DNA of 64,000 nt from IMG/VR virus record IMGVR_UViG_3300010883_024574, positions 22,249 to 86,248 of that record; one strand, given 5' to 3'. The notes beneath the pieces are model-generated. The model was not told the DNA's origin. It saw only the letters and a list, made by a program, of their open reading frames with translations, and searched no databases. The translations under genes and the position numbers were made by a program. Shown here piece after piece: positions 1 to 64,000 of this stretch. The number at the start of each line of letters is the position of its first letter. The first letter of the stretch is position 1. The DNA is from a virus.

Positions 1-1
1 C

Positions 2-109
2 CCGGTGAAGGTTGTTAGGACGGCTATTGAAAATGCTGCCTCTGCAAGTGGTACGCTTTTAACCACAGAGGTTGTAATTTATGAGTCGAATCAAACCGAT
101 GTAGATTAA
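2..109 (+). CDS. groEL: 3' end of a chaperonin GroEL paralogue (partial, not in ORF track)
   Basis: Frame 2 reads PVKVVRTAIENAASASGTLLTTEVVIYESNQTDVD*, matching the GroEL C-terminal DPxKVxRxALxNAAS...LxTE motif. Confidence 0.9.
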   Translation, partial: PVKVVRTAIENAASASGTLLTTEVVIYESNQTDVD

Positions 110-121
110 TTTTTTAATTTA

Positions 122-138
122 GTTTTTACATCAACTAC
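122..138 (+). promoter_or_regulatory. Conserved 17-bp intergenic motif, copy 1 (putative early/middle promoter or operator)
   Basis: GTTTTTACATCAACTAC; 15/17 identical to 16809-16825; upstream of ORF 176. Confidence 0.5.
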
Positions 139-175
139 CTAGCGATAAGGCCAGGTTTGCCTAATAGGAGAGAAT

Positions 176-445
176 ATGTCTAATGCTGAAAGTAACCCTC
201 ATTTGGAGGTTGTTCCAGAGGAAAAACCTTTGACTAAAGATGAGATTCTAAACTACCTCATAGCGATTGGGGTCAACACCTGCAACAGAGGTTATGATGC
301 CGCTCAAAAGGAAATGAGGAAAGGCTTTTTAGCCATGCCTCTGAAAGAGATTGCTCCAACATGGGATCATCTTGAGGATCAGATTAAGGTTGCTGTTATT
401 ACAGAACATGCAGAGGAATTTAAAGCATGGGTAAATGGTGGATAA
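176..445 (+). CDS. hypothetical protein
   Basis: 89-aa ORF with AGGAG RBS. Confidence 0.75.
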   Translation: MSNAESNPHLEVVPEEKPLTKDEILNYLIAIGVNTCNRGYDAAQKEMRKGFLAMPLKEIAPTWDHLEDQIKVAVITEHAEEFKAWVNGG

Positions 446-447
446 AT

Positions 448-1347
448 ATGTTAGAAAAACTTTTTAATAAGCCACCGTCGATAACAAAGGCTAAAGATAT
501 ACTTGTATCCAACGGTTTGAGCCATATCTTTGGGCAAACCTACAATATTTCCGAGGCTACAAAGAAGATGAGAAGTGCAATACTTTCTTATCCAGAAATC
601 TTATCAGATCACTTTGGATCGATTAATAACAATGCAGCTTTGAATCAAGTATTTGATACAGCAAATGAGCAAGAAGTTGATTTGTATAAAATTCCTTTTT
701 GGAAAAAGAAGCTTGACAAAATAGCTGCATCTTCTGATGAAAATTTGGTAGAACTTTGGAACGGCCATTCTAATCATATTGTTTCGGCTGCAAATATGGT
801 TCCAGACTTTGACTGGATAAAGCTATTTAAAGCTCTATCTGGGAGGCAAGATAGTAATAATTATATCAGACCCACCTATAGATCCGTTGTTGAAAGGTTT
901 GTAGAAACAAGTCCAGATAAGTTTAAGTCTCATGTAGAGACTTCTGTTTTCTTTGCAAAAGAAGCCCGGCCAGCTTACGCTATAAGAGGACTTATGTATG
1001 CTCAGTATGTTAAGGCAGGCTTTCTAACAAAGAAGACTGCAAGAAAGATTAGAAGTGATGGTAGCGAGGATTCTTCGATAACTGGCTTGAAGGCTTTGGT
1101 TAAGAACCTAGACCTTTATTCTAATTCTGACGAGCTACTCCTTCAGTTTACTGATTCAAAATATGAGCAGGTTGTATGCTATCTTGCTCAAGAGTTACCT
1201 GAGTATTTGTTAACGTCTATCATGGGTACTGAATTTTTTTGGGCAAAGAGAAAGATAGAGGATAGGCTTGAGGCTATAGAGAAAGAAAGAGAGGCTAACA
1301 AAAAGTTGGCAGACTCAACAGGTGAGACAGAAGGTCTGACAATTTAA
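448..1347 (+). CDS. hypothetical alpha-helical (HEAT-like) protein, paralogue of ORFs 12859 and 13590
   Basis: ATG 448 follows the previous stop; C-terminus FTDSKYEQVVCYLAQELPEYLLTSIMG...KRKIEDRL aligns by eye with the other two ORFs. Confidence 0.6.
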   Translation: MLEKLFNKPPSITKAKDILVSNGLSHIFGQTYNISEATKKMRSAILSYPEILSDHFGSINNNAALNQVFDTANEQEVDLYKIPFWKKKLDKIAASSDENLVELWNGHSNHIVSAANMVPDFDWIKLFKALSGRQDSNNYIRPTYRSVVERFVETSPDKFKSHVETSVFFAKEARPAYAIRGLMYAQYVKAGFLTKKTARKIRSDGSEDSSITGLKALVKNLDLYSNSDELLLQFTDSKYEQVVCYLAQELPEYLLTSIMGTEFFWAKRKIEDRLEAIEKEREANKKLADSTGETEGLTI

Positions 1348-1366
1348 AATAAATAAGGATTATAAA

Positions 1367-1636
1367 ATGGATAACTTTGCCTGGCTTGTTCAGCCTATAC
1401 ACCAAAACAAGCTAAAAGGCTTTAAGCTCGAAGACAACCCAGCGGTTAAGGATAGCTTAAAGATGAGTTTTGATGGATCAATAATGGCCGTCCTAAGAAA
1501 GAGGGTGGAAACTTACTATAAAGAACAGAAGGTATCTATGATCAGGCATGGATATGAGAAGATGCCAGATAAGATAAAAGTAGATGATGAGGAGTCTTTT
1601 TTTAAATATCTTGCGTATTTTGTTGATATAGATTAG
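1367..1636 (+). CDS. hypothetical protein
   Basis: 89-aa ORF with AAGGA RBS, followed by a terminator. Confidence 0.7.
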   Translation: MDNFAWLVQPIHQNKLKGFKLEDNPAVKDSLKMSFDGSIMAVLRKRVETYYKEQKVSMIRHGYEKMPDKIKVDDEESFFKYLAYFVDID

Positions 1637-1659
1637 TCCCTATAGATTATACAAACTTG

Positions 1660-1689
1660 AAGCCCGGCCATTATGGTCGGGTTTTTTTT
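1660..1689 (+). terminator. Rho-independent terminator
   Basis: AAGCCCGGCCA-TTA-TGGTCGGGTTT stem-loop followed by a T-run. Confidence 0.85.
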
Positions 1690-1707
1690 ATGCTAATAAT
1701 AAATATT
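1690..1707 (+). promoter_or_regulatory. putative late-promoter box CTAWTAA
   Basis: ATGCTAATAATAAATATT immediately after the terminator, at the head of the virion-like cluster; related boxes at 5941, 8375, 22941, 37186, 58697. Confidence 0.4.
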
Positions 1708-1731
1708 AGTTATGAAATTTAAGGACGTATA

Positions 1732-2142
1732 ATGCCAAATGTGATGTATAAAAAAGCAGAGATTGAAGATTCGGGATTAACAGACCCTAGAACTAATTTG
1801 CCTATTCGTATCTCTACCACTACAAGGATAAAGTATAGAAAATACTTTGACGAAAGATATACTCATAGAGATGTTTTGTACGACCTAAGCAATAGGCAGT
1901 TGAACGAGATAATAGCACAAGACTTTGCCGCTAGTGCCGATGGTGCTCTTCATATGTTTCTTTCTAAATCATCCAGCATAGACACGAAGAAAAGAGAGTG
2001 GATTGAAATAAGGCAAGTTTCTACTAGGCGAGCATTTAATTACTTCTTTTCAATTATCCGCCCGAATGGTATAGATATTCTTACTACTTCTACTAGGTAT
2101 GTTAGACCGAGAAAGCCTCGGTTGTTTGTTCCAAGTTTTTAA
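1732..2142 (+). CDS. hypothetical protein
   Basis: 136-aa ORF with AAGGA RBS; N-terminal YKKA motif. Confidence 0.7.
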   Translation: MPNVMYKKAEIEDSGLTDPRTNLPIRISTTTRIKYRKYFDERYTHRDVLYDLSNRQLNEIIAQDFAASADGALHMFLSKSSSIDTKKREWIEIRQVSTRRAFNYFFSIIRPNGIDILTTSTRYVRPRKPRLFVPSF

Positions 2143-2152
2143 GAGATAGGTT

Positions 2153-5100
2153 ATGTATAAAGGTTCCAGAATAAATACATTTTTTAAACTGCTTAAGATT
2201 GCTAGCGATAGCTTGGAGTCTAAGTTTGTAGCTTTTATGCTAAGGAATAGTTTTACAGACTTTGAGGCAGAAGACGAAGAAGAAGACTCTTTGGAGGAAT
2301 CTTTTTTAAAGCTGATGGAAGAAGCTGATGTTAATGATTTAAATCATGCTGGTGCAATTATATTTTGGATACTGAATGATAAGCTGCCAGAGCAAAAGCG
2401 CATCGGGTTTGCAGAGGACTTGTTCCATAAGTTGATAAGTGATAATTATTATGGTTTAAACAAACTCTCTGTTGCTTTAAGGCAGCTGGCTTCGGGAAGA
2501 TATGGCGGCAATAGTCAGTCAGTTTTTAATGCTATTATTACCTCTGGAAAATTTAAAGACGATTTGGACAGCAAGACTGATGGAGGGATAGACTATAATA
2601 ATTATGCTATTTTTAGCGCTGTAGAGTTAAAGCCATATTTCATAAATAAATATACTTCTGCAACAAACACTGTTTTTGATACACTTCTTTCAGATGAAGA
2701 CATAGGTTGGGAAGGGCCACAAGAGCTTGTAAAAGTTTTAGAAGCTGTGGCTCGCACAGAGGATGATGCTAAGAGAGCAATTTTTAATATAGTTAAAGAT
2801 AAAATATCTTTATTGGTGGATAAATTTGAAGAGATAAATTATATATATAACAAAGAAGCGATGATCGAAGTACTTTTGAACACATTTGAAGGGATGCTTG
2901 ATCAAGGCATATTGGAGAGATTAAATAAGCTTTTTGTCAAATCAGACAGAGTATCTCCAACTGGAGGAAAGCGAACAGAGCTATATGTTGAGGAGATTAA
3001 GGCGGCTGTAGCAAGAAGCGATTTGCATAGACTGTATGAACTGGATATAGATAGATACCTTCCAAGGTATGAGAGAAGTATGGTAGATCACATTATCGAA
3101 GGAGCATCGTCAGGCTCTCTTGGCTTTGTTGACGCTGAGTACATGGAAGAGAAGATTTTAAGAACATTCTTTTCTAAAGACTTGAATATAAAATTTCCAG
3201 AAATTTTTGATAAAGTAATTAGATTAGTTGTAAATAAAATGCCAAAGAAATTTTTAGGCATATCTAGTTGGTATAGAGCGCCAGATGGAATTCGATTGCA
3301 CGATCTCGACAAGGATCAAGGACAAAAAGATGAATTCTTAAAGGAGGCCCTTAGAGGCTTGCTGCTTGTTGACACTGGTGATTTTATAAGCCTTTTCGAT
3401 AGAGCCAAAGCAGACGGAACTGTTGAGATAGATACGGGGGTAGTTGTTTCCTTTGATACCTTCGACGGAATACTCAACGAAGCAGTTATGGACAGAGAGG
3501 CATTAGATAATATTAGTTCGGATAGTTTGGAGGTTTTATTTAGAAGTATTATTGGTCACTCAGACCCAGATATGGCGACTGCTATTAATATATTTGAAAA
3601 CTTAATGTCAAGAATGGATGAAGATGTTTGCGAGAAGATCATTGGTTCTTTGTATTATATGGAATCAGATCAACAAAAAGAGTTTTTTGGGAAAAAGATT
3701 GCAAAAGTAATTGACGAAAATATGGATAAACATTATAAGTGTTATATAAAAAATAGCTACAAGGTAAATAGACATTTGGATAAGGGTGTTTCAGACAGAA
3801 TGGACAGAAGAGCGTTGGAGGCAGTTATAGATGCCAAGGATAGCGTTACATACTTTGACCATTTTTATGACAATTACACCAGAGGATATAGGTATGCATT
3901 AATTCCCGAGCCTTTTAGAAATTCTATAAAAAGGCTTGAGAAGATTATAAATATAGATGATGCAAAAGAAATATACAGTAATTCACATAATGATATCGAA
4001 GTAGAGGTCACTTCAGGTTCTAGGATTAAATATTCTGGCTATCAAGACCAGCAGAGACCGGCAGAGCTAAGTGAAAACAACATACCCAGATATGAGTTAA
4101 CGCATGATAATATTGATCCTAATACTATTATGTATGATATAAATAAAAATCATGTTAGTGCTGCAGACTTTGTGATGCATGTAAATTTAGGAAGCTCTGG
4201 CTTCACAACTGCTTGGGCTCTTATCTCTTTCCCAGAGGATAAATTACTTATTGAGCAGATACAATCAGATTATCCAGTTGTATTAGATAGGATCTTTAAC
4301 AGGATGCCTCCAACCAAGAAGACATATAGTTCTATTTCTTACAAAGATAAGGAGACTGGAGCTAGGTTTGAATTAAATTATGACGAAGAAGGTGCTGGAG
4401 TTTTTCTTGATTTAAAAGGAAATATTAAGCCAAGCGAAAGAGAAGAGGCTAAAGAGCCTCTGGTAAGTCTCAAGGTGCGAGATAGTATGAATGGAGGCAT
4501 TTTACACATAATGTCTGATCAAGAGTTTAACTCATATAAAGATAGGGTTAAAGTTTTTGAGGAAATTATTAGCAATTGGGATTCAACCGAGGACAAAAAG
4601 ATAAAGGCCCAACAAGACGCGGGGGTTGTATACAGAGCAAGGTCTAAGAAGATTAGAACAGCACTTGATGACTTGGGGCTTATTCCCGCAGGTCTTTATG
4701 CCTTAAACGAAAACTATTCAGAAGAAGATCAGAAGGATGCAAAAAAACATATTGATATTATATCGCAAAACTATCCATATTTAATTGTTATAAACGCAAT
4801 GAAGACAGCTCAAAGGATGGATAAAGAGTTTATATATCTCTTAAAAGATGGCGGCGGATCTATACAAAATAGGCATAAAAGAAAGAAGATATATGTTGAT
4901 ATCCCTAATGCTTTGGGGGCAACTTCTGATAAAATTTTAGATTTAAATGTTTTTAAAATTTCTGCAACAGATGAAAGCATTGCAAAAGTAAAAGAAATGC
5001 TTCCAATAAGAAAGACTCATGGGTATGATTACTCGTTACTGCCTTCTCAGAATAGAGCTATAATACAGAGAAGACAGGATGAGACTAGAGAGGCTCGTCG

Positions 5101-5482
5101 CTCAGAACAAGACAAGCGAGACATACAGCTTAGTCGGGATCAGATAATGCCTGTGCTAAAACTGTTTGATGAGTATGGAGTAGAGGTGTCGTCAGAAGAG
5201 ATAGATCGCGTTGATACTGCCGGAGATCTCTTGAGGCTTATTGGCAAGTACAGGGGAGAGTTGAAGGGCGCTGGGGTAAGCAAGAGGCGGTTAAACAAAG
5301 TTCAATCGGAAGTTGCGCGACTAAGGCTTGCTGAAATTATAGAAGAATTTGGGCTCAAAAAGATTGGTATGGATAAAGCAATCCCTCTTTATAGTATGTT
5401 AATTAAATATGAACTAAATAAAGAAGCAGAAGAATTGTATAATATGTTTGAGAAAGTAATTGATAATAAAATCTATTATTAA
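2153..5482 (+). CDS. large hypothetical protein, probable virion/ejected protein
   Basis: 1109 aa; N-terminal LLKIAS motif; internal AWALIS...LLIEQIQSD motif; C-terminal helix resembling the shared module. Confidence 0.6.
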   Translation: MYKGSRINTFFKLLKIASDSLESKFVAFMLRNSFTDFEAEDEEEDSLEESFLKLMEEADVNDLNHAGAIIFWILNDKLPEQKRIGFAEDLFHKLISDNYYGLNKLSVALRQLASGRYGGNSQSVFNAIITSGKFKDDLDSKTDGGIDYNNYAIFSAVELKPYFINKYTSATNTVFDTLLSDEDIGWEGPQELVKVLEAVARTEDDAKRAIFNIVKDKISLLVDKFEEINYIYNKEAMIEVLLNTFEGMLDQGILERLNKLFVKSDRVSPTGGKRTELYVEEIKAAVARSDLHRLYELDIDRYLPRYERSMVDHIIEGASSGSLGFVDAEYMEEKILRTFFSKDLNIKFPEIFDKVIRLVVNKMPKKFLGISSWYRAPDGIRLHDLDKDQGQKDEFLKEALRGLLLVDTGDFISLFDRAKADGTVEIDTGVVVSFDTFDGILNEAVMDREALDNISSDSLEVLFRSIIGHSDPDMATAINIFENLMSRMDEDVCEKIIGSLYYMESDQQKEFFGKKIAKVIDENMDKHYKCYIKNSYKVNRHLDKGVSDRMDRRALEAVIDAKDSVTYFDHFYDNYTRGYRYALIPEPFRNSIKRLEKIINIDDAKEIYSNSHNDIEVEVTSGSRIKYSGYQDQQRPAELSENNIPRYELTHDNIDPNTIMYDINKNHVSAADFVMHVNLGSSGFTTAWALISFPEDKLLIEQIQSDYPVVLDRIFNRMPPTKKTYSSISYKDKETGARFELNYDEEGAGVFLDLKGNIKPSEREEAKEPLVSLKVRDSMNGGILHIMSDQEFNSYKDRVKVFEEIISNWDSTEDKKIKAQQDAGVVYRARSKKIRTALDDLGLIPAGLYALNENYSEEDQKDAKKHIDIISQNYPYLIVINAMKTAQRMDKEFIYLLKDGGGSIQNRHKRKKIYVDIPNALGATSDKILDLNVFKISATDESIAKVKEMLPIRKTHGYDYSLLPSQNRAIIQRRQDETREARRSEQDKRDIQLSRDQIMPVLKLFDEYGVEVSSEEIDRVDTAGDLLRLIGKYRGELKGAGVSKRRLNKVQSEVARLRLAEIIEEFGLKKIGMDKAIPLYSMLIKYELNKEAEELYNMFEKVIDNKIYY

Positions 5483-5495
5483 GAAGGAATAGAAT

Positions 5496-6593
5496 ATGAT
5501 TACGAAAGTAGCTCAACCTCCTTGGTGGCCCAAAGTTCTTTCTGGTATAAGAAAGATTACGAACCTTCCTCCGGAGGTGAGAGGTCTTATAGACGCCCCT
5601 CAGAGGCTCGTCTTTCATCAAGCGACTCCTGCCGGGGCAGATTCTATGGCAAAGGGGTATGTATCAACAGAGGATTCAGATGATGATGGCAACCTCGATA
5701 CAGTTAATTTGGTTGTTACAAATATGGAAAAGGAGATACCATCTGACCTGCTAACCGGAATAAATCAGATGGACGAAACAGATCCGAATTTTCAGGAAAT
5801 TGTATCTAATATAGCTAAGACTTTGGTTCATGAGTTAGCTCATATAGAAGACTATGATCCCGATAGAGGATTTGCAGGAGGAGAGCCTGTGGCAGAATCA
5901 AAAGAAAGGTCTTTTAATCCGATTTTTGCACATTCTACTACTAATAAAAATATTGGTAATGATAGTATTATCAAACTGAACTCTAAGGGAGAACTTAAAA
6001 TGACCAAAGACATAATTAAACTAGCTAATCATTTAGATCAAATTGGGCATAAAGATTTGGCAGACAGACTTGACTCCATCATCAAAGCTGCGCAAGAGCT
6101 TCCTTGGGAAGAGCAACCACCGGCACTGATAGATTTAGAGGTCGGAGAGAAACCTGCAAATGAGGTGGCAGAAGATTGTGGCGCAGAAGGCTGCATAACT
6201 GGTCCGACTGGCATTGTGTTTTCGCTGGGGCACAAGTGTTTTAAAGACAAAAAGGACCACAGCCTGGGCACGAAAGATTGTTATCAGATTGTAAGTACTG
6301 GTGATTCAAAGGCGGCTGGCATTGAACAGTGGGAAGGAATGTTTTTTAGTGGAGACCATAGGGCATTAATGCAAGAGCTTAGTAGTGCTAGAGAATGGGT
6401 CGCACAAAAGGAGAGAGCGAGTGGCGCTGAACAGCCAAATATGACCAATACTACTGGCTCTCCAGACCTTGTTGATGACTCAGATGATTATTTAGCAGCA
6501 GGTCAAACTACTCAAGATAAGATTAATAAGTTAGCAGAGTTAATGGCGGGCGAGTTAAGCTCGGGAACCCCAGGGTCTTTCTACCGTAGATAA
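5496..6593 (+). CDS. HExxH zinc-metallopeptidase-like protein carrying the LANHLD module
   Basis: TLVHELAHIED zincin motif; begins MITKVAQ; KLANHLDQIGHKDLADRLDSIIKAAQ follows an internal in-frame ATG at 6000. Confidence 0.6.
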   Translation: MITKVAQPPWWPKVLSGIRKITNLPPEVRGLIDAPQRLVFHQATPAGADSMAKGYVSTEDSDDDGNLDTVNLVVTNMEKEIPSDLLTGINQMDETDPNFQEIVSNIAKTLVHELAHIEDYDPDRGFAGGEPVAESKERSFNPIFAHSTTNKNIGNDSIIKLNSKGELKMTKDIIKLANHLDQIGHKDLADRLDSIIKAAQELPWEEQPPALIDLEVGEKPANEVAEDCGAEGCITGPTGIVFSLGHKCFKDKKDHSLGTKDCYQIVSTGDSKAAGIEQWEGMFFSGDHRALMQELSSAREWVAQKERASGAEQPNMTNTTGSPDLVDDSDDYLAAGQTTQDKINKLAELMAGELSSGTPGSFYRR

Positions 6594-6617
6594 TATAAGG
6601 ATATAAGGATAAATAAA

Positions 6618-7988
6618 ATGCAAAAAACACTTCAAGAAAGCCTCATTGGGCTGGCAAACCATTTAGATGATAAAGGTTACTTAAAACTTGCAGATCAAGT
6701 TGATTCCATTGTAAAGATGGCTCAGACTACCGATGATGATGATTCGGCAACCGATGATGATGATTCGGCAACAGATCCTAATGCAGCAGCAGCAACAGAT
6801 CCTAATGCAGCAGCAGCAACAGATCCTAATGCAGCAACAGATCCTAATGCAGCAGCAGATCCTAATGCAGCAGCAGATCCTAATGCAGCAGCAGATCCTA
6901 ATGCAGCAGCAGATCCTAATGCAGCAACAGCAACAGATCCTAATGCAGCAACAGATCCTAATGCAGCAACAGATCCTAATGCAGCAACAGATCCTAATGC
7001 AGCAGCAGCAACAACAGATCCTAATGCAGGTACAGGGTCCGCACCAACAATGACCGCAGAGAACTTTCATGAAGCAGGCCAGGGTTATGCAGATACTTAT
7101 TCAGAGCAATTGGTTGCAGCCAATGGAAAATGGGACTTTGTTCTCAAGGGATATGGCAACAGGGATTGGTTAGTAAAAGGGCCTAATGAAGTTTGGCTCT
7201 ATTCTCCAGGTATGTCAGGCACACCATCTAAGTTTACTGCTACTTATGCAAAGAGATATGCAAAACGACAGTTTGAGGGCAATCCGGATAAAGCGCCATT
7301 AAATTGGGATCAGATGGTGAAAAACCTAAACAGTCATACAGACAATGTTAAAGACGAAGGCCCTGGCTCTATAGTTTTTCAGGCTAGAGAGCCTCTTGCA
7401 GACGAGACAGATCCGGCTGGAAACCCGTGGGGTGAGGACGCTCAACAGGCAAGAGAAACAGCGTCTAGAGATTCTCATCAGACTGATGCAGAGAAGGCTA
7501 TTGCAAGAAGTCAAGCCCCAGCAGAAGAGGCAGATGAAACAGCAGCCGCAGCCGCCACAGCAGCGCCAGACGGTGAAGCATTGACTCGCAGCTTAAAAGC
7601 AGAGAACCAAAGAGCTTTTAGAACTGCTGCAAATAATATTCGCAGAGGACAGGTGTGGACCCAACGGAAGGCGATTGGCAAAGTAACTTTGCCTCACAAT
7701 AGTCCTGAAAAACGAAACGCAAAGGCAAGAGAGATATTATTATCAGCTGTTAACGAATTACCAGATGTTACAGACAAAGGTGCTGCGGTAGAAAGCATGT
7801 TTAACTATCTCGAAACCTGGCTGAGAGACCCCAATGCTGAAGCCGAAGTAGCTGAAGCACTCGACGGGTTACTTTCAGAGGACGGGTTACTTTCAGATGC
7901 AGAGTATCAAGGTTATAGAATAGAAAAGACAGCAGAAAAGCTTTCACAATTATTTAGCGTTCAAGACATACCATCCGTAAGGAGGTAA
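6618..7988 (+). CDS. hypothetical probable virion protein with N-terminal LANHLD module and DPNA repeats
   Basis: GLANHLDDKGYLKLADQVDSIVKMAQ then 13 DPNA units; C-terminal IEKTA motif. Confidence 0.7.
   Translation: MQKTLQESLIGLANHLDDKGYLKLADQVDSIVKMAQTTDDDDSATDDDDSATDPNAAAATDPNAAAATDPNAATDPNAAADPNAAADPNAAADPNAAADPNAATATDPNAATDPNAATDPNAATDPNAAAATTDPNAGTGSAPTMTAENFHEAGQGYADTYSEQLVAANGKWDFVLKGYGNRDWLVKGPNEVWLYSPGMSGTPSKFTATYAKRYAKRQFEGNPDKAPLNWDQMVKNLNSHTDNVKDEGPGSIVFQAREPLADETDPAGNPWGEDAQQARETASRDSHQTDAEKAIARSQAPAEEADETAAAAATAAPDGEALTRSLKAENQRAFRTAANNIRRGQVWTQRKAIGKVTLPHNSPEKRNAKAREILLSAVNELPDVTDKGAAVESMFNYLETWLRDPNAEAEVAEALDGLLSEDGLLSDAEYQGYRIEKTAEKLSQLFSVQDIPSVRR
6729..7028 (+). repeat. in-frame tandem repeat: 2x21 bp (TDDDDSA) plus 13x GATCCTAATGCA with variable GCA/ACA tails
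   Basis: Read directly; the DPNA core uses identical codons in every unit. Confidence 0.97.
7863..7898 (+). repeat. 18-bp tandem duplication (DGLLSE/DGLLSD)
   Basis: GACGGGTTACTTTCAGAG followed by GACGGGTTACTTTCAGAT. Confidence 0.9.
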
Positions 7989-7989
7989 T

Positions 7990-10359
7990 ATGGAGGAAGA
8001 GAAAGAAGAGCTTTCTCTTCTAGATCTAATAAGTTACCATGAGACTGGCCCCGTTCTTAAGGAGCGGCCAAATGATGTTCTTAGAACCCCGTCTCATCCT
8101 GAAGAGTTAAACTTTAATTATGTTGACGACGACGAAATCCCGTGCAAAAGCTTGACAAGAAAAGCAAAACTTGCAAAGATGCAAAAGAAAGCCTTGGGGT
8201 TAACAGATATTCCCGGAGGAAGTCCTCCCGGAGCACAGGGCTATAGACCAAGATCTAGCTATGAACAACAAGATTTTCAAACATCCCACACCACAGGTTT
8301 CGGTGGACCATCAGTTATAGATGTTGAGGAGGATAAGCCTCCGTCAAATATCAACAGAAGGCAGCGAAAGAAACCTATTAATATTTCGTTTAAAACTGAG
8401 ACAGATAACTTTTTTAGTTTCTTAGAGACCGGCAGATTAAGAAGAAGAAGGAAAAGGGTAGGAGCCACTATGAACACAGAACAAAGAGAATTAACCAAGC
8501 TTGCTAAAGCCTTAAGGCTTTCTGGCTATAACGAACAGGCTGGCGCAATAATAAGGTTGGCAGCAGGAGGCTTTGCCCCAGATCCTTTGAGTTCCGAAAA
8601 AGCAGATTGGGTTTCTGCCGTAACAGCTGCAACTGACGTAATAACCAAGCCCCCGATGAGCCTAGGTCCAGATGCAGAAACTGCAGCAGATACACATGGT
8701 GCAAAAGCATTGTTTGATGCTTATATCTCTCACCTTCTGACCCGGGTGAAGACGAGGCTTGAGACCAGCGCGTCTGGGGGACTCCACCAGTGTAACCCAT
8801 CGGCAGCTCCACTCGTACCCTGCGGGCTAACCTCTACTCAGGTTTCGGCTATACATTCTGCCCTAGAAACAGCGTGGAAAGCTTTTAGCATTGATTCTTA
8901 TAAACCTGGCGATTTAAACAACTCTTTCGTTGGTGCTTTTGATTCAAACAAGGGGCTTTCATCGGGTGAGAGTGGTATAGCATGGCTAAGCGGTGGTAAG
9001 ATATATGACAAAAAGGCCGATGCTAACTTGGTATTGCTTCAAGAATTAAAAAAGAAAGAGAAAGGCGGCGCCGTAGGAGGCTCTGGAAAAGGCTCTGGAA
9101 AAGGCTCTGGAGGAGGCTCTGTAGGAGGCTCTGGAGGAGGCTCTGGAGGTAGTCGTATGGCAGACTATACAGGGCAATATATCAAGAATAGAGACACAGG
9201 TAATGACTTTAGAGATTGGGTTCATTCTTCGGGAAATCTTGAAGCGGTAAATGCACAGATTGTAGCTGACAACTCCAAGAGAACAGACGGCCTTGATAAA
9301 GGCTCTTCTTCCGCAAGTTGGTCCAATGGTTACATGTGGAGTGCTTGGAAGGCTGTTGGAGAAAAGTATAAGAGATCTAGAACAGGCAGAGAAAATAAGC
9401 CAGAAGGAGAAGGCACAGAGCAAAGAGGTGGCAGTCTAAGCCCTGGGTCTGAAGATCAAGAGCTTCCACTGAAAGCCTATCTTCAAGCACCTATGGGAAA
9501 AGCTCTTGGTGGAGATGAAGTACACAACTTACCATTAGCAGCAAGAAACAGATTGCTTAGAGCAGTCGGAAGCGTAGGAAGAACAAGAAGGGATGGCGAA
9601 GACCCGCCTATAGTCCCAGCAGATGACGGCTTAAGAGACACTCTATTGAGCGATCAGTTCAAAGCACACGTTGAAGAAGCTTATTTTGAAGATGCAGCAG
9701 ATGATCCTTATTATGGCATTAAGCTTAAAAGACTTATGAGAGATGGTGGCGGAAGAAGAGGTCGGCGCAGACAGCTGGCTGGAGCCGCAACAGGTGATGG
9801 TGGAGAGATCAACAGAAATGATTATGTTATTGCTGGAGACATTTGGTTTAAGAAGTCAGATGCATCGGTTTGGTTTAAGACTAGTTACCCTGCTGCAAAT
9901 GCAAAAGAAAAACTACCAGACAACTCTTACACTATAGCCCCAATAGCATCAAGAGACGGTTGGCCTGGGCAGATCGCTCCATATAATGTGGGGTATTTAG
10001 AAGGCTCTGAGAGAAAGGCTATTATAAGCGCATTAGGAGCAGAGTATCCAACCCTGACTAATCGCGACTCCTCAAAGTCCGGAGGGCATCTCTTAGAGGC
10101 TCTATTCTCTGGCCAGCAACAGGCTACAAGGGGTGGGGTATTTAATACTGATTCACACAGAGCAAAGGGCGTTGAGAAAAGAGATAAGGCAAGAAGGGGT
10201 TTGCAGAGTCTTCTTACACCCCTTTTGGGGCAAGCTGATCGCGCAGAAGATTTAAGAGATCTGACCCGGGCAGCGCGGGCTAATGATCATGTTTTGGTAT
10301 CTATGGGTAATGAGGTCAGAAAAAGAAGGATAAACGCCTTAAGAAAAAATAGTATTTAA
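7990..10359 (+). CDS. hypothetical Gly-rich probable virion protein with internal LANHLD-like module
   Basis: 789 aa; ELTKLAKALRLSGYNEQAGAIIRLAA follows an internal GGAG RBS and ATG at 8470. Confidence 0.65.
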   Translation: MEEEKEELSLLDLISYHETGPVLKERPNDVLRTPSHPEELNFNYVDDDEIPCKSLTRKAKLAKMQKKALGLTDIPGGSPPGAQGYRPRSSYEQQDFQTSHTTGFGGPSVIDVEEDKPPSNINRRQRKKPINISFKTETDNFFSFLETGRLRRRRKRVGATMNTEQRELTKLAKALRLSGYNEQAGAIIRLAAGGFAPDPLSSEKADWVSAVTAATDVITKPPMSLGPDAETAADTHGAKALFDAYISHLLTRVKTRLETSASGGLHQCNPSAAPLVPCGLTSTQVSAIHSALETAWKAFSIDSYKPGDLNNSFVGAFDSNKGLSSGESGIAWLSGGKIYDKKADANLVLLQELKKKEKGGAVGGSGKGSGKGSGGGSVGGSGGGSGGSRMADYTGQYIKNRDTGNDFRDWVHSSGNLEAVNAQIVADNSKRTDGLDKGSSSASWSNGYMWSAWKAVGEKYKRSRTGRENKPEGEGTEQRGGSLSPGSEDQELPLKAYLQAPMGKALGGDEVHNLPLAARNRLLRAVGSVGRTRRDGEDPPIVPADDGLRDTLLSDQFKAHVEEAYFEDAADDPYYGIKLKRLMRDGGGRRGRRRQLAGAATGDGGEINRNDYVIAGDIWFKKSDASVWFKTSYPAANAKEKLPDNSYTIAPIASRDGWPGQIAPYNVGYLEGSERKAIISALGAEYPTLTNRDSSKSGGHLLEALFSGQQQATRGGVFNTDSHRAKGVEKRDKARRGLQSLLTPLLGQADRAEDLRDLTRAARANDHVLVSMGNEVRKRRINALRKNSI
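9073..9150 (+). repeat. 12-bp tandem repeat encoding a Gly/Ser linker
   Basis: About 6 units of G(G/T)A(GG/AA)AGGCTCT encoding VGGS/GKGS/GGGS. Confidence 0.9.
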
Positions 10360-10381
10360 TTATATTAAAAAAATTAAATCG

Positions 10382-10398
10382 GTTCTTCCATCGAATAC
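10382..10398 (+). promoter_or_regulatory. Conserved 17-bp intergenic motif, copy 2
   Basis: GTTCTTCCATCGAATAC, followed 5 nt later by CCTGTNNAGGT as in copy 3. Confidence 0.45.
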
Positions 10399-10427
10399 CC
10401 CATCCTGTATAGGTATGGGGTTTTCTT
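10397..10427 (+). terminator. stem-loop, probable terminator of the virion-like cluster
   Basis: ACCCCAT-CCT-gtat-AGG-t-ATGGGGT followed by TTTCTT. Confidence 0.55.
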
Positions 10428-11015
10428 GTGATAAATATATTTAGTGATAATAAAAAGAAAAAGAAGAATCCTAAGCATAGCACAAAGAAAAAGCGTAAAA
10501 CGTCGATAGACTTAGCCGAAAGGGTTAGGGAAAATTTAGATAAACTAAACCCTATGGTGATCCCGCTGCTTGCAGTAAAGCTTCAAGAGAGTCCCGGCAA
10601 TGACTTTCTTAAATCTAGTATTTCGGTGATTATGGAAAGACCTCATAGGCTGACAGACAAGTGGATCAACTCTCTTAACGGATGGGCAGACTCGATTGCT
10701 AAGGCTGTCATGTTAGATGAGCCAGAGGTTGAAGTCGGAACAAGGATAGACCTCGGCCCTCTTGCAGTTTATAAGGTTGCGAAAGCAAACATGGACTCTG
10801 CATATCCTATGCCAGCCATTATCTGTGTTGACGATAGGGGGTGGAAGTGGTATTTCAAAACATCAAAAGCTTATGACTTTAGCGTAGGAGAAACCATTAC
10901 ATTTACAGCAAAGGTGTCTGCTCATAAAGAGGGCATTACTTTTCTCAATCGACCTAGTAAAATTAAGAAGGTTCTAAATATTCTAATAGAAATCGAAGAG
11001 GAAAGTAATGATTAA
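10428..11015 (+). CDS. hypothetical protein, C-terminal OB-fold-like region
   Basis: Basic N-terminus; beta-rich C-terminus (WYFKTS...VGETITFTAKVSAH...TFLNRP). Confidence 0.5.
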   Translation: MINIFSDNKKKKKNPKHSTKKKRKTSIDLAERVRENLDKLNPMVIPLLAVKLQESPGNDFLKSSISVIMERPHRLTDKWINSLNGWADSIAKAVMLDEPEVEVGTRIDLGPLAVYKVAKANMDSAYPMPAIICVDDRGWKWYFKTSKAYDFSVGETITFTAKVSAHKEGITFLNRPSKIKKVLNILIEIEEESND

Positions 11016-12024
11016 CAGGGCAGATATTGTAGTTGGGTTGGCATGGGGCGATGAAGCAAAGGGTAAGATAACCAGCGAGTTAGCCTCATGTATCGGAGCA
11101 GATGGACTTCTTTTTTATGATATGGTTGCAAGATGGGGCGGCGGAAACAACGCAGGACACACAGTGTATGTGGATGACAAGAAGTATAAAACGCATCTTA
11201 TTCCATCTGGTATTTTTTATGGAGTCCAATCATTGATTGGCCCCGGCTGTGTTCTGCATCCAGAGTCTTTTTATAAAGAGCTTGACTACTTATCAGACAA
11301 CGGCTTTGACACCTCTCTAATCAAGGTTGCTCCAAACTGTCATATTATAACGGATAAGCACATAGCTTATGACAAGACGCATTTGTCTAAAAGGTTAGGA
11401 ACAACGGGGAAAGGCATCGGGCCTTGTTATGCAGATAAAGCTGCAAGGATTGGCTCGATAGCTGTTGAGGTATTAGAGGGTGAGTTTATCTGGGACGAAG
11501 TTTTAAGCGGAAACTTGTTATGCGAAGGCGCTCAAGGAGTTTGGCTAGACATTGATCAAGGTCTTTACCCGTATGTTACTTCCAGTGTAACCTTACCTTA
11601 TGGGGCTTGCAGCATTGGGTTTCCTGCTCAAAAGATTAATAAGGTTTGGGGCGCTGCAAAGATATATGACACAAAGAGTGGCGAAGATCCTAGATTTCCA
11701 GCAAGACTTTTAGAAGACCCTGTGCTAAAGTTGCTTGCAGACTTGGGGGAAGAGTTTGGAGTAACGACGGGAAGGCGAAGAAAGGTGAATTGGCTCAACT
11801 TAGACATGCTAATCAAAGCAGTTAACATAACTGGAACCACACATTTAGTTGTAAGCAAGTGTGATGTTATAGACAGGTTGGGTCATTTTAAGTTGAGTCA
11901 CGGCGGCAAGTTAGTTAAATTTCTAACCTTAGAGGATATGACCGTCTACATAGAAAAAAGAATAAGAGAGCTTTCGCCACTCTTGGAGTCTGTTAGATTC
12001 TCTTATTCCCCAAAGGAAATTTGA
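11008..12024 (+). CDS. purA: adenylosuccinate synthetase (short form)
   Basis: GLAWGDEAKGK, GGGNNAGHT, GTTGKGIGPCY, EGAQG, YPYVTSS, GVTTGRRR and SKCD motifs. Confidence 0.93.
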   Translation: MINRADIVVGLAWGDEAKGKITSELASCIGADGLLFYDMVARWGGGNNAGHTVYVDDKKYKTHLIPSGIFYGVQSLIGPGCVLHPESFYKELDYLSDNGFDTSLIKVAPNCHIITDKHIAYDKTHLSKRLGTTGKGIGPCYADKAARIGSIAVEVLEGEFIWDEVLSGNLLCEGAQGVWLDIDQGLYPYVTSSVTLPYGACSIGFPAQKINKVWGAAKIYDTKSGEDPRFPARLLEDPVLKLLADLGEEFGVTTGRRRKVNWLNLDMLIKAVNITGTTHLVVSKCDVIDRLGHFKLSHGGKLVKFLTLEDMTVYIEKRIRELSPLLESVRFSYSPKEI

Positions 12025-12026
12025 TA

Positions 12027-12875
12027 ATGTCAGAAAAAATAATGGTTCTATACCATGCAAACTGCCCTGATGGATTTGGTGCTGCTTGGTCTTTCTGGAG
12101 AAAGTTTGGAGCTAATGCTGAATATTTGCCTGTAGTTCATGGAGAAGAAGGACCGGACGTTAAAGATCGTGATGTATTTATTGTTGACTTTTCTTATGAC
12201 AGGGCTATAATGCTTGATATGGAAGAGAAGGCGAAAAGCCTAATTGTATTAGATCACCATAAGTCCGCAGAAGAAACCTGTGGAGACTTACCGTTTTGTT
12301 ATTTTGATATGAATCATTCTGGCGCTTATTTGGCTTGGAATCATTTGTTTCCAGATGATAATGTTCCTCTTCTGATCAAGTATGTTGAAGACAGAGATTT
12401 GTGGAAGTGGGAAATGCAGCATACAGAAGAAGTATTGTCTGCCGTAGATTCATTTGAAAAAACTTTTGAGAATTGGGACATGCTGCATGGCTATCTTGAT
12501 GCAGCAGAGTCCATTAGATGGAAGCGTGTAAAGAATATGGGGGAAGGGATATTGCAGTATAAAAGAAATCTGATTAAATCTCTTCTTGAAAACTCTTATA
12601 CTGAAAACATTTTAGGCACTGTGGTCCCGATTGTTAATGCGCCATTCTTCCAATCGGAAATGGCATCTGATTTAGCAGAGGGCAATCCTTTCGCTGCCGC
12701 TTATTACTTCGATGGAGAAGGATATAAATTCTCCCTGCGTTCAACAGAAGAAGGTGAGGACGTTTCCAAGATTGCTGCCGCCTTTGGCGGCGGAGGTCAT
12801 AAGAACGCTTCTGGCTTTAGAATAACTGATTTGTCCACACTAATTACCGGAGTAACTGATGGCTCAAGAGAATAA
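12027..12875 (+). CDS. DHH/DHHA1 phosphoesterase (nanoRNase-like)
   Basis: YHxxCxDG, VDFS, LDHH, DRDLW, SLRS and GGGGH motifs. Confidence 0.88.
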   Translation: MSEKIMVLYHANCPDGFGAAWSFWRKFGANAEYLPVVHGEEGPDVKDRDVFIVDFSYDRAIMLDMEEKAKSLIVLDHHKSAEETCGDLPFCYFDMNHSGAYLAWNHLFPDDNVPLLIKYVEDRDLWKWEMQHTEEVLSAVDSFEKTFENWDMLHGYLDAAESIRWKRVKNMGEGILQYKRNLIKSLLENSYTENILGTVVPIVNAPFFQSEMASDLAEGNPFAAAYYFDGEGYKFSLRSTEEGEDVSKIAAAFGGGGHKNASGFRITDLSTLITGVTDGSRE

Positions 12876-13581
12876 GAGCAAAAGCCTTAAGCATTTGATT
12901 GAAGAGATCAAGAGTATTAGGGGACTTGCGTGGAATGAATTTCGCCCAAAGCTTGAAAAGCTTGCACAAGATGTAAAGAAAAAAGACTTTGAAAGACTAT
13001 GTCTAGAAAGTGCTATTTTTAATGAAGCATTTTATAATTCCTCTGGAAGATATGGGAGGGTTGATTGGGTTGCGACTAGGATCTTGGAATACCTGCTACC
13101 TCACCATGTAGAGGTTGGCGACAAGGCTCTTAAGAAATCTGAGATAGATTTGGTTAAATGCTTGGTTATTACCAATGGCATATATAAAGATATTTCGTCT
13201 ATAGACGCGGTGGCTAAAAGCGGGAGCGGGGATAGTCAGGCTCTTGCGGCAAGCTTCTGTAGCATTAAGGTACTAAGAGCTTTAAAGGGCCATAAGAGTT
13301 CTAAGATTAGAAAGGTCTACTATAATAGGCTTGGTCCTGTTGAGTGTTTAGATGAAATGCTTGGCGATAGTATTGCAGACATTAGGTATGAAGGAATTGC
13401 TAGAGCGCCATATTATTATGACAAATTAAAGACTTTGACAAAAGAGATTGCGCGTGGCCCATTTAGTCTTTTGATTAACAAGATCCCTCTTGACTACCTT
13501 CCTATGCTTGTAGCTAATAGAAATGTAAAAAATAGTTGGGTTTCTCAAAGAATTGAAGAAAGAATTAACTCTGGAAGGTAG
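12859..13581 (+). CDS. hypothetical alpha-helical (HEAT-like) protein
   Basis: C-terminus SLLINKIPLDYLPMLV...WVSQRIEERI resembles those of ORFs 448 and 13590. Confidence 0.6.
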   Translation: MAQENKSKSLKHLIEEIKSIRGLAWNEFRPKLEKLAQDVKKKDFERLCLESAIFNEAFYNSSGRYGRVDWVATRILEYLLPHHVEVGDKALKKSEIDLVKCLVITNGIYKDISSIDAVAKSGSGDSQALAASFCSIKVLRALKGHKSSKIRKVYYNRLGPVECLDEMLGDSIADIRYEGIARAPYYYDKLKTLTKEIARGPFSLLINKIPLDYLPMLVANRNVKNSWVSQRIEERINSGR

Positions 13582-13589
13582 GAGACATT

Positions 13590-14501
13590 GTGTCTGAAAA
13601 AATATTGAAGAAAGTGGCTTTTAATAACAAGTTTGATTTGGCTGATGATTTCATTAGTACAGTTTTGAAGTTTGCAATACCACATGCTGTGAGCGATATA
13701 GACTGTTACTGGCGAACCTCTGATGCTGAAAAGATTATTTCTGATGTTACATTTGGATACATTTGGGATAACTATCCAGACACTAGGAATGAGCTATTGA
13801 ATGTAGTTCACAATGTAGCAAGTAAGCATACTAGAATAAAGTCTTTATCAAAAGACTTTTGTACAGATGTTGTAAAAAGGGTTTATAGTAACATTGAAGA
13901 TAACGAATCTCTAGAAGATAATAGACTGAAAGTTAGACTCTTGCCGGTTGTTGACCCGCTTTATGATTATCTAGATAAGATGTGCAAGTTTGCTTTAGAC
14001 TCTGAAAAAGAAAATTTGTTTACCATCTGGAGACAAGCCGGGCTATCATCCTCTACGGATGAAGCTTTCTTTGACTATCTCTGGAGCAAGGTAAAGAGGG
14101 AGAAGGGATCTGTTAACATTAAGATAAACATTCTTGATAATGCCTTTGACAACGAGGCAGTTTCAGATTCTCTTTTAAAGAAGATTGCAAAGTCAAGCCC
14201 AAAAAATATCAAGAGGTTGGCGACAAGCAAGCTGTCTGGCTATATTGCAGACCAAAAACATAGAATTCGAAAATTTGAAAGGGATAATACAAAAGAATCT
14301 TTGGCAACAGCAGCTTTTCTACAAGAAAAAGTTGCCAAAGTAGAAAGGAAGGCTATGTTATTTGTAGACTGTACTGATCGGGAAGTTGTTTCTAACTTGC
14401 TGGACTGTCTCTCTAAGGACAATCTACCTTGGCTTATGCCTTCTGCCTCAAAACATTATTACCTTTCAAGAAGATTGCAAGATATGATAGAGGCCGAATA
14501 G
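13590..14501 (+). CDS. hypothetical alpha-helical (HEAT-like) protein
   Basis: GGAG RBS with GTG start; C-terminus FVDCTDREVVSNLLDCLSKDNLPWLM...LSRRLQDMI. Confidence 0.6.
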   Translation: MSEKILKKVAFNNKFDLADDFISTVLKFAIPHAVSDIDCYWRTSDAEKIISDVTFGYIWDNYPDTRNELLNVVHNVASKHTRIKSLSKDFCTDVVKRVYSNIEDNESLEDNRLKVRLLPVVDPLYDYLDKMCKFALDSEKENLFTIWRQAGLSSSTDEAFFDYLWSKVKREKGSVNIKINILDNAFDNEAVSDSLLKKIAKSSPKNIKRLATSKLSGYIADQKHRIRKFERDNTKESLATAAFLQEKVAKVERKAMLFVDCTDREVVSNLLDCLSKDNLPWLMPSASKHYYLSRRLQDMIEAE

Positions 14502-14514
14502 AACAGGAATTAAA

Positions 14515-14715
14515 ATGGTAAATCGTAATAATGTTATGTTAAAAATTCGAGTAACTAATACTGAAACTAAAGCTGTTCATATTCATAATAGAGTACCCTT
14601 AGAGCATGTAGAAACATTAAAAATGAACTCATGTCTTAGGATAGAGGTGTTGGGTCAATCCAAGGGGTACGATGATGATAGAAGATTTAAAAGGGATAAA
14701 GAAAGAAATAATTAG
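14515..14715 (+). CDS. small hypothetical protein
   Basis: 66-aa ORF with AGGA RBS, fills the gap between neighbours. Confidence 0.6.
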   Translation: MVNRNNVMLKIRVTNTETKAVHIHNRVPLEHVETLKMNSCLRIEVLGQSKGYDDDRRFKRDKERNN

Positions 14716-15319
14716 CATTACAATATTATGTTGTATGATTCCGATGGTTGCTTACGCAGCTCCATACAGGCCAGCTTTTATTGAAGATTTATCAACAGTG
14801 GAAAGGCTCGATGAGAGTTTGAGTTTGGGTGATAAAGTTATTGATTTATCTATTTCATACCAAACAAGTAATGGGCAGATTCCTTCGGCCCTCTACAAAT
14901 CACACAGCCCAGAAAATATAAAGGGTTGGATTCAACACTCATGGCCTGTCTTTAAGAGTTTTCTGGCGCAATATGATATGCCGACTGCTGACTGTAGGCG
15001 TAATTATAATTTGAATATGTTTGTGGTAACGCCAACTATCATGGACGACAGAGATCGCTTTGAGGAAGCGCCTTGGTCAACTGATGTTATAAGGGGCAAA
15101 AATGACCGTATCTACGGCTATTACACCGCCACTAAAGAGATCAAAAACAACTCAACCATCTTGGTTACAGATTGGGTGGGTCATAGAGAAAACGTGATTC
15201 TGGTTCACGAAATGACTCATTATTGGTATGACAGAATGTGTCTTAGGCCTCATTGGAAGGGATCTCCAGAACATTTTGCAAGGACTTTTCAAGCTTATTA
15301 TGAAGTGAGGGCACCATGA
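14672..15319 (+). CDS. putative exported HExxH metallopeptidase-like protein
   Basis: Hydrophobic N-terminus ending VAYA (signal-peptide-like); ILVHEMTHYW followed by a downstream Glu. Confidence 0.55.
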   Translation: MMIEDLKGIKKEIISITILCCMIPMVAYAAPYRPAFIEDLSTVERLDESLSLGDKVIDLSISYQTSNGQIPSALYKSHSPENIKGWIQHSWPVFKSFLAQYDMPTADCRRNYNLNMFVVTPTIMDDRDRFEEAPWSTDVIRGKNDRIYGYYTATKEIKNNSTILVTDWVGHRENVILVHEMTHYWYDRMCLRPHWKGSPEHFARTFQAYYEVRAP

Positions 15320-16428
15320 AGATTTACACATCATTAACATTGAATGAATCAGGAGAGCCTCCATCCTTCGATGATGTTATGCTTGTCCCAAGGTACTCAA
15401 CGATAAAGTCAAGATTAGACCCTAATATACAGGCCACTATAGGTAGCGACACAACATTGGAAATGCCTATTATTTCTTCACCGATGGATACTGTTACAGG
15501 CTCGGATATGGCTATATCTATCGGGAGTCGAGGGGCTATGGGGGTGCTTCATAGATTTATGTCTGTGAAGGAGCAGTCAGATGAAGTTATGAAGATAATT
15601 GAGTTTAATAGAAAGAGCGAGGGTAACCCCACTTGTTCAAAAGCCCCCGTTGTACCTGCTATTGGAGTTGGCAGGCCAGAGCGTGAAAGATTTAAATACT
15701 TGTATGATGAGTATGGAAGCTTATTGGATTGGGTGGCGATTGACATTGCCAACGGTCACTCAGAGCATATGAGGGAAATGATTGATTGGGTCAGAAACAT
15801 GTCTGATGACTCATTGCAAATCTTAGCTGGGAATGTTGCAACCGGAGAAGGTTTTGCTTTTCTTGCTGACTCTGGAGCCAATGCAGTTAGAGTGGGAATA
15901 GGCGGCGGTTCTATTTGCAAAACACGTATCATGACAGGCTTTGGAGTTCCAACTTTGGCCTCTGTAATAGACTGTCGCAAAACAAAGGAATCTAATTTTA
16001 ATTATAAAAATGTATCAATAATTGCAGACGGAGGCATTAAGTATCCAGCGGATTTAGTTAAGAGTCTTGCAGCTGGCGCAGATGCGGTAATTGCAGGAAG
16101 AATCTTCGCAGGCACTTTGGAGTCTCCAGGCGAGATTGTTACCATAAACGGGAAAAGAATGAAGGTATATAGAGGCATGGCCTCTAAAGAGGTCCAGGAT
16201 GATAGGAGAGGCGGATTAAGACCCGGCACTTGTGCCGAAGGAGTTTCTGCACATGTCCCTCTGAAAGGAAAAGCATACTATATATTAGAAGAGTTTTGTG
16301 GAGGCCTTAGGTCTGCTATGACTTATGCTAATGCAAGAAGTATAACTGAACTTAGAGAGAATTCTTTATTCATAAGGCTAACCTCTTCTGCGATAGAAGA
16401 GTCTCACGCCTTTGGAACGAAACAATAG
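15316..16428 (+). CDS. IMPDH/GMP reductase family protein without CBS domains (GMP-reductase-like motifs)
   Basis: [59 protein letters not shown]; no Arg-Tyr flap dyad. Confidence 0.88.
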
Positions 16429-16438
16429 GAGTATAAAC

Positions 16439-16792
16439 ATGGCAAATAATTTGTTTGAAAATGAAGTTTTAGAAAAGTTATCTTCAATTGAAGATAGGCT
16501 GACTAATATAGAAGATAAGTTTGAAGAAGCTACTGGTTTTGCAGATAGCCTTCTTTCAGATGAAAATAGTCTTTTTGGCACAGACGGTCTGAATTCTATT
16601 AAGGATACTCTTGCTGCGTTTATGCCGTCACAGATTGAGGGCAATATAGCAGAGTCTAATGATATAGACCCAAATACACTACAGGATTTGGTCGGCTCCT
16701 TAAAAGACTTTAGAGATAGGCTGTCAGGGATAAAGACTGCAATATCTGACCTGCCAGAAGGGGGCGCTGAATTACAAAATGATGATGGATAA
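16439..16792 (+). CDS. hypothetical acidic coiled-coil protein
   Basis: AGGAG RBS before ATG 16439; heptad-like pattern. Confidence 0.7.
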   Translation: MANNLFENEVLEKLSSIEDRLTNIEDKFEEATGFADSLLSDENSLFGTDGLNSIKDTLAAFMPSQIEGNIAESNDIDPNTLQDLVGSLKDFRDRLSGIKTAISDLPEGGAELQNDDG

Positions 16793-16808
16793 TAGTTTTT
16801 TAAAATCT

Positions 16809-16825
16809 GTTTTTACATCGAATAC
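16809..16825 (+). promoter_or_regulatory. Conserved 17-bp intergenic motif, copy 3
   Basis: GTTTTTACATCGAATAC upstream of the AAA+/VWA operon. Confidence 0.5.
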
Positions 16826-16878
16826 AATAACCTGTGGAGGTTTCTCCATACCATTGTTCTTGCTGAAAGGAGACAAAA

Positions 16879-17955
16879 GTGAATATTGATCAAACTAAAG
16901 AAATTTTGAAAACAATGCCGATGGATAAGTCCATCATGTTACATGCAAAGCATGGAGTGGGTAAGTCGTCAGTTGTTCGTCAAGTTGCAGATGAGATTGC
17001 AGAAGAGTCTGGAAAGCCTTGTGGCTTTTGGGACGTTCGGCTTTCTCAGTGTGAGGTAGGCGACATTAAGGGTATGCCGCTACTGGATTCTAAGGAGGGG
17101 ATTACTCGCTTTCTTAAGCAGGAATGGTGGCCTCGCGACCCAGATAGTTGTGGAATCCTATTCTTTGATGAGCTAAACAGGGCTTCAAAGGATGTTTTGC
17201 AAGCAGTGTTTGAGATCTGCTTGGACCGTCGTTTAGACGGAGAAGACTTGCCCTCCGGTTGGCGGGTTGTTGCTGCGGTTAATTCCGATGATGACTACGA
17301 TGTAGTTGAGTTGGACCCCGCTTTGCACGATAGATGGTTTCACATCGACTTTGACCCCTCTGCGCTTGAGTGGATGGACTGGGCGCGTGAAACAGATGTG
17401 CATGAAGCCGTTGTTGAGTTTATTAACCGCAATCAAAACCTGTTAGACCCTCCTATTGGAAACCTTGAGGCAGGTCGGATTTATCCCTCTCGCAGAAGTT
17501 GGGTTGCTTTTAGCGACACTCTTATCGGTATGGGCTTAGATTCTCGCACAGATGATGGTATGCTTACTCAAGTCACAAAGGGTTGGGTAGGGAGAGAGAT
17601 TGCTGTGATGTTTCAGAAGTTTCTTACTAATGAATTCTCACACCTTCGTCCAAGTGACATTCTTGATGACTTTGAGAAGGTCAAGGACAAGGTAGAGGCG
17701 GCTTGTAATGATATTGAGGTTGTCGCCGCTTTGTCACGCTCTGTTGTTGCAGAGGTTAATGAACGGTCTTTGACCAAGACCAAAGAAAAGCAAAGAAAGA
17801 ATTTGAGAGAGTTCTTTATGATGCTTCCAAACGATGTTGCATCGCAGGCTTGGGTCGCTCTGTTGGGCGGACAAAAGAGTAAGAAGATTGTGATGGAATG
17901 GCAGAATGATGAAGACTTCCGCGAACACTTGAAGAAGATTTACCTTTCTTCATAA
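16879..17955 (+). CDS. MoxR-like AAA+ ATPase
   Basis: Walker A variant AKHGVGKS, Walker B ILFFDELNR, LDPALHDR and PSRRSW motifs. Confidence 0.88.
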   Translation: MNIDQTKEILKTMPMDKSIMLHAKHGVGKSSVVRQVADEIAEESGKPCGFWDVRLSQCEVGDIKGMPLLDSKEGITRFLKQEWWPRDPDSCGILFFDELNRASKDVLQAVFEICLDRRLDGEDLPSGWRVVAAVNSDDDYDVVELDPALHDRWFHIDFDPSALEWMDWARETDVHEAVVEFINRNQNLLDPPIGNLEAGRIYPSRRSWVAFSDTLIGMGLDSRTDDGMLTQVTKGWVGREIAVMFQKFLTNEFSHLRPSDILDDFEKVKDKVEAACNDIEVVAALSRSVVAEVNERSLTKTKEKQRKNLREFFMMLPNDVASQAWVALLGGQKSKKIVMEWQNDEDFREHLKKIYLSS

Positions 17956-18017
17956 CTTCATCCCCACGGGTCAGGCACAGGGTAATCAGGTGTCTATCTT
18001 TTATAGGAGACTAACGC

Positions 18018-19160
18018 ATGGCTAATACACAAATCAAAAACAGGCTAGAGTCGGCTATTTCAAAGCTGGTAACTTTTCAGCCTTTATATGGAGAGGTTTT
18101 TCTTCATCTAAACAAAAAGGAAACCACTAAGGTTCCAACTCTTGCGGTTGGTGTTATTCGCCGCGTTGACCTTGCTTTGTATTACAATCCAGATTTTATT
18201 GCAAAGCTATCTTCAACAGAGTTGAGAAGCGTCTTAAAGCATGAGGCACTTCATATATTGCTTCATCACTTGACACGCGCAAAACATTTTGCATATAATC
18301 CTCGCGGATACAATATTGCTGCTGATTGCGCTATTAACTGTCATATTGAGGGGCTTCCAGAGGGGGCTTTGTACCCACATCTGTTTGACCTTCCTAGTAA
18401 TGAATCGTCCGAATGGTACTATGAAAAGCTAAAGAAAGAAGCAGAGGATAGAGGTGGAGACTTTGATACCCTTGTTGAAGGCAAGGGAGATACTGTTGAC
18501 GACCACTCTATGTGGGATGAGTTTGATGATGATATTGTAGAAGAAAAGATTAGAAATATTGCAGAAAAGGCAATTAAAGAGCAAGAGAAGAAGGGTTGGG
18601 GCAATATTGCCGGAAACCTTGCGGCACAGATTATTGCAGCTAATAAGCCAATCGTTAACTGGAAAAAGGAAGTTAGATGGTTTATTAACAAGCTGATTAT
18701 GATGGGCCGTAAGTCTACCCGTATGCGCCCCAATAGGAGGTATGGCATCACTTCCCCTGGGACTAAAAGGAACTATACAAGCAAGCTGTTGGTAGCCTTT
18801 GATACGTCTGGTTCGGTGTCTGATGAACAGTTGGAATACTTTGCTACTGAATTAAATGGAATGATTGATCATGTAAAAGTGGACTTCATCCAGTTCGATA
18901 CTCAGATCTATGACGACCCTAAACCTTTTAGCAAGAAGGCAGCAAAGATTGATATTGTGGGTCGCGGAGGAACGTGCTTCTCTCCTGTCATTGAGTTAGC
19001 AGACGAGCTAAGATATGACGGACTGGTAGTGTTCACAGATGGATATGCGCCATTTCCGTCCAAGCCAAAGACGAGAGTTTTATGGGCTGTCTGTGATCAG
19101 GATAGGGGCGTAGAGTTTCCTTATGGAAAGAAAGTAGTTATTGAACAAAAAAATCGGTAG
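18018..19160 (+). CDS. VWA-domain protein with N-terminal HExxH metallopeptidase-like domain (MoxR partner)
   Basis: LKHEALH, NIAADCAIN, MIDAS DTSGS, GRGGT and FTDG motifs. Confidence 0.88.
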   Translation: MANTQIKNRLESAISKLVTFQPLYGEVFLHLNKKETTKVPTLAVGVIRRVDLALYYNPDFIAKLSSTELRSVLKHEALHILLHHLTRAKHFAYNPRGYNIAADCAINCHIEGLPEGALYPHLFDLPSNESSEWYYEKLKKEAEDRGGDFDTLVEGKGDTVDDHSMWDEFDDDIVEEKIRNIAEKAIKEQEKKGWGNIAGNLAAQIIAANKPIVNWKKEVRWFINKLIMMGRKSTRMRPNRRYGITSPGTKRNYTSKLLVAFDTSGSVSDEQLEYFATELNGMIDHVKVDFIQFDTQIYDDPKPFSKKAAKIDIVGRGGTCFSPVIELADELRYDGLVVFTDGYAPFPSKPKTRVLWAVCDQDRGVEFPYGKKVVIEQKNR

Positions 19161-19165
19161 TATAT

Positions 19166-19199
19166 AAGGGTGGAGACATAAAGTCTCCACCCTTTTTTT
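19166..19199 (+). terminator. Rho-independent terminator
   Basis: AAGGGTGGAGAC-ATAAA-GTCTCCACCCTT plus a T-run. Confidence 0.9.
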
Positions 19200-19218
19200 A
19201 TCCTTAAGGAGCTGATTT

Positions 19219-20421
19219 GTGATTCATGTAATATCTAAAACACATAGTAGACTTGCAACTATAATAGTTGCTTTTGATGCAGGTGCAAGGTCTGAGTTAA
19301 CCGGAGAGTATAATTCTGGTATTGCTCATATGCTTGAACATTCTTTATTTAAGGGCACAGAGAAAAGAAATAGTGTACAGATACAAAGGGAGATAGCATT
19401 TCTTGGCGGGCACTCAAATGCTTTTACTTCGCACGAAACTGTTGCTTATTATATAAGTGTCCCCTATGAAAACCTAGAGCCATGTATGGAGATTCTTTCT
19501 GATATGGTTTTCAATCCTATATTTCCAGAGGATGAGTTCCTAAAGGAAAGAGAAGTCGTTAAAGAGGAAGAGGTTTCTTCAAATGATGATCCATCAATGT
19601 ATATATGGAGACAGTTTTCAGACGAATTCTTTGATAATTATTTAGCACTACCTGTGCTTGGAACACAAGATAGTATTTCAAAGTTTACAAACGATGAAGT
19701 TAAAAGGTTCCATTCTCAATTTTGCCAAAGAAAGGATGCTATAGTCTCAGTCTGTAGTATCTTGAAAAAGAAAGATATAAAAAATCTTTTAAATAAATAT
19801 TTTGGAAAGCAAAATGGGAAAATAAAAAGATCTTATAAGTTTGATGATTCAAACTATTTAGACTCTAGATACATAGAGCTTTTTAAGGGAGGTCTTGAGC
19901 ACGCCTATGTTTGGCTGGGTATGCCCGCTGACAGCATGGGTTCAAAGTGGGATGGTGCAATCCAGATACTTATGACTATCCTTGGCAGGGGAATGGATTG
20001 TAGGCTGTTTACAGAGGTGAGAGAGAAGCTAGGCTTGGTGTATGGCATATCTGCAAATTATACTGATTGGCAGACAGGCGGATTGACCATGATAGAATTC
20101 TCCACAAGAGAGGATAATATAGCAGAAGCACTTGATACTGTTGACAAGGAGCTGGAAGTGATTAAAACATATATGCCTACCGAGGAAGAAGTACAGAGAG
20201 CGAAGAATAAGATAAGATCATCTTTTTATGCAGCTATGGAAGATAGCTATAGCATTGCTTATTGGGAAACCAAAAGAAGGCTGTTTAACATACCGGAAAT
20301 AGATGAGTATATGAAAAAGATTGATGCCGTAACAAGGCAAGATGTTCTTGAGGCAGCCAATCGAGTCTTTGATACAGATAAGCAATTGCTGACGGTATGC
20401 AGAGGACCCGATGATGGCTGA
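19219..20421 (+). CDS. M16 family zinc peptidase
   Basis: GIAHMLEH (HxxEH), NAFTS and RLFTEVREKLGLVY motifs. Confidence 0.92.
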   Translation: MIHVISKTHSRLATIIVAFDAGARSELTGEYNSGIAHMLEHSLFKGTEKRNSVQIQREIAFLGGHSNAFTSHETVAYYISVPYENLEPCMEILSDMVFNPIFPEDEFLKEREVVKEEEVSSNDDPSMYIWRQFSDEFFDNYLALPVLGTQDSISKFTNDEVKRFHSQFCQRKDAIVSVCSILKKKDIKNLLNKYFGKQNGKIKRSYKFDDSNYLDSRYIELFKGGLEHAYVWLGMPADSMGSKWDGAIQILMTILGRGMDCRLFTEVREKLGLVYGISANYTDWQTGGLTMIEFSTREDNIAEALDTVDKELEVIKTYMPTEEEVQRAKNKIRSSFYAAMEDSYSIAYWETKRRLFNIPEIDEYMKKIDAVTRQDVLEAANRVFDTDKQLLTVCRGPDDG

Positions 20422-21124
20422 CGGTATTGATCTTTATGGGGACGGAATAGGGCAAGTAGAACTCGTTGACTATATGGGTTCTGACTTGACCGTAGTGAAC
20501 AGTGCTCGTGTAAGCTTTGGGAGAACAAAACAAGAGTTAGACCATAAAGATAAAAGGCTTATTAAGTACCTAGTAAACCACAAGCATACCTCTACCTTAG
20601 AACATAATGTTGTTACCTTTCGCTTTTGTGTTCCTCTCTTTGTAAGAAGTCAACACCATCGTCATAGGACTTGGTCATATAATGAAATCTCAAGAAGATA
20701 TACAGACTTTGACATAAGGTTTTATAGCCCACAGATGTTCAGAACTCAACACGAATCTAATAGGCAAGCTAGCAACGCAGACCAGATGGTTAATCCTTTG
20801 GTGTCATATCCAAGGGTTGATTACGCAGCTTGCGTTGCGTCTGACGCGGTGCAAAAGCATAGTGAAATAAGTTTATCGCTTTATAATAGACTTGTTGGTG
20901 CAGGGGTCTGTAGAGAACAAGCTAGAGGCGTTTTGCCCCAGAATATGTATACAGAATATTATGGAACAGTAAATCTAAACAACTTATTAAAGTTTGTTGA
21001 CCTAAGGCTTCATGAAGGAGCGCAGAAGGAGATTCAGGTGGTGGCTAAAGCTTGTTTGGATATTGTGTCAAATCTATGGCCAATCACGGTTGATGCCCAT
21101 AGAGAGAGAACAACCCGCGATTAA
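20414..21124 (+). CDS. thyX: FAD-dependent thymidylate synthase
   Basis: NSARVSF, HTSTLEH, RHRTWSYNEISRRY, REQARGVLP and LRLHEGAQKEI motifs. Confidence 0.95.
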   Translation: MADGIDLYGDGIGQVELVDYMGSDLTVVNSARVSFGRTKQELDHKDKRLIKYLVNHKHTSTLEHNVVTFRFCVPLFVRSQHHRHRTWSYNEISRRYTDFDIRFYSPQMFRTQHESNRQASNADQMVNPLVSYPRVDYAACVASDAVQKHSEISLSLYNRLVGAGVCREQARGVLPQNMYTEYYGTVNLNNLLKFVDLRLHEGAQKEIQVVAKACLDIVSNLWPITVDAHRERTTRD

Positions 21125-21239
21125 GGTCGGACGAACCCTTCTGGGCAAAAGCTTCACAAGAATTCGCGCCGGGTTGTGTTTAATATTTAATTGATATTAA
21201 TATGATTTTTAAGTATATATAATTTAGTCGGAGTAATAT

Positions 21240-21572
21240 ATGAGTATGGTTGATTTGTTCCTTTTTACATTCGGATGTGCTGGTCTTACAGTAATCCTTG
21301 TATTAAGTTCGGTTTTAGAGCCAGTTAGAGATTTTGTTTCTTCAAAGTCTACTTCTTTGGGGAAGTTAATTAATTGTACTATGTGTTCTGGTTTTTGGGT
21401 TGGGCTGGTGGCTGCACTTTTGACTGGAGTAAATCCTGTGTGGGGAGCGGCTATATCTAGTTTGTTTAGCTGGAGTATTTCGAATATTGTAGAATCCTTT
21501 TTTGCAGTAGGAGTATACTTTGATTCAATGTTAGAAGAGGATGGAGAAGAAGATGAAAGAATTGTTGAATAG
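21240..21572 (+). CDS. small membrane protein with CxxC (DUF1360-like)
   Basis: Hydrophobic segments flanking LINCTMCSGFWVG. Confidence 0.6.
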   Translation: MSMVDLFLFTFGCAGLTVILVLSSVLEPVRDFVSSKSTSLGKLINCTMCSGFWVGLVAALLTGVNPVWGAAISSLFSWSISNIVESFFAVGVYFDSMLEEDGEEDERIVE

Positions 21573-22056
21573 AATATCTATACCTGGAAGAATCATAGAC
21601 CTACTGTGGTCAGATGATGAATTCTTTAGAGATGTGTCATCGAATAAAAAGACGGCTTCTGCTGGCAAGTTTCCAAGGTGCGACCAGTGGTGCGATGATA
21701 CCGGCTTTCATATGGCCTTTGCATTAGCAGGATACTCGCCGGGAGACGTTGATATTGTTGTTAAAAATAATGAACTTTATATAAATGGCCTTGGATCTAA
21801 GTTAGAAGCATTTGGCGATACTAAAACATCTGATACGATAGATGATGAGTATCCAATCAAGACTCCAAACCTTGGGGTTCAGCAGGGCATGATTGTTCGT
21901 GGAATTGCTAGAAGAAATTTTAAAACAAAGTATTTTATAAATCCCTCTTTTAATCTTGTAGGCGCAACAGCTTCTATGAGAAATGGATTACTTGAAATCG
22001 TAATTCCAAAGAAAGAAGAAGAGGGAGAGAAATCTATTAAGGTAGAGGAGAAATGA
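21541..22056 (+). CDS. small heat-shock protein (Hsp20/alpha-crystallin)
   Basis: ALAGYSPGDVDI, RGIARRNF and ASMRNGLLEIVIPK motifs. Confidence 0.9.
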   Translation: MEKKMKELLNRISIPGRIIDLLWSDDEFFRDVSSNKKTASAGKFPRCDQWCDDTGFHMAFALAGYSPGDVDIVVKNNELYINGLGSKLEAFGDTKTSDTIDDEYPIKTPNLGVQQGMIVRGIARRNFKTKYFINPSFNLVGATASMRNGLLEIVIPKKEEEGEKSIKVEEK

Positions 22057-22057
22057 A

Positions 22058-22315
22058 ATGAGTACAAATATTGAATCACTATTAAGAACCATGGTTACTA
22101 GCATCGTTGATGATGTAGAGTCGGTAAGCATAGAAGAGGCAGAGACAGATAAAGAAGGTACGCTTTATGAGGTAAAGGTTGGCAAAGATGATGTTGGAAA
22201 GGTCATTGGCAAACAAGGAAGAATTGCTAGCGCCATAAGAACGGTTGCAAAGGCGGCTGGCGCAAAGAATGGTGAGAAGATTATGATTAATGTATTTAAT
22301 AAACCTTTGGAGTAA
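22058..22315 (+). CDS. khpA: KH-domain RNA-binding protein KhpA (UPF0109)
   Basis: IVDDVESV...DVGKVIGKQGRIASAIRTV with an intact GxxG loop; 85 aa. Confidence 0.88.
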   Translation: MSTNIESLLRTMVTSIVDDVESVSIEEAETDKEGTLYEVKVGKDDVGKVIGKQGRIASAIRTVAKAAGAKNGEKIMINVFNKPLE

Positions 22316-22319
22316 ATAT

Positions 22320-22700
22320 ATGACCATTGTTAACTGGAGACAAAAATGTTTAAACTATCCAAGCATTATGTTTGGAAGGGCTGTTCAAAATGCCAGAAAC
22401 AGAGCAAAGAAAAGGGATATACCTTTTGAATTAACAAAAGAGTATATAGTGGCTTTATTTGAAGAACAGGATGGAAAGTGTTTCTATTCTGATATAAGGC
22501 TAAATATTGTTAAAAAGAATAAGGATCGAACACATGATCCTTTTAAGATGTCTTTAGATTGCGTGGTTCCAGGCTTGGGATACGTAAAAGGAAATGTTGT
22601 ATGGTGCGCTTATTGCGTAAATGCACTTAAGCTAAAGATGTCAAAAGAGGATATGATAGAGGTATGCAGACATATAGTCAAAAAGACTGATAGTGTTTGA
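22320..22700 (+). CDS. HNH-like (His-Me finger) endonuclease domain protein
   Basis: QDGKCFYS...SLDCVVPGLGYVKGNVVW...VNALK; GGAG RBS before ATG 22320. Confidence 0.65.
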   Translation: MTIVNWRQKCLNYPSIMFGRAVQNARNRAKKRDIPFELTKEYIVALFEEQDGKCFYSDIRLNIVKKNKDRTHDPFKMSLDCVVPGLGYVKGNVVWCAYCVNALKLKMSKEDMIEVCRHIVKKTDSV

Positions 22701-22720
22701 TAGATTGTAGCGGAGGAGCT

Positions 22721-22936
22721 GTGTCGTCAAAGGTGCTTAAAGCAGAAGATGTAGAAAGAATAAAGAGCAAAGTCAACAAGATGTATGAGAACTATGGCAT
22801 TGTTGTGGACGGCCTTGATGAGGGCGATGTAGCTAGGGTATATAGGTATTATATTGATAAAGAAGAGGAGTTAAACGCAGATCATCAAAAGTCCAAGAAA
22901 TACATAGGATCATTTGATGATGATGATATAATATAG
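22721..22936 (+). CDS. hypothetical protein
   Basis: GGAGG RBS before GTG 22721. Confidence 0.6.
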   Translation: MSSKVLKAEDVERIKSKVNKMYENYGIVVDGLDEGDVARVYRYYIDKEEELNADHQKSKKYIGSFDDDDII

Positions 22937-22940
22937 GCTA

Positions 22941-22952
22941 CTATTAATATTT
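22941..22952 (+). promoter_or_regulatory. putative late-promoter box
   Basis: CTATTAATATTT, identical 12-mer to 8375-8386; precedes HU and the tail-fibre genes. Confidence 0.4.
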
Positions 22953-22994
22953 GAGATTATATCGTTATATGCGCGCATACGCTTGCGTTGAAGG

Positions 22995-23288
22995 GTGATA
23001 AATATGGTAAATAAAAAAGATTTGGCTAAAAAGGTTGCAGCGAAGACGCTTCTGTCTCAGAAGGAGGCTTTGCAGGTCATAGATGGACTGATCGATACAA
23101 TAGTGGAATCATTAGAAGAAGACGGAGAAGTGTCAATAGTTGGGTTTGGAAAGTATTATTTATATACACACGCAGCTCGACCTGTTAGAAACCCAAAGAC
23201 ACAAGAGGAAATGGTGCTAAAGCCTTATAAGTCTGTTAAGTTTAAAGTAAGTGACAAAATTAAAAAGCATTTTAAGAATTTAAAATAA
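22995..23288 (+). CDS. HU/IHF-family DNA-binding protein
   Basis: NKKDLAKKVA...VSIVGFGK...ARPVRNPKTQE...VKFKVS motifs. Confidence 0.92.
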   Translation: MINMVNKKDLAKKVAAKTLLSQKEALQVIDGLIDTIVESLEEDGEVSIVGFGKYYLYTHAARPVRNPKTQEEMVLKPYKSVKFKVSDKIKKHFKNLK

Positions 23289-23297
23289 AGGATTATA

Positions 23298-26200
23298 ATG
23301 GCTACGGATAGCGATGGCAAGCTTACAAAATTTGAATCCTCAGTTACAGTTGTTACTGCCGAATTAGCAAACTCTTTATTTGGAGGATTATACGGTACAA
23401 GCGAAGTGGCGTCGAAAGACACGTACCACCCACTCGCGCACGGACACGTGCATGATGGCGAACACATTGATGGTCACGCCTCTCCAGTAAGCCTGTCAGA
23501 GCCTTACCATATAAGAGGGGTCCTGGTTCATGACAACCTAGGTGATGATGCGGTGATGAAGAACAATGTTTTTGACTCTATCTACCAAGACGATGTCATC
23601 CCAGAGTACGAAGAAATAGGCGGTGAGATACGTTACTACCTTGACCTGAGATCTATTAGGTCAGACTTTATATTTAGAGAAGTACAGGACCCCGCAGGTG
23701 ATAGAGGCCTACTGTCGGGGGCTGAAAATAAACTTATAAGGCAACGCAAGCAGCATTGGGACGGAAGTGCGTGTGCTGATATAGCAGATATTTGGGAAGA
23801 CGCAGAACCTAATGGATATGACTTTGTCTTTGGATCAGAATCTCTTGAAGATTTAGATCTCTTGGGGGCTGGAGATAATAGATTTTTATTTGATAAATCA
23901 AAAGGAGCCTTTAGAGCAGGCGGGGTTGAGGGGACCAAGTGGGACAACGCTAACCGAGGAAACTACTCTGTAGCCTTTGGAAAAAATACTAAAGCATCTG
24001 GAAACAAATCAGCTGTTGGTGGAGGCGAAAACAATGAGGCATCTGGGATAGAGTCAACAGTCTCCGGCGGTGACTCAAACAAGGCAGAGGCAAGCAACTC
24101 CACCATTGGTGGTGGTCAGCAAAATGAAATAGACAATATGTCAACCGACTCCACCATTGGTGGAGGCACAACAAACATAATAGACAATGGATCATTATCC
24201 GCTACGATTGGTGGTGGATTTGTAAACAAGATAGATAGTGGATCGGTTTATTCTATCATCGGCGGGGGCTTTCAAAATAAGATAATTGATACAAGCGAAG
24301 TGGCATCGACAACACACTCTGTCGTTTCGGGAGGCGGTGATAATAAAATAGATAATGGCTCAACCCATTCCACCATCGGGGGCGGCACAACAAATACCAT
24401 AGATAATGCATCAATCGAGGCAGCTATTAGCGGTGGCAGCACAAACGTAATAGACAACGGATCATCAGGATCTTGTATCGGCGGTGGCAATAATAACACT
24501 ATAGACCTATCGGGTCTATCTACTCTTTCTGGCGGTCAGCACAACAAGATAGACGCGGCATCATCCTTTTCTGCGATAGCTGGAGGAGGGGGAGTGGCCG
24601 AGGCTGATGGTAATTATATTTCTGGTGCATTATCCTCTTTCATTGGAGGCGGCACAGGCAACACTATAACAGACGCAGGATCGGTTATTGGTGGAGGCAT
24701 TGATAACACGGCATCAGGCGGAGGCTCGACCGTAGGTGGTGGAGCAAACAATAGTGCCCTTGGAGATTACTCTGTTGTATCCGGTGGCGGCGGGGCGAAT
24801 CTTGCCGACAGAAACTCTGCATCATCCCCAGGCTCTTTCGTCGGCGGTGGCCGGTCGAATGATGCGCAGGGGAGTTATTCGGTTATTTGCGGCGGTGATA
24901 ACAACGAAGTAAGTAGCGACAGTTCCGTTATCGTCGGTGGAAATAATAATGATATAACTGGCAACTCTCAGTTCTCTATAATCGCCGGAGGAGGCGGAGC
25001 TGCCGGAGAGGGAAACGCTATAGGTGTTGAGTACATAACTACTTATAGCGGCCTACTCACAGCTCCGCCAACCCCATCTCCTGTTTCTGGAATATTTGGC
25101 GGGAAGAAGAACCGTGTTGTAGGCGGGCTTGATACAAGCGGCAATCCTGTTGGAGAATTTAACTTTATAATAGGCGGCTTACAAAATGGCATAGGCGCAG
25201 TAGAAGGGTCGGTTGAATCCTGTTACATATTAGGTGGTACGCAAAATGATATCATTGCAAGCCAGCCTGTTGGCTCTGTTATAAGAAACTCAATGATTGG
25301 AGTTGGTGATACTAATGTTTTAGCAACTGCAGGCGGTCTCGTTATAGACTATTGTGCAATTTTCTCTGGGTTAAGCAATCTAATAGAAGTGAAACAAAAC
25401 CCTGGCTCAGAGGCCTTATTTTGTACAATTTTAAACGGACACGAAAATAAAATTATAACTGCAGGACAGACCTCCTCGATAATTGGCGGCTCTAATAATG
25501 AGATCTCTTCTGCCTCAGGCGCCTTTTCATCTACTACAACAGCCACGTCAACAATTATTGGTGGCTATAAAAACAAAATAGATAGCTGTCATGGCTCTAT
25601 AATAGGCGGCGGTGGAACGCAGATAGATCCGCTGGGAAACCCCCTTCCGCCATATACTATTGCAGGTGGAAGCACTGGCAATGAAATAAACAATTCTCAT
25701 TATACTTCGATATTAGGAGGAAGTTCCAACAAGATAGATGAGCAGTCTCACTTTTCTACCATTTTATCTGGAGAAGATAATCTTATTACAAACCTCGCCA
25801 CATGGTCGAGCATCCCTTATGGATCAAAAAATATAGTTAAATCTTATGGAGGAACGAAAACAAGTCATGCTTCAGCAGCTGGCCTTGAAAGCTGCTCTTA
25901 TACTTTTGGGCAGGACTCTTTATCCTCTGGAAACTTTGATGTATTGGGAGATACATATCTTCAAACCTATGCTCCAAATCCAGCTATTGGGACGCCTGGA
26001 GTTTATGGGGGGAACACCCTCGTCGGAGAAACAGGTGGTGCTCAATCATTTATTTTAAATGCCTTTGGACATTGGCGGTATTTGGAACCTCATATTGTAG
26101 ATCCAGCAAGCTCTCCGAATTTCGGAGAATATGTTGCATACTTTGATGGCAACAGCGTTATGTTTCAGCCAAGAGAGAATTCTGTTTATAGCTTTAATTT

Positions 26201-26576
26201 GCATTGTGTTTTGAGTTTTACTGAGGCTGGCGCAGCAAATGTACATCATTTTATATCATTTGATTACAAGGGCGGCATATCTGTCGGCCACGATGGCGTC
26301 TTGAATGTGATGCATTATGGAGCAGGCCCCATCTTTGTCAACCATAACTCTAGTGCAGCAACCATATCTAATACTGCTGCTGCTGATTTTCAGGTAAGGT
26401 TTACACATGATTTTGCAGTACCAGTACATGAGGTTGCTCCAGGCGCCGCTATAGCTCTTTCTCCAATGGCAATTTGGGTGAAGAATACTTCAAACCCAGG
26501 CACTTGGACGGCATCGTCCTTATCTGTAAGGGCGGAGTTCGTAGAGTGCAGACTATATTATAGAGGCTTTATGTAA
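23298..26576 (+). CDS. tail-fibre/adhesin-like protein with Gly-Gly-Gly-x-x-Asn beta-roll repeats
   Basis: Dozens of S(T/V)I(G/S)GGxxNxI repeats; FDKSKGAFRAG motif; His-rich N-terminal domain shared with the next ORF. Confidence 0.75.
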   Translation: MATDSDGKLTKFESSVTVVTAELANSLFGGLYGTSEVASKDTYHPLAHGHVHDGEHIDGHASPVSLSEPYHIRGVLVHDNLGDDAVMKNNVFDSIYQDDVIPEYEEIGGEIRYYLDLRSIRSDFIFREVQDPAGDRGLLSGAENKLIRQRKQHWDGSACADIADIWEDAEPNGYDFVFGSESLEDLDLLGAGDNRFLFDKSKGAFRAGGVEGTKWDNANRGNYSVAFGKNTKASGNKSAVGGGENNEASGIESTVSGGDSNKAEASNSTIGGGQQNEIDNMSTDSTIGGGTTNIIDNGSLSATIGGGFVNKIDSGSVYSIIGGGFQNKIIDTSEVASTTHSVVSGGGDNKIDNGSTHSTIGGGTTNTIDNASIEAAISGGSTNVIDNGSSGSCIGGGNNNTIDLSGLSTLSGGQHNKIDAASSFSAIAGGGGVAEADGNYISGALSSFIGGGTGNTITDAGSVIGGGIDNTASGGGSTVGGGANNSALGDYSVVSGGGGANLADRNSASSPGSFVGGGRSNDAQGSYSVICGGDNNEVSSDSSVIVGGNNNDITGNSQFSIIAGGGGAAGEGNAIGVEYITTYSGLLTAPPTPSPVSGIFGGKKNRVVGGLDTSGNPVGEFNFIIGGLQNGIGAVEGSVESCYILGGTQNDIIASQPVGSVIRNSMIGVGDTNVLATAGGLVIDYCAIFSGLSNLIEVKQNPGSEALFCTILNGHENKIITAGQTSSIIGGSNNEISSASGAFSSTTTATSTIIGGYKNKIDSCHGSIIGGGGTQIDPLGNPLPPYTIAGGSTGNEINNSHYTSILGGSSNKIDEQSHFSTILSGEDNLITNLATWSSIPYGSKNIVKSYGGTKTSHASAAGLESCSYTFGQDSLSSGNFDVLGDTYLQTYAPNPAIGTPGVYGGNTLVGETGGAQSFILNAFGHWRYLEPHIVDPASSPNFGEYVAYFDGNSVMFQPRENSVYSFNLHCVLSFTEAGAANVHHFISFDYKGGISVGHDGVLNVMHYGAGPIFVNHNSSAATISNTAAADFQVRFTHDFAVPVHEVAPGAAIALSPMAIWVKNTSNPGTWTASSLSVRAEFVECRLYYRGFM

Positions 26577-29500
26577 TGGCATCGGATAGTGATACAAAAC
26601 TGACCAGATATACATCAGCAGTAACCGTGATTACTGCAGATGTTATGAACGCCTTGTATGGTGGAGAGTATGGTTATAATACTATTGTGGACGAATATGA
26701 TCCCGTTATCTATGGGCATGTTCACGACGGAACACATGCAGATGGTCATGCATCAAAGGTGCTGTTAACTTCAGGGGCCCACGTCCGGGGCCATTTAGCA
26801 CACGAAAACCTTGGAGGACACGACGGATCAATTCCCGCTGTTCAGTTCAGCAACATACAGTGTTATCCAGAGAGTATATATGGAAGGCCATCGGAATATG
26901 CGGAACCATTCGCAATACCCGAGTATACAGAGGAAGGCGGAGAAAGATGTTATTACTTAGACCTTTCTATGACAATAGGTGGTGACGACACACATGTTCA
27001 ATACAATAAAGACGGCGAATTCGGCGGGGACTCTGGATTTATATATGACTATGAAAACGGAAGAGTTGGAATAGGCGAAGATAGCCCTAGTTACTCTTTG
27101 GACATAGGTCATCCAGAAGATGCTAAGCAGTTAAGAGTTAGAGGAGGCTGGGACGATAGTCTTGATAGTAATTCAAGAATAGTTTTAAATGATAGTAACT
27201 TTGGAATTGGAGCGGGACAGTATGGATCTGGAGGCAGCGAGGATGCAACTGTCATCTGGAGCTATGAAGGGGCAGGCAGAGGCATATTGTTCGCAAGCAC
27301 CCCGGCCTGGGGTTCTACATATACTTTTGAACAAATGAACCATAATATGTTCATAGCCGGAGATACAGGCCGAGTTGGAATAGGAACGGTTAAGCCTGAC
27401 TCGTTGTTTCATGTGTCGTCAAAAGCATCTGGAGAGGGAACGATTACTCTTTCTCAACATAATGATGACGTAGATGGACCAAGCTTTATCTTTGAAAAGG
27501 CAAGACTTGATCCATCAGACAATATTGCATCTGCTGCTCCCGGTGACTTTTTGGGGTCAGTTCAGTTTTATGGATACGATGGATCTGGCAATGATCTTTG
27601 GGCCGGAATATTCTCGTCAGTAGATGGGGTTCCGGCCTCCGGCACATCACGTCCATCTGATTTATCCTTTTGGACAACAGAGAATACAACGACTGACTTG
27701 TTGCAAAGAATGGTTATAAACAACGAAGGTAATGTTGGAATAAACGAAACCTCTCCAACTACGTTTTTACATATAACAGGAGATGGTGCAAATCCACCTG
27801 TTATAGTTGAAAACATGATAGCAGGATCAGGTACGGTTGTCGTATGGGACTCTGGAACAAATGAGTTTAAAGTAGACTCTACCATTGGATCAGATCAAAA
27901 TGTTTTTGATGATATAACCCTAACAAAGACGGGGACAGGCACATCGTCTGGCGGCCCAATAGTGGCCGATGATACATCAGATACGTTAACCTTGATAGCC
28001 GGAGACGGAATAGACTTAAGTGGGAATGCAGGCGCTGATAGTATCACGATAACATCCACCGCAATAGCCGTCCCCGGTGGGAACAATACAAACATTCAGT
28101 TTAATGACTCCGGATCATTCGGAGGAGATGATGGGTTCTATTATAACAAAACCCCTAGTGATCCGGTAGTCTCTATATTAAATACAGATCCAGAGAATGC
28201 AGGTGGCGGAAGAAAGACGGTGCTTTCTTTTGAGGGAACAGATAGCAGTGGAAATGAAGCTGCGCTTGCAAGCTTGCAGGCATCTCATGAGGGCGATCTG
28301 GCCGATAGCAAAGGTCAGCTTAATATTTTTGTTAATGATGGAGTCACCGGGCCGGAGCCTGTTATAAAGATTTCTAGCAATGGCTTTACTGGAATCGGAG
28401 CAGTCAACGACGGCGAGCCAGTAAGAAGATTGCATATAAAGCAGTATGAAGTTCCGCCATTAAGGATAAATGATCTCTCCTATGGAGAGGGCATAGTGAT
28501 GGTGTGGGATCCGAATTTAGGAGATGTATATGTCGACCCTACTGCTGGTAACATGTCGCCTCAACCAAGCAGTAAGGTCTGGCCTCCCCCGGCTATAGAC
28601 GGCGGCCCGACAGATGTTGTTTTTGACAAAAATGATTCAGGCGGAATCATTATTATTAAAGGCCCATGGAATGGCTCAGGTAAAGTGGTTCTGCCAAGCG
28701 TTCCGCCGTCAGCAGGGGAGGGAGGTTCGTGGGATAATGGTGACCATTTTTGGATAAAGAACTTTAGTAAAGATGTCGAAAATGAAAACTTTATCTCTAT
28801 TCAAATAAGCTCGGACAATGCGAACGATACTTTGGATGGAGATCAGTTTGATAACTCATTCACATTAGGCCCGAAACATACCGTTCATATATCTTGCTTA
28901 AAGCAAGAGGGTTCTCAGATTAATCAATGGATTATAATTTCTCACTATCATCCGTTTGAGCAACAGGAGCAGGCCAACGATAACAGCCCGCCTGTAGCGG
29001 AAATAGCAGGGGAGTACTCGGGTGGGGATAATGAGCCCACAGTTCAGGTTACAGGTGGGGATACGATTTTGGCAGGAACCGTTGTAACTATAGATGGATC
29101 AAACTCATATGATATGGATATAGATCCATTGACATATATATGGTCTGGAACTGTAGATGGAGGCGTAATAATCATGCCAGGCCCTGATGTTGTAAATTTT
29201 GAGATTGATACAACAGAAGTTGCAGGCTCTACGCTGACTGTTGGGTTAAAAGTTAATGACGGATCTGTAGACAGCCCAGAGGTGTTTTTAACCTTTGATG
29301 TGGTTGCGAATCAGAAACCGGTAATTACACTGATTGGTTCTTCGCCGCTTGAGCTAGATGCCGGAAGTCTAGATATATATACAGATGATGGAGCAACCGC
29401 TTATGATGATATAGACGGAGATATATCTGCAGACATTGTGGTTTCCGGAGATATCGTGAATATGGATTCGGTTGGACAATATATAATTAATTACAACGTA

Positions 29501-31414
29501 ACGGACTCTATGGGTCTGTCAGCAGATACTGTATCTAGAGTTGTTAATATAAATGCTGTAAACCAGAAGCCTGTTGCTGCTTTGTATGTAAGCAGCGCAG
29601 AGCCGTACTCAACCCCCATTTCTAACTCTTTAAGCGCTGACTCAATATACTTAAACGGAGAGGGAAGTAGCGATCCAAACGGAGATTCTATTGTAACTTA
29701 TTCTTTCAGCGAGCAAGTCGATGGATCATACAATACTCTTCTAGAGAGTTCAAATGACAAAGTGCCGATTGGCTCTCCAGGCGGAGGAACGCATACTTTT
29801 AGACTTATAGTTAATGATGGAAATCTAGATAGCGATCCTGTTTATGCCTCTCTAACAGTTAATCACAGACCCGTAGCTGTAGCAACAGGAGATGCCTCTG
29901 GCACAGTTGGGCAGGCCGTGAGTTTGGATGGCTCTTCTAGTTATGATAACGATAATGAAGACACCCTTACTTATGAGTGGAGCTTTGTAAGCAAGCCTGC
30001 TCAATCTAATCTTACCGACGTGAATTCGCCAAATAGCGAAACTCCATCATTTACTCCGGACGCTTCTGGCGACTATACCGTTAGGTTAATTGTAAGTGAT
30101 AGCAAGGAATATAGTTTGCAGGATACTGTCGATACCACGGTATCTGAAGCGAATCAAGCACCGGATGTTACGGTAACGCTTAATGACGGAAATGTTTATG
30201 AGGTAGGAGAGAACATCGTTGTTCATGCAGATGCAAGCGATACAGATGGTTTCTTGGTTTCTTATAACTGGTATTTGCCATCAGATGAGGCTGGGTACCC
30301 AGTAGGTTCAAACCCACAGTTAACTGATAGCGGTGGTAGCTTCTCAGGCGACACTCAAGTGGAGGCCTTTCAAACTACGTTCACCACAGATATGGCCGGA
30401 ACTTACAAGGTTAGAGCAAGAGTCTATGATGGAGAGTTTTATAAAAATGATGATGTAATGTTTACAATGGCTGCTGCAAATGTAGGCCCCTCCGTTTCTA
30501 TCACCAGTGTGGCAGGTGATTTGTTTACAGATAGCACAATAACACTAACCTCTGTAGCATCAGATGACGACGGAACTATAGAGTCTTATCTATGGACCGT
30601 AGAGTCTGCTGCAGACGGGGGCGGTAACTCAATAGGCGTAGATACATACTCGTTTGTTGACAATTCTGTTTCGGAATCTAGCTTTATAGCAACCATATCT
30701 GGAACTTATAAGATTAGGGTAACGGTTCAGGATGATGACAGTGCAAGCGCCTATGATGAGACAAATGTAGAGATTGCTCAAGCTGCAGCAAACACCCTTC
30801 CAGCTGCGGTTGTAACACAGATATCTGTTACCACTGAGCAGGGGCAGGGGTGGGGGATAGATCTGGACTCCTTCTTGCCCGATAATGATATGATTCAGGC
30901 TTTTGACTTAGTTCCAACTTATGACTTCGTCGGAGGAGATGGTGATCCAGACGTTCCGAACATGGGCTTTGATTTCTCTGAAGCCGAGTTGCCCCCTAAT
31001 GCTGAAGACTTTTATAATACAACCATTGGAAAGAATGATTATATATTCTTATGGGGAGGTAAGTCATCCGATGCAGAGGATACTGGAGGCGACTATGATT
31101 GGCAAGATCTTAGCTTTGAATTAACATACAATTGGAAATTTACGCAAGTCCCAGCAGGCTCCGTGTACGAACCATACGTAGGAACTGATAACCCTACAAT
31201 ATCAGGGGTTGGTGCGCCTGTCTGGTATAATGGTATGTATGTTTTCCCGGTCGAAAATAGAAGCCCCATATTAAAATTCCGACCAGACCGGGTAGGATCT
31301 TATAAGATGCAGTTGACAATTGAAGATTCTTCAGGGGGAGTCGATAAGTTTATTTGCTGGATCTTCGTATACACTCAGCCAGGGCTGCCAATTTCCGTTC
31401 CCCAACTTCCCTAG
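26576..31414 (+). CDS. tail-fibre-like protein with PKD/Ig-like domains
   Basis: Shared N-terminal domain; GRVGIG/GNVGI and (V/I)Q(Y/F)NxxGxFGGD fibre repeats; several NxxPxA...DGSxSxD...Y.W...L.VND PKD-like repeats. Confidence 0.75.
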   Translation: MASDSDTKLTRYTSAVTVITADVMNALYGGEYGYNTIVDEYDPVIYGHVHDGTHADGHASKVLLTSGAHVRGHLAHENLGGHDGSIPAVQFSNIQCYPESIYGRPSEYAEPFAIPEYTEEGGERCYYLDLSMTIGGDDTHVQYNKDGEFGGDSGFIYDYENGRVGIGEDSPSYSLDIGHPEDAKQLRVRGGWDDSLDSNSRIVLNDSNFGIGAGQYGSGGSEDATVIWSYEGAGRGILFASTPAWGSTYTFEQMNHNMFIAGDTGRVGIGTVKPDSLFHVSSKASGEGTITLSQHNDDVDGPSFIFEKARLDPSDNIASAAPGDFLGSVQFYGYDGSGNDLWAGIFSSVDGVPASGTSRPSDLSFWTTENTTTDLLQRMVINNEGNVGINETSPTTFLHITGDGANPPVIVENMIAGSGTVVVWDSGTNEFKVDSTIGSDQNVFDDITLTKTGTGTSSGGPIVADDTSDTLTLIAGDGIDLSGNAGADSITITSTAIAVPGGNNTNIQFNDSGSFGGDDGFYYNKTPSDPVVSILNTDPENAGGGRKTVLSFEGTDSSGNEAALASLQASHEGDLADSKGQLNIFVNDGVTGPEPVIKISSNGFTGIGAVNDGEPVRRLHIKQYEVPPLRINDLSYGEGIVMVWDPNLGDVYVDPTAGNMSPQPSSKVWPPPAIDGGPTDVVFDKNDSGGIIIIKGPWNGSGKVVLPSVPPSAGEGGSWDNGDHFWIKNFSKDVENENFISIQISSDNANDTLDGDQFDNSFTLGPKHTVHISCLKQEGSQINQWIIISHYHPFEQQEQANDNSPPVAEIAGEYSGGDNEPTVQVTGGDTILAGTVVTIDGSNSYDMDIDPLTYIWSGTVDGGVIIMPGPDVVNFEIDTTEVAGSTLTVGLKVNDGSVDSPEVFLTFDVVANQKPVITLIGSSPLELDAGSLDIYTDDGATAYDDIDGDISADIVVSGDIVNMDSVGQYIINYNVTDSMGLSADTVSRVVNINAVNQKPVAALYVSSAEPYSTPISNSLSADSIYLNGEGSSDPNGDSIVTYSFSEQVDGSYNTLLESSNDKVPIGSPGGGTHTFRLIVNDGNLDSDPVYASLTVNHRPVAVATGDASGTVGQAVSLDGSSSYDNDNEDTLTYEWSFVSKPAQSNLTDVNSPNSETPSFTPDASGDYTVRLIVSDSKEYSLQDTVDTTVSEANQAPDVTVTLNDGNVYEVGENIVVHADASDTDGFLVSYNWYLPSDEAGYPVGSNPQLTDSGGSFSGDTQVEAFQTTFTTDMAGTYKVRARVYDGEFYKNDDVMFTMAAANVGPSVSITSVAGDLFTDSTITLTSVASDDDGTIESYLWTVESAADGGGNSIGVDTYSFVDNSVSESSFIATISGTYKIRVTVQDDDSASAYDETNVEIAQAAANTLPAAVVTQISVTTEQGQGWGIDLDSFLPDNDMIQAFDLVPTYDFVGGDGDPDVPNMGFDFSEAELPPNAEDFYNTTIGKNDYIFLWGGKSSDAEDTGGDYDWQDLSFELTYNWKFTQVPAGSVYEPYVGTDNPTISGVGAPVWYNGMYVFPVENRSPILKFRPDRVGSYKMQLTIEDSSGGVDKFICWIFVYTQPGLPISVPQLP

Positions 31415-31432
31415 TTGAAAACAAGGTTTTAA

Positions 31433-31786
31433 ATGAATGCTTATATTTTATTGGGATGTAATGGGTTTACAGATGCAAGCAGCTTTAAATACTGCAGTTC
31501 TGCTTTAAACCCAATAGTTGACCTATCAATGTTAGATTCAGGGGATCAAGATAAGGTTGCTAATTTTTTAGACAATGCCTGTGGATTGCTTGTCGCGCCT
31601 TGTTACGATTACAATAAATGCATTAATATTGTTAATTTTTTATACCGGCAATTTAGTATTATAGACGAAGACGGGCTGCATAGAATACAGGGGTTTTTAA
31701 AGATGCACAGAAGATGCGGCCTGTATATTATGTTAACTTCAAAAGAGGATTATAATGAGCGATGTGAAGCTTCCGAGCAACAATAA
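31433..31786 (+). CDS. hypothetical Cys-rich protein
   Basis: 117-aa ORF in the operon. Confidence 0.6.
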   Translation: MNAYILLGCNGFTDASSFKYCSSALNPIVDLSMLDSGDQDKVANFLDNACGLLVAPCYDYNKCINIVNFLYRQFSIIDEDGLHRIQGFLKMHRRCGLYIMLTSKEDYNERCEASEQQ

Positions 31787-32105
31787 GTATATGGATTCTA
31801 AAAAGCACGAGAAAAATAATATAGAAAATGCTTTCAATGATTTTAAGAAATTGTTAGCAGACAAGACTCACCCCGATAATCAAACTCCAGCTTATCACAA
31901 CAATGTGGTATCTACTCTCAACAGGCTACTTGTGTCTGCGGATGAATTAGATGGAGTAAACCCTGGAGAGGGAATTTTTGGATTAATAGTTTTGGCCCTT
32001 AGGTCTTGTTTGAAGTTAAGCGATGACAATGTAAAACTAGAAGTAGAATTGAGAGACTTAAGGCTGGAAATAAATAGGCTTAAGAAAAATCAGAAGGCAA
32101 GATGA
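31755..32105 (+). CDS. hypothetical protein with C-terminal coiled coil
   Basis: GAGG RBS; 116 aa. Confidence 0.7.
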   Translation: MSDVKLPSNNKYMDSKKHEKNNIENAFNDFKKLLADKTHPDNQTPAYHNNVVSTLNRLLVSADELDGVNPGEGIFGLIVLALRSCLKLSDDNVKLEVELRDLRLEINRLKKNQKAR

Positions 32106-32320
32106 CATTTAAGAATAAGGTTATAAATCTTATTTTAGATCGAATATCAGAAACCAATAAAGATATAAGATATCTGGAAGATCAATCTAAGAAATATTCT
32201 GTTGCTCCAGGCTCCAACGGTGTCTATACTGGTATGGTAGGACGCCGCGAGGCCCTGCAGGACTTGTTGTCTGAAATAAGGAGCATTAATGAAAACGAGC
32301 GAAATAATAGAGATATTTGA
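32102..32320 (+). CDS. hypothetical protein
   Basis: 72 aa; ATGA overlap with the previous stop. Confidence 0.6.
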   Translation: MTFKNKVINLILDRISETNKDIRYLEDQSKKYSVAPGSNGVYTGMVGRREALQDLLSEIRSINENERNNRDI

Positions 32321-33380
32321 GCCAAAGAAGGAAGAAAAACTCTTTGGACTGCTTAAGTCGTTTGGAATAAAGGCCGACTCTGTTAAGTTAGAGGAGAAGA
32401 GGTTTTTTGATATATATGACGTGAAGCTCGCCAGTGGCGTAAGGTCTTCAAGGCTCGATAGGGTTTTGGTCGATATAGGGATGGCTATGTCGTCTCATGC
32501 TCATCCTAGTGGATTCCCAATTATGAAGGATGGGATCTACAGACTAGAGATGCAAAGAGAGGAGATAAGGTCGCCTACTTTTCAACAGGTTTATAATTCT
32601 TTTCCAAAAAGTTATTACGCACCTGTCGCCTTAGGAGTAGACTCTCTTGGGGAGTTTGTGTCTATAGATCTAAATGTCTTGCCAAACCTTTTGGTCGGAG
32701 GAACAACAGGCTCTGGGAAGAGCGTGCTTCTTCATAGCTTTGTTTTGTCCCTGATAGGTTCAGACGCATTACTGTACCTGATAGACCCTAAGATGGTAGA
32801 GTTCGGGGTTTATGCTGGCTTCTCCTCTGTTAAGTCAATAGTTAATTCAGCAGATGACGCAGAGCTTCTTATAGAAGAGGTCAGAACAATCATGGAGGCA
32901 AGATTTTCTCAGCTGCAAAAACATGGATGCAGAAATGCTGTTGAATATAACAAAAGAGTTACATCAAAAAGCAGGATGCGCCCGGTTGTAATAATTGTAG
33001 ATGAATGGGCGGACATAGTGTTACAGAACAAAGAGGTTCAGAAATCCTTATGTTTGGTTGCCCAAAAAGGGCGAGCTGCAGGTGTATCGATAATATTGGC
33101 AACACAAAGACCTTCTTGCAGAGTAATATCTGGCCTAGTTAAGGCTAACTTCTCTGGAAGAATTGCGTTAAAAGTTGCGTCTGCAGTTGATAGTAGAGTT
33201 ATTCTAGATCAACGTGGAGCAGAGAAGATAACAGATGTTGGGACGGGCTTGTATTTGGACGGGACATTGTCGAAACCAAAGCTGTTTCGAGCGCCATATA
33301 TAGGCGACATTCAAAGAGAATTAAATATTATAAAACCAATAGCTAAAAAGAGATCATTTTGGAATAGGCTGTTATCTTGA
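32289..33380 (+). CDS. FtsK/SpoIIIE-family ATPase, soluble motor domain only
   Basis: PNLLVGGTTGSGKS, LIDPKMVE, IIVDEWAD, AQKGRAAG, LATQRPS and DSRVILD motifs. Confidence 0.9.
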   Translation: MKTSEIIEIFEPKKEEKLFGLLKSFGIKADSVKLEEKRFFDIYDVKLASGVRSSRLDRVLVDIGMAMSSHAHPSGFPIMKDGIYRLEMQREEIRSPTFQQVYNSFPKSYYAPVALGVDSLGEFVSIDLNVLPNLLVGGTTGSGKSVLLHSFVLSLIGSDALLYLIDPKMVEFGVYAGFSSVKSIVNSADDAELLIEEVRTIMEARFSQLQKHGCRNAVEYNKRVTSKSRMRPVVIIVDEWADIVLQNKEVQKSLCLVAQKGRAAGVSIILATQRPSCRVISGLVKANFSGRIALKVASAVDSRVILDQRGAEKITDVGTGLYLDGTLSKPKLFRAPYIGDIQRELNIIKPIAKKRSFWNRLLS

Positions 33381-33916
33381 TTAGATATTCAAAAGAAGAG
33401 ATTGTAAAAACTGTAACAATAACCACCCTAGCTGATAAGTTTTCAATATCTTTAGAGCAAATAAGCAGTGGTAATTTTACACACAGATGTAGATGCCCCT
33501 CTAGGGAGCATAAGAATGGCTCTGAAAGAACCGGGTCTTTGTATATTGATGATGTGAATAATAATTTTTATTGTTTTGGGTGCGGCGCTTCCAATAATGT
33601 TATTGACTTTTATATCCTAAGTAAAGGCGTGGATTTCTCTACGGCAATATATGATCTATCAGAATTTGTTGATCCAACTAAAATTGGCAAAATTACGAAG
33701 CATAGAAAGTCTGTAAATTTTCCACAGCTTTTACAAATCTCTACTTGTTTTAGAGATGCTCAAAAGCAACACCCTGATGACATAAAGTGGATAGAAGGAC
33801 TTATGAGTAAAGCAGATGAGTATATAGATGAGACTGATAGACACGATGTAAATAAAGCTAAAGCACTTCTTAAGAAAATAAGAGGAGCTATATATAGGAG
33901 GTATTTAGACAAATGA
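33377..33916 (+). CDS. stand-alone DnaG-type CHC2 zinc-binding domain
   Basis: CPSREH...ERTGSL...FYCFGCGASNNVIDF...FSTAI pattern of the DnaG N-terminal domain; no TOPRIM domain. Confidence 0.85.
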   Translation: MIRYSKEEIVKTVTITTLADKFSISLEQISSGNFTHRCRCPSREHKNGSERTGSLYIDDVNNNFYCFGCGASNNVIDFYILSKGVDFSTAIYDLSEFVDPTKIGKITKHRKSVNFPQLLQISTCFRDAQKQHPDDIKWIEGLMSKADEYIDETDRHDVNKAKALLKKIRGAIYRRYLDK

Positions 33917-35082
33917 GAATAATTGTTTGTGGAGATACACATTTTGGTGCTGTTTTTGGGTTAGGAAGGTCTAATGGTAATGGTGGAAACACCAGGATCG
34001 ATGATTATGAAAAAACCTTTAACTACATAATTGACCATGCGATAGATACAAAGGCAGATATTTTTGTTCAAACGGGGGATATCTTTGAGTATAGGGATCC
34101 AAGTATTGATCATATGAGGATTGTAGATAAGGCGCTCAAAAGATTGTCAAATGCAAATATAGCAACCTTTGTTATAATGGGCAATCATGATTACAAAAAG
34201 AGTGGATCGAGCTTTACAAGCTCTATAACATCTCTTTCTGCTATAGAATACCCCAATGTTAGAATGCTGCTTGAGCCAGAGTTGGTACATATTTGTAATG
34301 CGAAAAACGAAAAAGTTAACCTTCTTCTTGCTCCCTATCGGGACAGGAAGATGTATGACGGAGCAACCTCTGCAGAGCAGTCTAAAGGTTATGACTCCCA
34401 CATGAGAGAGCTGATAGAGTCATCCTCGAACAAGGATCCTATTTTGGCAATTGGACATAACTTTTTTTATGAAGGAAGCTATACAGATTATGGCGGCTCA
34501 GAGATTATGGCTAGCCCATCAGCCTTTGAAGGCTGTGATATAGCTATGATGGGGCACTTGCATCAGTTTAGGGTTCTGCGCAAGCATGCGCCTGTATGCG
34601 TGTATACAGGCTCTATGGAGCGAACAAACTTTGGAGATGCAAATACAGATAAATATTTTGTTGATTATAACATAACAAATAAGAAGGCGAAATTTTGCAA
34701 AATACCAACCAGAGATTTACTAGATGAGTCGGTCAACCTTTCGGGGATAGGCTTCTCAGATGTAACTGACTCTTTGGGCTCAATCCTGAAGGGGTTTGAT
34801 CTAAAGAATAAGATTGTAAGGCTAAAGATCTTAATAGATGAAAAGGTTCTTCCCGCCATAGACAAGGCCTCGATTGAATCGGACTTGTACAGCATGGGGG
34901 CTTTTCATGTTTCAAGAATTTCTATAGAAGCTATAACAAAGAGGCTTGTCCGAGATAGTTCTATACTAAATAACAAGGATGACTTTTCAATGTTTAAAGC
35001 ATTTGTTGAATATCAGGACATGGAAAGTGAGTATAAAAAAGCCTTATTAAAAGAGGCTAAAATAATAATGGGAGAAACATGA
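33913..35082 (+). CDS. SbcD/Mre11-like nuclease
   Basis: GDTHFG, TGDIF, GNHD, GHLH and YTGS motifs. Confidence 0.9.
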   Translation: MRIIVCGDTHFGAVFGLGRSNGNGGNTRIDDYEKTFNYIIDHAIDTKADIFVQTGDIFEYRDPSIDHMRIVDKALKRLSNANIATFVIMGNHDYKKSGSSFTSSITSLSAIEYPNVRMLLEPELVHICNAKNEKVNLLLAPYRDRKMYDGATSAEQSKGYDSHMRELIESSSNKDPILAIGHNFFYEGSYTDYGGSEIMASPSAFEGCDIAMMGHLHQFRVLRKHAPVCVYTGSMERTNFGDANTDKYFVDYNITNKKAKFCKIPTRDLLDESVNLSGIGFSDVTDSLGSILKGFDLKNKIVRLKILIDEKVLPAIDKASIESDLYSMGAFHVSRISIEAITKRLVRDSSILNNKDDFSMFKAFVEYQDMESEYKKALLKEAKIIMGET

Positions 35083-37184
35083 TACCAACTAAGCTTAAGA
35101 TGAATAATTTCTTTTCTCATAAGGATAGTGAAGTAGATTTTTCAAAGTTTGATTCAGCCCTCCTTATAGGAAATACAGAAGGCGATTACAGAAAGTCAAA
35201 TGGTTCTGGTAAGAGCGCAATCTTTGAAGGCATTTTGTGGTGCTTATTTAACAGATCTAGAGTTGCTATGATGGATGATATAATAAGATGGGGAGAGGCC
35301 ACTTGCGCTGTTGAGCTAGAGTTTAACCATGGAGACTCAGTTTATATGGTCAAAAGAACTCGCAACAGAATCAACTCAACATCAGTGGTTGAATTTTTCG
35401 CTTTAGACAAAGCCGGTGACTGGCAGGATATATCTTGCTCTACCTCTGGAGATACAAACGAAAAGATAGAATCAACTATAAAGTTAGATAATAAAACTTT
35501 TATAAATTCAGTTTATTTTAGGCAGAATGATATATCTGAGTTTGCAGAGTCAGAGCCGTCTAAGAAAAAAGAAATACTAAAATCCATAGTAGACATATCT
35601 CGCTGGGACGATTATGAGAAGTCATCCAAGAAAAAGGCTAGAGATTTAAATATGGAATGTAAAATTTTAAAGAAATCTGTAGAAGAGTATGACTCTGTAG
35701 TTGAAAGGTTGAGCGAGGCGAAGGTTGACATAAAAGAGTCTAGACTTAAATCAAGAGCCCTTGTTTCGCAGAAAGAAACTTTATTTACTCAGATAGATTC
35801 TTTGAATAAAAAATATATAGTTATAAAAAAGTCATTAGATACAGATGCATATGATAAAGTTATTGATCAAATAAAGTTATTAAAGAAGGATAAGGCAGGG
35901 TGCGAAGAGAAGATAAAGCTATCCTCAGAAGCTATAGACGAACATAAGGAGGAGAAGGATAAGATAGGCAAAAAGATTGAGTCATTTGTTCATAAGATTA
36001 AAGACAGAGAGACAATAGAGGTTCCAGATGGAAAGACCGAAGATCTTAGGACACAGCTTATGCACTTTAAATCAACAAAGGCTTCTTCAGAAGAGTTGTC
36101 TGAAACTTTAAAGGGAATGAACATCTCTTCTGATGAATGCTATATTTGTAATCAATCAATTGATAATAAACTCTTTAAAAGATTAAAGGGTGAGCATGAT
36201 AATAAAGTTGCTTACTATGCCTCCCAAGTAAGTGGTGCAAATAAAGAGGTTTTATTATTAGAGAAAGAAATAAATAAGTGGATATCTATAAAAAAAGATA
36301 ATGATGATTTAAGCATTTTTAATTTAAATATTAAATCGTTAACATACAAGTTAGATTTAATCACATCTTCGACAAAAGAATCAGAAGATTTGCTTGATCA
36401 GGCGAAAACTTCCCTTAAAGATGTTGAATTTAAATTAAAAACAAATATAGATATATTAGAATCTATTAAGAATGAAGATTTTCAGTCTTTAAGAAGAAAG
36501 ATAAAAGGATTTGTAGAAGAGAAGGATGATGTTGTTAGGCGCGTGTCAGAGGAGGATAAAAGGATCGGAAGATTAATTGAACGAGTATCTCTGTTAGAAG
36601 AGCAGGAGACAAAGATGAGAGCTAATAAGAAATCTGTATCTAAAAAGCTCGAAAAAGCATCCCTATTCGACAAGTTATCGAAAATATTCGGGAAAGGTGG
36701 AATACAAACTATTCTTCTGGACAGCGTAATTGAGGATCTTGAAAAATCAGCAAACAATATTCTCGTATCAATCTGTAATGAACCAGCAGTTATTGTTTTG
36801 GAGACCCAAAGGTTGGGAGCTGACGGATCTTCTATTATTGAAACATTAGATCTGAAGGTTAGAAAAGACGGGCATGTGCAAAACTTCAAATCTCTTAGTG
36901 GAGGAGAAAAGTTCAGAATATCATTAGCTCTTAGAATTGCCTTAAGCGATATCTCCAGCAGGTACGGCGGGTCGTCTTTAGAATTTTTGCTTATGGACGA
37001 AGTAAACTCCCCGTTAGACAGGTTTGGGGTAGAGACATTGTTTGTAAATGTAATTAAATCATTAGAAGATAGATATAAGATATTGGTCATCACACATGAT
37101 GAGTCTTTAAAAGAGAAGTTTGATAATGTAATAAATATTACAAAGATAAACGGAGAGAGTGAGCTTGAGTTTACTACTAGATAG
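35079..37184 (+). CDS. SbcC/Rad50-like ATPase
   Basis: NGSGKS Walker A, Q-loop FRQ, CYIC zinc hook, LSGGE, LMDE and ITH motifs. Confidence 0.92.
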   Translation: MIPTKLKMNNFFSHKDSEVDFSKFDSALLIGNTEGDYRKSNGSGKSAIFEGILWCLFNRSRVAMMDDIIRWGEATCAVELEFNHGDSVYMVKRTRNRINSTSVVEFFALDKAGDWQDISCSTSGDTNEKIESTIKLDNKTFINSVYFRQNDISEFAESEPSKKKEILKSIVDISRWDDYEKSSKKKARDLNMECKILKKSVEEYDSVVERLSEAKVDIKESRLKSRALVSQKETLFTQIDSLNKKYIVIKKSLDTDAYDKVIDQIKLLKKDKAGCEEKIKLSSEAIDEHKEEKDKIGKKIESFVHKIKDRETIEVPDGKTEDLRTQLMHFKSTKASSEELSETLKGMNISSDECYICNQSIDNKLFKRLKGEHDNKVAYYASQVSGANKEVLLLEKEINKWISIKKDNDDLSIFNLNIKSLTYKLDLITSSTKESEDLLDQAKTSLKDVEFKLKTNIDILESIKNEDFQSLRRKIKGFVEEKDDVVRRVSEEDKRIGRLIERVSLLEEQETKMRANKKSVSKKLEKASLFDKLSKIFGKGGIQTILLDSVIEDLEKSANNILVSICNEPAVIVLETQRLGADGSSIIETLDLKVRKDGHVQNFKSLSGGEKFRISLALRIALSDISSRYGGSSLEFLLMDEVNSPLDRFGVETLFVNVIKSLEDRYKILVITHDESLKEKFDNVINITKINGESELEFTTR

Positions 37185-37219
37185 TATGCTAATTTTATTA
37201 AATAAGCTGCGAGGTAAAT

Positions 37220-38098
37220 ATGATTGTTTTAACTTTAGAGGAAAGCGGAGAAGAGTATATATCTGGATTTCCAAAATATATAACATTTTCATCCAATAAG
37301 CCTTCTACGATTTATTACACATTAGACGGCTCAACCCCTGATGAGGACTCTGTAATTGCAGTTGGAAATGTATATTTACCAACCAGTGGTTCTTCTGTAA
37401 CGATCAAGGCAATTGCTATATCCTCTGATGACTCATCCTCTGTCCTTGACGCAGAATACAGCACAGACTCAACAAACTTAGATAGACCACGACACATCGG
37501 GAGCGAAGGTATTGTGTTGGTTCCATATGGCGCAGACATAGTTGACAGTATGTCTATGAACTTAGATGGGGATGCCACTCAAGAGACTTCTATTGATTTT
37601 TCTGATTTAGAGATAAAAGCCTCCAGAGTAGACTCTGGAGGGGTAATGCTAGACCCTCAAAAGACATCTGTATCCTTTGTTAACTTTGCTAAAAAAGCGC
37701 CTCAAAATACAGAGCCTATTCAGTCAACCCCTAATAATAATTCTGAATTTGATCCTTCTGCAAAGTTTATTATAATCGACGGCTCTACCGATGAGGCTTT
37801 TGAAAATCAGGTTGTCAAAATAGTTAATCGGCCCTATAATACTTTTGACCCAGTTAGTAAATTTTATAACGAAAGGCTTGGGGAAAAAGAGCCGATTATA
37901 ACCGGCAACTATGTGAGAAGTTTCTGGGCTCCAGACAAGGGCTTGTGGATTTCTTATTATTGGGAAAGCCTGGAGTCTAGGTGGATAAAGTCAGTTCAAA
38001 AAATAGACAAGAAGGTTCTAAGCATAGGGTCTAGCGCTACAGGTAATCGCTTTGTCTTTAGATGGATCCAAGACAGAGCGTTAAGTCAGCTATTTTAA
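37220..38098 (+). CDS. hypothetical protein with N-terminal Fn3-associated Ig-like domain (probably structural)
   Basis: IYYTLDGSTP...TIKAIAI motif; preceded by ATGCTAATTTT box at 37186. Confidence 0.6.
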   Translation: MIVLTLEESGEEYISGFPKYITFSSNKPSTIYYTLDGSTPDEDSVIAVGNVYLPTSGSSVTIKAIAISSDDSSSVLDAEYSTDSTNLDRPRHIGSEGIVLVPYGADIVDSMSMNLDGDATQETSIDFSDLEIKASRVDSGGVMLDPQKTSVSFVNFAKKAPQNTEPIQSTPNNNSEFDPSAKFIIIDGSTDEAFENQVVKIVNRPYNTFDPVSKFYNERLGEKEPIITGNYVRSFWAPDKGLWISYYWESLESRWIKSVQKIDKKVLSIGSSATGNRFVFRWIQDRALSQLF

Positions 38099-38119
38099 TA
38101 CCGTCCTAAGGAGTTTGTT

Positions 38120-38884
38120 TTGTTAAAATTATCAGTGTCATCAATGGATACCTACGCAAAGTGTCCGAAAAAATATCATTATAGGTACATAGAAAAGCCT
38201 GATGTTCCCAAGAATAAATGGGGATTTACAGAGTTTGGGTCTTGTGCCCATTTGGTTTTAGAGCTTTTTCACAAAGAGCTATTATCCAAAAATATTCAAG
38301 AAAATCAATATTCAATCTTGATGAAAGAGTGCTTTAAAAAGTCCGTTAAGAAATTTGATATTCAATCTTTAGAAGAACCCGTATGGACTCCCAACGGAGA
38401 TGTGCCGGGGCTTCTTTGTCTGAGGGACATAATGCAAGTCTATTTGGACAAGATTAGATCGGATGGCGTGCCGGAAGTTATAGGCGTCGAGCTGCCATTT
38501 AACTTTAAAATAAACAAAGATACGTTAGTCAGAGGATTCATAGATCGGGTAGATAGGGTGGGTCCAAAAGAATATAGAGTTGTTGATTACAAGACGAGCA
38601 AGAATGCAAAATACTTAACAGAGTTTCAGTTGCTTGTATATTCCGAGGCCTTAAGAAGAGTATATAAGGATGCAGAAATTATTCATGGGTCATATATAAT
38701 GTTGAAGCATGACTGTAAGTCTTATGACTATACTTTTAGATTAAATGATTTAGATAATTGTAAAAAATTAATTACTAAAAAAGCAGGCTTTATTGATTCG
38801 GACGCAACATGGGTCAAGAAGCCATCAATACTTTGCAGGTGGTGCGACTATAAACCAATATGCCAAGATGCTTGGGCAGAATAG
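38120..38884 (+). CDS. PD-(D/E)XK RecB/AddB-like exonuclease with four-Cys cluster
   Basis: CPKKY, RGFIDRVD, VVDYKT, QxxxY and CRWCDYKPIC motifs. Confidence 0.9.
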   Translation: MLKLSVSSMDTYAKCPKKYHYRYIEKPDVPKNKWGFTEFGSCAHLVLELFHKELLSKNIQENQYSILMKECFKKSVKKFDIQSLEEPVWTPNGDVPGLLCLRDIMQVYLDKIRSDGVPEVIGVELPFNFKINKDTLVRGFIDRVDRVGPKEYRVVDYKTSKNAKYLTEFQLLVYSEALRRVYKDAEIIHGSYIMLKHDCKSYDYTFRLNDLDNCKKLITKKAGFIDSDATWVKKPSILCRWCDYKPICQDAWAE

Positions 38885-38887
38885 GGG

Positions 38888-39700
38888 ATGATAATGAAAG
38901 ATAATTTTGAAGGCATTGTTAAAATGTATGATGAAGAAGTTTACATAAGTAAGCAAACGAAAGAGGGATACACCAGGGTTCTTCAGAGGATTGATCCACT
39001 CTTATGCAAGTGGGCGTCAAAGACTTATATGCCAGGATATAACTTTGAGGATATAAAGCAGGAACTGTCATTGATAATCATAGAAGGGGTTAATGCTTTT
39101 GATCCGAACAAGCAGGTTAAGCTTAGCACCTTCTTGCATACTCACCTTAGAAACAAATTAGTTTCAAAAATAAAAAGTGTTAATAAGTTATCAAATGATG
39201 CTTATAGCTTATATGAAAAAGTAGAGGCAGAAATTTGTGAGTGCGGAGGGCTTGTTTCTTTTTCTAAAACAAGATGCCTAGAAACTGATAACCTTATTAC
39301 GAGATATCGCTGTGAATCATGTGATAAAGAATATAAGCCAAACTATAGAAAATCAAGAGAAGAACTTGTCTTTAGTTCTATGCCGAAAAAGGACCCAAGG
39401 AGTGGCGAGGAGTATGCTGAGTTTGAACACTGCTTATCAGATTCTGATAACATCTATTCTGATAATAGATCGCCATATGAAAGAGTTGACTTAGAACTTG
39501 CAATAGAAAAACTAGCAGAAATAATTGATAGTAAGACATATATAATATTAAGAATGGTGTGCCTTGAGGGTCACTCTATAAAAGATGCCGCGAAAGAGGT
39601 TGGTCTCACTGGATGGGCGGCAAGTATGAGGCTTAAGAAGCTTGAAAGATATAAAATAATAAATGATTTATTATCTGACTTTATAAATAAAAATGAATGA
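38888..39700 (+). CDS. sigma-70-family RNA polymerase sigma factor with inserted Zn ribbon
   Basis: Region 2 EDIKQE...FDPNKQVKLSTFL; region 4 LEGHSIKDAAKEVGLT; CECGG...CESC between them. Confidence 0.78.
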   Translation: MIMKDNFEGIVKMYDEEVYISKQTKEGYTRVLQRIDPLLCKWASKTYMPGYNFEDIKQELSLIIIEGVNAFDPNKQVKLSTFLHTHLRNKLVSKIKSVNKLSNDAYSLYEKVEAEICECGGLVSFSKTRCLETDNLITRYRCESCDKEYKPNYRKSREELVFSSMPKKDPRSGEEYAEFEHCLSDSDNIYSDNRSPYERVDLELAIEKLAEIIDSKTYIILRMVCLEGHSIKDAAKEVGLTGWAASMRLKKLERYKIINDLLSDFINKNE

Positions 39701-41048
39701 TAATTTTTTAAAATATATTAAAAATGAAAAAGATATTTCTAGATATAAAGTTTCTGTTTTAGAAAAAAGACCTAACAAGAGTTACACTCATAGGCTCATT
39801 TCTATTGAGAAAGATTTTTTAGAATACCCCTTTGAGAAACTTGAGTATAAGAGTATTGAGAATCTTAAAAATGCTGTATCTTTATTTAAAATAGACAGAA
39901 GACAGTTTGAAAAAAGGTTTGCTAAAAATATTGTTTCGAAAACAATAACAGTATCTAATCAACAAGCTGGGATTTTAAAAAGAAAGATAAAATATTATGA
40001 AGATTTATATATACATCTTTTAGATGTTAAAATAAAAGAAGTTAATTTGTTACAAGATGATTATATAAAGTCTAAATTAAAAAAGATAAGCCAGAAGGAG
40101 ATGCCTATAGGTCTAGACACCTTATCTCAGATAGAGGGCGTCCACCTCTCAAAGAAGAGGGCGAGAATTCAGATCTTAACATATTGTTTATCTAGATTTA
40201 TTTTTAATGAAATAAAGATTATTAAAAATGGTATTGATTTTGAAAATGTTTCTTTTGAAGCATATGAGGGTGCAAGAAGATGTTTAGATGATCTCTTTGC
40301 AGATGTTAGGTTCAAGCTTTTTAAGCATTATAATGATGGAATAAATGAAGTCCCCCTTCTAGTAAACGGAACCTTGGGTCATAATAATTTTGTTCATACA
40401 GTTTATCCGTTATCAAACTTGATAGACAGGTATCCAGAGGATTATTGCGTCAAAAGGTTGTTGCAACAAAATAAAAGTTTTTTTAAAAAGAATAATTCTC
40501 CAATAAATAAAAAGTTTGTCAAAAGAGGTCTGGGAATAATCACCCCAATGGAGAGGACTGGTAACGAGTCTATAGAGTTATTGTATTTAGATCTATGGAC
40601 AAAAAATGGAATATCAATAAGCAACATTATGGAGAAAGAATTTTTTAATTATAATTTAAATGGAAAATATTATAAAACAATTTCAACAAAGCCAGTATGG
40701 ATGCTTAATCAAAATATTGATAATAAATTCTTACTAAGAGAAGTTTTATCTCTTTTGGAAATTAGCGATCTTTCGCTTACTGATGAGGTTGATTTTTCAA
40801 ATATAGATGTTTTAAAAAGTATAAACAATATAGATAAAGGAAATATTCTTATTTGCCCTGAATCAAGTAAGATTTTTATTTCAACAACTAGATCTGAATC
40901 TGAACATATAAAAGAATCTTATAGGTGGATAGAGTTAGTCATAAATAAAATAAAAAATGATTATAAGGATATTTTTGATCCTATTACTTTAAAAGATAAA
41001 GAAAGAGAATATAGGATAAATAAGACTAGGAATAACAAGGAACAATAG
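39693..41048 (+). CDS. hypothetical protein, very AT-rich and Lys/Asn/Ile-rich
   Basis: 451-aa uninterrupted ORF; no motif recognised. Confidence 0.65.
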   Translation: MNDNFLKYIKNEKDISRYKVSVLEKRPNKSYTHRLISIEKDFLEYPFEKLEYKSIENLKNAVSLFKIDRRQFEKRFAKNIVSKTITVSNQQAGILKRKIKYYEDLYIHLLDVKIKEVNLLQDDYIKSKLKKISQKEMPIGLDTLSQIEGVHLSKKRARIQILTYCLSRFIFNEIKIIKNGIDFENVSFEAYEGARRCLDDLFADVRFKLFKHYNDGINEVPLLVNGTLGHNNFVHTVYPLSNLIDRYPEDYCVKRLLQQNKSFFKKNNSPINKKFVKRGLGIITPMERTGNESIELLYLDLWTKNGISISNIMEKEFFNYNLNGKYYKTISTKPVWMLNQNIDNKFLLREVLSLLEISDLSLTDEVDFSNIDVLKSINNIDKGNILICPESSKIFISTTRSESEHIKESYRWIELVINKIKNDYKDIFDPITLKDKEREYRINKTRNNKEQ

Positions 41049-41052
41049 GTTT

Positions 41053-44000
41053 ATGGACATTAATAAAATTCATGAAATCAAAAAGGGTTTAGGTATAGAG
41101 GACGCTCAGTTAGATGACTTTTCTGTCGCGCTGGGGGGTTTGCATTCTAATTTAAATTCTGCAATAGAGATAGCCTCATCTATACTTAGCGGCAGAGAAG
41201 AGAGTCAGTTTGAGGAGAGCTATGAGGATGAAGGCGGCGAAGACCAGGCTCAACCCGAATTGGACTTCTCTTTTTACGGGGAATCATTCGATAAAAATGA
41301 TGATCAGGGCGATGGGCCTGTTGCAGAAGATATTACAGAGAAGACAGACGAATCTCGAATTGACGAATTGACGGCCTCTTTGAAAAAAGTATTTGAGTCT
41401 GGTGGATTAGTTGCTGTGGACAGAAAGCTTGAAGAGTCAATTGGAGAGTTAAGGTTAAACCTGGAAAGTCTTAGCCCTTTTCGCGAGAATGTAGAATACT
41501 TCGTTAGAGAATATGGCTTTACAGAGTTTATTCAAAGTAAGTTTTTAAACATATCTTCTAGCCTGTCAGGAGAGGAGGCCCCTCCCACAGGAGTGCCTGA
41601 AGATGAATCTTTAAATATTCCGCCAGTATCTGGGCCTATAAAGAGAAAGCCGTTTCGCATTTTAGATAAGCTCAACTTGAGTCAAAATATTTATAATAAT
41701 ATGAATATAGAGCAGGCCTTTTTTGAGGCAGAAAATACTGAATCAACTTACTTTGCAAGGCTGATAAAGGCGCAGGAAGATGATGAGTCAGTTAACGCCT
41801 TAAATTTTCATGAAGTATTCAATAGACTTGGAGACGCTGCAAAGGGCATTGAGCTAGACGAGTCTTTTGACCCTCCGAGGGTTGTTCTGTCTATCGACTA
41901 TATGAATACAATAAGAGAAACTCTTATTGGCCGCTTGCAAGCATTGAATAATGCTGTTGATCTGAGCAAGGGTCCTCTCTCTAATATTTTATCTAACCAA
42001 GTAGATTCAAAGATAGATGAGTTTGAAAGACACAGGAGGGCTTATGCCAATGCCTTGGATGATATTGTTGCTGCGGTGAAAAAGAGAGATAGCTATTTGA
42101 CGGCAATGGTTGTCGAGTTAAAGAAAAAAGGCTTTGAAATATCCGAACCAGTGTCTAACAGGGCCTATGAGTTATCAAGAATTATTAGAGATGAGAATTC
42201 AGAGGTTTTTAAATTACTTTTTAGTTTAGCAAAGGGCTTGGTGTTTCTAGATGTAGAGGGCGATATTCATCAGTTTGGATACACGGTTACTAAGAAGTTT
42301 AAAGAAAACTATGATGGCCGCTTAAAAGAAGTTTTTGAAGACATTTTTCATAGACAATTAAAAAATAAAATAAAAATGTTTTTTGATGAAAACAATAATG
42401 AAGGATGGTCTAGATCTTCCTTCTGTTATTACCTAGCAGGCTCTATTAAGAGGAAATACCTGCAAGAGATGGCATATCAAAGAGAGTTTAATGTAGTAAC
42501 TACTAGTTGGAACTATGCCTCATGCTCGATGTGTGGAAAGAATATATACACGCGGAAGAGGCAGGATACCCCTAGAGGGGCGGGAAGACGGGAACCCGTC
42601 AGTGTGAGAGAATATTCTGAATATCAAACAGATCTTTATAGTTTATTTAGAAACGATGGAAGCGTCATTACAGACTCTGATCTTAAGTTAGAGACTGACG
42701 GCATAACGGCAAAGACATTTAAGCCCCCTCCGACGCTTGCCACTCTCAGCGATGATCCACCAGTAGACATGACTTGGGACGAGATTGAAACGATGGTTTA
42801 TTCTGGCGCCAGAAGGGATCACATAGATGGGATAAAGCGAAGGGCGTGGGCCCTCAAGCAGTTGGGGGCTAGAAAGGTTCCTTCTAGATCAGGTGAGGTT
42901 TCTAATATTAAATTCAAATGCCATTATAAGAATGTTTCCGATAGACCCCTTTCTTTGCAGAGGCTAGAAAAGGGCAAGTCAGATTTTGTGTGCGGTCTTT
43001 ACCTGGACCCTTCGCCTCTTCTTGTGGAGGGCGCAGGCGCTGTCTCTGCCGCCAGCCTGCAGGCAGTCAGGCCTACCAGTGAAGATATTAGTTCAGATGA
43101 ATTATTTGAATTAAAGTTAGATGAAGCTATAAACAAAGGTCTTTTAGGCGAAGATAGAAAGGAAGAGTTTTTGGCAGAACTTGCAAGAAGAAGGGGCGGC
43201 GGATGGAAATTTTCAAATAAATATTTTAATTGTCCATCCAGAATTTCTCCAGAAGAAGTAGCTACAGCTGTTGCGGCAGTAGCGCTTATGTCGGAGGAAG
43301 AGACCGCAGGAAGAAGTAAGCCTGTATTGGAAAAGCTGGCTGTATCAAAGCTCTTAAGAAAATATTCTTACATTGCAAGTCCAATTGCAGGCCCCATATC
43401 TGAAGAGAAGCTGACCCAAGAAGGCGCAGGTGCTTCACAGATATATCCTCCGGTTGATTCAGATGGAGTACCAGCTGAACTTGCTCCGGGAACTATGTCT
43501 TATTTGATCTGTGGTGCGCAGACCAGTCTGTCTTCCTTTAGCCGGAATATAAACGAAACAGGATCTCTTCCCAATATCTTCAAGACCTTATTAAGCCAAG
43601 CAAGGGATGAGCCATTGCTTGAAGAGAAGGTGTTAAACTTGGTAGAAACATTGTTATCTCTTGGTGTTGATATTAGTGATATTCAACCGTTTTTATCAAA
43701 TATTTCTAATCCTGAAGTTGCAATTGCACAGTTAGAAGGCTCGGGAAGATTGAAGAAGATATCAAATATTCTGGTATTAGCAATGGCTTCTCCAGTAAAC
43801 TTGGAGACCTCTTTGCGCGGAGCATCTTTCAACAGAATGGACTTGCTGGGAGATATTAAGCTGGTGTGTTCTCATGGGCATAGGTTTACAATTAAAGATT
43901 CGGTTTATTTCGGAAAAACTCATACAGGAATTAACCTAAGAAACGCCAGAAGATCTAAATATATGATAGCCGATGTTATTAGATCAGGGGTTTTGACAAC

Positions 44001-47000
44001 CGAAGGTCAAGATAACTTTGAAAGAACCCTTGGGCTATTGAGCAAAAGAGGATATAAGTATATTGTTCCTGTGGACCTTAGCGCTACATTTGGAAGCAAG
44101 GAGAGGGTAAAATATACTTATGAAGATTGGGTCGGAAGGAAGATTGGTGTAAATCGAGTTATTTTTGAAGCGCCCGGCTCGCCTGATGCTTATTATGGAT
44201 TTGGAGCTGTTCCTAAGAATTATATTTGGGGGTCTGAGGAGTCATACGATCTTAGCTCTGCTAGGCATCTTGAGAGCCGCGATATAGATACTATAATAGA
44301 GATTGAAAACAATAGTGAAGAAGCATTGCACGGAGACTCAAGGGACAAGCAGAGAACAAATAATGATGCTGCCACCAGAGCTGCGAAGAGAAAGTTTGAC
44401 GTAGAAGGCCCTTCTCTTATGGGCAACAAAGGCAGCTACCAGGGTATGGAAGGGGTTGTAAGGGCAACGACTCCAATAGGTGTTATGCTTAAATCCTTTG
44501 CAGAAACAGTACAGGACTGGCTTACATTATCTACAAGTCTAGAGGTGAGAGGAGCCTTGACAGGGAAACCTATTCCGTTTACATCAGAGCTTATAGAGGC
44601 TGTTGGAACCAGGAGCGCGAGGCCGAGCCTCGGACAGTCGGCAAGAGGAATGATAGAGTTAGTTATAAGATATGTCGAAGAAGAAGACGAGGATATTATC
44701 TCTGATGATTCAACATCAATAATCGAATTAGCGTTTTCAAAGTTTAAGGCAAACTATTTCCCCGAATTAGAAAATATTGACGTAAGACTTCTCGGCTCTA
44801 TAGGAAGACCTCTTAATGAGAAGATAATAAAAAATATAGTTTCCTCTGTAATAGAAGCTGCGGCGGATCACCTGGGAACAACAGATGAAGAGAAGCAGAG
44901 CATTCTAAGTATATATAGAAATACTTTGCTTACAGAGGATGGAAGCTCAATAGCTGTTGACCACCTGCTCTCTATAGACTATGGCGGAAATAGCTTCAAA
45001 AATTTATTAGAGCAGTTTAAAGAAAGCTTTCTTCCAGAGTTGAGCAAGAAAGATACTGGCAGAGCTTTGTATGATCCGCTCGCGGTTAAGCAGAAGGCTC
45101 TCAAGGACGAAGCAGGCAGTGATTATTTAGGAGTCGATCCGGGGTATTATCAGGGCGGCATCAAACAGAAGACAGAAGGTGTAAATAAGAAGATAGCATA
45201 CATGAAGGGTAAGATGTTTATGGGCAGAGTTTTGCAAGCTGCATCTGCGCTTTATCTTGCTGATGCGATAGTTAATGTTTTTAACTTTTATATGCGAGAT
45301 CAAAGATCAAGAGAATACATAGGATATGATATCGGAATTGACCTATCAACATCAGATAAGGTTTTGGCACTGTCTGGAGAGGACTTGAACAAGATAGTGA
45401 TCGGAGTTGATGAGGCTACCGCAGAAATGATGAATAATCATGCTGAAGTTTTTTATGAGTTTTATTTTGATAATATAGCAGAGTGTGTTAATACTCTCAA
45501 AAATGAAATGTTTTTAATCAGAACCGCATGTACCTCTTCTAAGTATATGAAGAAAGCTACATTGTATATAAGAGAAAATCTTAATGAAATTGTAGGCAAC
45601 CTAGAGGAGGCGGCGAGTGCTGCCGAGGGCTCGGAGGGGTCTGCGGATCTTGAGAGAGCTAAAGACATCATCAATAATGCTATGACAAATGAGCCATTTA
45701 CTACAATTGATTTAAATTCAAATGGAAAATATAGAAGATTCTTTGGAGGCAGCGGCGCTGATAAAGATCTTGTGCCGCCACAAGATACCCATAGTATAAT
45801 GCCTTTGTTTGGAACTTATTTGGCAAAATATAATGGTGGAGGTCATTATTATCCCATTTTCGCTCTAACCGGAAAAGGAGTTGTTTATCACAGCTTTGAC
45901 ATGAATATCCCAGAGCCTATTATGATAAATAATCTATATGTCTTATATGCTGGAGATCTGCCAAACGCTGTCGAGCTTGAAGACCTGTATGATAGATTGC
46001 CTGATATATATAAGAAAAATGGATGGAAGATTTATAATGTTAATATAGGCAGATCAAAAGATGAATATGCACTAACAAAGGGCTCTATGAATGATGGCTT
46101 TAAAGGCGGCGTTAGTCTAATATATCATCCAGCCACTAGCCCGATAATTCCAGATGGATCAGACCAGTTGATTGGATACAGAAATGATGAAGTCGGATTT
46201 GATTCTTCGCAAGCTATACACGTGGGCTCATTGGCCATGAGAGATGGGAAGGATAATCTTTTCCCTCCAAGCCCATTAGATGGGGTAAGCGATGTTGGCA
46301 TACCTATTCCTTTAGACTATGAGAATGAAGACTCACATAAGGTCAGGGCCTCGCGTAAGTTATTCCCCGTTGTTGGAGCAAGGATCCCTATATCTCTTCC
46401 AACGTCCGTTCCTGGGGCTCCAATAGAGCTAGATATATCTGACTTTTTAATGCGAGATCCTCCAGAGATTGCTTTAAAAATCCTTAGAAGAATAGGGTTT
46501 GTTTATAACAGTTATAAGTTAGATTTAAAAAAGGCAATAAGCGATGGCGCTACAACGTCTGCTCAAGATAGGGTTAAAGATAGGTATAAGAAGATCATAT
46601 CTGCATTGTTTGATTCATACAGGGGCCTTCCGTATCGTGTTCAAAATGCAAAGAGCGGAACAAAAACAGAGGCGCTTAGTGGGGATGTGTTCAGAGGGGA
46701 GAGGCCTCCTGAGGGGGCCCCGGCTGAAAATCCGTTTGCAGAGGAGGAGGCGAGAAGAGGAAGGCCTGTAACTGAGAGGTTCGCCCCAAGGGTGTCCTCC
46801 TACATACCTCTTGTTGATTGGGTTACAATGCATAGAATGATATCAGGAAATGAGTTTGGACCCCGCTGGGGAGGGCACCAGTTGTGGGAGGAAGAGTCTG
46901 GTGATGAATCTGCAAACGAAAGAAGGGAGGCTATAGAACAGTTTATAATAAGCGTTCATGGCCTGGACAAGCTCGCGGCTCTGATAGGGGAGCGCTTAGA

Positions 47001-47772
47001 TTCCCTTAGGAAGGTAGAGAGGGGTACGACGTTCGTTGATCCTACTGATCTTTTAAACCCAGATGAAAGACTCTTCAAAAGAGGAGTGATTACCAAGGAG
47101 GAGTGTTGGAAACTCTTTCACTATGCAATAGGGGAGGATGAGGATACATACACTAGTGATGATGGATTTCCCTGGATGCGGCTACGCGGAGAGCACCGCT
47201 CTGATGCAGAGACCGTAGCGGGCCAAAAAATGTTTAAACACTTTGTGAGATGGGTTAAGGGCTTGAGCTCTTATTACCCCATTGGCATCAGGAATGAGGT
47301 TGATGATGCGACCGGAGAGCCTAGCGCCTATATAAGGGTGATGAATGTTATATTTCCATCCAATTCAATAGGGACACACGATGAGATTTCTCCACGGGAG
47401 AGAATCGAAAGAGTAAGAGATTCTGATAGAAGCGATGTTTTAAACATAAAAGACCTTTATTCTCACGCCATTATTAGTGGGGAGGGGGGGGACGTTCAAT
47501 ATTATCCCATCCCAACAGACCCAGGAGAGTTGAAAGAGTATTTGTCTAAGCTTAAAGGCGTTAGACATATTTCTGTTCAAAGACAGGCTGACGCTATTAG
47601 CGAATATCTTATAGAGTATATAGCAAAGGACTTATTTCCAGGCCTTAAGAAGGAAAGCGTGTATAGGTTCGGCAAGATAAAATATTCTAAAAAATTAAAG
47701 ACAGATATGTATTATAGCAGTATAATCAAAAATGCAAAGCTTTACGCTTTGTGGAAATTTTTAACTGATTGA
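41053..47772 (+). CDS. giant hypothetical protein with dispersed Cys motifs
   Basis: 2239 aa; CSMC, KCHY/VCG, NCP/ICG and CSHGH motifs; acidic N-terminus; C-terminal LKKES and IIKNA motifs. Confidence 0.7.
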   Translation: MDINKIHEIKKGLGIEDAQLDDFSVALGGLHSNLNSAIEIASSILSGREESQFEESYEDEGGEDQAQPELDFSFYGESFDKNDDQGDGPVAEDITEKTDESRIDELTASLKKVFESGGLVAVDRKLEESIGELRLNLESLSPFRENVEYFVREYGFTEFIQSKFLNISSSLSGEEAPPTGVPEDESLNIPPVSGPIKRKPFRILDKLNLSQNIYNNMNIEQAFFEAENTESTYFARLIKAQEDDESVNALNFHEVFNRLGDAAKGIELDESFDPPRVVLSIDYMNTIRETLIGRLQALNNAVDLSKGPLSNILSNQVDSKIDEFERHRRAYANALDDIVAAVKKRDSYLTAMVVELKKKGFEISEPVSNRAYELSRIIRDENSEVFKLLFSLAKGLVFLDVEGDIHQFGYTVTKKFKENYDGRLKEVFEDIFHRQLKNKIKMFFDENNNEGWSRSSFCYYLAGSIKRKYLQEMAYQREFNVVTTSWNYASCSMCGKNIYTRKRQDTPRGAGRREPVSVREYSEYQTDLYSLFRNDGSVITDSDLKLETDGITAKTFKPPPTLATLSDDPPVDMTWDEIETMVYSGARRDHIDGIKRRAWALKQLGARKVPSRSGEVSNIKFKCHYKNVSDRPLSLQRLEKGKSDFVCGLYLDPSPLLVEGAGAVSAASLQAVRPTSEDISSDELFELKLDEAINKGLLGEDRKEEFLAELARRRGGGWKFSNKYFNCPSRISPEEVATAVAAVALMSEEETAGRSKPVLEKLAVSKLLRKYSYIASPIAGPISEEKLTQEGAGASQIYPPVDSDGVPAELAPGTMSYLICGAQTSLSSFSRNINETGSLPNIFKTLLSQARDEPLLEEKVLNLVETLLSLGVDISDIQPFLSNISNPEVAIAQLEGSGRLKKISNILVLAMASPVNLETSLRGASFNRMDLLGDIKLVCSHGHRFTIKDSVYFGKTHTGINLRNARRSKYMIADVIRSGVLTTEGQDNFERTLGLLSKRGYKYIVPVDLSATFGSKERVKYTYEDWVGRKIGVNRVIFEAPGSPDAYYGFGAVPKNYIWGSEESYDLSSARHLESRDIDTIIEIENNSEEALHGDSRDKQRTNNDAATRAAKRKFDVEGPSLMGNKGSYQGMEGVVRATTPIGVMLKSFAETVQDWLTLSTSLEVRGALTGKPIPFTSELIEAVGTRSARPSLGQSARGMIELVIRYVEEEDEDIISDDSTSIIELAFSKFKANYFPELENIDVRLLGSIGRPLNEKIIKNIVSSVIEAAADHLGTTDEEKQSILSIYRNTLLTEDGSSIAVDHLLSIDYGGNSFKNLLEQFKESFLPELSKKDTGRALYDPLAVKQKALKDEAGSDYLGVDPGYYQGGIKQKTEGVNKKIAYMKGKMFMGRVLQAASALYLADAIVNVFNFYMRDQRSREYIGYDIGIDLSTSDKVLALSGEDLNKIVIGVDEATAEMMNNHAEVFYEFYFDNIAECVNTLKNEMFLIRTACTSSKYMKKATLYIRENLNEIVGNLEEAASAAEGSEGSADLERAKDIINNAMTNEPFTTIDLNSNGKYRRFFGGSGADKDLVPPQDTHSIMPLFGTYLAKYNGGGHYYPIFALTGKGVVYHSFDMNIPEPIMINNLYVLYAGDLPNAVELEDLYDRLPDIYKKNGWKIYNVNIGRSKDEYALTKGSMNDGFKGGVSLIYHPATSPIIPDGSDQLIGYRNDEVGFDSSQAIHVGSLAMRDGKDNLFPPSPLDGVSDVGIPIPLDYENEDSHKVRASRKLFPVVGARIPISLPTSVPGAPIELDISDFLMRDPPEIALKILRRIGFVYNSYKLDLKKAISDGATTSAQDRVKDRYKKIISALFDSYRGLPYRVQNAKSGTKTEALSGDVFRGERPPEGAPAENPFAEEEARRGRPVTERFAPRVSSYIPLVDWVTMHRMISGNEFGPRWGGHQLWEEESGDESANERREAIEQFIISVHGLDKLAALIGERLDSLRKVERGTTFVDPTDLLNPDERLFKRGVITKEECWKLFHYAIGEDEDTYTSDDGFPWMRLRGEHRSDAETVAGQKMFKHFVRWVKGLSSYYPIGIRNEVDDATGEPSAYIRVMNVIFPSNSIGTHDEISPRERIERVRDSDRSDVLNIKDLYSHAIISGEGGDVQYYPIPTDPGELKEYLSKLKGVRHISVQRQADAISEYLIEYIAKDLFPGLKKESVYRFGKIKYSKKLKTDMYYSSIIKNAKLYALWKFLTD

Positions 47773-47786
47773 ACTTAGGAGAAACG

Positions 47787-48068
47787 ATGACTATCGTAAG
47801 AATATTTAATGAATCCGATGAACAGAATGACGAAAACACTACTTGGTCTACAGATGATGTTAAAGAGTATGTAAAGCAATATTTGGTTTATGATCTACAG
47901 ATCAGAGATTTGCAGGAGTCTAGAAGAGAGTGGTCTGCAGACTTTTTGGATCAAAAGAGTATCCCAAAGAAGGAACTAACTCAAGCGCTAAGTGCCGCCA
48001 AGAAGGATCTGGACATGGATGTTGTGAACGAGATTTACGACAATATATCAGATATGTTTATTGATTAA
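47787..48068 (+). CDS. small helical protein, possibly dsDNA-binding (T4 DsbA/GapR-like)
   Basis: AGGAG RBS before ATG 47787; helical pattern YVKQY..YDLQIRDLQESRRE...IPKKELTQAL. Family call is weak. Confidence 0.45.
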   Translation: MTIVRIFNESDEQNDENTTWSTDDVKEYVKQYLVYDLQIRDLQESRREWSADFLDQKSIPKKELTQALSAAKKDLDMDVVNEIYDNISDMFID

Positions 48069-48077
48069 ATAAATTTG

Positions 48078-48105
48078 TTGAAATTTATTATTTTGTGTAT
48101 ACAAT
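48078..48105 (+). promoter_or_regulatory. sigma-70-like promoter for dnaE
   Basis: TTGAAA-N16-TACAAT in an intergenic AT-rich region. Confidence 0.4.
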
Positions 48106-48115
48106 ATTTGCCAGA

Positions 48116-48138
48116 GGGCCAGCAAAATCTGCTGGCCC
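48116..48138 (+). other. GC-rich hairpin upstream of dnaE
   Basis: GGGCCAGCA-AAATC-TGCTGGCCC perfect 9-bp stem with no following T-run. Confidence 0.6.
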
Positions 48139-48171
48139 ATATAATTTATAAAATAAAGTATTGAGGTTTTA

Positions 48172-51100
48172 ATGACAAAGGGTCCATTCGTATCGCTGCA
48201 TAACCACACTGAACTAGGCAGCCCTTTAGACGGTATGAACAATACCTATGACTTGTTCCGTAGGGCTAAGGAAGTTGACCATCCGGCTGTAGCTGTGACG
48301 GACCACGGCACTCTAACTGCCCTTTATGACGCCTGGAAGGCCAGTCAAGAGACTGGCGTAAAGTTGATACCTGGAATGGAGGCTTATTTTGCAGATGATT
48401 TATCTAGCAAGAAATCATATCACCTGGTCCTTTTGGCAAAGAATGAAATAGGATATAAAAATATCCTTAAGTTAAATTACCTTTCATATCAAAATCAAGT
48501 TTCTGGATACATGGGCAAGCAAACTCCCAGGATTTCCTGGGAACATATCGAAGAGCATAACGAGGGCGTATTTGCCCTTACTGCATGCTGCAATGGTTTG
48601 ATCGCCAAAACATTGATAACAGACGAAGATGAAGAAAAGGCATTAAGCCATATAGGCAGATTGCATCATATCTTTAAAGATCGTTTCTTTTTAGAGTTGC
48701 AGCCTCATTCTTTATATGATGTTGGAAAAAATGGAAAAGAAGTCAATCAGCAAAAATTGAATGATTCATTATTAAGAATATCTAATGATTTTGAAATTCC
48801 ATATGTAATAACTTGTGATGCTCACTATCGAGATAGAGAGCATGCAAGGTATCATGATTTCATGTTGGCAATAAAAGATAAAAAGGCTGTAGATGATCCG
48901 GACAGGTTTCGTTATGGCGTTCAAGATATGTACCTAAAAACACATGAGGAAATAGTTGATTTCTTCGGCCCGAAGGTCGCTTCTATAGGTATGCAGAATT
49001 CTATAAAAATTATGGAAGATTGTGAGGAGCCCTCTTATATTAAGCCGAAAGGAGTTATGCTTCCTTCTTTTGCCGTATCTGATGAGCCAGATTATAAAGA
49101 ATTTTCAGAATGGAAAAACAAGGTTGGATCTACTATTCCAGAAGATAGGGCCTATCTTAGATACAAGTGCATAAAGGGGTTTCAAGATAAGCTGGATGGT
49201 TTGGACAAAGATGATAAAGAGGAGTATTGGGACAGAGTAAAGGCGGAGTTATCGGTTTTGGAGGAAAAGAATTTCTCCTCCTACATGTTAATTGTTGCAG
49301 ATTATGTTAATTGGGCGAAAGAAATAATGCCTGTTGGCCCTGCGCGAGGTTCTGCAGCAGGATCATTGGTAGCCTATTTGACTGGAATAACCAATGTAGA
49401 TCCAATGGAATATGATTTGATTTTTGAAAGATTTCATAATAATAAAAAGAAGTCTTTTCCAGATATTGATTCTGATTTTTCTGACCCAGGCCTTGTTAAA
49501 GAGTATATAAAAAACAAATATGGATCAGATCGTGTTGCCTCTATATCAAACTGGAGCACGTTATCTCCTCGCGTTGTTATAAAGGATGTTGCTAGAAGCC
49601 TGAGGCTTGGTGGGGATAAATCTTCTGCTTTTAAAATTGCAAACGCAATAACTGCAATTATGCCTGATGCCCCCACTTTGGGTGCGGCCATGAAAGAGAG
49701 CGGTCAGCTTGTTGCATATATGAAGCAATATCCAGAATTATACGAATACGCCTCTAAGCTTCAAAACCTTACAAGAAACTGGTCTTTGCATGCTGCCGGA
49801 ATAGTTATCGGTGAGGGCCCGTTGTGTGACACTGTGCCATTAAGGATCGACAAAGAAGGGCATGTTATAACCCAATGGGAAAAAACAAGGTGTGAAGAAA
49901 ACGGTCTTATAAAGATGGATTTATTAGGTCTTAAAACTTTAACTGTTATAGATGATTCTTTTAAGCTTATAAAAGAAACCACCGGTAAAAGCCTAACTGT
50001 AGACGACATAGACATGAAAGATCAAAAGGTCTACGCTATGATAGGTCGAGGAAAAACTGTAGGACTATTTCAGCTTGAGTCTTCTTTAACGCCATTCTGC
50101 ATCAGGCTTAAGCCGAAAAGCATAGAGGACATATCTGCAATAAACGCTATTGGAAGGCCGTCGTGCAAGCCTAGCGAGAGAAGAAGGTATGCCAAGAGAA
50201 GGCTTGGATTAGAGCCTGCTTCGTATGAGCATCCGAGCATTAAGCGTGCTTTGGAAAAAACTTATGGTGTTTTGGTCTATGAAGAACAGGCTATGATTAT
50301 TGCTCAAGATTGTGCTGGATGGGATTTGAATCAGGCAGATGCATTGAGAAAAATTAGTAAGTTAAAGGGCAAGGATCCAAAGCTTGTTCTGCGTACCGAG
50401 ACAAACTTTGTAAAGGATTGCATGAGCTATACGGGTATGGATTACGACGTTGCGTGCAAAATATGGAAGACCTATATAGAGCCTTTGGGTGGATATGCCT
50501 TTAACAAATCGCACTCTATTTCTTATTCAATTATATCTTTTTATACTGCGTGGCTAAGGTGTCACTATCCTTCTGAGTTTATGTGTGCGTTGATAAATTC
50601 AGAAGATCCAAATAGCGATAAAACACAGGAGTATCTTGACGAATGTAGAAAGATGGGCATTGAAGTTCTTGCGCCAGATGTAAACTATAGCTCTGGCAGA
50701 TATACCATTTTAGAAGACGGCAATATCTCTACCGGCACTTCTGCAGTAAAAGGCATAGGAGATAAGGCTATCTTCTCTATGGTAGAGAATCAGCCTTATA
50801 AAAGTTTTCCAGACTTTTTAATCCGGAATGACAGCAGGACCGTGGGAAAAACTGTTATTCAGTCTTTGGCAAAAGCTGGTGCGTTAGACTGCTTTGAAAG
50901 AACAAGAAAAGATATGCACGATAACTATCAAAAATATAGATCAAAAGGAAAAACCGCAATAAAAAAAGCTATTGAATCAAAAATTTTTGCAGCAAATCCA
51001 AATTTAAAAAAGATTTCAAAAGAACGCAAAGATGAATTCTTCGAAAGACACTCTATCCCAAAAAATTCTGATGAATTTCGTAAAATAATGGAAGAATTAG

Positions 51101-51543
51101 AGTTTGGAGAATCAGAGGATACTTGGGACAGGAAAGAGGTACTATTATTTGAGAAGGAAGTTCTCGGAAGATCTTTAAGCGGAAATTTACATGAAGTCTT
51201 TAAAGACTTCTTCTCCGGAGGTTCTACAGTAACTCCCCTTTCTAAGATAAGTTCTTTAAATAGTGGAGAAAGAGTCCGGGTCGAAGCTATAATAAAAACA
51301 AAGATAAAAGAATTTAAAATTAAAAATGGAAAGAATATAGGGAAAAAGTTTGCCAAATATCTTATAGAAGATATAAATGGCGACACTTGCGGCCTCACGC
51401 TCTGGGCGGAAGATTATGAGAAATATAGACTAATGTTGAAAGATGGTCTTCCAATTAAGGCTATATGCAAGGTAAATAGTTATTTGGATCAAAAAGATTT
51501 AGCGCTTTCCACGCTTGATAAAATATACGGGAGAGATATATGA
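48172..51543 (+). CDS. dnaE: DNA polymerase III alpha subunit
   Basis: PHP motifs HNHT/TDHG/DAHY; GPARGSAAGS, PDIDSDF, HAAG, KMDLLGL and YAFNKSHS; C-terminal OB fold. Confidence 0.97.
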   Translation: MTKGPFVSLHNHTELGSPLDGMNNTYDLFRRAKEVDHPAVAVTDHGTLTALYDAWKASQETGVKLIPGMEAYFADDLSSKKSYHLVLLAKNEIGYKNILKLNYLSYQNQVSGYMGKQTPRISWEHIEEHNEGVFALTACCNGLIAKTLITDEDEEKALSHIGRLHHIFKDRFFLELQPHSLYDVGKNGKEVNQQKLNDSLLRISNDFEIPYVITCDAHYRDREHARYHDFMLAIKDKKAVDDPDRFRYGVQDMYLKTHEEIVDFFGPKVASIGMQNSIKIMEDCEEPSYIKPKGVMLPSFAVSDEPDYKEFSEWKNKVGSTIPEDRAYLRYKCIKGFQDKLDGLDKDDKEEYWDRVKAELSVLEEKNFSSYMLIVADYVNWAKEIMPVGPARGSAAGSLVAYLTGITNVDPMEYDLIFERFHNNKKKSFPDIDSDFSDPGLVKEYIKNKYGSDRVASISNWSTLSPRVVIKDVARSLRLGGDKSSAFKIANAITAIMPDAPTLGAAMKESGQLVAYMKQYPELYEYASKLQNLTRNWSLHAAGIVIGEGPLCDTVPLRIDKEGHVITQWEKTRCEENGLIKMDLLGLKTLTVIDDSFKLIKETTGKSLTVDDIDMKDQKVYAMIGRGKTVGLFQLESSLTPFCIRLKPKSIEDISAINAIGRPSCKPSERRRYAKRRLGLEPASYEHPSIKRALEKTYGVLVYEEQAMIIAQDCAGWDLNQADALRKISKLKGKDPKLVLRTETNFVKDCMSYTGMDYDVACKIWKTYIEPLGGYAFNKSHSISYSIISFYTAWLRCHYPSEFMCALINSEDPNSDKTQEYLDECRKMGIEVLAPDVNYSSGRYTILEDGNISTGTSAVKGIGDKAIFSMVENQPYKSFPDFLIRNDSRTVGKTVIQSLAKAGALDCFERTRKDMHDNYQKYRSKGKTAIKKAIESKIFAANPNLKKISKERKDEFFERHSIPKNSDEFRKIMEELEFGESEDTWDRKEVLLFEKEVLGRSLSGNLHEVFKDFFSGGSTVTPLSKISSLNSGERVRVEAIIKTKIKEFKIKNGKNIGKKFAKYLIEDINGDTCGLTLWAEDYEKYRLMLKDGLPIKAICKVNSYLDQKDLALSTLDKIYGRDI

Positions 51544-52046
51544 TTGTTTGTAAAAATTGTGAATTTAATGTCGATAATTCGATGAGGCATTCTTTGGTGA
51601 AAAATTGTTGCCCGTGTTGTGGCTCGGCTCTTTTGGGCGATCTTCACACACGAAGGCTTGGGCTTATGAAGCAAAGGATATTAGAACAGGAGTTTTCTCA
51701 GCAGTTAAATAATGATTTAATTTTTGATATATCATTATTTATGATGTCAGAGTTCTTTCCTGTAAATATAGATGTTGTGAATAATGACGAAGAGGTTGTA
51801 GACGAAGAGGTTGTAGACGAAGAAGTTGTAGACGAAGAAGTTGTAGACGAAGAAGTTGTAGACGAAGAAGTTGTAGACGAAGATTATGACAGCATCAGAG
51901 AGGAAATTAGAAGTGAGGCACTCACGAAGATAGATGGTTTTCCAGAGGATTCTGATGCTGATTTGAAAGTTGCTAGATTAAAAAGAATTGCGAAAGAGTC
52001 TAAACCGAGAGCACCAGGCCCACTGGTCAGGAGGGTCTCGGATTGA
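51540..52046 (+). CDS. Zn-ribbon protein with acidic DEEVV repeats
   Basis: CKNC...CCPCC and (DEEVV)x6. Confidence 0.7.
   Translation: MIVCKNCEFNVDNSMRHSLVKNCCPCCGSALLGDLHTRRLGLMKQRILEQEFSQQLNNDLIFDISLFMMSEFFPVNIDVVNNDEEVVDEEVVDEEVVDEEVVDEEVVDEEVVDEDYDSIREEIRSEALTKIDGFPEDSDADLKVARLKRIAKESKPRAPGPLVRRVSD
51786..51883 (+). repeat. 15-bp tandem repeat, 6 full units plus a partial
   Basis: GACGAAGARGTTGTA units read directly. Confidence 0.95.
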
Positions 52047-52378
52047 TACGGGCAGTTGGAAATAAGCGTCTTGAGCTAAGCGATAGTGAGTTCGAATACT
52101 GCCAAACTTTAAGAGAACAGTTCGGATCCTCTAGTTTTATTGGCTTGTTCGAAACAGATAAGAACGGAATAATAACTTTTGTTAATCCGCCAGTTAATAA
52201 AAATGTTCCTCTCGGTGTTATTTTCTTTTTGCTTAATGTTATGATGAATCAGAGAATAAGGGTGTTGGACGGCAAGATAAATAAAGTTTTGGATTTAGAA
52301 ATAATAGTTGACAAATTTCTAAGTGTGAATAATATTATTGAGCGGATAGAAAAATTAGAGCAAAATTCGGAAGAATAG
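52043..52378 (+). CDS. hypothetical protein
   Basis: 111 aa; TTG start overlapping the previous stop. Confidence 0.65.
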   Translation: MIRAVGNKRLELSDSEFEYCQTLREQFGSSSFIGLFETDKNGIITFVNPPVNKNVPLGVIFFLLNVMMNQRIRVLDGKINKVLDLEIIVDKFLSVNNIIERIEKLEQNSEE

Positions 52379-52391
52379 CTTGGGAGGAAAA

Positions 52392-52949
52392 ATGTCAAAG
52401 CTTCATGAAAAAATTTCAATAAATACGTTCTCTATAGAAGATATTGATATTTCAGGTATAGATAAAATTGTTTCTTCGCTACCAGTTAATGGTATTGTAG
52501 ATGTTAATATTGCAGAACAATGTCTCATATTGACCCTAGAGGGGCAGAATGCTTGCCAAGAAAAAGCAGTCCAGGTTGATAGGTGGATTGGAAATTTAGA
52601 TTCAAAAAAGAATAAAGCCTGGTCTTTAGCGGCTCTTCACAAGGCTAAAGAGGCTGGCTTTAAAACAGTAAAAGATAAAGAGTGGCACGCTCAAGCTGAT
52701 GATGACTATATTGATGTATGCAATGAGCTGACTATGGCTAAGGCGTGCAAGAAGTGGTTAGAGAATAAAGCGGGATATTTTTCCAGCTGGCATTATGCTC
52801 TAAAAACATTTCTGCGTAGAGATTATTCTATTGAAAACGCAAGTAGCGTTGGGTATAATAGTGGTGTTGATGAACGTCAGCCGTTCCCTACGAAATCAAA
52901 TGACTCAAGCGACTTCGGTGGCGATATTGAGGAAATTGAGTGGGGTTGA
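52392..52949 (+). CDS. UvsY-like recombination mediator (putative)
   Basis: Helical KTVKDKEWHAQADDDY...KKWLENK...HYALK pattern; adjacent to SSB and near RecA; GGAGG RBS. Confidence 0.5.
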   Translation: MSKLHEKISINTFSIEDIDISGIDKIVSSLPVNGIVDVNIAEQCLILTLEGQNACQEKAVQVDRWIGNLDSKKNKAWSLAALHKAKEAGFKTVKDKEWHAQADDDYIDVCNELTMAKACKKWLENKAGYFSSWHYALKTFLRRDYSIENASSVGYNSGVDERQPFPTKSNDSSDFGGDIEEIEWG

Positions 52950-52961
52950 TTCTTAATAAAC

Positions 52962-53020
52962 TTGGCAACAATCCGCAATGAAGCGGTTAGGCCACAAACG
53001 TGACAATGTCACACGAAGGA
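52962..53020 (+). promoter_or_regulatory. structured 5' leader of the SSB gene
   Basis: TGGC..CCGC/GCGG..GCCA nested stems and a GTGAC-AAT-GTCAC hairpin abutting the GAAGGAG RBS. Confidence 0.45.
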
Positions 53021-53027
53021 GATAGAG

Positions 53028-53639
53028 ATGACAGATATGGTATTTGGTGAAGTTGATTGGAACGCTGCAGACTCAGGAACTAAGTCTGATTTCTTGCGAT
53101 TAGAAGAAGGCGAGAATACAGTTCGTGTTATGGGCAATCCTGTCCAGTTTTACATCCATTGGGTCGTGACCCCCGATGGGTCTAGGCGCAAGGTGAACAG
53201 CCCTGTGGACCATCCTGAGCTTGTGCGCAGGCTTGAGGACTCTGGGTTCCGTCGCCAACCGCGATGGCTCATAAAGGTCCTGGATCGTTCGGATGACGAG
53301 TTCCGAATCCTTGAGGTCGGCCCACAGATCTATAATGGAGTGAAGGCTCTTTTTAATAATAGTCGGTGGGGAAAGGTTACTGCTTATGATCTAACTATAG
53401 GCAAGGGGCCAAAGGGCTCTCAGCCATTGTACAGTGTTACCCCTAATCCTAAGGAGCCCTTGTCTTCGGACTTCAAGACGAGATTTGTTGACTTCAACGA
53501 CAGAGTAAATGTTGAAAAGTTAATTTCTCCGTCAAGTGCGAGTGATGTTCAGGAGGTTATGGGGTGGAGCGAAAGCGATACTGTCTCGACCGCTACAGAA
53601 ACAGCGACAGATGATGACTTTGATTTTGATTTTGAATAA
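53028..53639 (+). CDS. single-stranded DNA-binding protein (gp32-like)
   Basis: FLRLEEGENTVRV, HW, RILEVGPQIY and YDLTI motifs; acidic aromatic tail DDDFDFDFE. Confidence 0.75.
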   Translation: MTDMVFGEVDWNAADSGTKSDFLRLEEGENTVRVMGNPVQFYIHWVVTPDGSRRKVNSPVDHPELVRRLEDSGFRRQPRWLIKVLDRSDDEFRILEVGPQIYNGVKALFNNSRWGKVTAYDLTIGKGPKGSQPLYSVTPNPKEPLSSDFKTRFVDFNDRVNVEKLISPSSASDVQEVMGWSESDTVSTATETATDDDFDFDFE

Positions 53640-53657
53640 ATTTCTGTAAGATATTTT

Positions 53658-53692
53658 AAGGCGCATAGAGTAATATCTCTATGCGCCTTTTT
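53658..53692 (+). terminator. Rho-independent terminator directly upstream of the RuvC-like start
   Basis: 13-bp perfect stem AAGGCGCATAGAG/CTCTATGCGCCTT plus TTT. Confidence 0.85.
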
Positions 53693-53695
53693 ATC

Positions 53696-54238
53696 ATGAA
53701 AACAATACTAGGATTAGACATATCATCAAGCACCATTGGCTGGGCAATACTCGAATATAATAATGACAAAGTTGATTTAAAAGAGTATGGAAATATAAAG
53801 CCTCCAAAAAGCAACAAAGGCTCTTTAACTTTTAGGGCCAGTGCTGCTTATGATGAGGTTTATGATTTTCTTATAAAGAAAAACCCCGACGCCATAGCTA
53901 TAGAGGCTTACGCAAATAAGTTTCCAGCAGGCCGCAGTACTGCTAGGACAATAATTGTTTTATCTGTTTTTAATGAATTGGTATCAATGGCCTGTCTTAA
54001 AAGCCTAGGGCAGGAGCCGAGCAGGTATGCGGTTGTAACCGTAAGGTCTATGCTCTCAAAGCATGCTGGATATAGAATTTCCTCAAAAGAAGATTGTTTT
54101 GAGTTTATAAAAAAAGACTTTATTTCTTTTAGTTCAAGAACTAATAGAAATGGTAAAATAGCTAAAGAATGCTTTGACGAAGCAGACGCAATTGCTGTCG
54201 CATTAACATATATTCTAAAGGAAAAAGATAATGGCTAA
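53696..54238 (+). CDS. RuvC-like Holliday junction resolvase
   Basis: ILGLDISSSTIGWA, IAIE, SKED and DEADAIAVA motifs. Confidence 0.85.
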   Translation: MKTILGLDISSSTIGWAILEYNNDKVDLKEYGNIKPPKSNKGSLTFRASAAYDEVYDFLIKKNPDAIAIEAYANKFPAGRSTARTIIVLSVFNELVSMACLKSLGQEPSRYAVVTVRSMLSKHAGYRISSKEDCFEFIKKDFISFSSRTNRNGKIAKECFDEADAIAVALTYILKEKDNG

Positions 54239-55886
54239 AGATTTAACATACAATAGAGAAGCTAGGTCTGTACTTTTGTCTGGTGCGGAGAAGCTGGCAA
54301 AGACAGTTGGGGTCACAATGGGGCCTCAAGGAAAGCACGTTATTTTGGGAAAGTTTACGGGCGCTCCAATTCTGACGAAAGATGGAGTAACAGTAGCTAG
54401 GGAGGTTACCCTTCCTCATCCTATAGAGGACTTAGCTTGCGAGCTTATAAAGGAAGCTGCGGGCAGAACGGCGGCTGTAGCGGGAGACGGAACGACAACG
54501 GCTACAGTCTTAGCTCATGAAATCTTTAAAAGAGGAAATGATTTAATAAATGAGAATTATAGTCCGCTTTACTTAAAAAGAGGAATTGAATGGGCTGTAG
54601 ATAGAGTTATTGATAATTTAAGCGGAATGGCAACAGAAATAGATGGATTTAAATCTCTTGAGAATATTGCAACAATTTCTGCAAACAATGATAGCGCCAT
54701 TGGAAGCAAGATAGCAGAGGCTTTTGATGCCATAGGATTAGAGGGGGCTGTGGCGGCAGAGGCCTGCCCTGGATCAGAAACATCTGTTAGGTTTGTAGAC
54801 GGAGTAGAGTTGAGAAGCGGGTATGTAACCCCCGCCTTTTTAACGGAAGACGGGCAATCAGATATCATTATTGATAATTGCAATATTCTGATATGTAATG
54901 ATGAAATAACATCTTTATCTTCTTGTCTTAGTTTATTTAATGAATTGTCGAACAAAAATCAACCTATATTAATTTTAGCAAAAGCAGTTAAACAAGAGGC
55001 TTTAGCAACATTGGTTACCAATAATAACCTAGGAAGACTCAAGGTTGTTGCGGTTAACATACCGAACCTTAGTATGGCCGCAGGAAGCCAGGATGAATGG
55101 CTTGAGGCTCTTTCTGTGCTGGTTGGAACGAGGGTCTTCGGAAAGGAGGCCGGGGCCCCCTTGATGAACGCAGGAGCGCAGGACTTGGGCTTTGCGAGAA
55201 AGGTCGTTGTAAATCGATTTTTAACAAAAATCTTTGAAGGAAGAAAGGACGAAGCACGCCTGGAAGAAAAGCTGGCCTTATACAAGAAAGATATGGATAC
55301 CCTTATTGGTGATTCGGCAAGGCTAGATGTAAGAAGCAGGATTGCATTTTTGAGAAACAAAGCTGCTATAATAACAGTAGGATACTCTACAGAACTTGAG
55401 CTTAGAGAGAAGGGGGATAGGGTTGATGATGCTATTTGCGCGACCCGAGCAGCAATAGAAGAGGGCTTTATTCCCGGAGGAGGAATATCGTTGCTTAAGG
55501 CTGCAGAAAAAGTTGATTTATCAGAGTTAGATAAAGAACTGGTTCCGGCAGCAAAGGTGCTCTTGGCCGCGTGTGCGCGTCCAATCACGCAGATTGTTGA
55601 AAATGCTTTTGAGGATTCTGGTAAAATAATAAAGAGGGTTTTAAACTCAAAAAATATAAATTTTGGTTATAATGCTGCAAATGGAAAATTTGAAGATTTA
55701 GTTAAAGCTGGAGTTATTGATCCAATGAAAGTCACAAGAACGGCGTTGCAAAATGCCGCCAGTATTTCGTTATTATTAATAAATACGGAAGCAATCGTGT
55801 CAGAACAGGCGGATAATCCGTCTAGCTGGCAACCACCTGTCGGCTGGCGGCCGCCAAGTGATGGTGGATTAGAACACAAATATTAA
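54231..55886 (+). CDS. groEL: chaperonin GroEL, second paralogue
   Basis: TMGPQG, TKDGVTVA, GDGTTTATVLA, IATISAN, RVDDA, PGGG and DPMKVTRTALQNAAS motifs. Confidence 0.96.
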   Translation: MAKDLTYNREARSVLLSGAEKLAKTVGVTMGPQGKHVILGKFTGAPILTKDGVTVAREVTLPHPIEDLACELIKEAAGRTAAVAGDGTTTATVLAHEIFKRGNDLINENYSPLYLKRGIEWAVDRVIDNLSGMATEIDGFKSLENIATISANNDSAIGSKIAEAFDAIGLEGAVAAEACPGSETSVRFVDGVELRSGYVTPAFLTEDGQSDIIIDNCNILICNDEITSLSSCLSLFNELSNKNQPILILAKAVKQEALATLVTNNNLGRLKVVAVNIPNLSMAAGSQDEWLEALSVLVGTRVFGKEAGAPLMNAGAQDLGFARKVVVNRFLTKIFEGRKDEARLEEKLALYKKDMDTLIGDSARLDVRSRIAFLRNKAAIITVGYSTELELREKGDRVDDAICATRAAIEEGFIPGGGISLLKAAEKVDLSELDKELVPAAKVLLAACARPITQIVENAFEDSGKIIKRVLNSKNINFGYNAANGKFEDLVKAGVIDPMKVTRTALQNAASISLLLINTEAIVSEQADNPSSWQPPVGWRPPSDGGLEHKY

Positions 55887-55897
55887 AGGGATTGAGC

Positions 55898-57058
55898 ATG
55901 TCGAAAAGAATATCAGCAACTGAGGCTGAAAAAGAAGTTCTAAAATTCTTTGGAGAAGATACCATCTTCTTTGATGGAAATATATCTACAAAATATGACG
56001 CAGTAAGCACTGGCAGTCCAAAGCTGGACGAGGCTATAGGGATAGGCGGCGTCCCCATGGGCAGGATAACTCAGCTTGCAGGAAAGGAGAGTTCTGGTAA
56101 AACAATGCTAGCGCTGTCTTGCATAAAGAATTATTTAAATGAAAACCCTGATAATACAGCTCTCTTTATTGACGCAGAATATACTTATGATCCCGAATGG
56201 GCTAAGAGTCAGGGCATTGATATATCTAGAGTTATGGTTATAAAGACCAATGATGCAAAGGTTATATTTCAAGGACTCATTGGAATAACCAGTGTAAATT
56301 CAAATACTAAAAAAGTTTCAAAGAAAATGAAGGGCATATTAGACCATGTAATTGAAGGTGTAGATCCAAGGTTCAAAAACTTAGGGATAATAGTCCTTGA
56401 CTCTATAGCTGTACTAAATACTCCATTGGAGATTGCTGCAGATATAGGCAAGGCAAATATGGCCCCAATCCCAAGATTCCTATCTACAGAGCTGAAGAAG
56501 CTTACTCCGGTTGTTGCTCAAGCAAATGTTGCTTTTATTGGCATAAATCAAGTTCGTGTAAACTTAGGTCAAATGTTTGGCGACCCGACCACCTCTCCGG
56601 GAGGGAAGGCTCTCAAACATGCGTGTAGCTTGATGATAAATATGGCGCCTGTTTTTGGAGCAGACTCTGTAATAAAGAATGATTCAGGAGAGAGAGTTGG
56701 ACATATTGTTAGAGCAAAGATTCAAAAGAATAAAGTTGGAGCGCCTTTTCGTCAGGCAGAGTATAAGGTAGAGTATGTAAAGGGCATCGTAAATACAGAA
56801 GAAGAGGTGTTTGATCTGGCTGTAAAGTATGATCTTATAGAAAGACCTAATAGTCAAAGCTATATTGTAGATGGAGATAAGATAAGGGGGCGAGATAGCG
56901 CCGTAAAGGCCTTCTCAAGCAACCCGTCAGCAGCAGCGGCCTATGATCAAGAAATTAGAGATATATATCTAGGAAGTGAGGGCGTTACCACTGCCAATGC
57001 AAAGGCGGAAGAGGTGCATAATCCATTAATAGAGGCTATAGAGCAGGAGACAGTATGA
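55898..57058 (+). CDS. recA: recombinase RecA
   Basis: STGSPKLD, GGVPMGRI, GKESSGKT, FIDAE, LDSIA, INQVR, PGGKALK and KNKVGAPF motifs. Confidence 0.95.
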   Translation: MSKRISATEAEKEVLKFFGEDTIFFDGNISTKYDAVSTGSPKLDEAIGIGGVPMGRITQLAGKESSGKTMLALSCIKNYLNENPDNTALFIDAEYTYDPEWAKSQGIDISRVMVIKTNDAKVIFQGLIGITSVNSNTKKVSKKMKGILDHVIEGVDPRFKNLGIIVLDSIAVLNTPLEIAADIGKANMAPIPRFLSTELKKLTPVVAQANVAFIGINQVRVNLGQMFGDPTTSPGGKALKHACSLMINMAPVFGADSVIKNDSGERVGHIVRAKIQKNKVGAPFRQAEYKVEYVKGIVNTEEEVFDLAVKYDLIERPNSQSYIVDGDKIRGRDSAVKAFSSNPSAAAAYDQEIRDIYLGSEGVTTANAKAEEVHNPLIEAIEQETV

Positions 57059-57423
57059 TTGTAATATGCAATCCGAAGTGCAAAAAAAGTGATGGATTTA
57101 CAGATGCGTCTTTAGACATAGACGCAGATGATGTAATATGTAATGAATGTGGAGAGGTGCTAACAGGTGTATCTTCTTATTCCAAACTATCCATGAAGGC
57201 TAATGGAGATATCATAAGGTCAAAAAATAGAAAAGCATTCATGTTTCCATGTCAAGTTTGTGAAAATAATGTCGAAGCACAATTTTTAAACGGAGTCTTG
57301 GTCGGAAAGGAGTGTGTAAATAATCAAATTGGTTGCAAAATAAACGTAACTAAACATATGATTGTAGCAATCGAGGAAACACAGAAGAAGTTAGAAAAGG
57401 TAGAGATCGATGAATCAGAGTGA
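57055..57423 (+). CDS. Cys-rich zinc-binding protein
   Basis: CNPKC, CNEC, CQVC and two further Cys; overlaps the primase-core start. Confidence 0.65.
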   Translation: MIVICNPKCKKSDGFTDASLDIDADDVICNECGEVLTGVSSYSKLSMKANGDIIRSKNRKAFMFPCQVCENNVEAQFLNGVLVGKECVNNQIGCKINVTKHMIVAIEETQKKLEKVEIDESE

Positions 57424-58168
57424 AGAACTGAACAAGCTTGTAGACATTTGTCATAGTAATTTAAAAAATTCTAAAAAGTGTTTAAAGTACCTGGTTGATG
57501 AGCGATTGCTGACCAAGGAGTCTATAGTCAATAACAAAATAGGCTTTTTCCCACAAAATCCAGGAATTTTAACAAAATATGTATCAGAAGAATTATTAAA
57601 TAAACTTAATATATTAAATTATTCAAAGGGAAGTGACTTTTCTGATTACTTCTTTTTGGTCTTTCCTATTTACTCAGAATATAACAAGCCAATAGGTATA
57701 AGCGGAAGAACCCTCTTGGATGACTATGACAGAAGCCTTTTAAGTATTCCTAAATATAAGAACTCATCTTATAAAAAGAGCAATGTTTTATATGGTTTAA
57801 ATTTTTCCAATCAGCATATTTTAGATTCCGATAATGCATATGTTGTAGAGGGATATTTTGACCAATTGTCTATGTGTAAAAATAATCTTTTAAATTCTGT
57901 GGCAATTTGCGGAACTGCATTTTCCCAAGGGCATTTTTTAAAGCTTGCAAGATATACAAACAGAATAACTTTTATATTAGACTCAGATGATGCCGGAATT
58001 AAGTCTGCACAAAGAATATATTCCAAGTATATAAATCGAGGGCTGAAGTTAAGGTTCCTTAAGGTGCCGGAATCATACAAGGATATTGATGAATATTTTT
58101 CTGATCCAGAAAAAAATAAAAATACATTTTTTAAAGATTTTAAACAAATAATTCCAGAAACATGGTAG
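57410..58168 (+). CDS. DnaG primase catalytic core (TOPRIM) lacking Zn-binding and helicase-binding domains
   Basis: FPI..., GISGR, PKYKNS, LYGL, VVEGYFD, CGTAF, LDSDDAG and KDIDE motifs; only 252 aa. Confidence 0.88.
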   Translation: MNQSEELNKLVDICHSNLKNSKKCLKYLVDERLLTKESIVNNKIGFFPQNPGILTKYVSEELLNKLNILNYSKGSDFSDYFFLVFPIYSEYNKPIGISGRTLLDDYDRSLLSIPKYKNSSYKKSNVLYGLNFSNQHILDSDNAYVVEGYFDQLSMCKNNLLNSVAICGTAFSQGHFLKLARYTNRITFILDSDDAGIKSAQRIYSKYINRGLKLRFLKVPESYKDIDEYFSDPEKNKNTFFKDFKQIIPETW

Positions 58169-58173
58169 GGTAA

Positions 58174-58611
58174 GTGGCTAGAAAAAGCAAGACATATCAA
58201 TATAAAATTGTAGAAATATCATTTGAAGCTGCAAAATTAAATAATTTTTCATCGGAGAGAGGCATTGGCCAGGTTCTGATGGATAATGCTTCTGATGAAA
58301 GAATATCTGATCTAAAAGAAGAGTTATTAGATGAGATCTATGACATAGTAAATGGCGCCTACTTAACAGAGCATCAGAAAAAGATATTATTTATGCGCCT
58401 CATGGGCAAAACCCAAAATGATATCGCTGAGCATTTAGGCATAACTCAATCTGCTGTTCATAAAGCTATGCATGGTAATATAGATTATAAAAATCAAAAA
58501 AAGCGCTATGGCGGTATTGTCAAAAAGTTACAAAAAATATGCAAAACACATCCTAGGATAAATGAGATTTTAGAAGAGATAGCTAAAATTAATCATGGAG
58601 ATCCAGAGTAA
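58174..58611 (+). CDS. sigma-70 region-4-like HTH protein
   Basis: LTEHQKKILFMRLMGKTQNDIAEHLGITQSAVHK; no region 2. Confidence 0.75.
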   Translation: MARKSKTYQYKIVEISFEAAKLNNFSSERGIGQVLMDNASDERISDLKEELLDEIYDIVNGAYLTEHQKKILFMRLMGKTQNDIAEHLGITQSAVHKAMHGNIDYKNQKKRYGGIVKKLQKICKTHPRINEILEEIAKINHGDPE

Positions 58612-58696
58612 TTCCAAATAATGTTATAATATTTTTATTAATATTTTATCTATAGATAATTAGCGATGTTTATCATAAGATCGAGAAAATATATTT

Positions 58697-58707
58697 CTAT
58701 TAATAAA
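58697..58707 (+). promoter_or_regulatory. putative late-promoter box
   Basis: CTATTAATAAA 33 nt upstream of ORF 58730, at the head of the second virion-like cluster. Confidence 0.4.
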
Positions 58708-58729
58708 GATAAATTTTACAGCAAGGAGA

Positions 58730-59212
58730 GTGTTCATGCCTGAGTTAGACGACGTTCTGATTGATTTTTTTAAAAAACAATCATCTGATATATCTGTTAA
58801 AGATATAATTCCAATGACTAATGATCTAAAGATTAAAAAAATTGCATTTGATATGTACAAGGTAATGGGCGATCAATATGACGATCTATGGAAGGTTGAA
58901 GAGATAGACGGAGCAACCTTTTTGGTTAGAAGCTCTGATCCGAAATATCAAAAGAAAGAAGGCGGAGATTGGAGTGCTTCTAGTAATTATGATCATAACC
59001 ATGTAACTCTTTCTTATAAAAATATCCCTATTTGTAGTTTTTCATCAGATGAATATGGCTTTTCTAGTGATGATATTTTTACGTTTAAGTCAGCATTGTT
59101 AGATGTTATTGATTCAGATAGAGAGTTTGTTAAAAAGGTTGTCGCAAGTCAGCCGAAGGCAAAAGCAGAAGTTATCAAGAATCTTTTTCCAGAAATACTA
59201 AAAAACAAATAG
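58730..59212 (+). CDS. hypothetical protein
   Basis: AAGGAG RBS with GTG start; IKKIA motif. Confidence 0.7.
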   Translation: MFMPELDDVLIDFFKKQSSDISVKDIIPMTNDLKIKKIAFDMYKVMGDQYDDLWKVEEIDGATFLVRSSDPKYQKKEGGDWSASSNYDHNHVTLSYKNIPICSFSSDEYGFSSDDIFTFKSALLDVIDSDREFVKKVVASQPKAKAEVIKNLFPEILKNK

Positions 59213-59226
59213 ATGAGGAATGAATA

Positions 59227-60786
59227 ATGAATGAAATAAAGCATATTGTAGCACAGGCAAAAATGGCCTTGGACAAAATAGAGAATGGCAAGACCTTTAC
59301 CACTAGCTATGTTTTGGGCCGCCTAGAAAGTGCTGCTGCAAATAACTCTAGAGATGTATTAATTTGTCATGCTCGGGATGTAATTGTAAGGAAAGCTGGC
59401 AATCAACAATTTATTACGCAAAAAGAAATTGCCGAAGTTCATGATCATCTGTGCGGTCTTGCAAGTGGGAGATCTAACTTCAGAAAAGAGCTTGGCGATC
59501 TATTGCCGGATAAGCATGCGATTTTAAAAGAAATAAAGAAAGGCGCTGCAAGCGCAAGAATTCCATATGAAGAAAAGCTATCTCCATTGTTTGAAGAGAA
59601 TGAATTATCTAAAGAGTTGGCTGGTGTGTTTTCGCTAGATAAGCAATCTTCTTTTTCTGCATTATCTAACAATTCGATTAAAAAGGCCGAAAAATTTGCA
59701 AGATTACAATTAATCTCTTTAGGCTGCGTGCCTCAAGAGGTTAAGGCTATTAGGACAAATGATCACTTTATTCTTTGCAATGCATCTGTTGATACATCAG
59801 ATTTTACACAAGTAAATATTCCAATTCCAGTCCAGGTGACAAAAGGCATCCCATCGCTGCCAACTCATTTTGTACAGGGAGATAATCTTGTAAAACTAAA
59901 TAAAGAAAATATTTATGTTTTTATAAAGGATAAAAATAATTTTATTAAGAAGACTGCAGCCAGCAGATTTGCAGAGCAGAGAAGCTCTAGAGACTTCAAG
60001 GTTGATACGCCAGTAGTTCCTGTTGCACTGGAAAAGTATGCCGACCTGGAAAACGAGTTAGTAACCGCTGCTTCATCTTTTAGTAGAGATCAGATTAGAG
60101 TCGCTACAGGGGTTGTCGCAGCAGAGCTTGCCAGCCTGGGTGTTCCAAACCCTCAAGTTCGTGTTTCATACTCGACAGACAAGGTGCTTGCTTTTGCTGC
60201 AGATATACCAACCCCTCATGGCCGGGTTGAGATAGATATTCCTGTTGATATGCCGAACGGTCGGCCGGTTATTCCAAACAGCTTTGTAATCAAGGGCAAA
60301 GGCTACAAGCTAAACGAAGATGGCCTTAGAACTGTCATTAAGGCTTCAAGCCATGTAGAGGATCTAAACAAGGTTTCTAGAGAGGTGGTTGAGATGTCAA
60401 GACTGTCATATCCTCAGCTTATAAATAGGATGGTAGATGGCGTTTCTAGAACCGACTATAGACAAGCGGAAGATGCGCTCAGTGTTATAGGAAATAAGTT
60501 TGATGGAGCGCAATATTTAGCAGCACTTGATAAATTTACAAAATTACTAAAGCACTCATCTAATGGAACAGAAAGAGATGCAATGATAAAAAAGGCTTTA
60601 GAGAATGGAGACTTGATAAGAGTTCCTACGTCTGTTCAGCCTTATTGTCCCAAGTTGGGGCTGCCAGTTAGCAAGATCAGCTTTGACGCCAAAGGTAGGC
60701 CTGTGCCAACAAGGAGGGCCTCACAGACGGAGGATCTTGATAGCCTCGGAGCGGCAATTTCATCATCAAGAGTTACTTTATCATAA
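59227..60786 (+). CDS. hypothetical protein, probably structural
   Basis: 519 aa; several KxA/S motifs (IKKTA, LLKHS); internally repeated IPVxxxxGxPxxPxxF segment. Confidence 0.65.
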   Translation: MNEIKHIVAQAKMALDKIENGKTFTTSYVLGRLESAAANNSRDVLICHARDVIVRKAGNQQFITQKEIAEVHDHLCGLASGRSNFRKELGDLLPDKHAILKEIKKGAASARIPYEEKLSPLFEENELSKELAGVFSLDKQSSFSALSNNSIKKAEKFARLQLISLGCVPQEVKAIRTNDHFILCNASVDTSDFTQVNIPIPVQVTKGIPSLPTHFVQGDNLVKLNKENIYVFIKDKNNFIKKTAASRFAEQRSSRDFKVDTPVVPVALEKYADLENELVTAASSFSRDQIRVATGVVAAELASLGVPNPQVRVSYSTDKVLAFAADIPTPHGRVEIDIPVDMPNGRPVIPNSFVIKGKGYKLNEDGLRTVIKASSHVEDLNKVSREVVEMSRLSYPQLINRMVDGVSRTDYRQAEDALSVIGNKFDGAQYLAALDKFTKLLKHSSNGTERDAMIKKALENGDLIRVPTSVQPYCPKLGLPVSKISFDAKGRPVPTRRASQTEDLDSLGAAISSSRVTLS

Positions 60787-60795
60787 GGAAGAAAC

Positions 60796-61347
60796 ATGAG
60801 CAATAGAGTTAAAGAAATAAAAAATATATTGAAAAATTCTAAAAACAATGAGCCAAAAAGAAGAGAGACTCTTCGAAAGCTTGCCCTTGGAGATCAGCAT
60901 GGTGCTTTTCAACACTTTCAGTCCAATGTGGCAGAATATGCAACTCGCGAAAGATACCTGGCTACCAGAGGCGGCGAGCTTCTGGGCAGAGATACTGCCA
61001 GCTTATACGGAATAACTCCTGATCATGAGGATTCATATATTCCTAGCGAGACTGGTGCAACACATTTGTCAACCAGATATTCTCCTGATCGCGTGGGCGT
61101 GCAAGCCATGCGCGTGTCTGATGGCGTGTTTCAAGATCCTTATACCAACAAGGTTTATGATTACAACGAAGGCTTTAAAACGGAAGATGGCAGAGAGTTT
61201 CCTGGTGGTGGCGCAGCATTGCAGTCCAGCATGATGCATCTGGCAAATCATTTAGATAAGATTGGCCTGGTAAAAGAAGCTAATTATTTAGATTCTTTGG
61301 CAAAAGAATCAAGCTCGATTTTTGGTCCTTCCCTTAAGAAGGAGTAG
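60796..61347 (+). CDS. hypothetical protein with C-terminal LANHLD module
   Basis: MMHLANHLDKIGLVKEANYLDSLAKES near the C-terminus; LRKLA near the N-terminus. Confidence 0.7.
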   Translation: MSNRVKEIKNILKNSKNNEPKRRETLRKLALGDQHGAFQHFQSNVAEYATRERYLATRGGELLGRDTASLYGITPDHEDSYIPSETGATHLSTRYSPDRVGVQAMRVSDGVFQDPYTNKVYDYNEGFKTEDGREFPGGGAALQSSMMHLANHLDKIGLVKEANYLDSLAKESSSIFGPSLKKE

Positions 61348-61392
61348 GCCTTGGGCTGTTGGTTCTAATTGACTTATAAATTAAATATTAAT

Positions 61393-61432
61393 GTCCTGGC
61401 TTAGTAATATAAAGCTGGGACTTTTTATTTTT
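61393..61432 (+). terminator. Rho-independent terminator
   Basis: GTCCTGGCTT/AAGCTGGGAC stem plus TTTTTATTTTT. Confidence 0.7.
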
Positions 61433-61442
61433 AGAGGTAAAT

Positions 61443-62126
61443 ATGAGCAAAAAAGTATTAAATCATCCAGACAAAGAGGAGCTTATAAAAAAGCTTTTAG
61501 AAGGCGATTCTGTAAAAGAGGTAGAGCGCTGGCTTAAGGACAAGTATCCAAGAACCAGAAGGCTTCATGTCTCTTATATGACCTTGCAAAAGTTTAGAGG
61601 TGAACACCTAAACTTGAAGGGTGAGGTTTTAGATGACATTAAAAATAGAAGAGGAGAGATAGATAAGGAGGCCACAGAAGCTGAAGCTCGCATGATTATA
61701 AAGGCCTCCTCTTCGTACCAGCAGAAGATTGATGAAATCGCAACGTCTGAGTTAGACGTTGCAAAAAGACTCCTTGAGTTAGATAGTCTTATAAATTCTA
61801 GAATTGAATACTATTATAACTTGTTACAAGAGGGAGGCTCTCTCCGGGAGGATAAGATTTTCATTGAATATATAAACACTATGAAGACGCTGATGCAAGA
61901 CTGGAAGAAGTATATTGAGGGTGTTGCAGATAAAAAGATTGAACATAATATTAATATTAATGTAGTAAATGAACAGGCTAGAATTTTGAAAGAGGTTGTG
62001 CTAGACGTGTTGCGGGAGTTGAGCCCAAATCTTGTGCCCATTTTTGTTGATAAGTTGGACATTAAGACACGAGAATTAAACGGAGAAAGTTTAGATTATA
62101 TTAGGGGAGAAGTTATAGATGTCTAG
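61443..62126 (+). CDS. possible terminase small subunit (HTH, coiled coil, C-terminal beta strand)
   Basis: N-terminal HTH-like region (LNHPDKEELIKKLLEGDSVKEVERWL...VSYMTLQKF), helical middle and KIEHNININV strand. Architecture only. Confidence 0.4.
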   Translation: MSKKVLNHPDKEELIKKLLEGDSVKEVERWLKDKYPRTRRLHVSYMTLQKFRGEHLNLKGEVLDDIKNRRGEIDKEATEAEARMIIKASSSYQQKIDEIATSELDVAKRLLELDSLINSRIEYYYNLLQEGGSLREDKIFIEYINTMKTLMQDWKKYIEGVADKKIEHNININVVNEQARILKEVVLDVLRELSPNLVPIFVDKLDIKTRELNGESLDYIRGEVIDV

Positions 62127-62388
62127 TGAAAGCGAAATATATGAAAAGCGTCTTGCTCTAAAGGACTTAAATAGTGAAATATCTTTTAAGAACTGGTTAG
62201 TAGAGAATCTTTCCATATATAGTGAAATATCTGATGTTAAACAAATTCATGTAGAGCGCTTTTTAAAAGAGTATATTATTCCAAAATTTTCTGAGTTAAA
62301 CGGAGAAGTGGCAAACGAATGGAAGGAAGAGGTTAAGGGGATATTGGGAGTAGAAAGCTTAACAGAGTGGATAAGGCGGTCTGTGTGA
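62119..62388 (+). CDS. hypothetical protein
   Basis: 89 aa; GGGGAG RBS. Confidence 0.65.
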   Translation: MSSESEIYEKRLALKDLNSEISFKNWLVENLSIYSEISDVKQIHVERFLKEYIIPKFSELNGEVANEWKEEVKGILGVESLTEWIRRSV

Positions 62389-64000
62389 GTCAAGATAAAG
62401 TAAATAATTATTTTATTAAAAAACTGGCAAGTTTGGCTATAAGCGCACGCACGCCCGAGTTTGATCAGATATCTGACAAATCTAAGGAGTTAACAATACT
62501 TGGGATTGATAGTGATGAAAAATTTAAAAAGTATTTTTTATTAAAATCAGCATCAAAAAGCTTTAAAATAAAGCTTTCCGCAGAAGAAAATATAGAATTA
62601 TTAAAGTTAAAAACAAGAAATTTAAACGATGCTTATTATAATATAATTGGAATGAAAATAGAAAAAGGAAAAATAAAAAAGGTTGCTTATCCTAATATGG
62701 GCGGATTCAGAGAAGATGTTCGGGAAGAGTTTAATATTAATAATTGGTTAAAGATTGTTCATCTTATCTATGATTCTGTTGCAAGCCAAGAAATGACAAA
62801 GGAAAGTGCTTTAGATTATTATAGTAATTTTTTAAATATAGAAGAAGATGAAGATGAAAAGTTTAAAAAATGGTTTAAATATTATAGCAATGGCGAACAT
62901 TTGAAATACAGTTCAAAAGAGGATAAAGATATGAAAAAGAAAGCTGTTTACATTAGCGATATGGGACAAGGAAATAGTCCATATTATGCCGGCGGAGGAA
63001 GTGCATATTTGGGAGAAAATACGGGTTATAATATGCCTGGAGACAGCCTTGATCAGCATCTTTTCGATCATGTGTCATCAAATGCCGATAAAGCTGTTCA
63101 TGATAAAGATGCCTTTAGTGGATGGAAGGGAAAACTTCATACTGCAATTAGGCGTATAGATAAGCTCTTGAGAACAGATCGGTATATGGATTCAGATACT
63201 TATAGGATTCTTGCAGAACATCTTATGAATCTCAGTTTGCAAGTTCAAATGTTAAAATTAAGCAATACTATGTCAGACGTAACTTACAAGACCGCGAATA
63301 GCTTTACTAAATTGGGGCACAAACAGGGGGCTGATATTTTAAAGAAAATAGCTCAAGAGGTTCCGGAACAACCTCCTTTGGAGGCTCGGCCAGACCCTAG
63401 GCTTGATGGGGAGCAGGAGCCTTTAGAAGCAGAGCCCGAGGAGACTCTTGCGGAGGAGGCCGCTCCGGCTCTTGCGGAGGAGGCCGCTCCGGCTCTTGCG
63501 GAGGAGGCCGCTCCGGCTCCAGAGGAAGAGGCTGCACGGAGCCCTAAGGATGCTATTCCAAAATCAGATGAGGTAGAACCCGTCTCTCTTGAGGATATTA
63601 CACCAATCCCCGGAGCCAGACAGGGTGAGTATGACGAGCTTGCTGGAGAGATCAAGCTTGAAGATGCCGCCACAAAGCTTGACGAGGTTGCCGGGATGCT
63701 TGCAGATAGAAGAATAATTCGCCAACTGGCCGAATTTGACATAATGTTAGACAAAATAGGCATAGCATCTATGTTTCCAGAGCTTGCAGAGTCTCAGAGT
63801 AAATTGATCGATGCATACTCATATGCTTTAACAAGGGTAACCAAGATGATGGGGCAGCTTGCCAACGCTAAGGCTTTGGTCCAAGCACAAAAAACTATTC
63901 CGGGAACGGAAGGAGTTTCTGAGCCGCAGGAAGAGACAGAAGATGAGACTCCTATTCCAGATGAGGCTCCTATTCCAGATGAGGCTCCTATTCCAGATGA
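62385..64000 (+). CDS. hypothetical probable virion protein, 3'-truncated by the window edge (not in ORF track)
   Basis: GTG overlapping the previous TGA; open to the window end: MSQDKVNNYFIKKLAS...IKKVAYP...MKKKAV...YKTANSFTKLGHKQGADILKKIAQEVPEQPP... Confidence 0.85.
   Translation, partial: MSQDKVNNYFIKKLASLAISARTPEFDQISDKSKELTILGIDSDEKFKKYFLLKSASKSFKIKLSAEENIELLKLKTRNLNDAYYNIIGMKIEKGKIKKVAYPNMGGFREDVREEFNINNWLKIVHLIYDSVASQEMTKESALDYYSNFLNIEEDEDEKFKKWFKYYSNGEHLKYSSKEDKDMKKKAVYISDMGQGNSPYYAGGGSAYLGENTGYNMPGDSLDQHLFDHVSSNADKAVHDKDAFSGWKGKLHTAIRRIDKLLRTDRYMDSDTYRILAEHLMNLSLQVQMLKLSNTMSDVTYKTANSFTKLGHKQGADILKKIAQEVPEQPPLEARPDPRLDGEQEPLEAEPEETLAEEAAPALAEEAAPALAEEAAPAPEEEAARSPKDAIPKSDEVEPVSLEDITPIPGARQGEYDELAGEIKLEDAATKLDEVAGMLADRRIIRQLAEFDIMLDKIGIASMFPELAESQSKLIDAYSYALTRVTKMMGQLANAKALVQAQKTIPGTEGVSEPQEETEDETPIPDEAPIPDEAPIPD
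63445..63519 (+). repeat. 24-bp perfect tandem repeat x3 (LAEEAAPA)
   Basis: CTCTTGCGGAGGAGGCCGCTCCGG repeated three times. Confidence 0.95.
63942..64000 (+). repeat. 18-bp tandem repeat, at least 3 units (DEAPIP), runs off the window
   Basis: GATGAG(A/G)CTCCTATTCCA units. Confidence 0.95.

Follow-up and report, generated by a model that had tools for sequence, protein, structure and literature searches.

A hairpin module of 32 residues, helix-Gly-helix in form and sharply bounded, was found on otherwise unrelated proteins of a phage genome and its marine relatives. The module is most likely a shared address label, with the phage head as our leading guess at the destination. Were it such a sorting label, it would unite thousands of hypothetical proteins, from jumbo phages that abound in the ocean, into one functional class with a common destination and make their function a testable question.

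Module copies in the window and in related phages

A preliminary description of the window (the whole 64,000-nucleotide stretch of DNA analysed) had reported a near-identical module on dissimilar ORFs. This was upheld for three strong copies, starting at 6000, 6630 and 61219 (Table 1), whose carriers otherwise have nothing in common. An HMM built from these three seeds scored them at 63-65 bits and everything else in the 86-kb genome at 5 bits or less, and in all-against-all BLASTP the matches between carriers were limited to the 29-32 residues of the module. Among the degenerate copies that had been proposed, that at 8470 lies below HMM detection on its own sequence alone and proved a true member through its orthologues: the one in genome G005 has a canonical module in the same position (28.5 bits), the one in G002 (70% identical) has a weak module, and hhalign gave P=0.0007 at the exact site. 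The proposed copy at 63270 is weaker. The best local hhalign match falls exactly there, but only with P=0.0076 and a probability of 5%; helix-Gly-helix is kept at this site across 17 orthologues of the 544-aa family, in which KIAQE[VI]P is invariant. A common continuation of the copies at 6000 and 63270 (AQELPWEEQPP and AQEVPEQPP) is indeed present, but the stretch is not kept in orthologues of the 6000 carrier. A further possible copy at the C-terminus of ORF 2153 was unsupported.

Table 1. Module copies, their carriers and associated sequence elements in the window.
Feature	Position	Strand	Details
Carrier 1 (ORF 5496-6593)	5496..6593	+	365 aa: N-terminal domain, linker, module, acidic C-terminal part
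HELAH	5829-5843	+	Carrier 1 N-terminal domain
GGEPVAE	5877-5897	+	Carrier 1 N-terminal domain
Promoter-like motif CTACTAATA	5938..5946	+	Exact match; 54 nt 5′ of internal ATG 6000
Shine-Dalgarno site AAGGGAGA	5985..5992	+	Serves internal start at 6000
Module copy 1 (MTKDIIKLANHLDQIGHKDLADRLDSIIKAAQ)	6000..6095	+	ORF 5496-6593, aa 169-200; in-frame ATG at start; HMM 50-70 bits
Copy 2 carrier (ORF 6618-7988)	6618..7988	+	456 aa; TDPNAA repeats after module
Module copy 2	6630..6725	+	N-terminus of ORF 6618-7988, aa 5-36; HMM 43-71 bits
Promoter-like motif CTATTAATA	8375..8383	+	~87 nt 5′ of internal ATG 8470
Degenerate module copy (MNTEQRELTKLAKALRLSGYNEQAGAIIRLAA)	8470..8565	+	Within ORF 7990-10359; starts at in-frame ATG, AGGAG before
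Motif CTATTAATA (comparison only)	22941..22949	+	Heads tail-fibre-like operon 22995-23288, 23298-26576, 26576-31414
Motif CTATTAATA	58697..58705	+	25 nt 5′ of gene 58730-59212
Copy 3 carrier (ORF 60796-61347)	60796..61347	+	183 aa, 'family 0'
Module copy 3	61219..61314	+	C-terminus of ORF 60796-61347, aa 142-173; HMM 57-70 bits
Possible very degenerate copy	63270..63359	+	ORF 62367-end (544-aa family), then invariant IAQE[VI]P; weak

A profile search found the module in 3,184 protein clusters (E<=1e-3) of uncultured marine jumbo phages. Where a protein has a single copy, this nearly always spans residues 1-31, mostly starts at Met1 and belongs to a protein of 40-260 aa. The best 150 proteins contain 125 N-terminal copies, 66 internal ones and 27 at the C-terminus. 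The module can also stand at each end of a protein or occur two or three times in it; a second and third copy are frequent in orthologues of the 183-aa copy 3 carrier. Related jumbo phages contain 4-21 copies per genome, often as tandem arrays, and those of the relative G1 lie among small accessory ORFs adjoining a DNA ligase gene, where no head-gene cluster was recognised. Scanning 185,579 genomes of bacteria and archaea for the pattern returned no module, the carriers had no match among GenBank phages, and the searches brought up no cultured relative.

With the module masked, 46 distinct carriers fell into 21 families. This bears out the proposal that the module is a portable tag which unrelated cargo can bear in any position, N-terminal, C-terminal or internal, and argues against the carriers being full-length paralogues that share a domain. 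The cargo parts in the large library are mutually unrelated, acidic and mostly without Pfam domains, and only 2/144 have a membrane-spanning look, compared with 12.7% of background proteins, indicating soluble cargo. The module itself matches no known Pfam or PHROG family. Neither collection gave a family match for the carriers of the window, a comparison of 92 carriers with curated families yielded just isolated single weak matches, and a literature search on the motif string returned nothing relevant. That enzymes lack the module, as stated earlier, is true in the window but false for the clade, since at least one enzymatic carrier, a PolyA_pol-family nucleotidyltransferase, occurs in a relative.

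Selection and fold

Information content is high at nearly all module positions from 5 to 28 and is at background level beyond position 32. Codon analysis of 25 copies (pS 0.75, pN 0.27, with mixed codons at invariant positions) shows, at the level of the aligned copies, that the module is under selection as protein. This bears directly on the reading that it has no sorting function and is a recombination scar, a 5′ gene-cassette end kept at the DNA level, or a chance helical similarity. The tag lies at the boundaries between genes, and these are sites of fusion and fission, as such a scar or cassette end would have it. However, synonymous sites are saturated whilst residues are conserved, there is no 5′ cassette context at the C-terminal copies, and HMM scores of the module far exceed those of shuffled controls. 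The codon analysis largely refutes this reading, which we regard as highly improbable.

AlphaFold2 modelled both modules of one orthologue as helical hairpins (pLDDT 71-82), conserved on nearly every face, including two hydrophobic stripes per helix. Such conservation would suit a tag that self-associates, its hairpins stacking or bundling together, or that binds the hub of a non-virion assembly (an intracellular compartment, condensate or multi-enzyme factory), in which proteins with two to three tags would be scaffolds and those with a single tag clients. It would agree with this that many proteins are tagged at each end or bear two to three tags, that one carrier is an RNA nucleotidyltransferase, and that in structure the module resembles, weakly, only TPR repeats, whose units stack next to one another. 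Like a TPR, the module is a helix-turn-helix of ~32-34 residues whose helices cross at small residues spaced by 12 positions (A9 and A21 in the module). However, TPRs form tandem arrays of three or more whereas the module is usually single, the one PDB sequence that resembles it, a designed TPR protein, does so without significance (E=9.1), and Pfam TPR models had no match among the carriers. AlphaFold2 gave no confident packing of the two tags in one chain (pTM 0.29), which counts against self-association; with that score the model is uninformative on the binding partner of the hairpin. Moreover, in many multi-tag proteins the internal tags begin with Met, as if tandem 'Met-tag-cargo' genes had been fused by read-through, and the upstream motif common to tail genes (see below) points to particle assembly. 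We consider self-association or a non-virion hub fairly unlikely. A model of the 183-aa family was of low confidence (pLDDT 63), and a fold search with it gave no informative match.

The same hairpin, as an exposed amphipathic element at protein termini, could be a quality-control signal, either marking clients of phage GroEL-type chaperonins or serving a protease as a shared degron or adaptor site. The phage genome has two GroEL paralogues, but co-occurrence is the whole basis of this reading, and it leaves two or three copies per protein unexplained. Both the known degrons and the known chaperonin-binding elements are shorter than the module and have less sequence specificity, and we judge a quality-control role to be improbable.

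Internal starts and the CTAYTAATA motif

The copy at 6000 had been described as internal. It lies inside ORF 5496-6593, but its in-frame ATG has its own ribosome-binding site and would make it the N-terminus of a predicted nested product as well. GGAGA-N2-TTAAA-ATG is invariant in 5 orthologues, and the flanking linker diverges. Both 'internal' copies of the window (6000 and 8470) have a conserved in-frame ATG, a Shine-Dalgarno site and an upstream CTAYTAATA. Two ORFs thus contain a conserved internal ribosome-binding site and in-frame start, the arrangement of nested genes, with products that are predicted. With a conserved internal promoter-like motif, ribosome-binding site and start codon in each ORF, gene callers would merge or hide predicted nested genes in these genomes.

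HExxH and FPGGE..AE are kept in 9 homologues of carrier 1, and its N-terminal domain has what looks like a zincin motif (HExxH with a downstream third ligand), making it a candidate tag-bearing protease. Searches of carrier 1 against known peptidase families gave no Pfam or PHROG match; P0038 had DUF2268 alone, at E=0.2. Another protein, P0030, has the look of an M15/LAS peptidase by eye, which Pfam and PDB searches did not confirm. The arrangement recalls lambda C/Nu3, in which an internal ribosome-binding site and in-frame ATG lie within a protease ORF; here too the ORF is protease-like and the predicted second product has the same C-terminus. In lambda, however, the upstream part is a serine protease whereas that of carrier 1 is of HExxH type, and no C/Nu3 homology was found.

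Exact CTAYTAATA occurs five times on the + strand of the window and never on the - strand, against 0.94 expected. In L029-L032, variants of the 5938 motif lie 56-65 nt upstream. At the 8470 site, CCTAYTAATA lies 84-115 nt upstream in 5 orthologues, and the peptides encoded by it differ (PINI, PTNN or PTNK). The motif at 58697 heads three closely spaced genes (58730-59212, 59227-60786 and 60796-61347), the third being a module carrier, and the G1 orthologue of the first has the motif 5 nt upstream of the gene. The motif also heads the 22995-31414 tail-fibre-like operon, which has tail-fibre and PKD matches, as well as a baseplate-like gene and, in G1, the gene for the tail sheath (phrog_2839, 9e-17). 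It was found within 150 nt upstream of 6/42 module starts compared with 18/740 other genes (p=0.001). We infer that CTAYTAATA is a late promoter, and the tagged proteins appear to be co-regulated with virion genes via this common upstream motif. A CTATTAATA match at 3582 lies within ORF 2153-5482, with neither a start codon nor a module downstream of it.

The promoter motifs also bear on the idea that the tag binds a conserved host protein, the variable parts being diverse host-takeover or anti-defence effectors. Conservation of the tag across diverged phages far exceeds that of their orthologous proteins, as expected with a slowly evolving partner, and hypervariable cargo in tandem arrays is typical of accessory or counter-defence loci. 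However, an early-like 25-nt motif (ATAAATAAGATCGATTYATTATAG class), which heads the dense small-gene region of G1, was found on no module gene, and conserved core proteins are tagged as well (the HExxH protein, the 183-aa family and a 789-aa family). A host partner is unlikely in our estimation.

Proposed destination of the tagged proteins

We tentatively favour the reading that the module is an autonomously folding hairpin of ~32 residues and a portable docking tag for one conserved partner, with the virion or prohead as its most likely destination. Diverse proteins, apparently co-regulated with virion genes, would each bind that partner through the hairpin. The partner could be a phage-built assembly or further copies of the hairpin, and would probably be a component of the virion or prohead, so that the particle would carry tagged proteins inside it or on its surface, much as T4 internal proteins are carried by means of their capsid targeting sequence. 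The tag might then be removed by proteolysis, for which the tag-bearing HExxH protein would be a candidate protease. A broader scheme, which we hold to be possible but doubtful, is a clade-wide sorting code: in each genome the hairpin would direct dozens of hypervariable effectors, together with some enzymes, into the capsid to be co-injected, the nested 'Met-tag-cargo' genes would be expressed from internal late promoters, and the zincin-like protease would travel along and process the cargo.

The encapsulation peptides of microcompartments and the cargo-loading peptides of encapsulins are short helical tags that, at either terminus and joined by a linker, dock unrelated cargo to a shell. They resemble the module in this, but are shorter, being single helices or extended, belong to cellular operons and have no sequence or family relation to it.

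Another parallel is T4, whose diverse internal proteins have the capsid targeting sequence alone in common and by it are loaded into the core of the prohead (PMC3012670; PMC7411985). As with IPI-III and Alt, highly diverse cargo here has only a short conserved tag, mostly N-terminal, in common. However, the T4 sequence has 10-20 residues, is strictly N-terminal and is removed by gp21, whereas the module is a 32-residue hairpin that is also C-terminal, internal and repeated, and came with no gp21-type protease or conserved cleavage motif in our searches. If the favoured reading is true, the module would correspond to the T4 tag but be longer, folded and independent of position, and it might be of use in loading foreign proteins into large capsids.

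The preliminary description had placed a likely cleavage point at K-x-A. A closer inspection revealed K-x-A/S to be the module's own conserved tail, with nothing conserved past position 32. No cleavage motif is conserved after the tag: [ASG]-x-E stands at the module end in 20% of copies, approximately as column frequencies predict. Moreover, the C-terminal and double-ended copies and the PolyA_pol-family carrier fit poorly with a propeptide cleaved after the tag. AQE cleavage sites are known from SPN3US (PMC7411985), and both the AAQE ending copy 1 and the invariant IAQE of the 544-aa family resemble them. SPN3US and phiKZ are likewise jumbo myophages with many head-internal proteins, whose propeptides are cleaved at A-X-E. 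However, SPN3US propeptides are of ~110-130 residues with no single shared portable module, whereas here A-X-E follows only ~20% of modules. Peptidase_S77 had no match in this genome, but the control genomes were also without matches to the family.

Genome searches with T4 gp23, the T4 portal and a tail sheath Pfam model gave nothing usable, and no major capsid protein, portal, scaffold or prohead protease was identifiable by these searches. A 519-aa neighbour could not be assigned as a portal or capsid protein (pLDDT 74, pTM 0.27, no PDB fold match); its sole BFVD match is the uncharacterised Gp7 of phage G. A 192-aa gene by the G1 carriers, labelled enoyl-CoA hydratase in PHROGs, has a Cys/His peptidase look by eye, and Pfam and PDB searches did not support it as a ClpP-like prohead protease. 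The terminase model gave a weak match, which was later confirmed with PHROGs.

A module shared by otherwise dissimilar proteins

Three strong copies of a ~32-residue helix-Gly-helix hairpin, hereafter the module or tag, occur where the preliminary description had placed them. An HMM built from these copies scored each at 63-65 bits, with the rest of the genome at or below ~5 bits. The proteins bearing them (carriers) are otherwise dissimilar, as had been claimed, being alike in all-against-all BLASTP only over 29-32 module residues. Iterating the HMM on related loci left the strong copies at three and yielded two marginal ones beyond the window, both full-length and exactly N-terminal (8.0 and 7.5 bits); 8 bits was attained in only 1 of 20 shuffled proteomes. 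The suspected degenerate copy at 8470 proved real, with a canonical module at the same site in the orthologue from G005, a related uncultured marine phage genome (28.5 bits), and an hhalign P=0.0007 at that site. The orthologue of this carrier in a second such genome, G002 (70% identical), has a weak module. A further suspected copy, at 63270, retains its helix-Gly-helix in 17 of 17 orthologues and is the best local hhalign match, but with just P=0.0076 and a probability of 5%. One suggested at the C-terminus of ORF 2153 was unsupported. The carriers of copy 2 and of the 8470 copy contain low-complexity repeats or are directly followed by them.

Features of the window and of related loci (window coordinates unless stated)
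Feature	Position	Remarks
Module copy 1	6000-6095	ORF 5496-6593, HExxH family
Module copy 2	6630-6725	ORF 6618-7988; ~17 TDPNAA(A) low-complexity units
Degenerate copy	8470-8565	ORF 7990-10359; GSGKGSGGGS low-complexity runs
Module copy 3	61219-61314	ORF 60796-61347 (carrier 3)
Weaker candidate copy	63270-63359	544-aa family
Exact CTATTAATA	3582-3590	Coding strand, within ORF 2153-5482; no start codon or module downstream
CTAYTAATA	22941	Heads tail-fibre-like operon
CTAYTAATA	58697	Heads unit 58730-59212 / 59227-60786 / 60796-61347; carrier 3 last
CTAYTAATA, G001		Heads tail sheath gene (phrog_2839, 9e-17)
CTAYTAATA, G001		Heads baseplate-like gene
Tail-fibre-like paralogues	23298-26576; 26576-31414	Common N-terminal region of ~500 residues, 27% identity; PKD and Ig-like domains on the second
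GroEL-type paralogues	54231-55886; genome 20753-22357	Latter overlaps window 1-109; mutual identity 35%; both kept in G001
Sigma-70 region-4-like gene	58174-58611	145 aa, helix-turn-helix (Pfam Sigma70_r4_2, 3e-06); between primase gene and CTATTAATA-headed operon
519-aa protein	59227-60786	
544-aa family	62367-63998	
PolyA_pol / CCA-adding-family nucleotidyltransferases	L023 13752-14534; L065 10494-12848	Loci in relatives

Constraint, fold and distribution

The module consensus is M-I-K-E-L-I-K-L-A-N-H-L-D-x-K-G-L-x-K-E-A-D-Y-L-D-x-I-I-K-K-A. Across 269 distinct copies, conservation is strong at nearly all positions 5-28, and information content is at background immediately past position 32. 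Synonymous sites are saturated (pS 0.75 vs pN 0.27) and invariant residues have mixed codons, so selection is at the level of the protein rather than the DNA, and it constrains the tag strongly. This codon analysis and the shuffled-proteome HMM control largely rule out an origin by chance or at the DNA level. In the AlphaFold2 model of an orthologue with two modules, each module forms a helix-turn-helix hairpin (pLDDT 71-82), with no confident packing against anything (pTM 0.29). The module matched no Pfam or PHROG family, and its sole resemblance in the PDB, a designed TPR repeat, was not significant (E=9.1).

A profile search covering 1.84 billion cluster representatives yielded 3,184 module-bearing proteins at E<=1e-3 and 594 at E<=1e-10. 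Copies in the best 150 proteins were N-terminal (125, nearly all starting at residue 1), C-terminal (27) or internal (66), and many of these proteins have one module at each end. The remainder of the carriers (cargo) is mutually unrelated, nearly without Pfam domains, soluble (2/144 appear membrane-spanning vs 12.7% of background proteins) and acidic (median pI 5.0). Whole relatives hold 15 (G001, 94% complete), 21 (G003), 9, 8 and 4 copies, with ~12 of those in G003 in a tandem array within 9 kb. A pattern-based scan across 185,579 genomes of bacteria and archaea returned zero copies. The observation that enzymes of the window lack the module does not extend to the clade: a 784-aa PolyA_pol-family nucleotidyltransferase of G003 ends in one at its extreme C-terminus, and the module is therefore not confined to non-enzymes. 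In G001 this enzyme family takes a form of 260 aa, encoded between the 544-aa gene and the terminase gene.

The 64-kb window comes from an 86,248-bp viral contig that has no terminal overlap and whose CheckV completeness of 26% implies a whole phage of ~330 kb. It encodes a DnaE-type polymerase, RecA, SbcC, a primase, two GroEL paralogues and PKD-bearing tail-fibre-like proteins. No carrier matched GenBank phages; the relatives, uncultured marine contigs, reach lengths of 316-352 kb. As G001 has both a tail sheath gene and a large terminase, the clade is one of jumbo myophages.

Internal starts and upstream motifs

The first residue of internal module copies is usually Met. In the HExxH family the internal start GGAGA-N2-TTAAA-ATG is invariant in five orthologues and the linker around it diverges; at 8470 an AGGAG stands ahead of an in-frame ATG. 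Some relatives encode the portions upstream and downstream of the module as separate ORFs. Together, the Met starts, conserved internal signals and split ORFs suggest that the basic unit is a 'Met-module-cargo' gene, which appears often to be joined in frame to the gene ahead of it with its own expression signals retained.

CTAYTAATA lies upstream of both internal starts, by 54 nt (6000) and ~87 nt (8470). It is kept at similar distances in orthologues despite a differing encoded peptide (PINI, PTNN, PTNK), which suggests that the DNA sequence itself is functional. The window has five occurrences on the coding strand and none on the other (0.94 expected), and the bias in relatives is 13 to 3 (G001) and 5 to 1 (G003). 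The motif is found <=150 nt upstream of 6/42 module starts vs 18/740 other genes (Fisher p=0.001). A separate 25-nt motif, ATAAATAAGATCGATTYATTATAG, has ~33 copies at 166-192 kb of G001 (loci L052-L053), all on one strand and each with a small gene 17-75 nt downstream; this dense block includes no module genes. ATAAATAAGATCGATTYATTATAG probably marks an early promoter class, and we infer that CTAYTAATA is late-like and ATAAATAAGATCGATTYATTATAG early-like. The sigma-70 region-4-like protein could be a phage transcription factor.

Possible docking and capsid processing

The tag is portable and position-independent, is carried by conserved core proteins as well as by a very large hypervariable set, and its expression units have a motif in common with virion genes. 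With its constraint, these properties fit a docking tag, which would dock its carriers onto a conserved phage assembly, the capsid being a candidate destination. As a precedent, the T4 capsid targeting sequence comes closest, being the only feature common to diverse internal proteins (PMC3012670; PMC7411985); in both systems diverse proteins are alike in the tag only. Other readings remain alongside docking onto a phage assembly: tags may self-associate, tag to tag, into a scaffold-and-client assembly outside the virion, bind a conserved host hub, or be recognised by a chaperonin or protease.

Genome searches identified no capsid protein, portal, scaffold or prohead protease. The K-x-A proposed as a cleavage point belongs to the module itself, as its conserved tail, and no cleavage motif was found after the tag. 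A simple cleaved N-terminal propeptide is disfavoured because C-terminal and double-ended copies occur. AAQE at the end of copy 1 and the invariant IAQE of the 544-aa family are similar to the sites of the SPN3US prohead protease (A-X-E), a likeness that we take as a lead only. An HExxH...GGE motif is conserved on the carrier of copy 1, a candidate processing enzyme that matched no known peptidase family or fold.

The 519-aa protein is very constant in length in >100 relatives. Its model has two alpha/beta repeat units in tandem, and the sole structural match was to Gp7 from Bacillus phage G, itself uncharacterised. In the 544-aa family a conserved N-terminal domain and a C-terminal region of ~110 residues, helical and nearly invariant, flank a variable linker of acidic, proline-rich repeats (EEAAPAL, PIPDEA); immediately ahead of this linker IAQE[VI]P is invariant.
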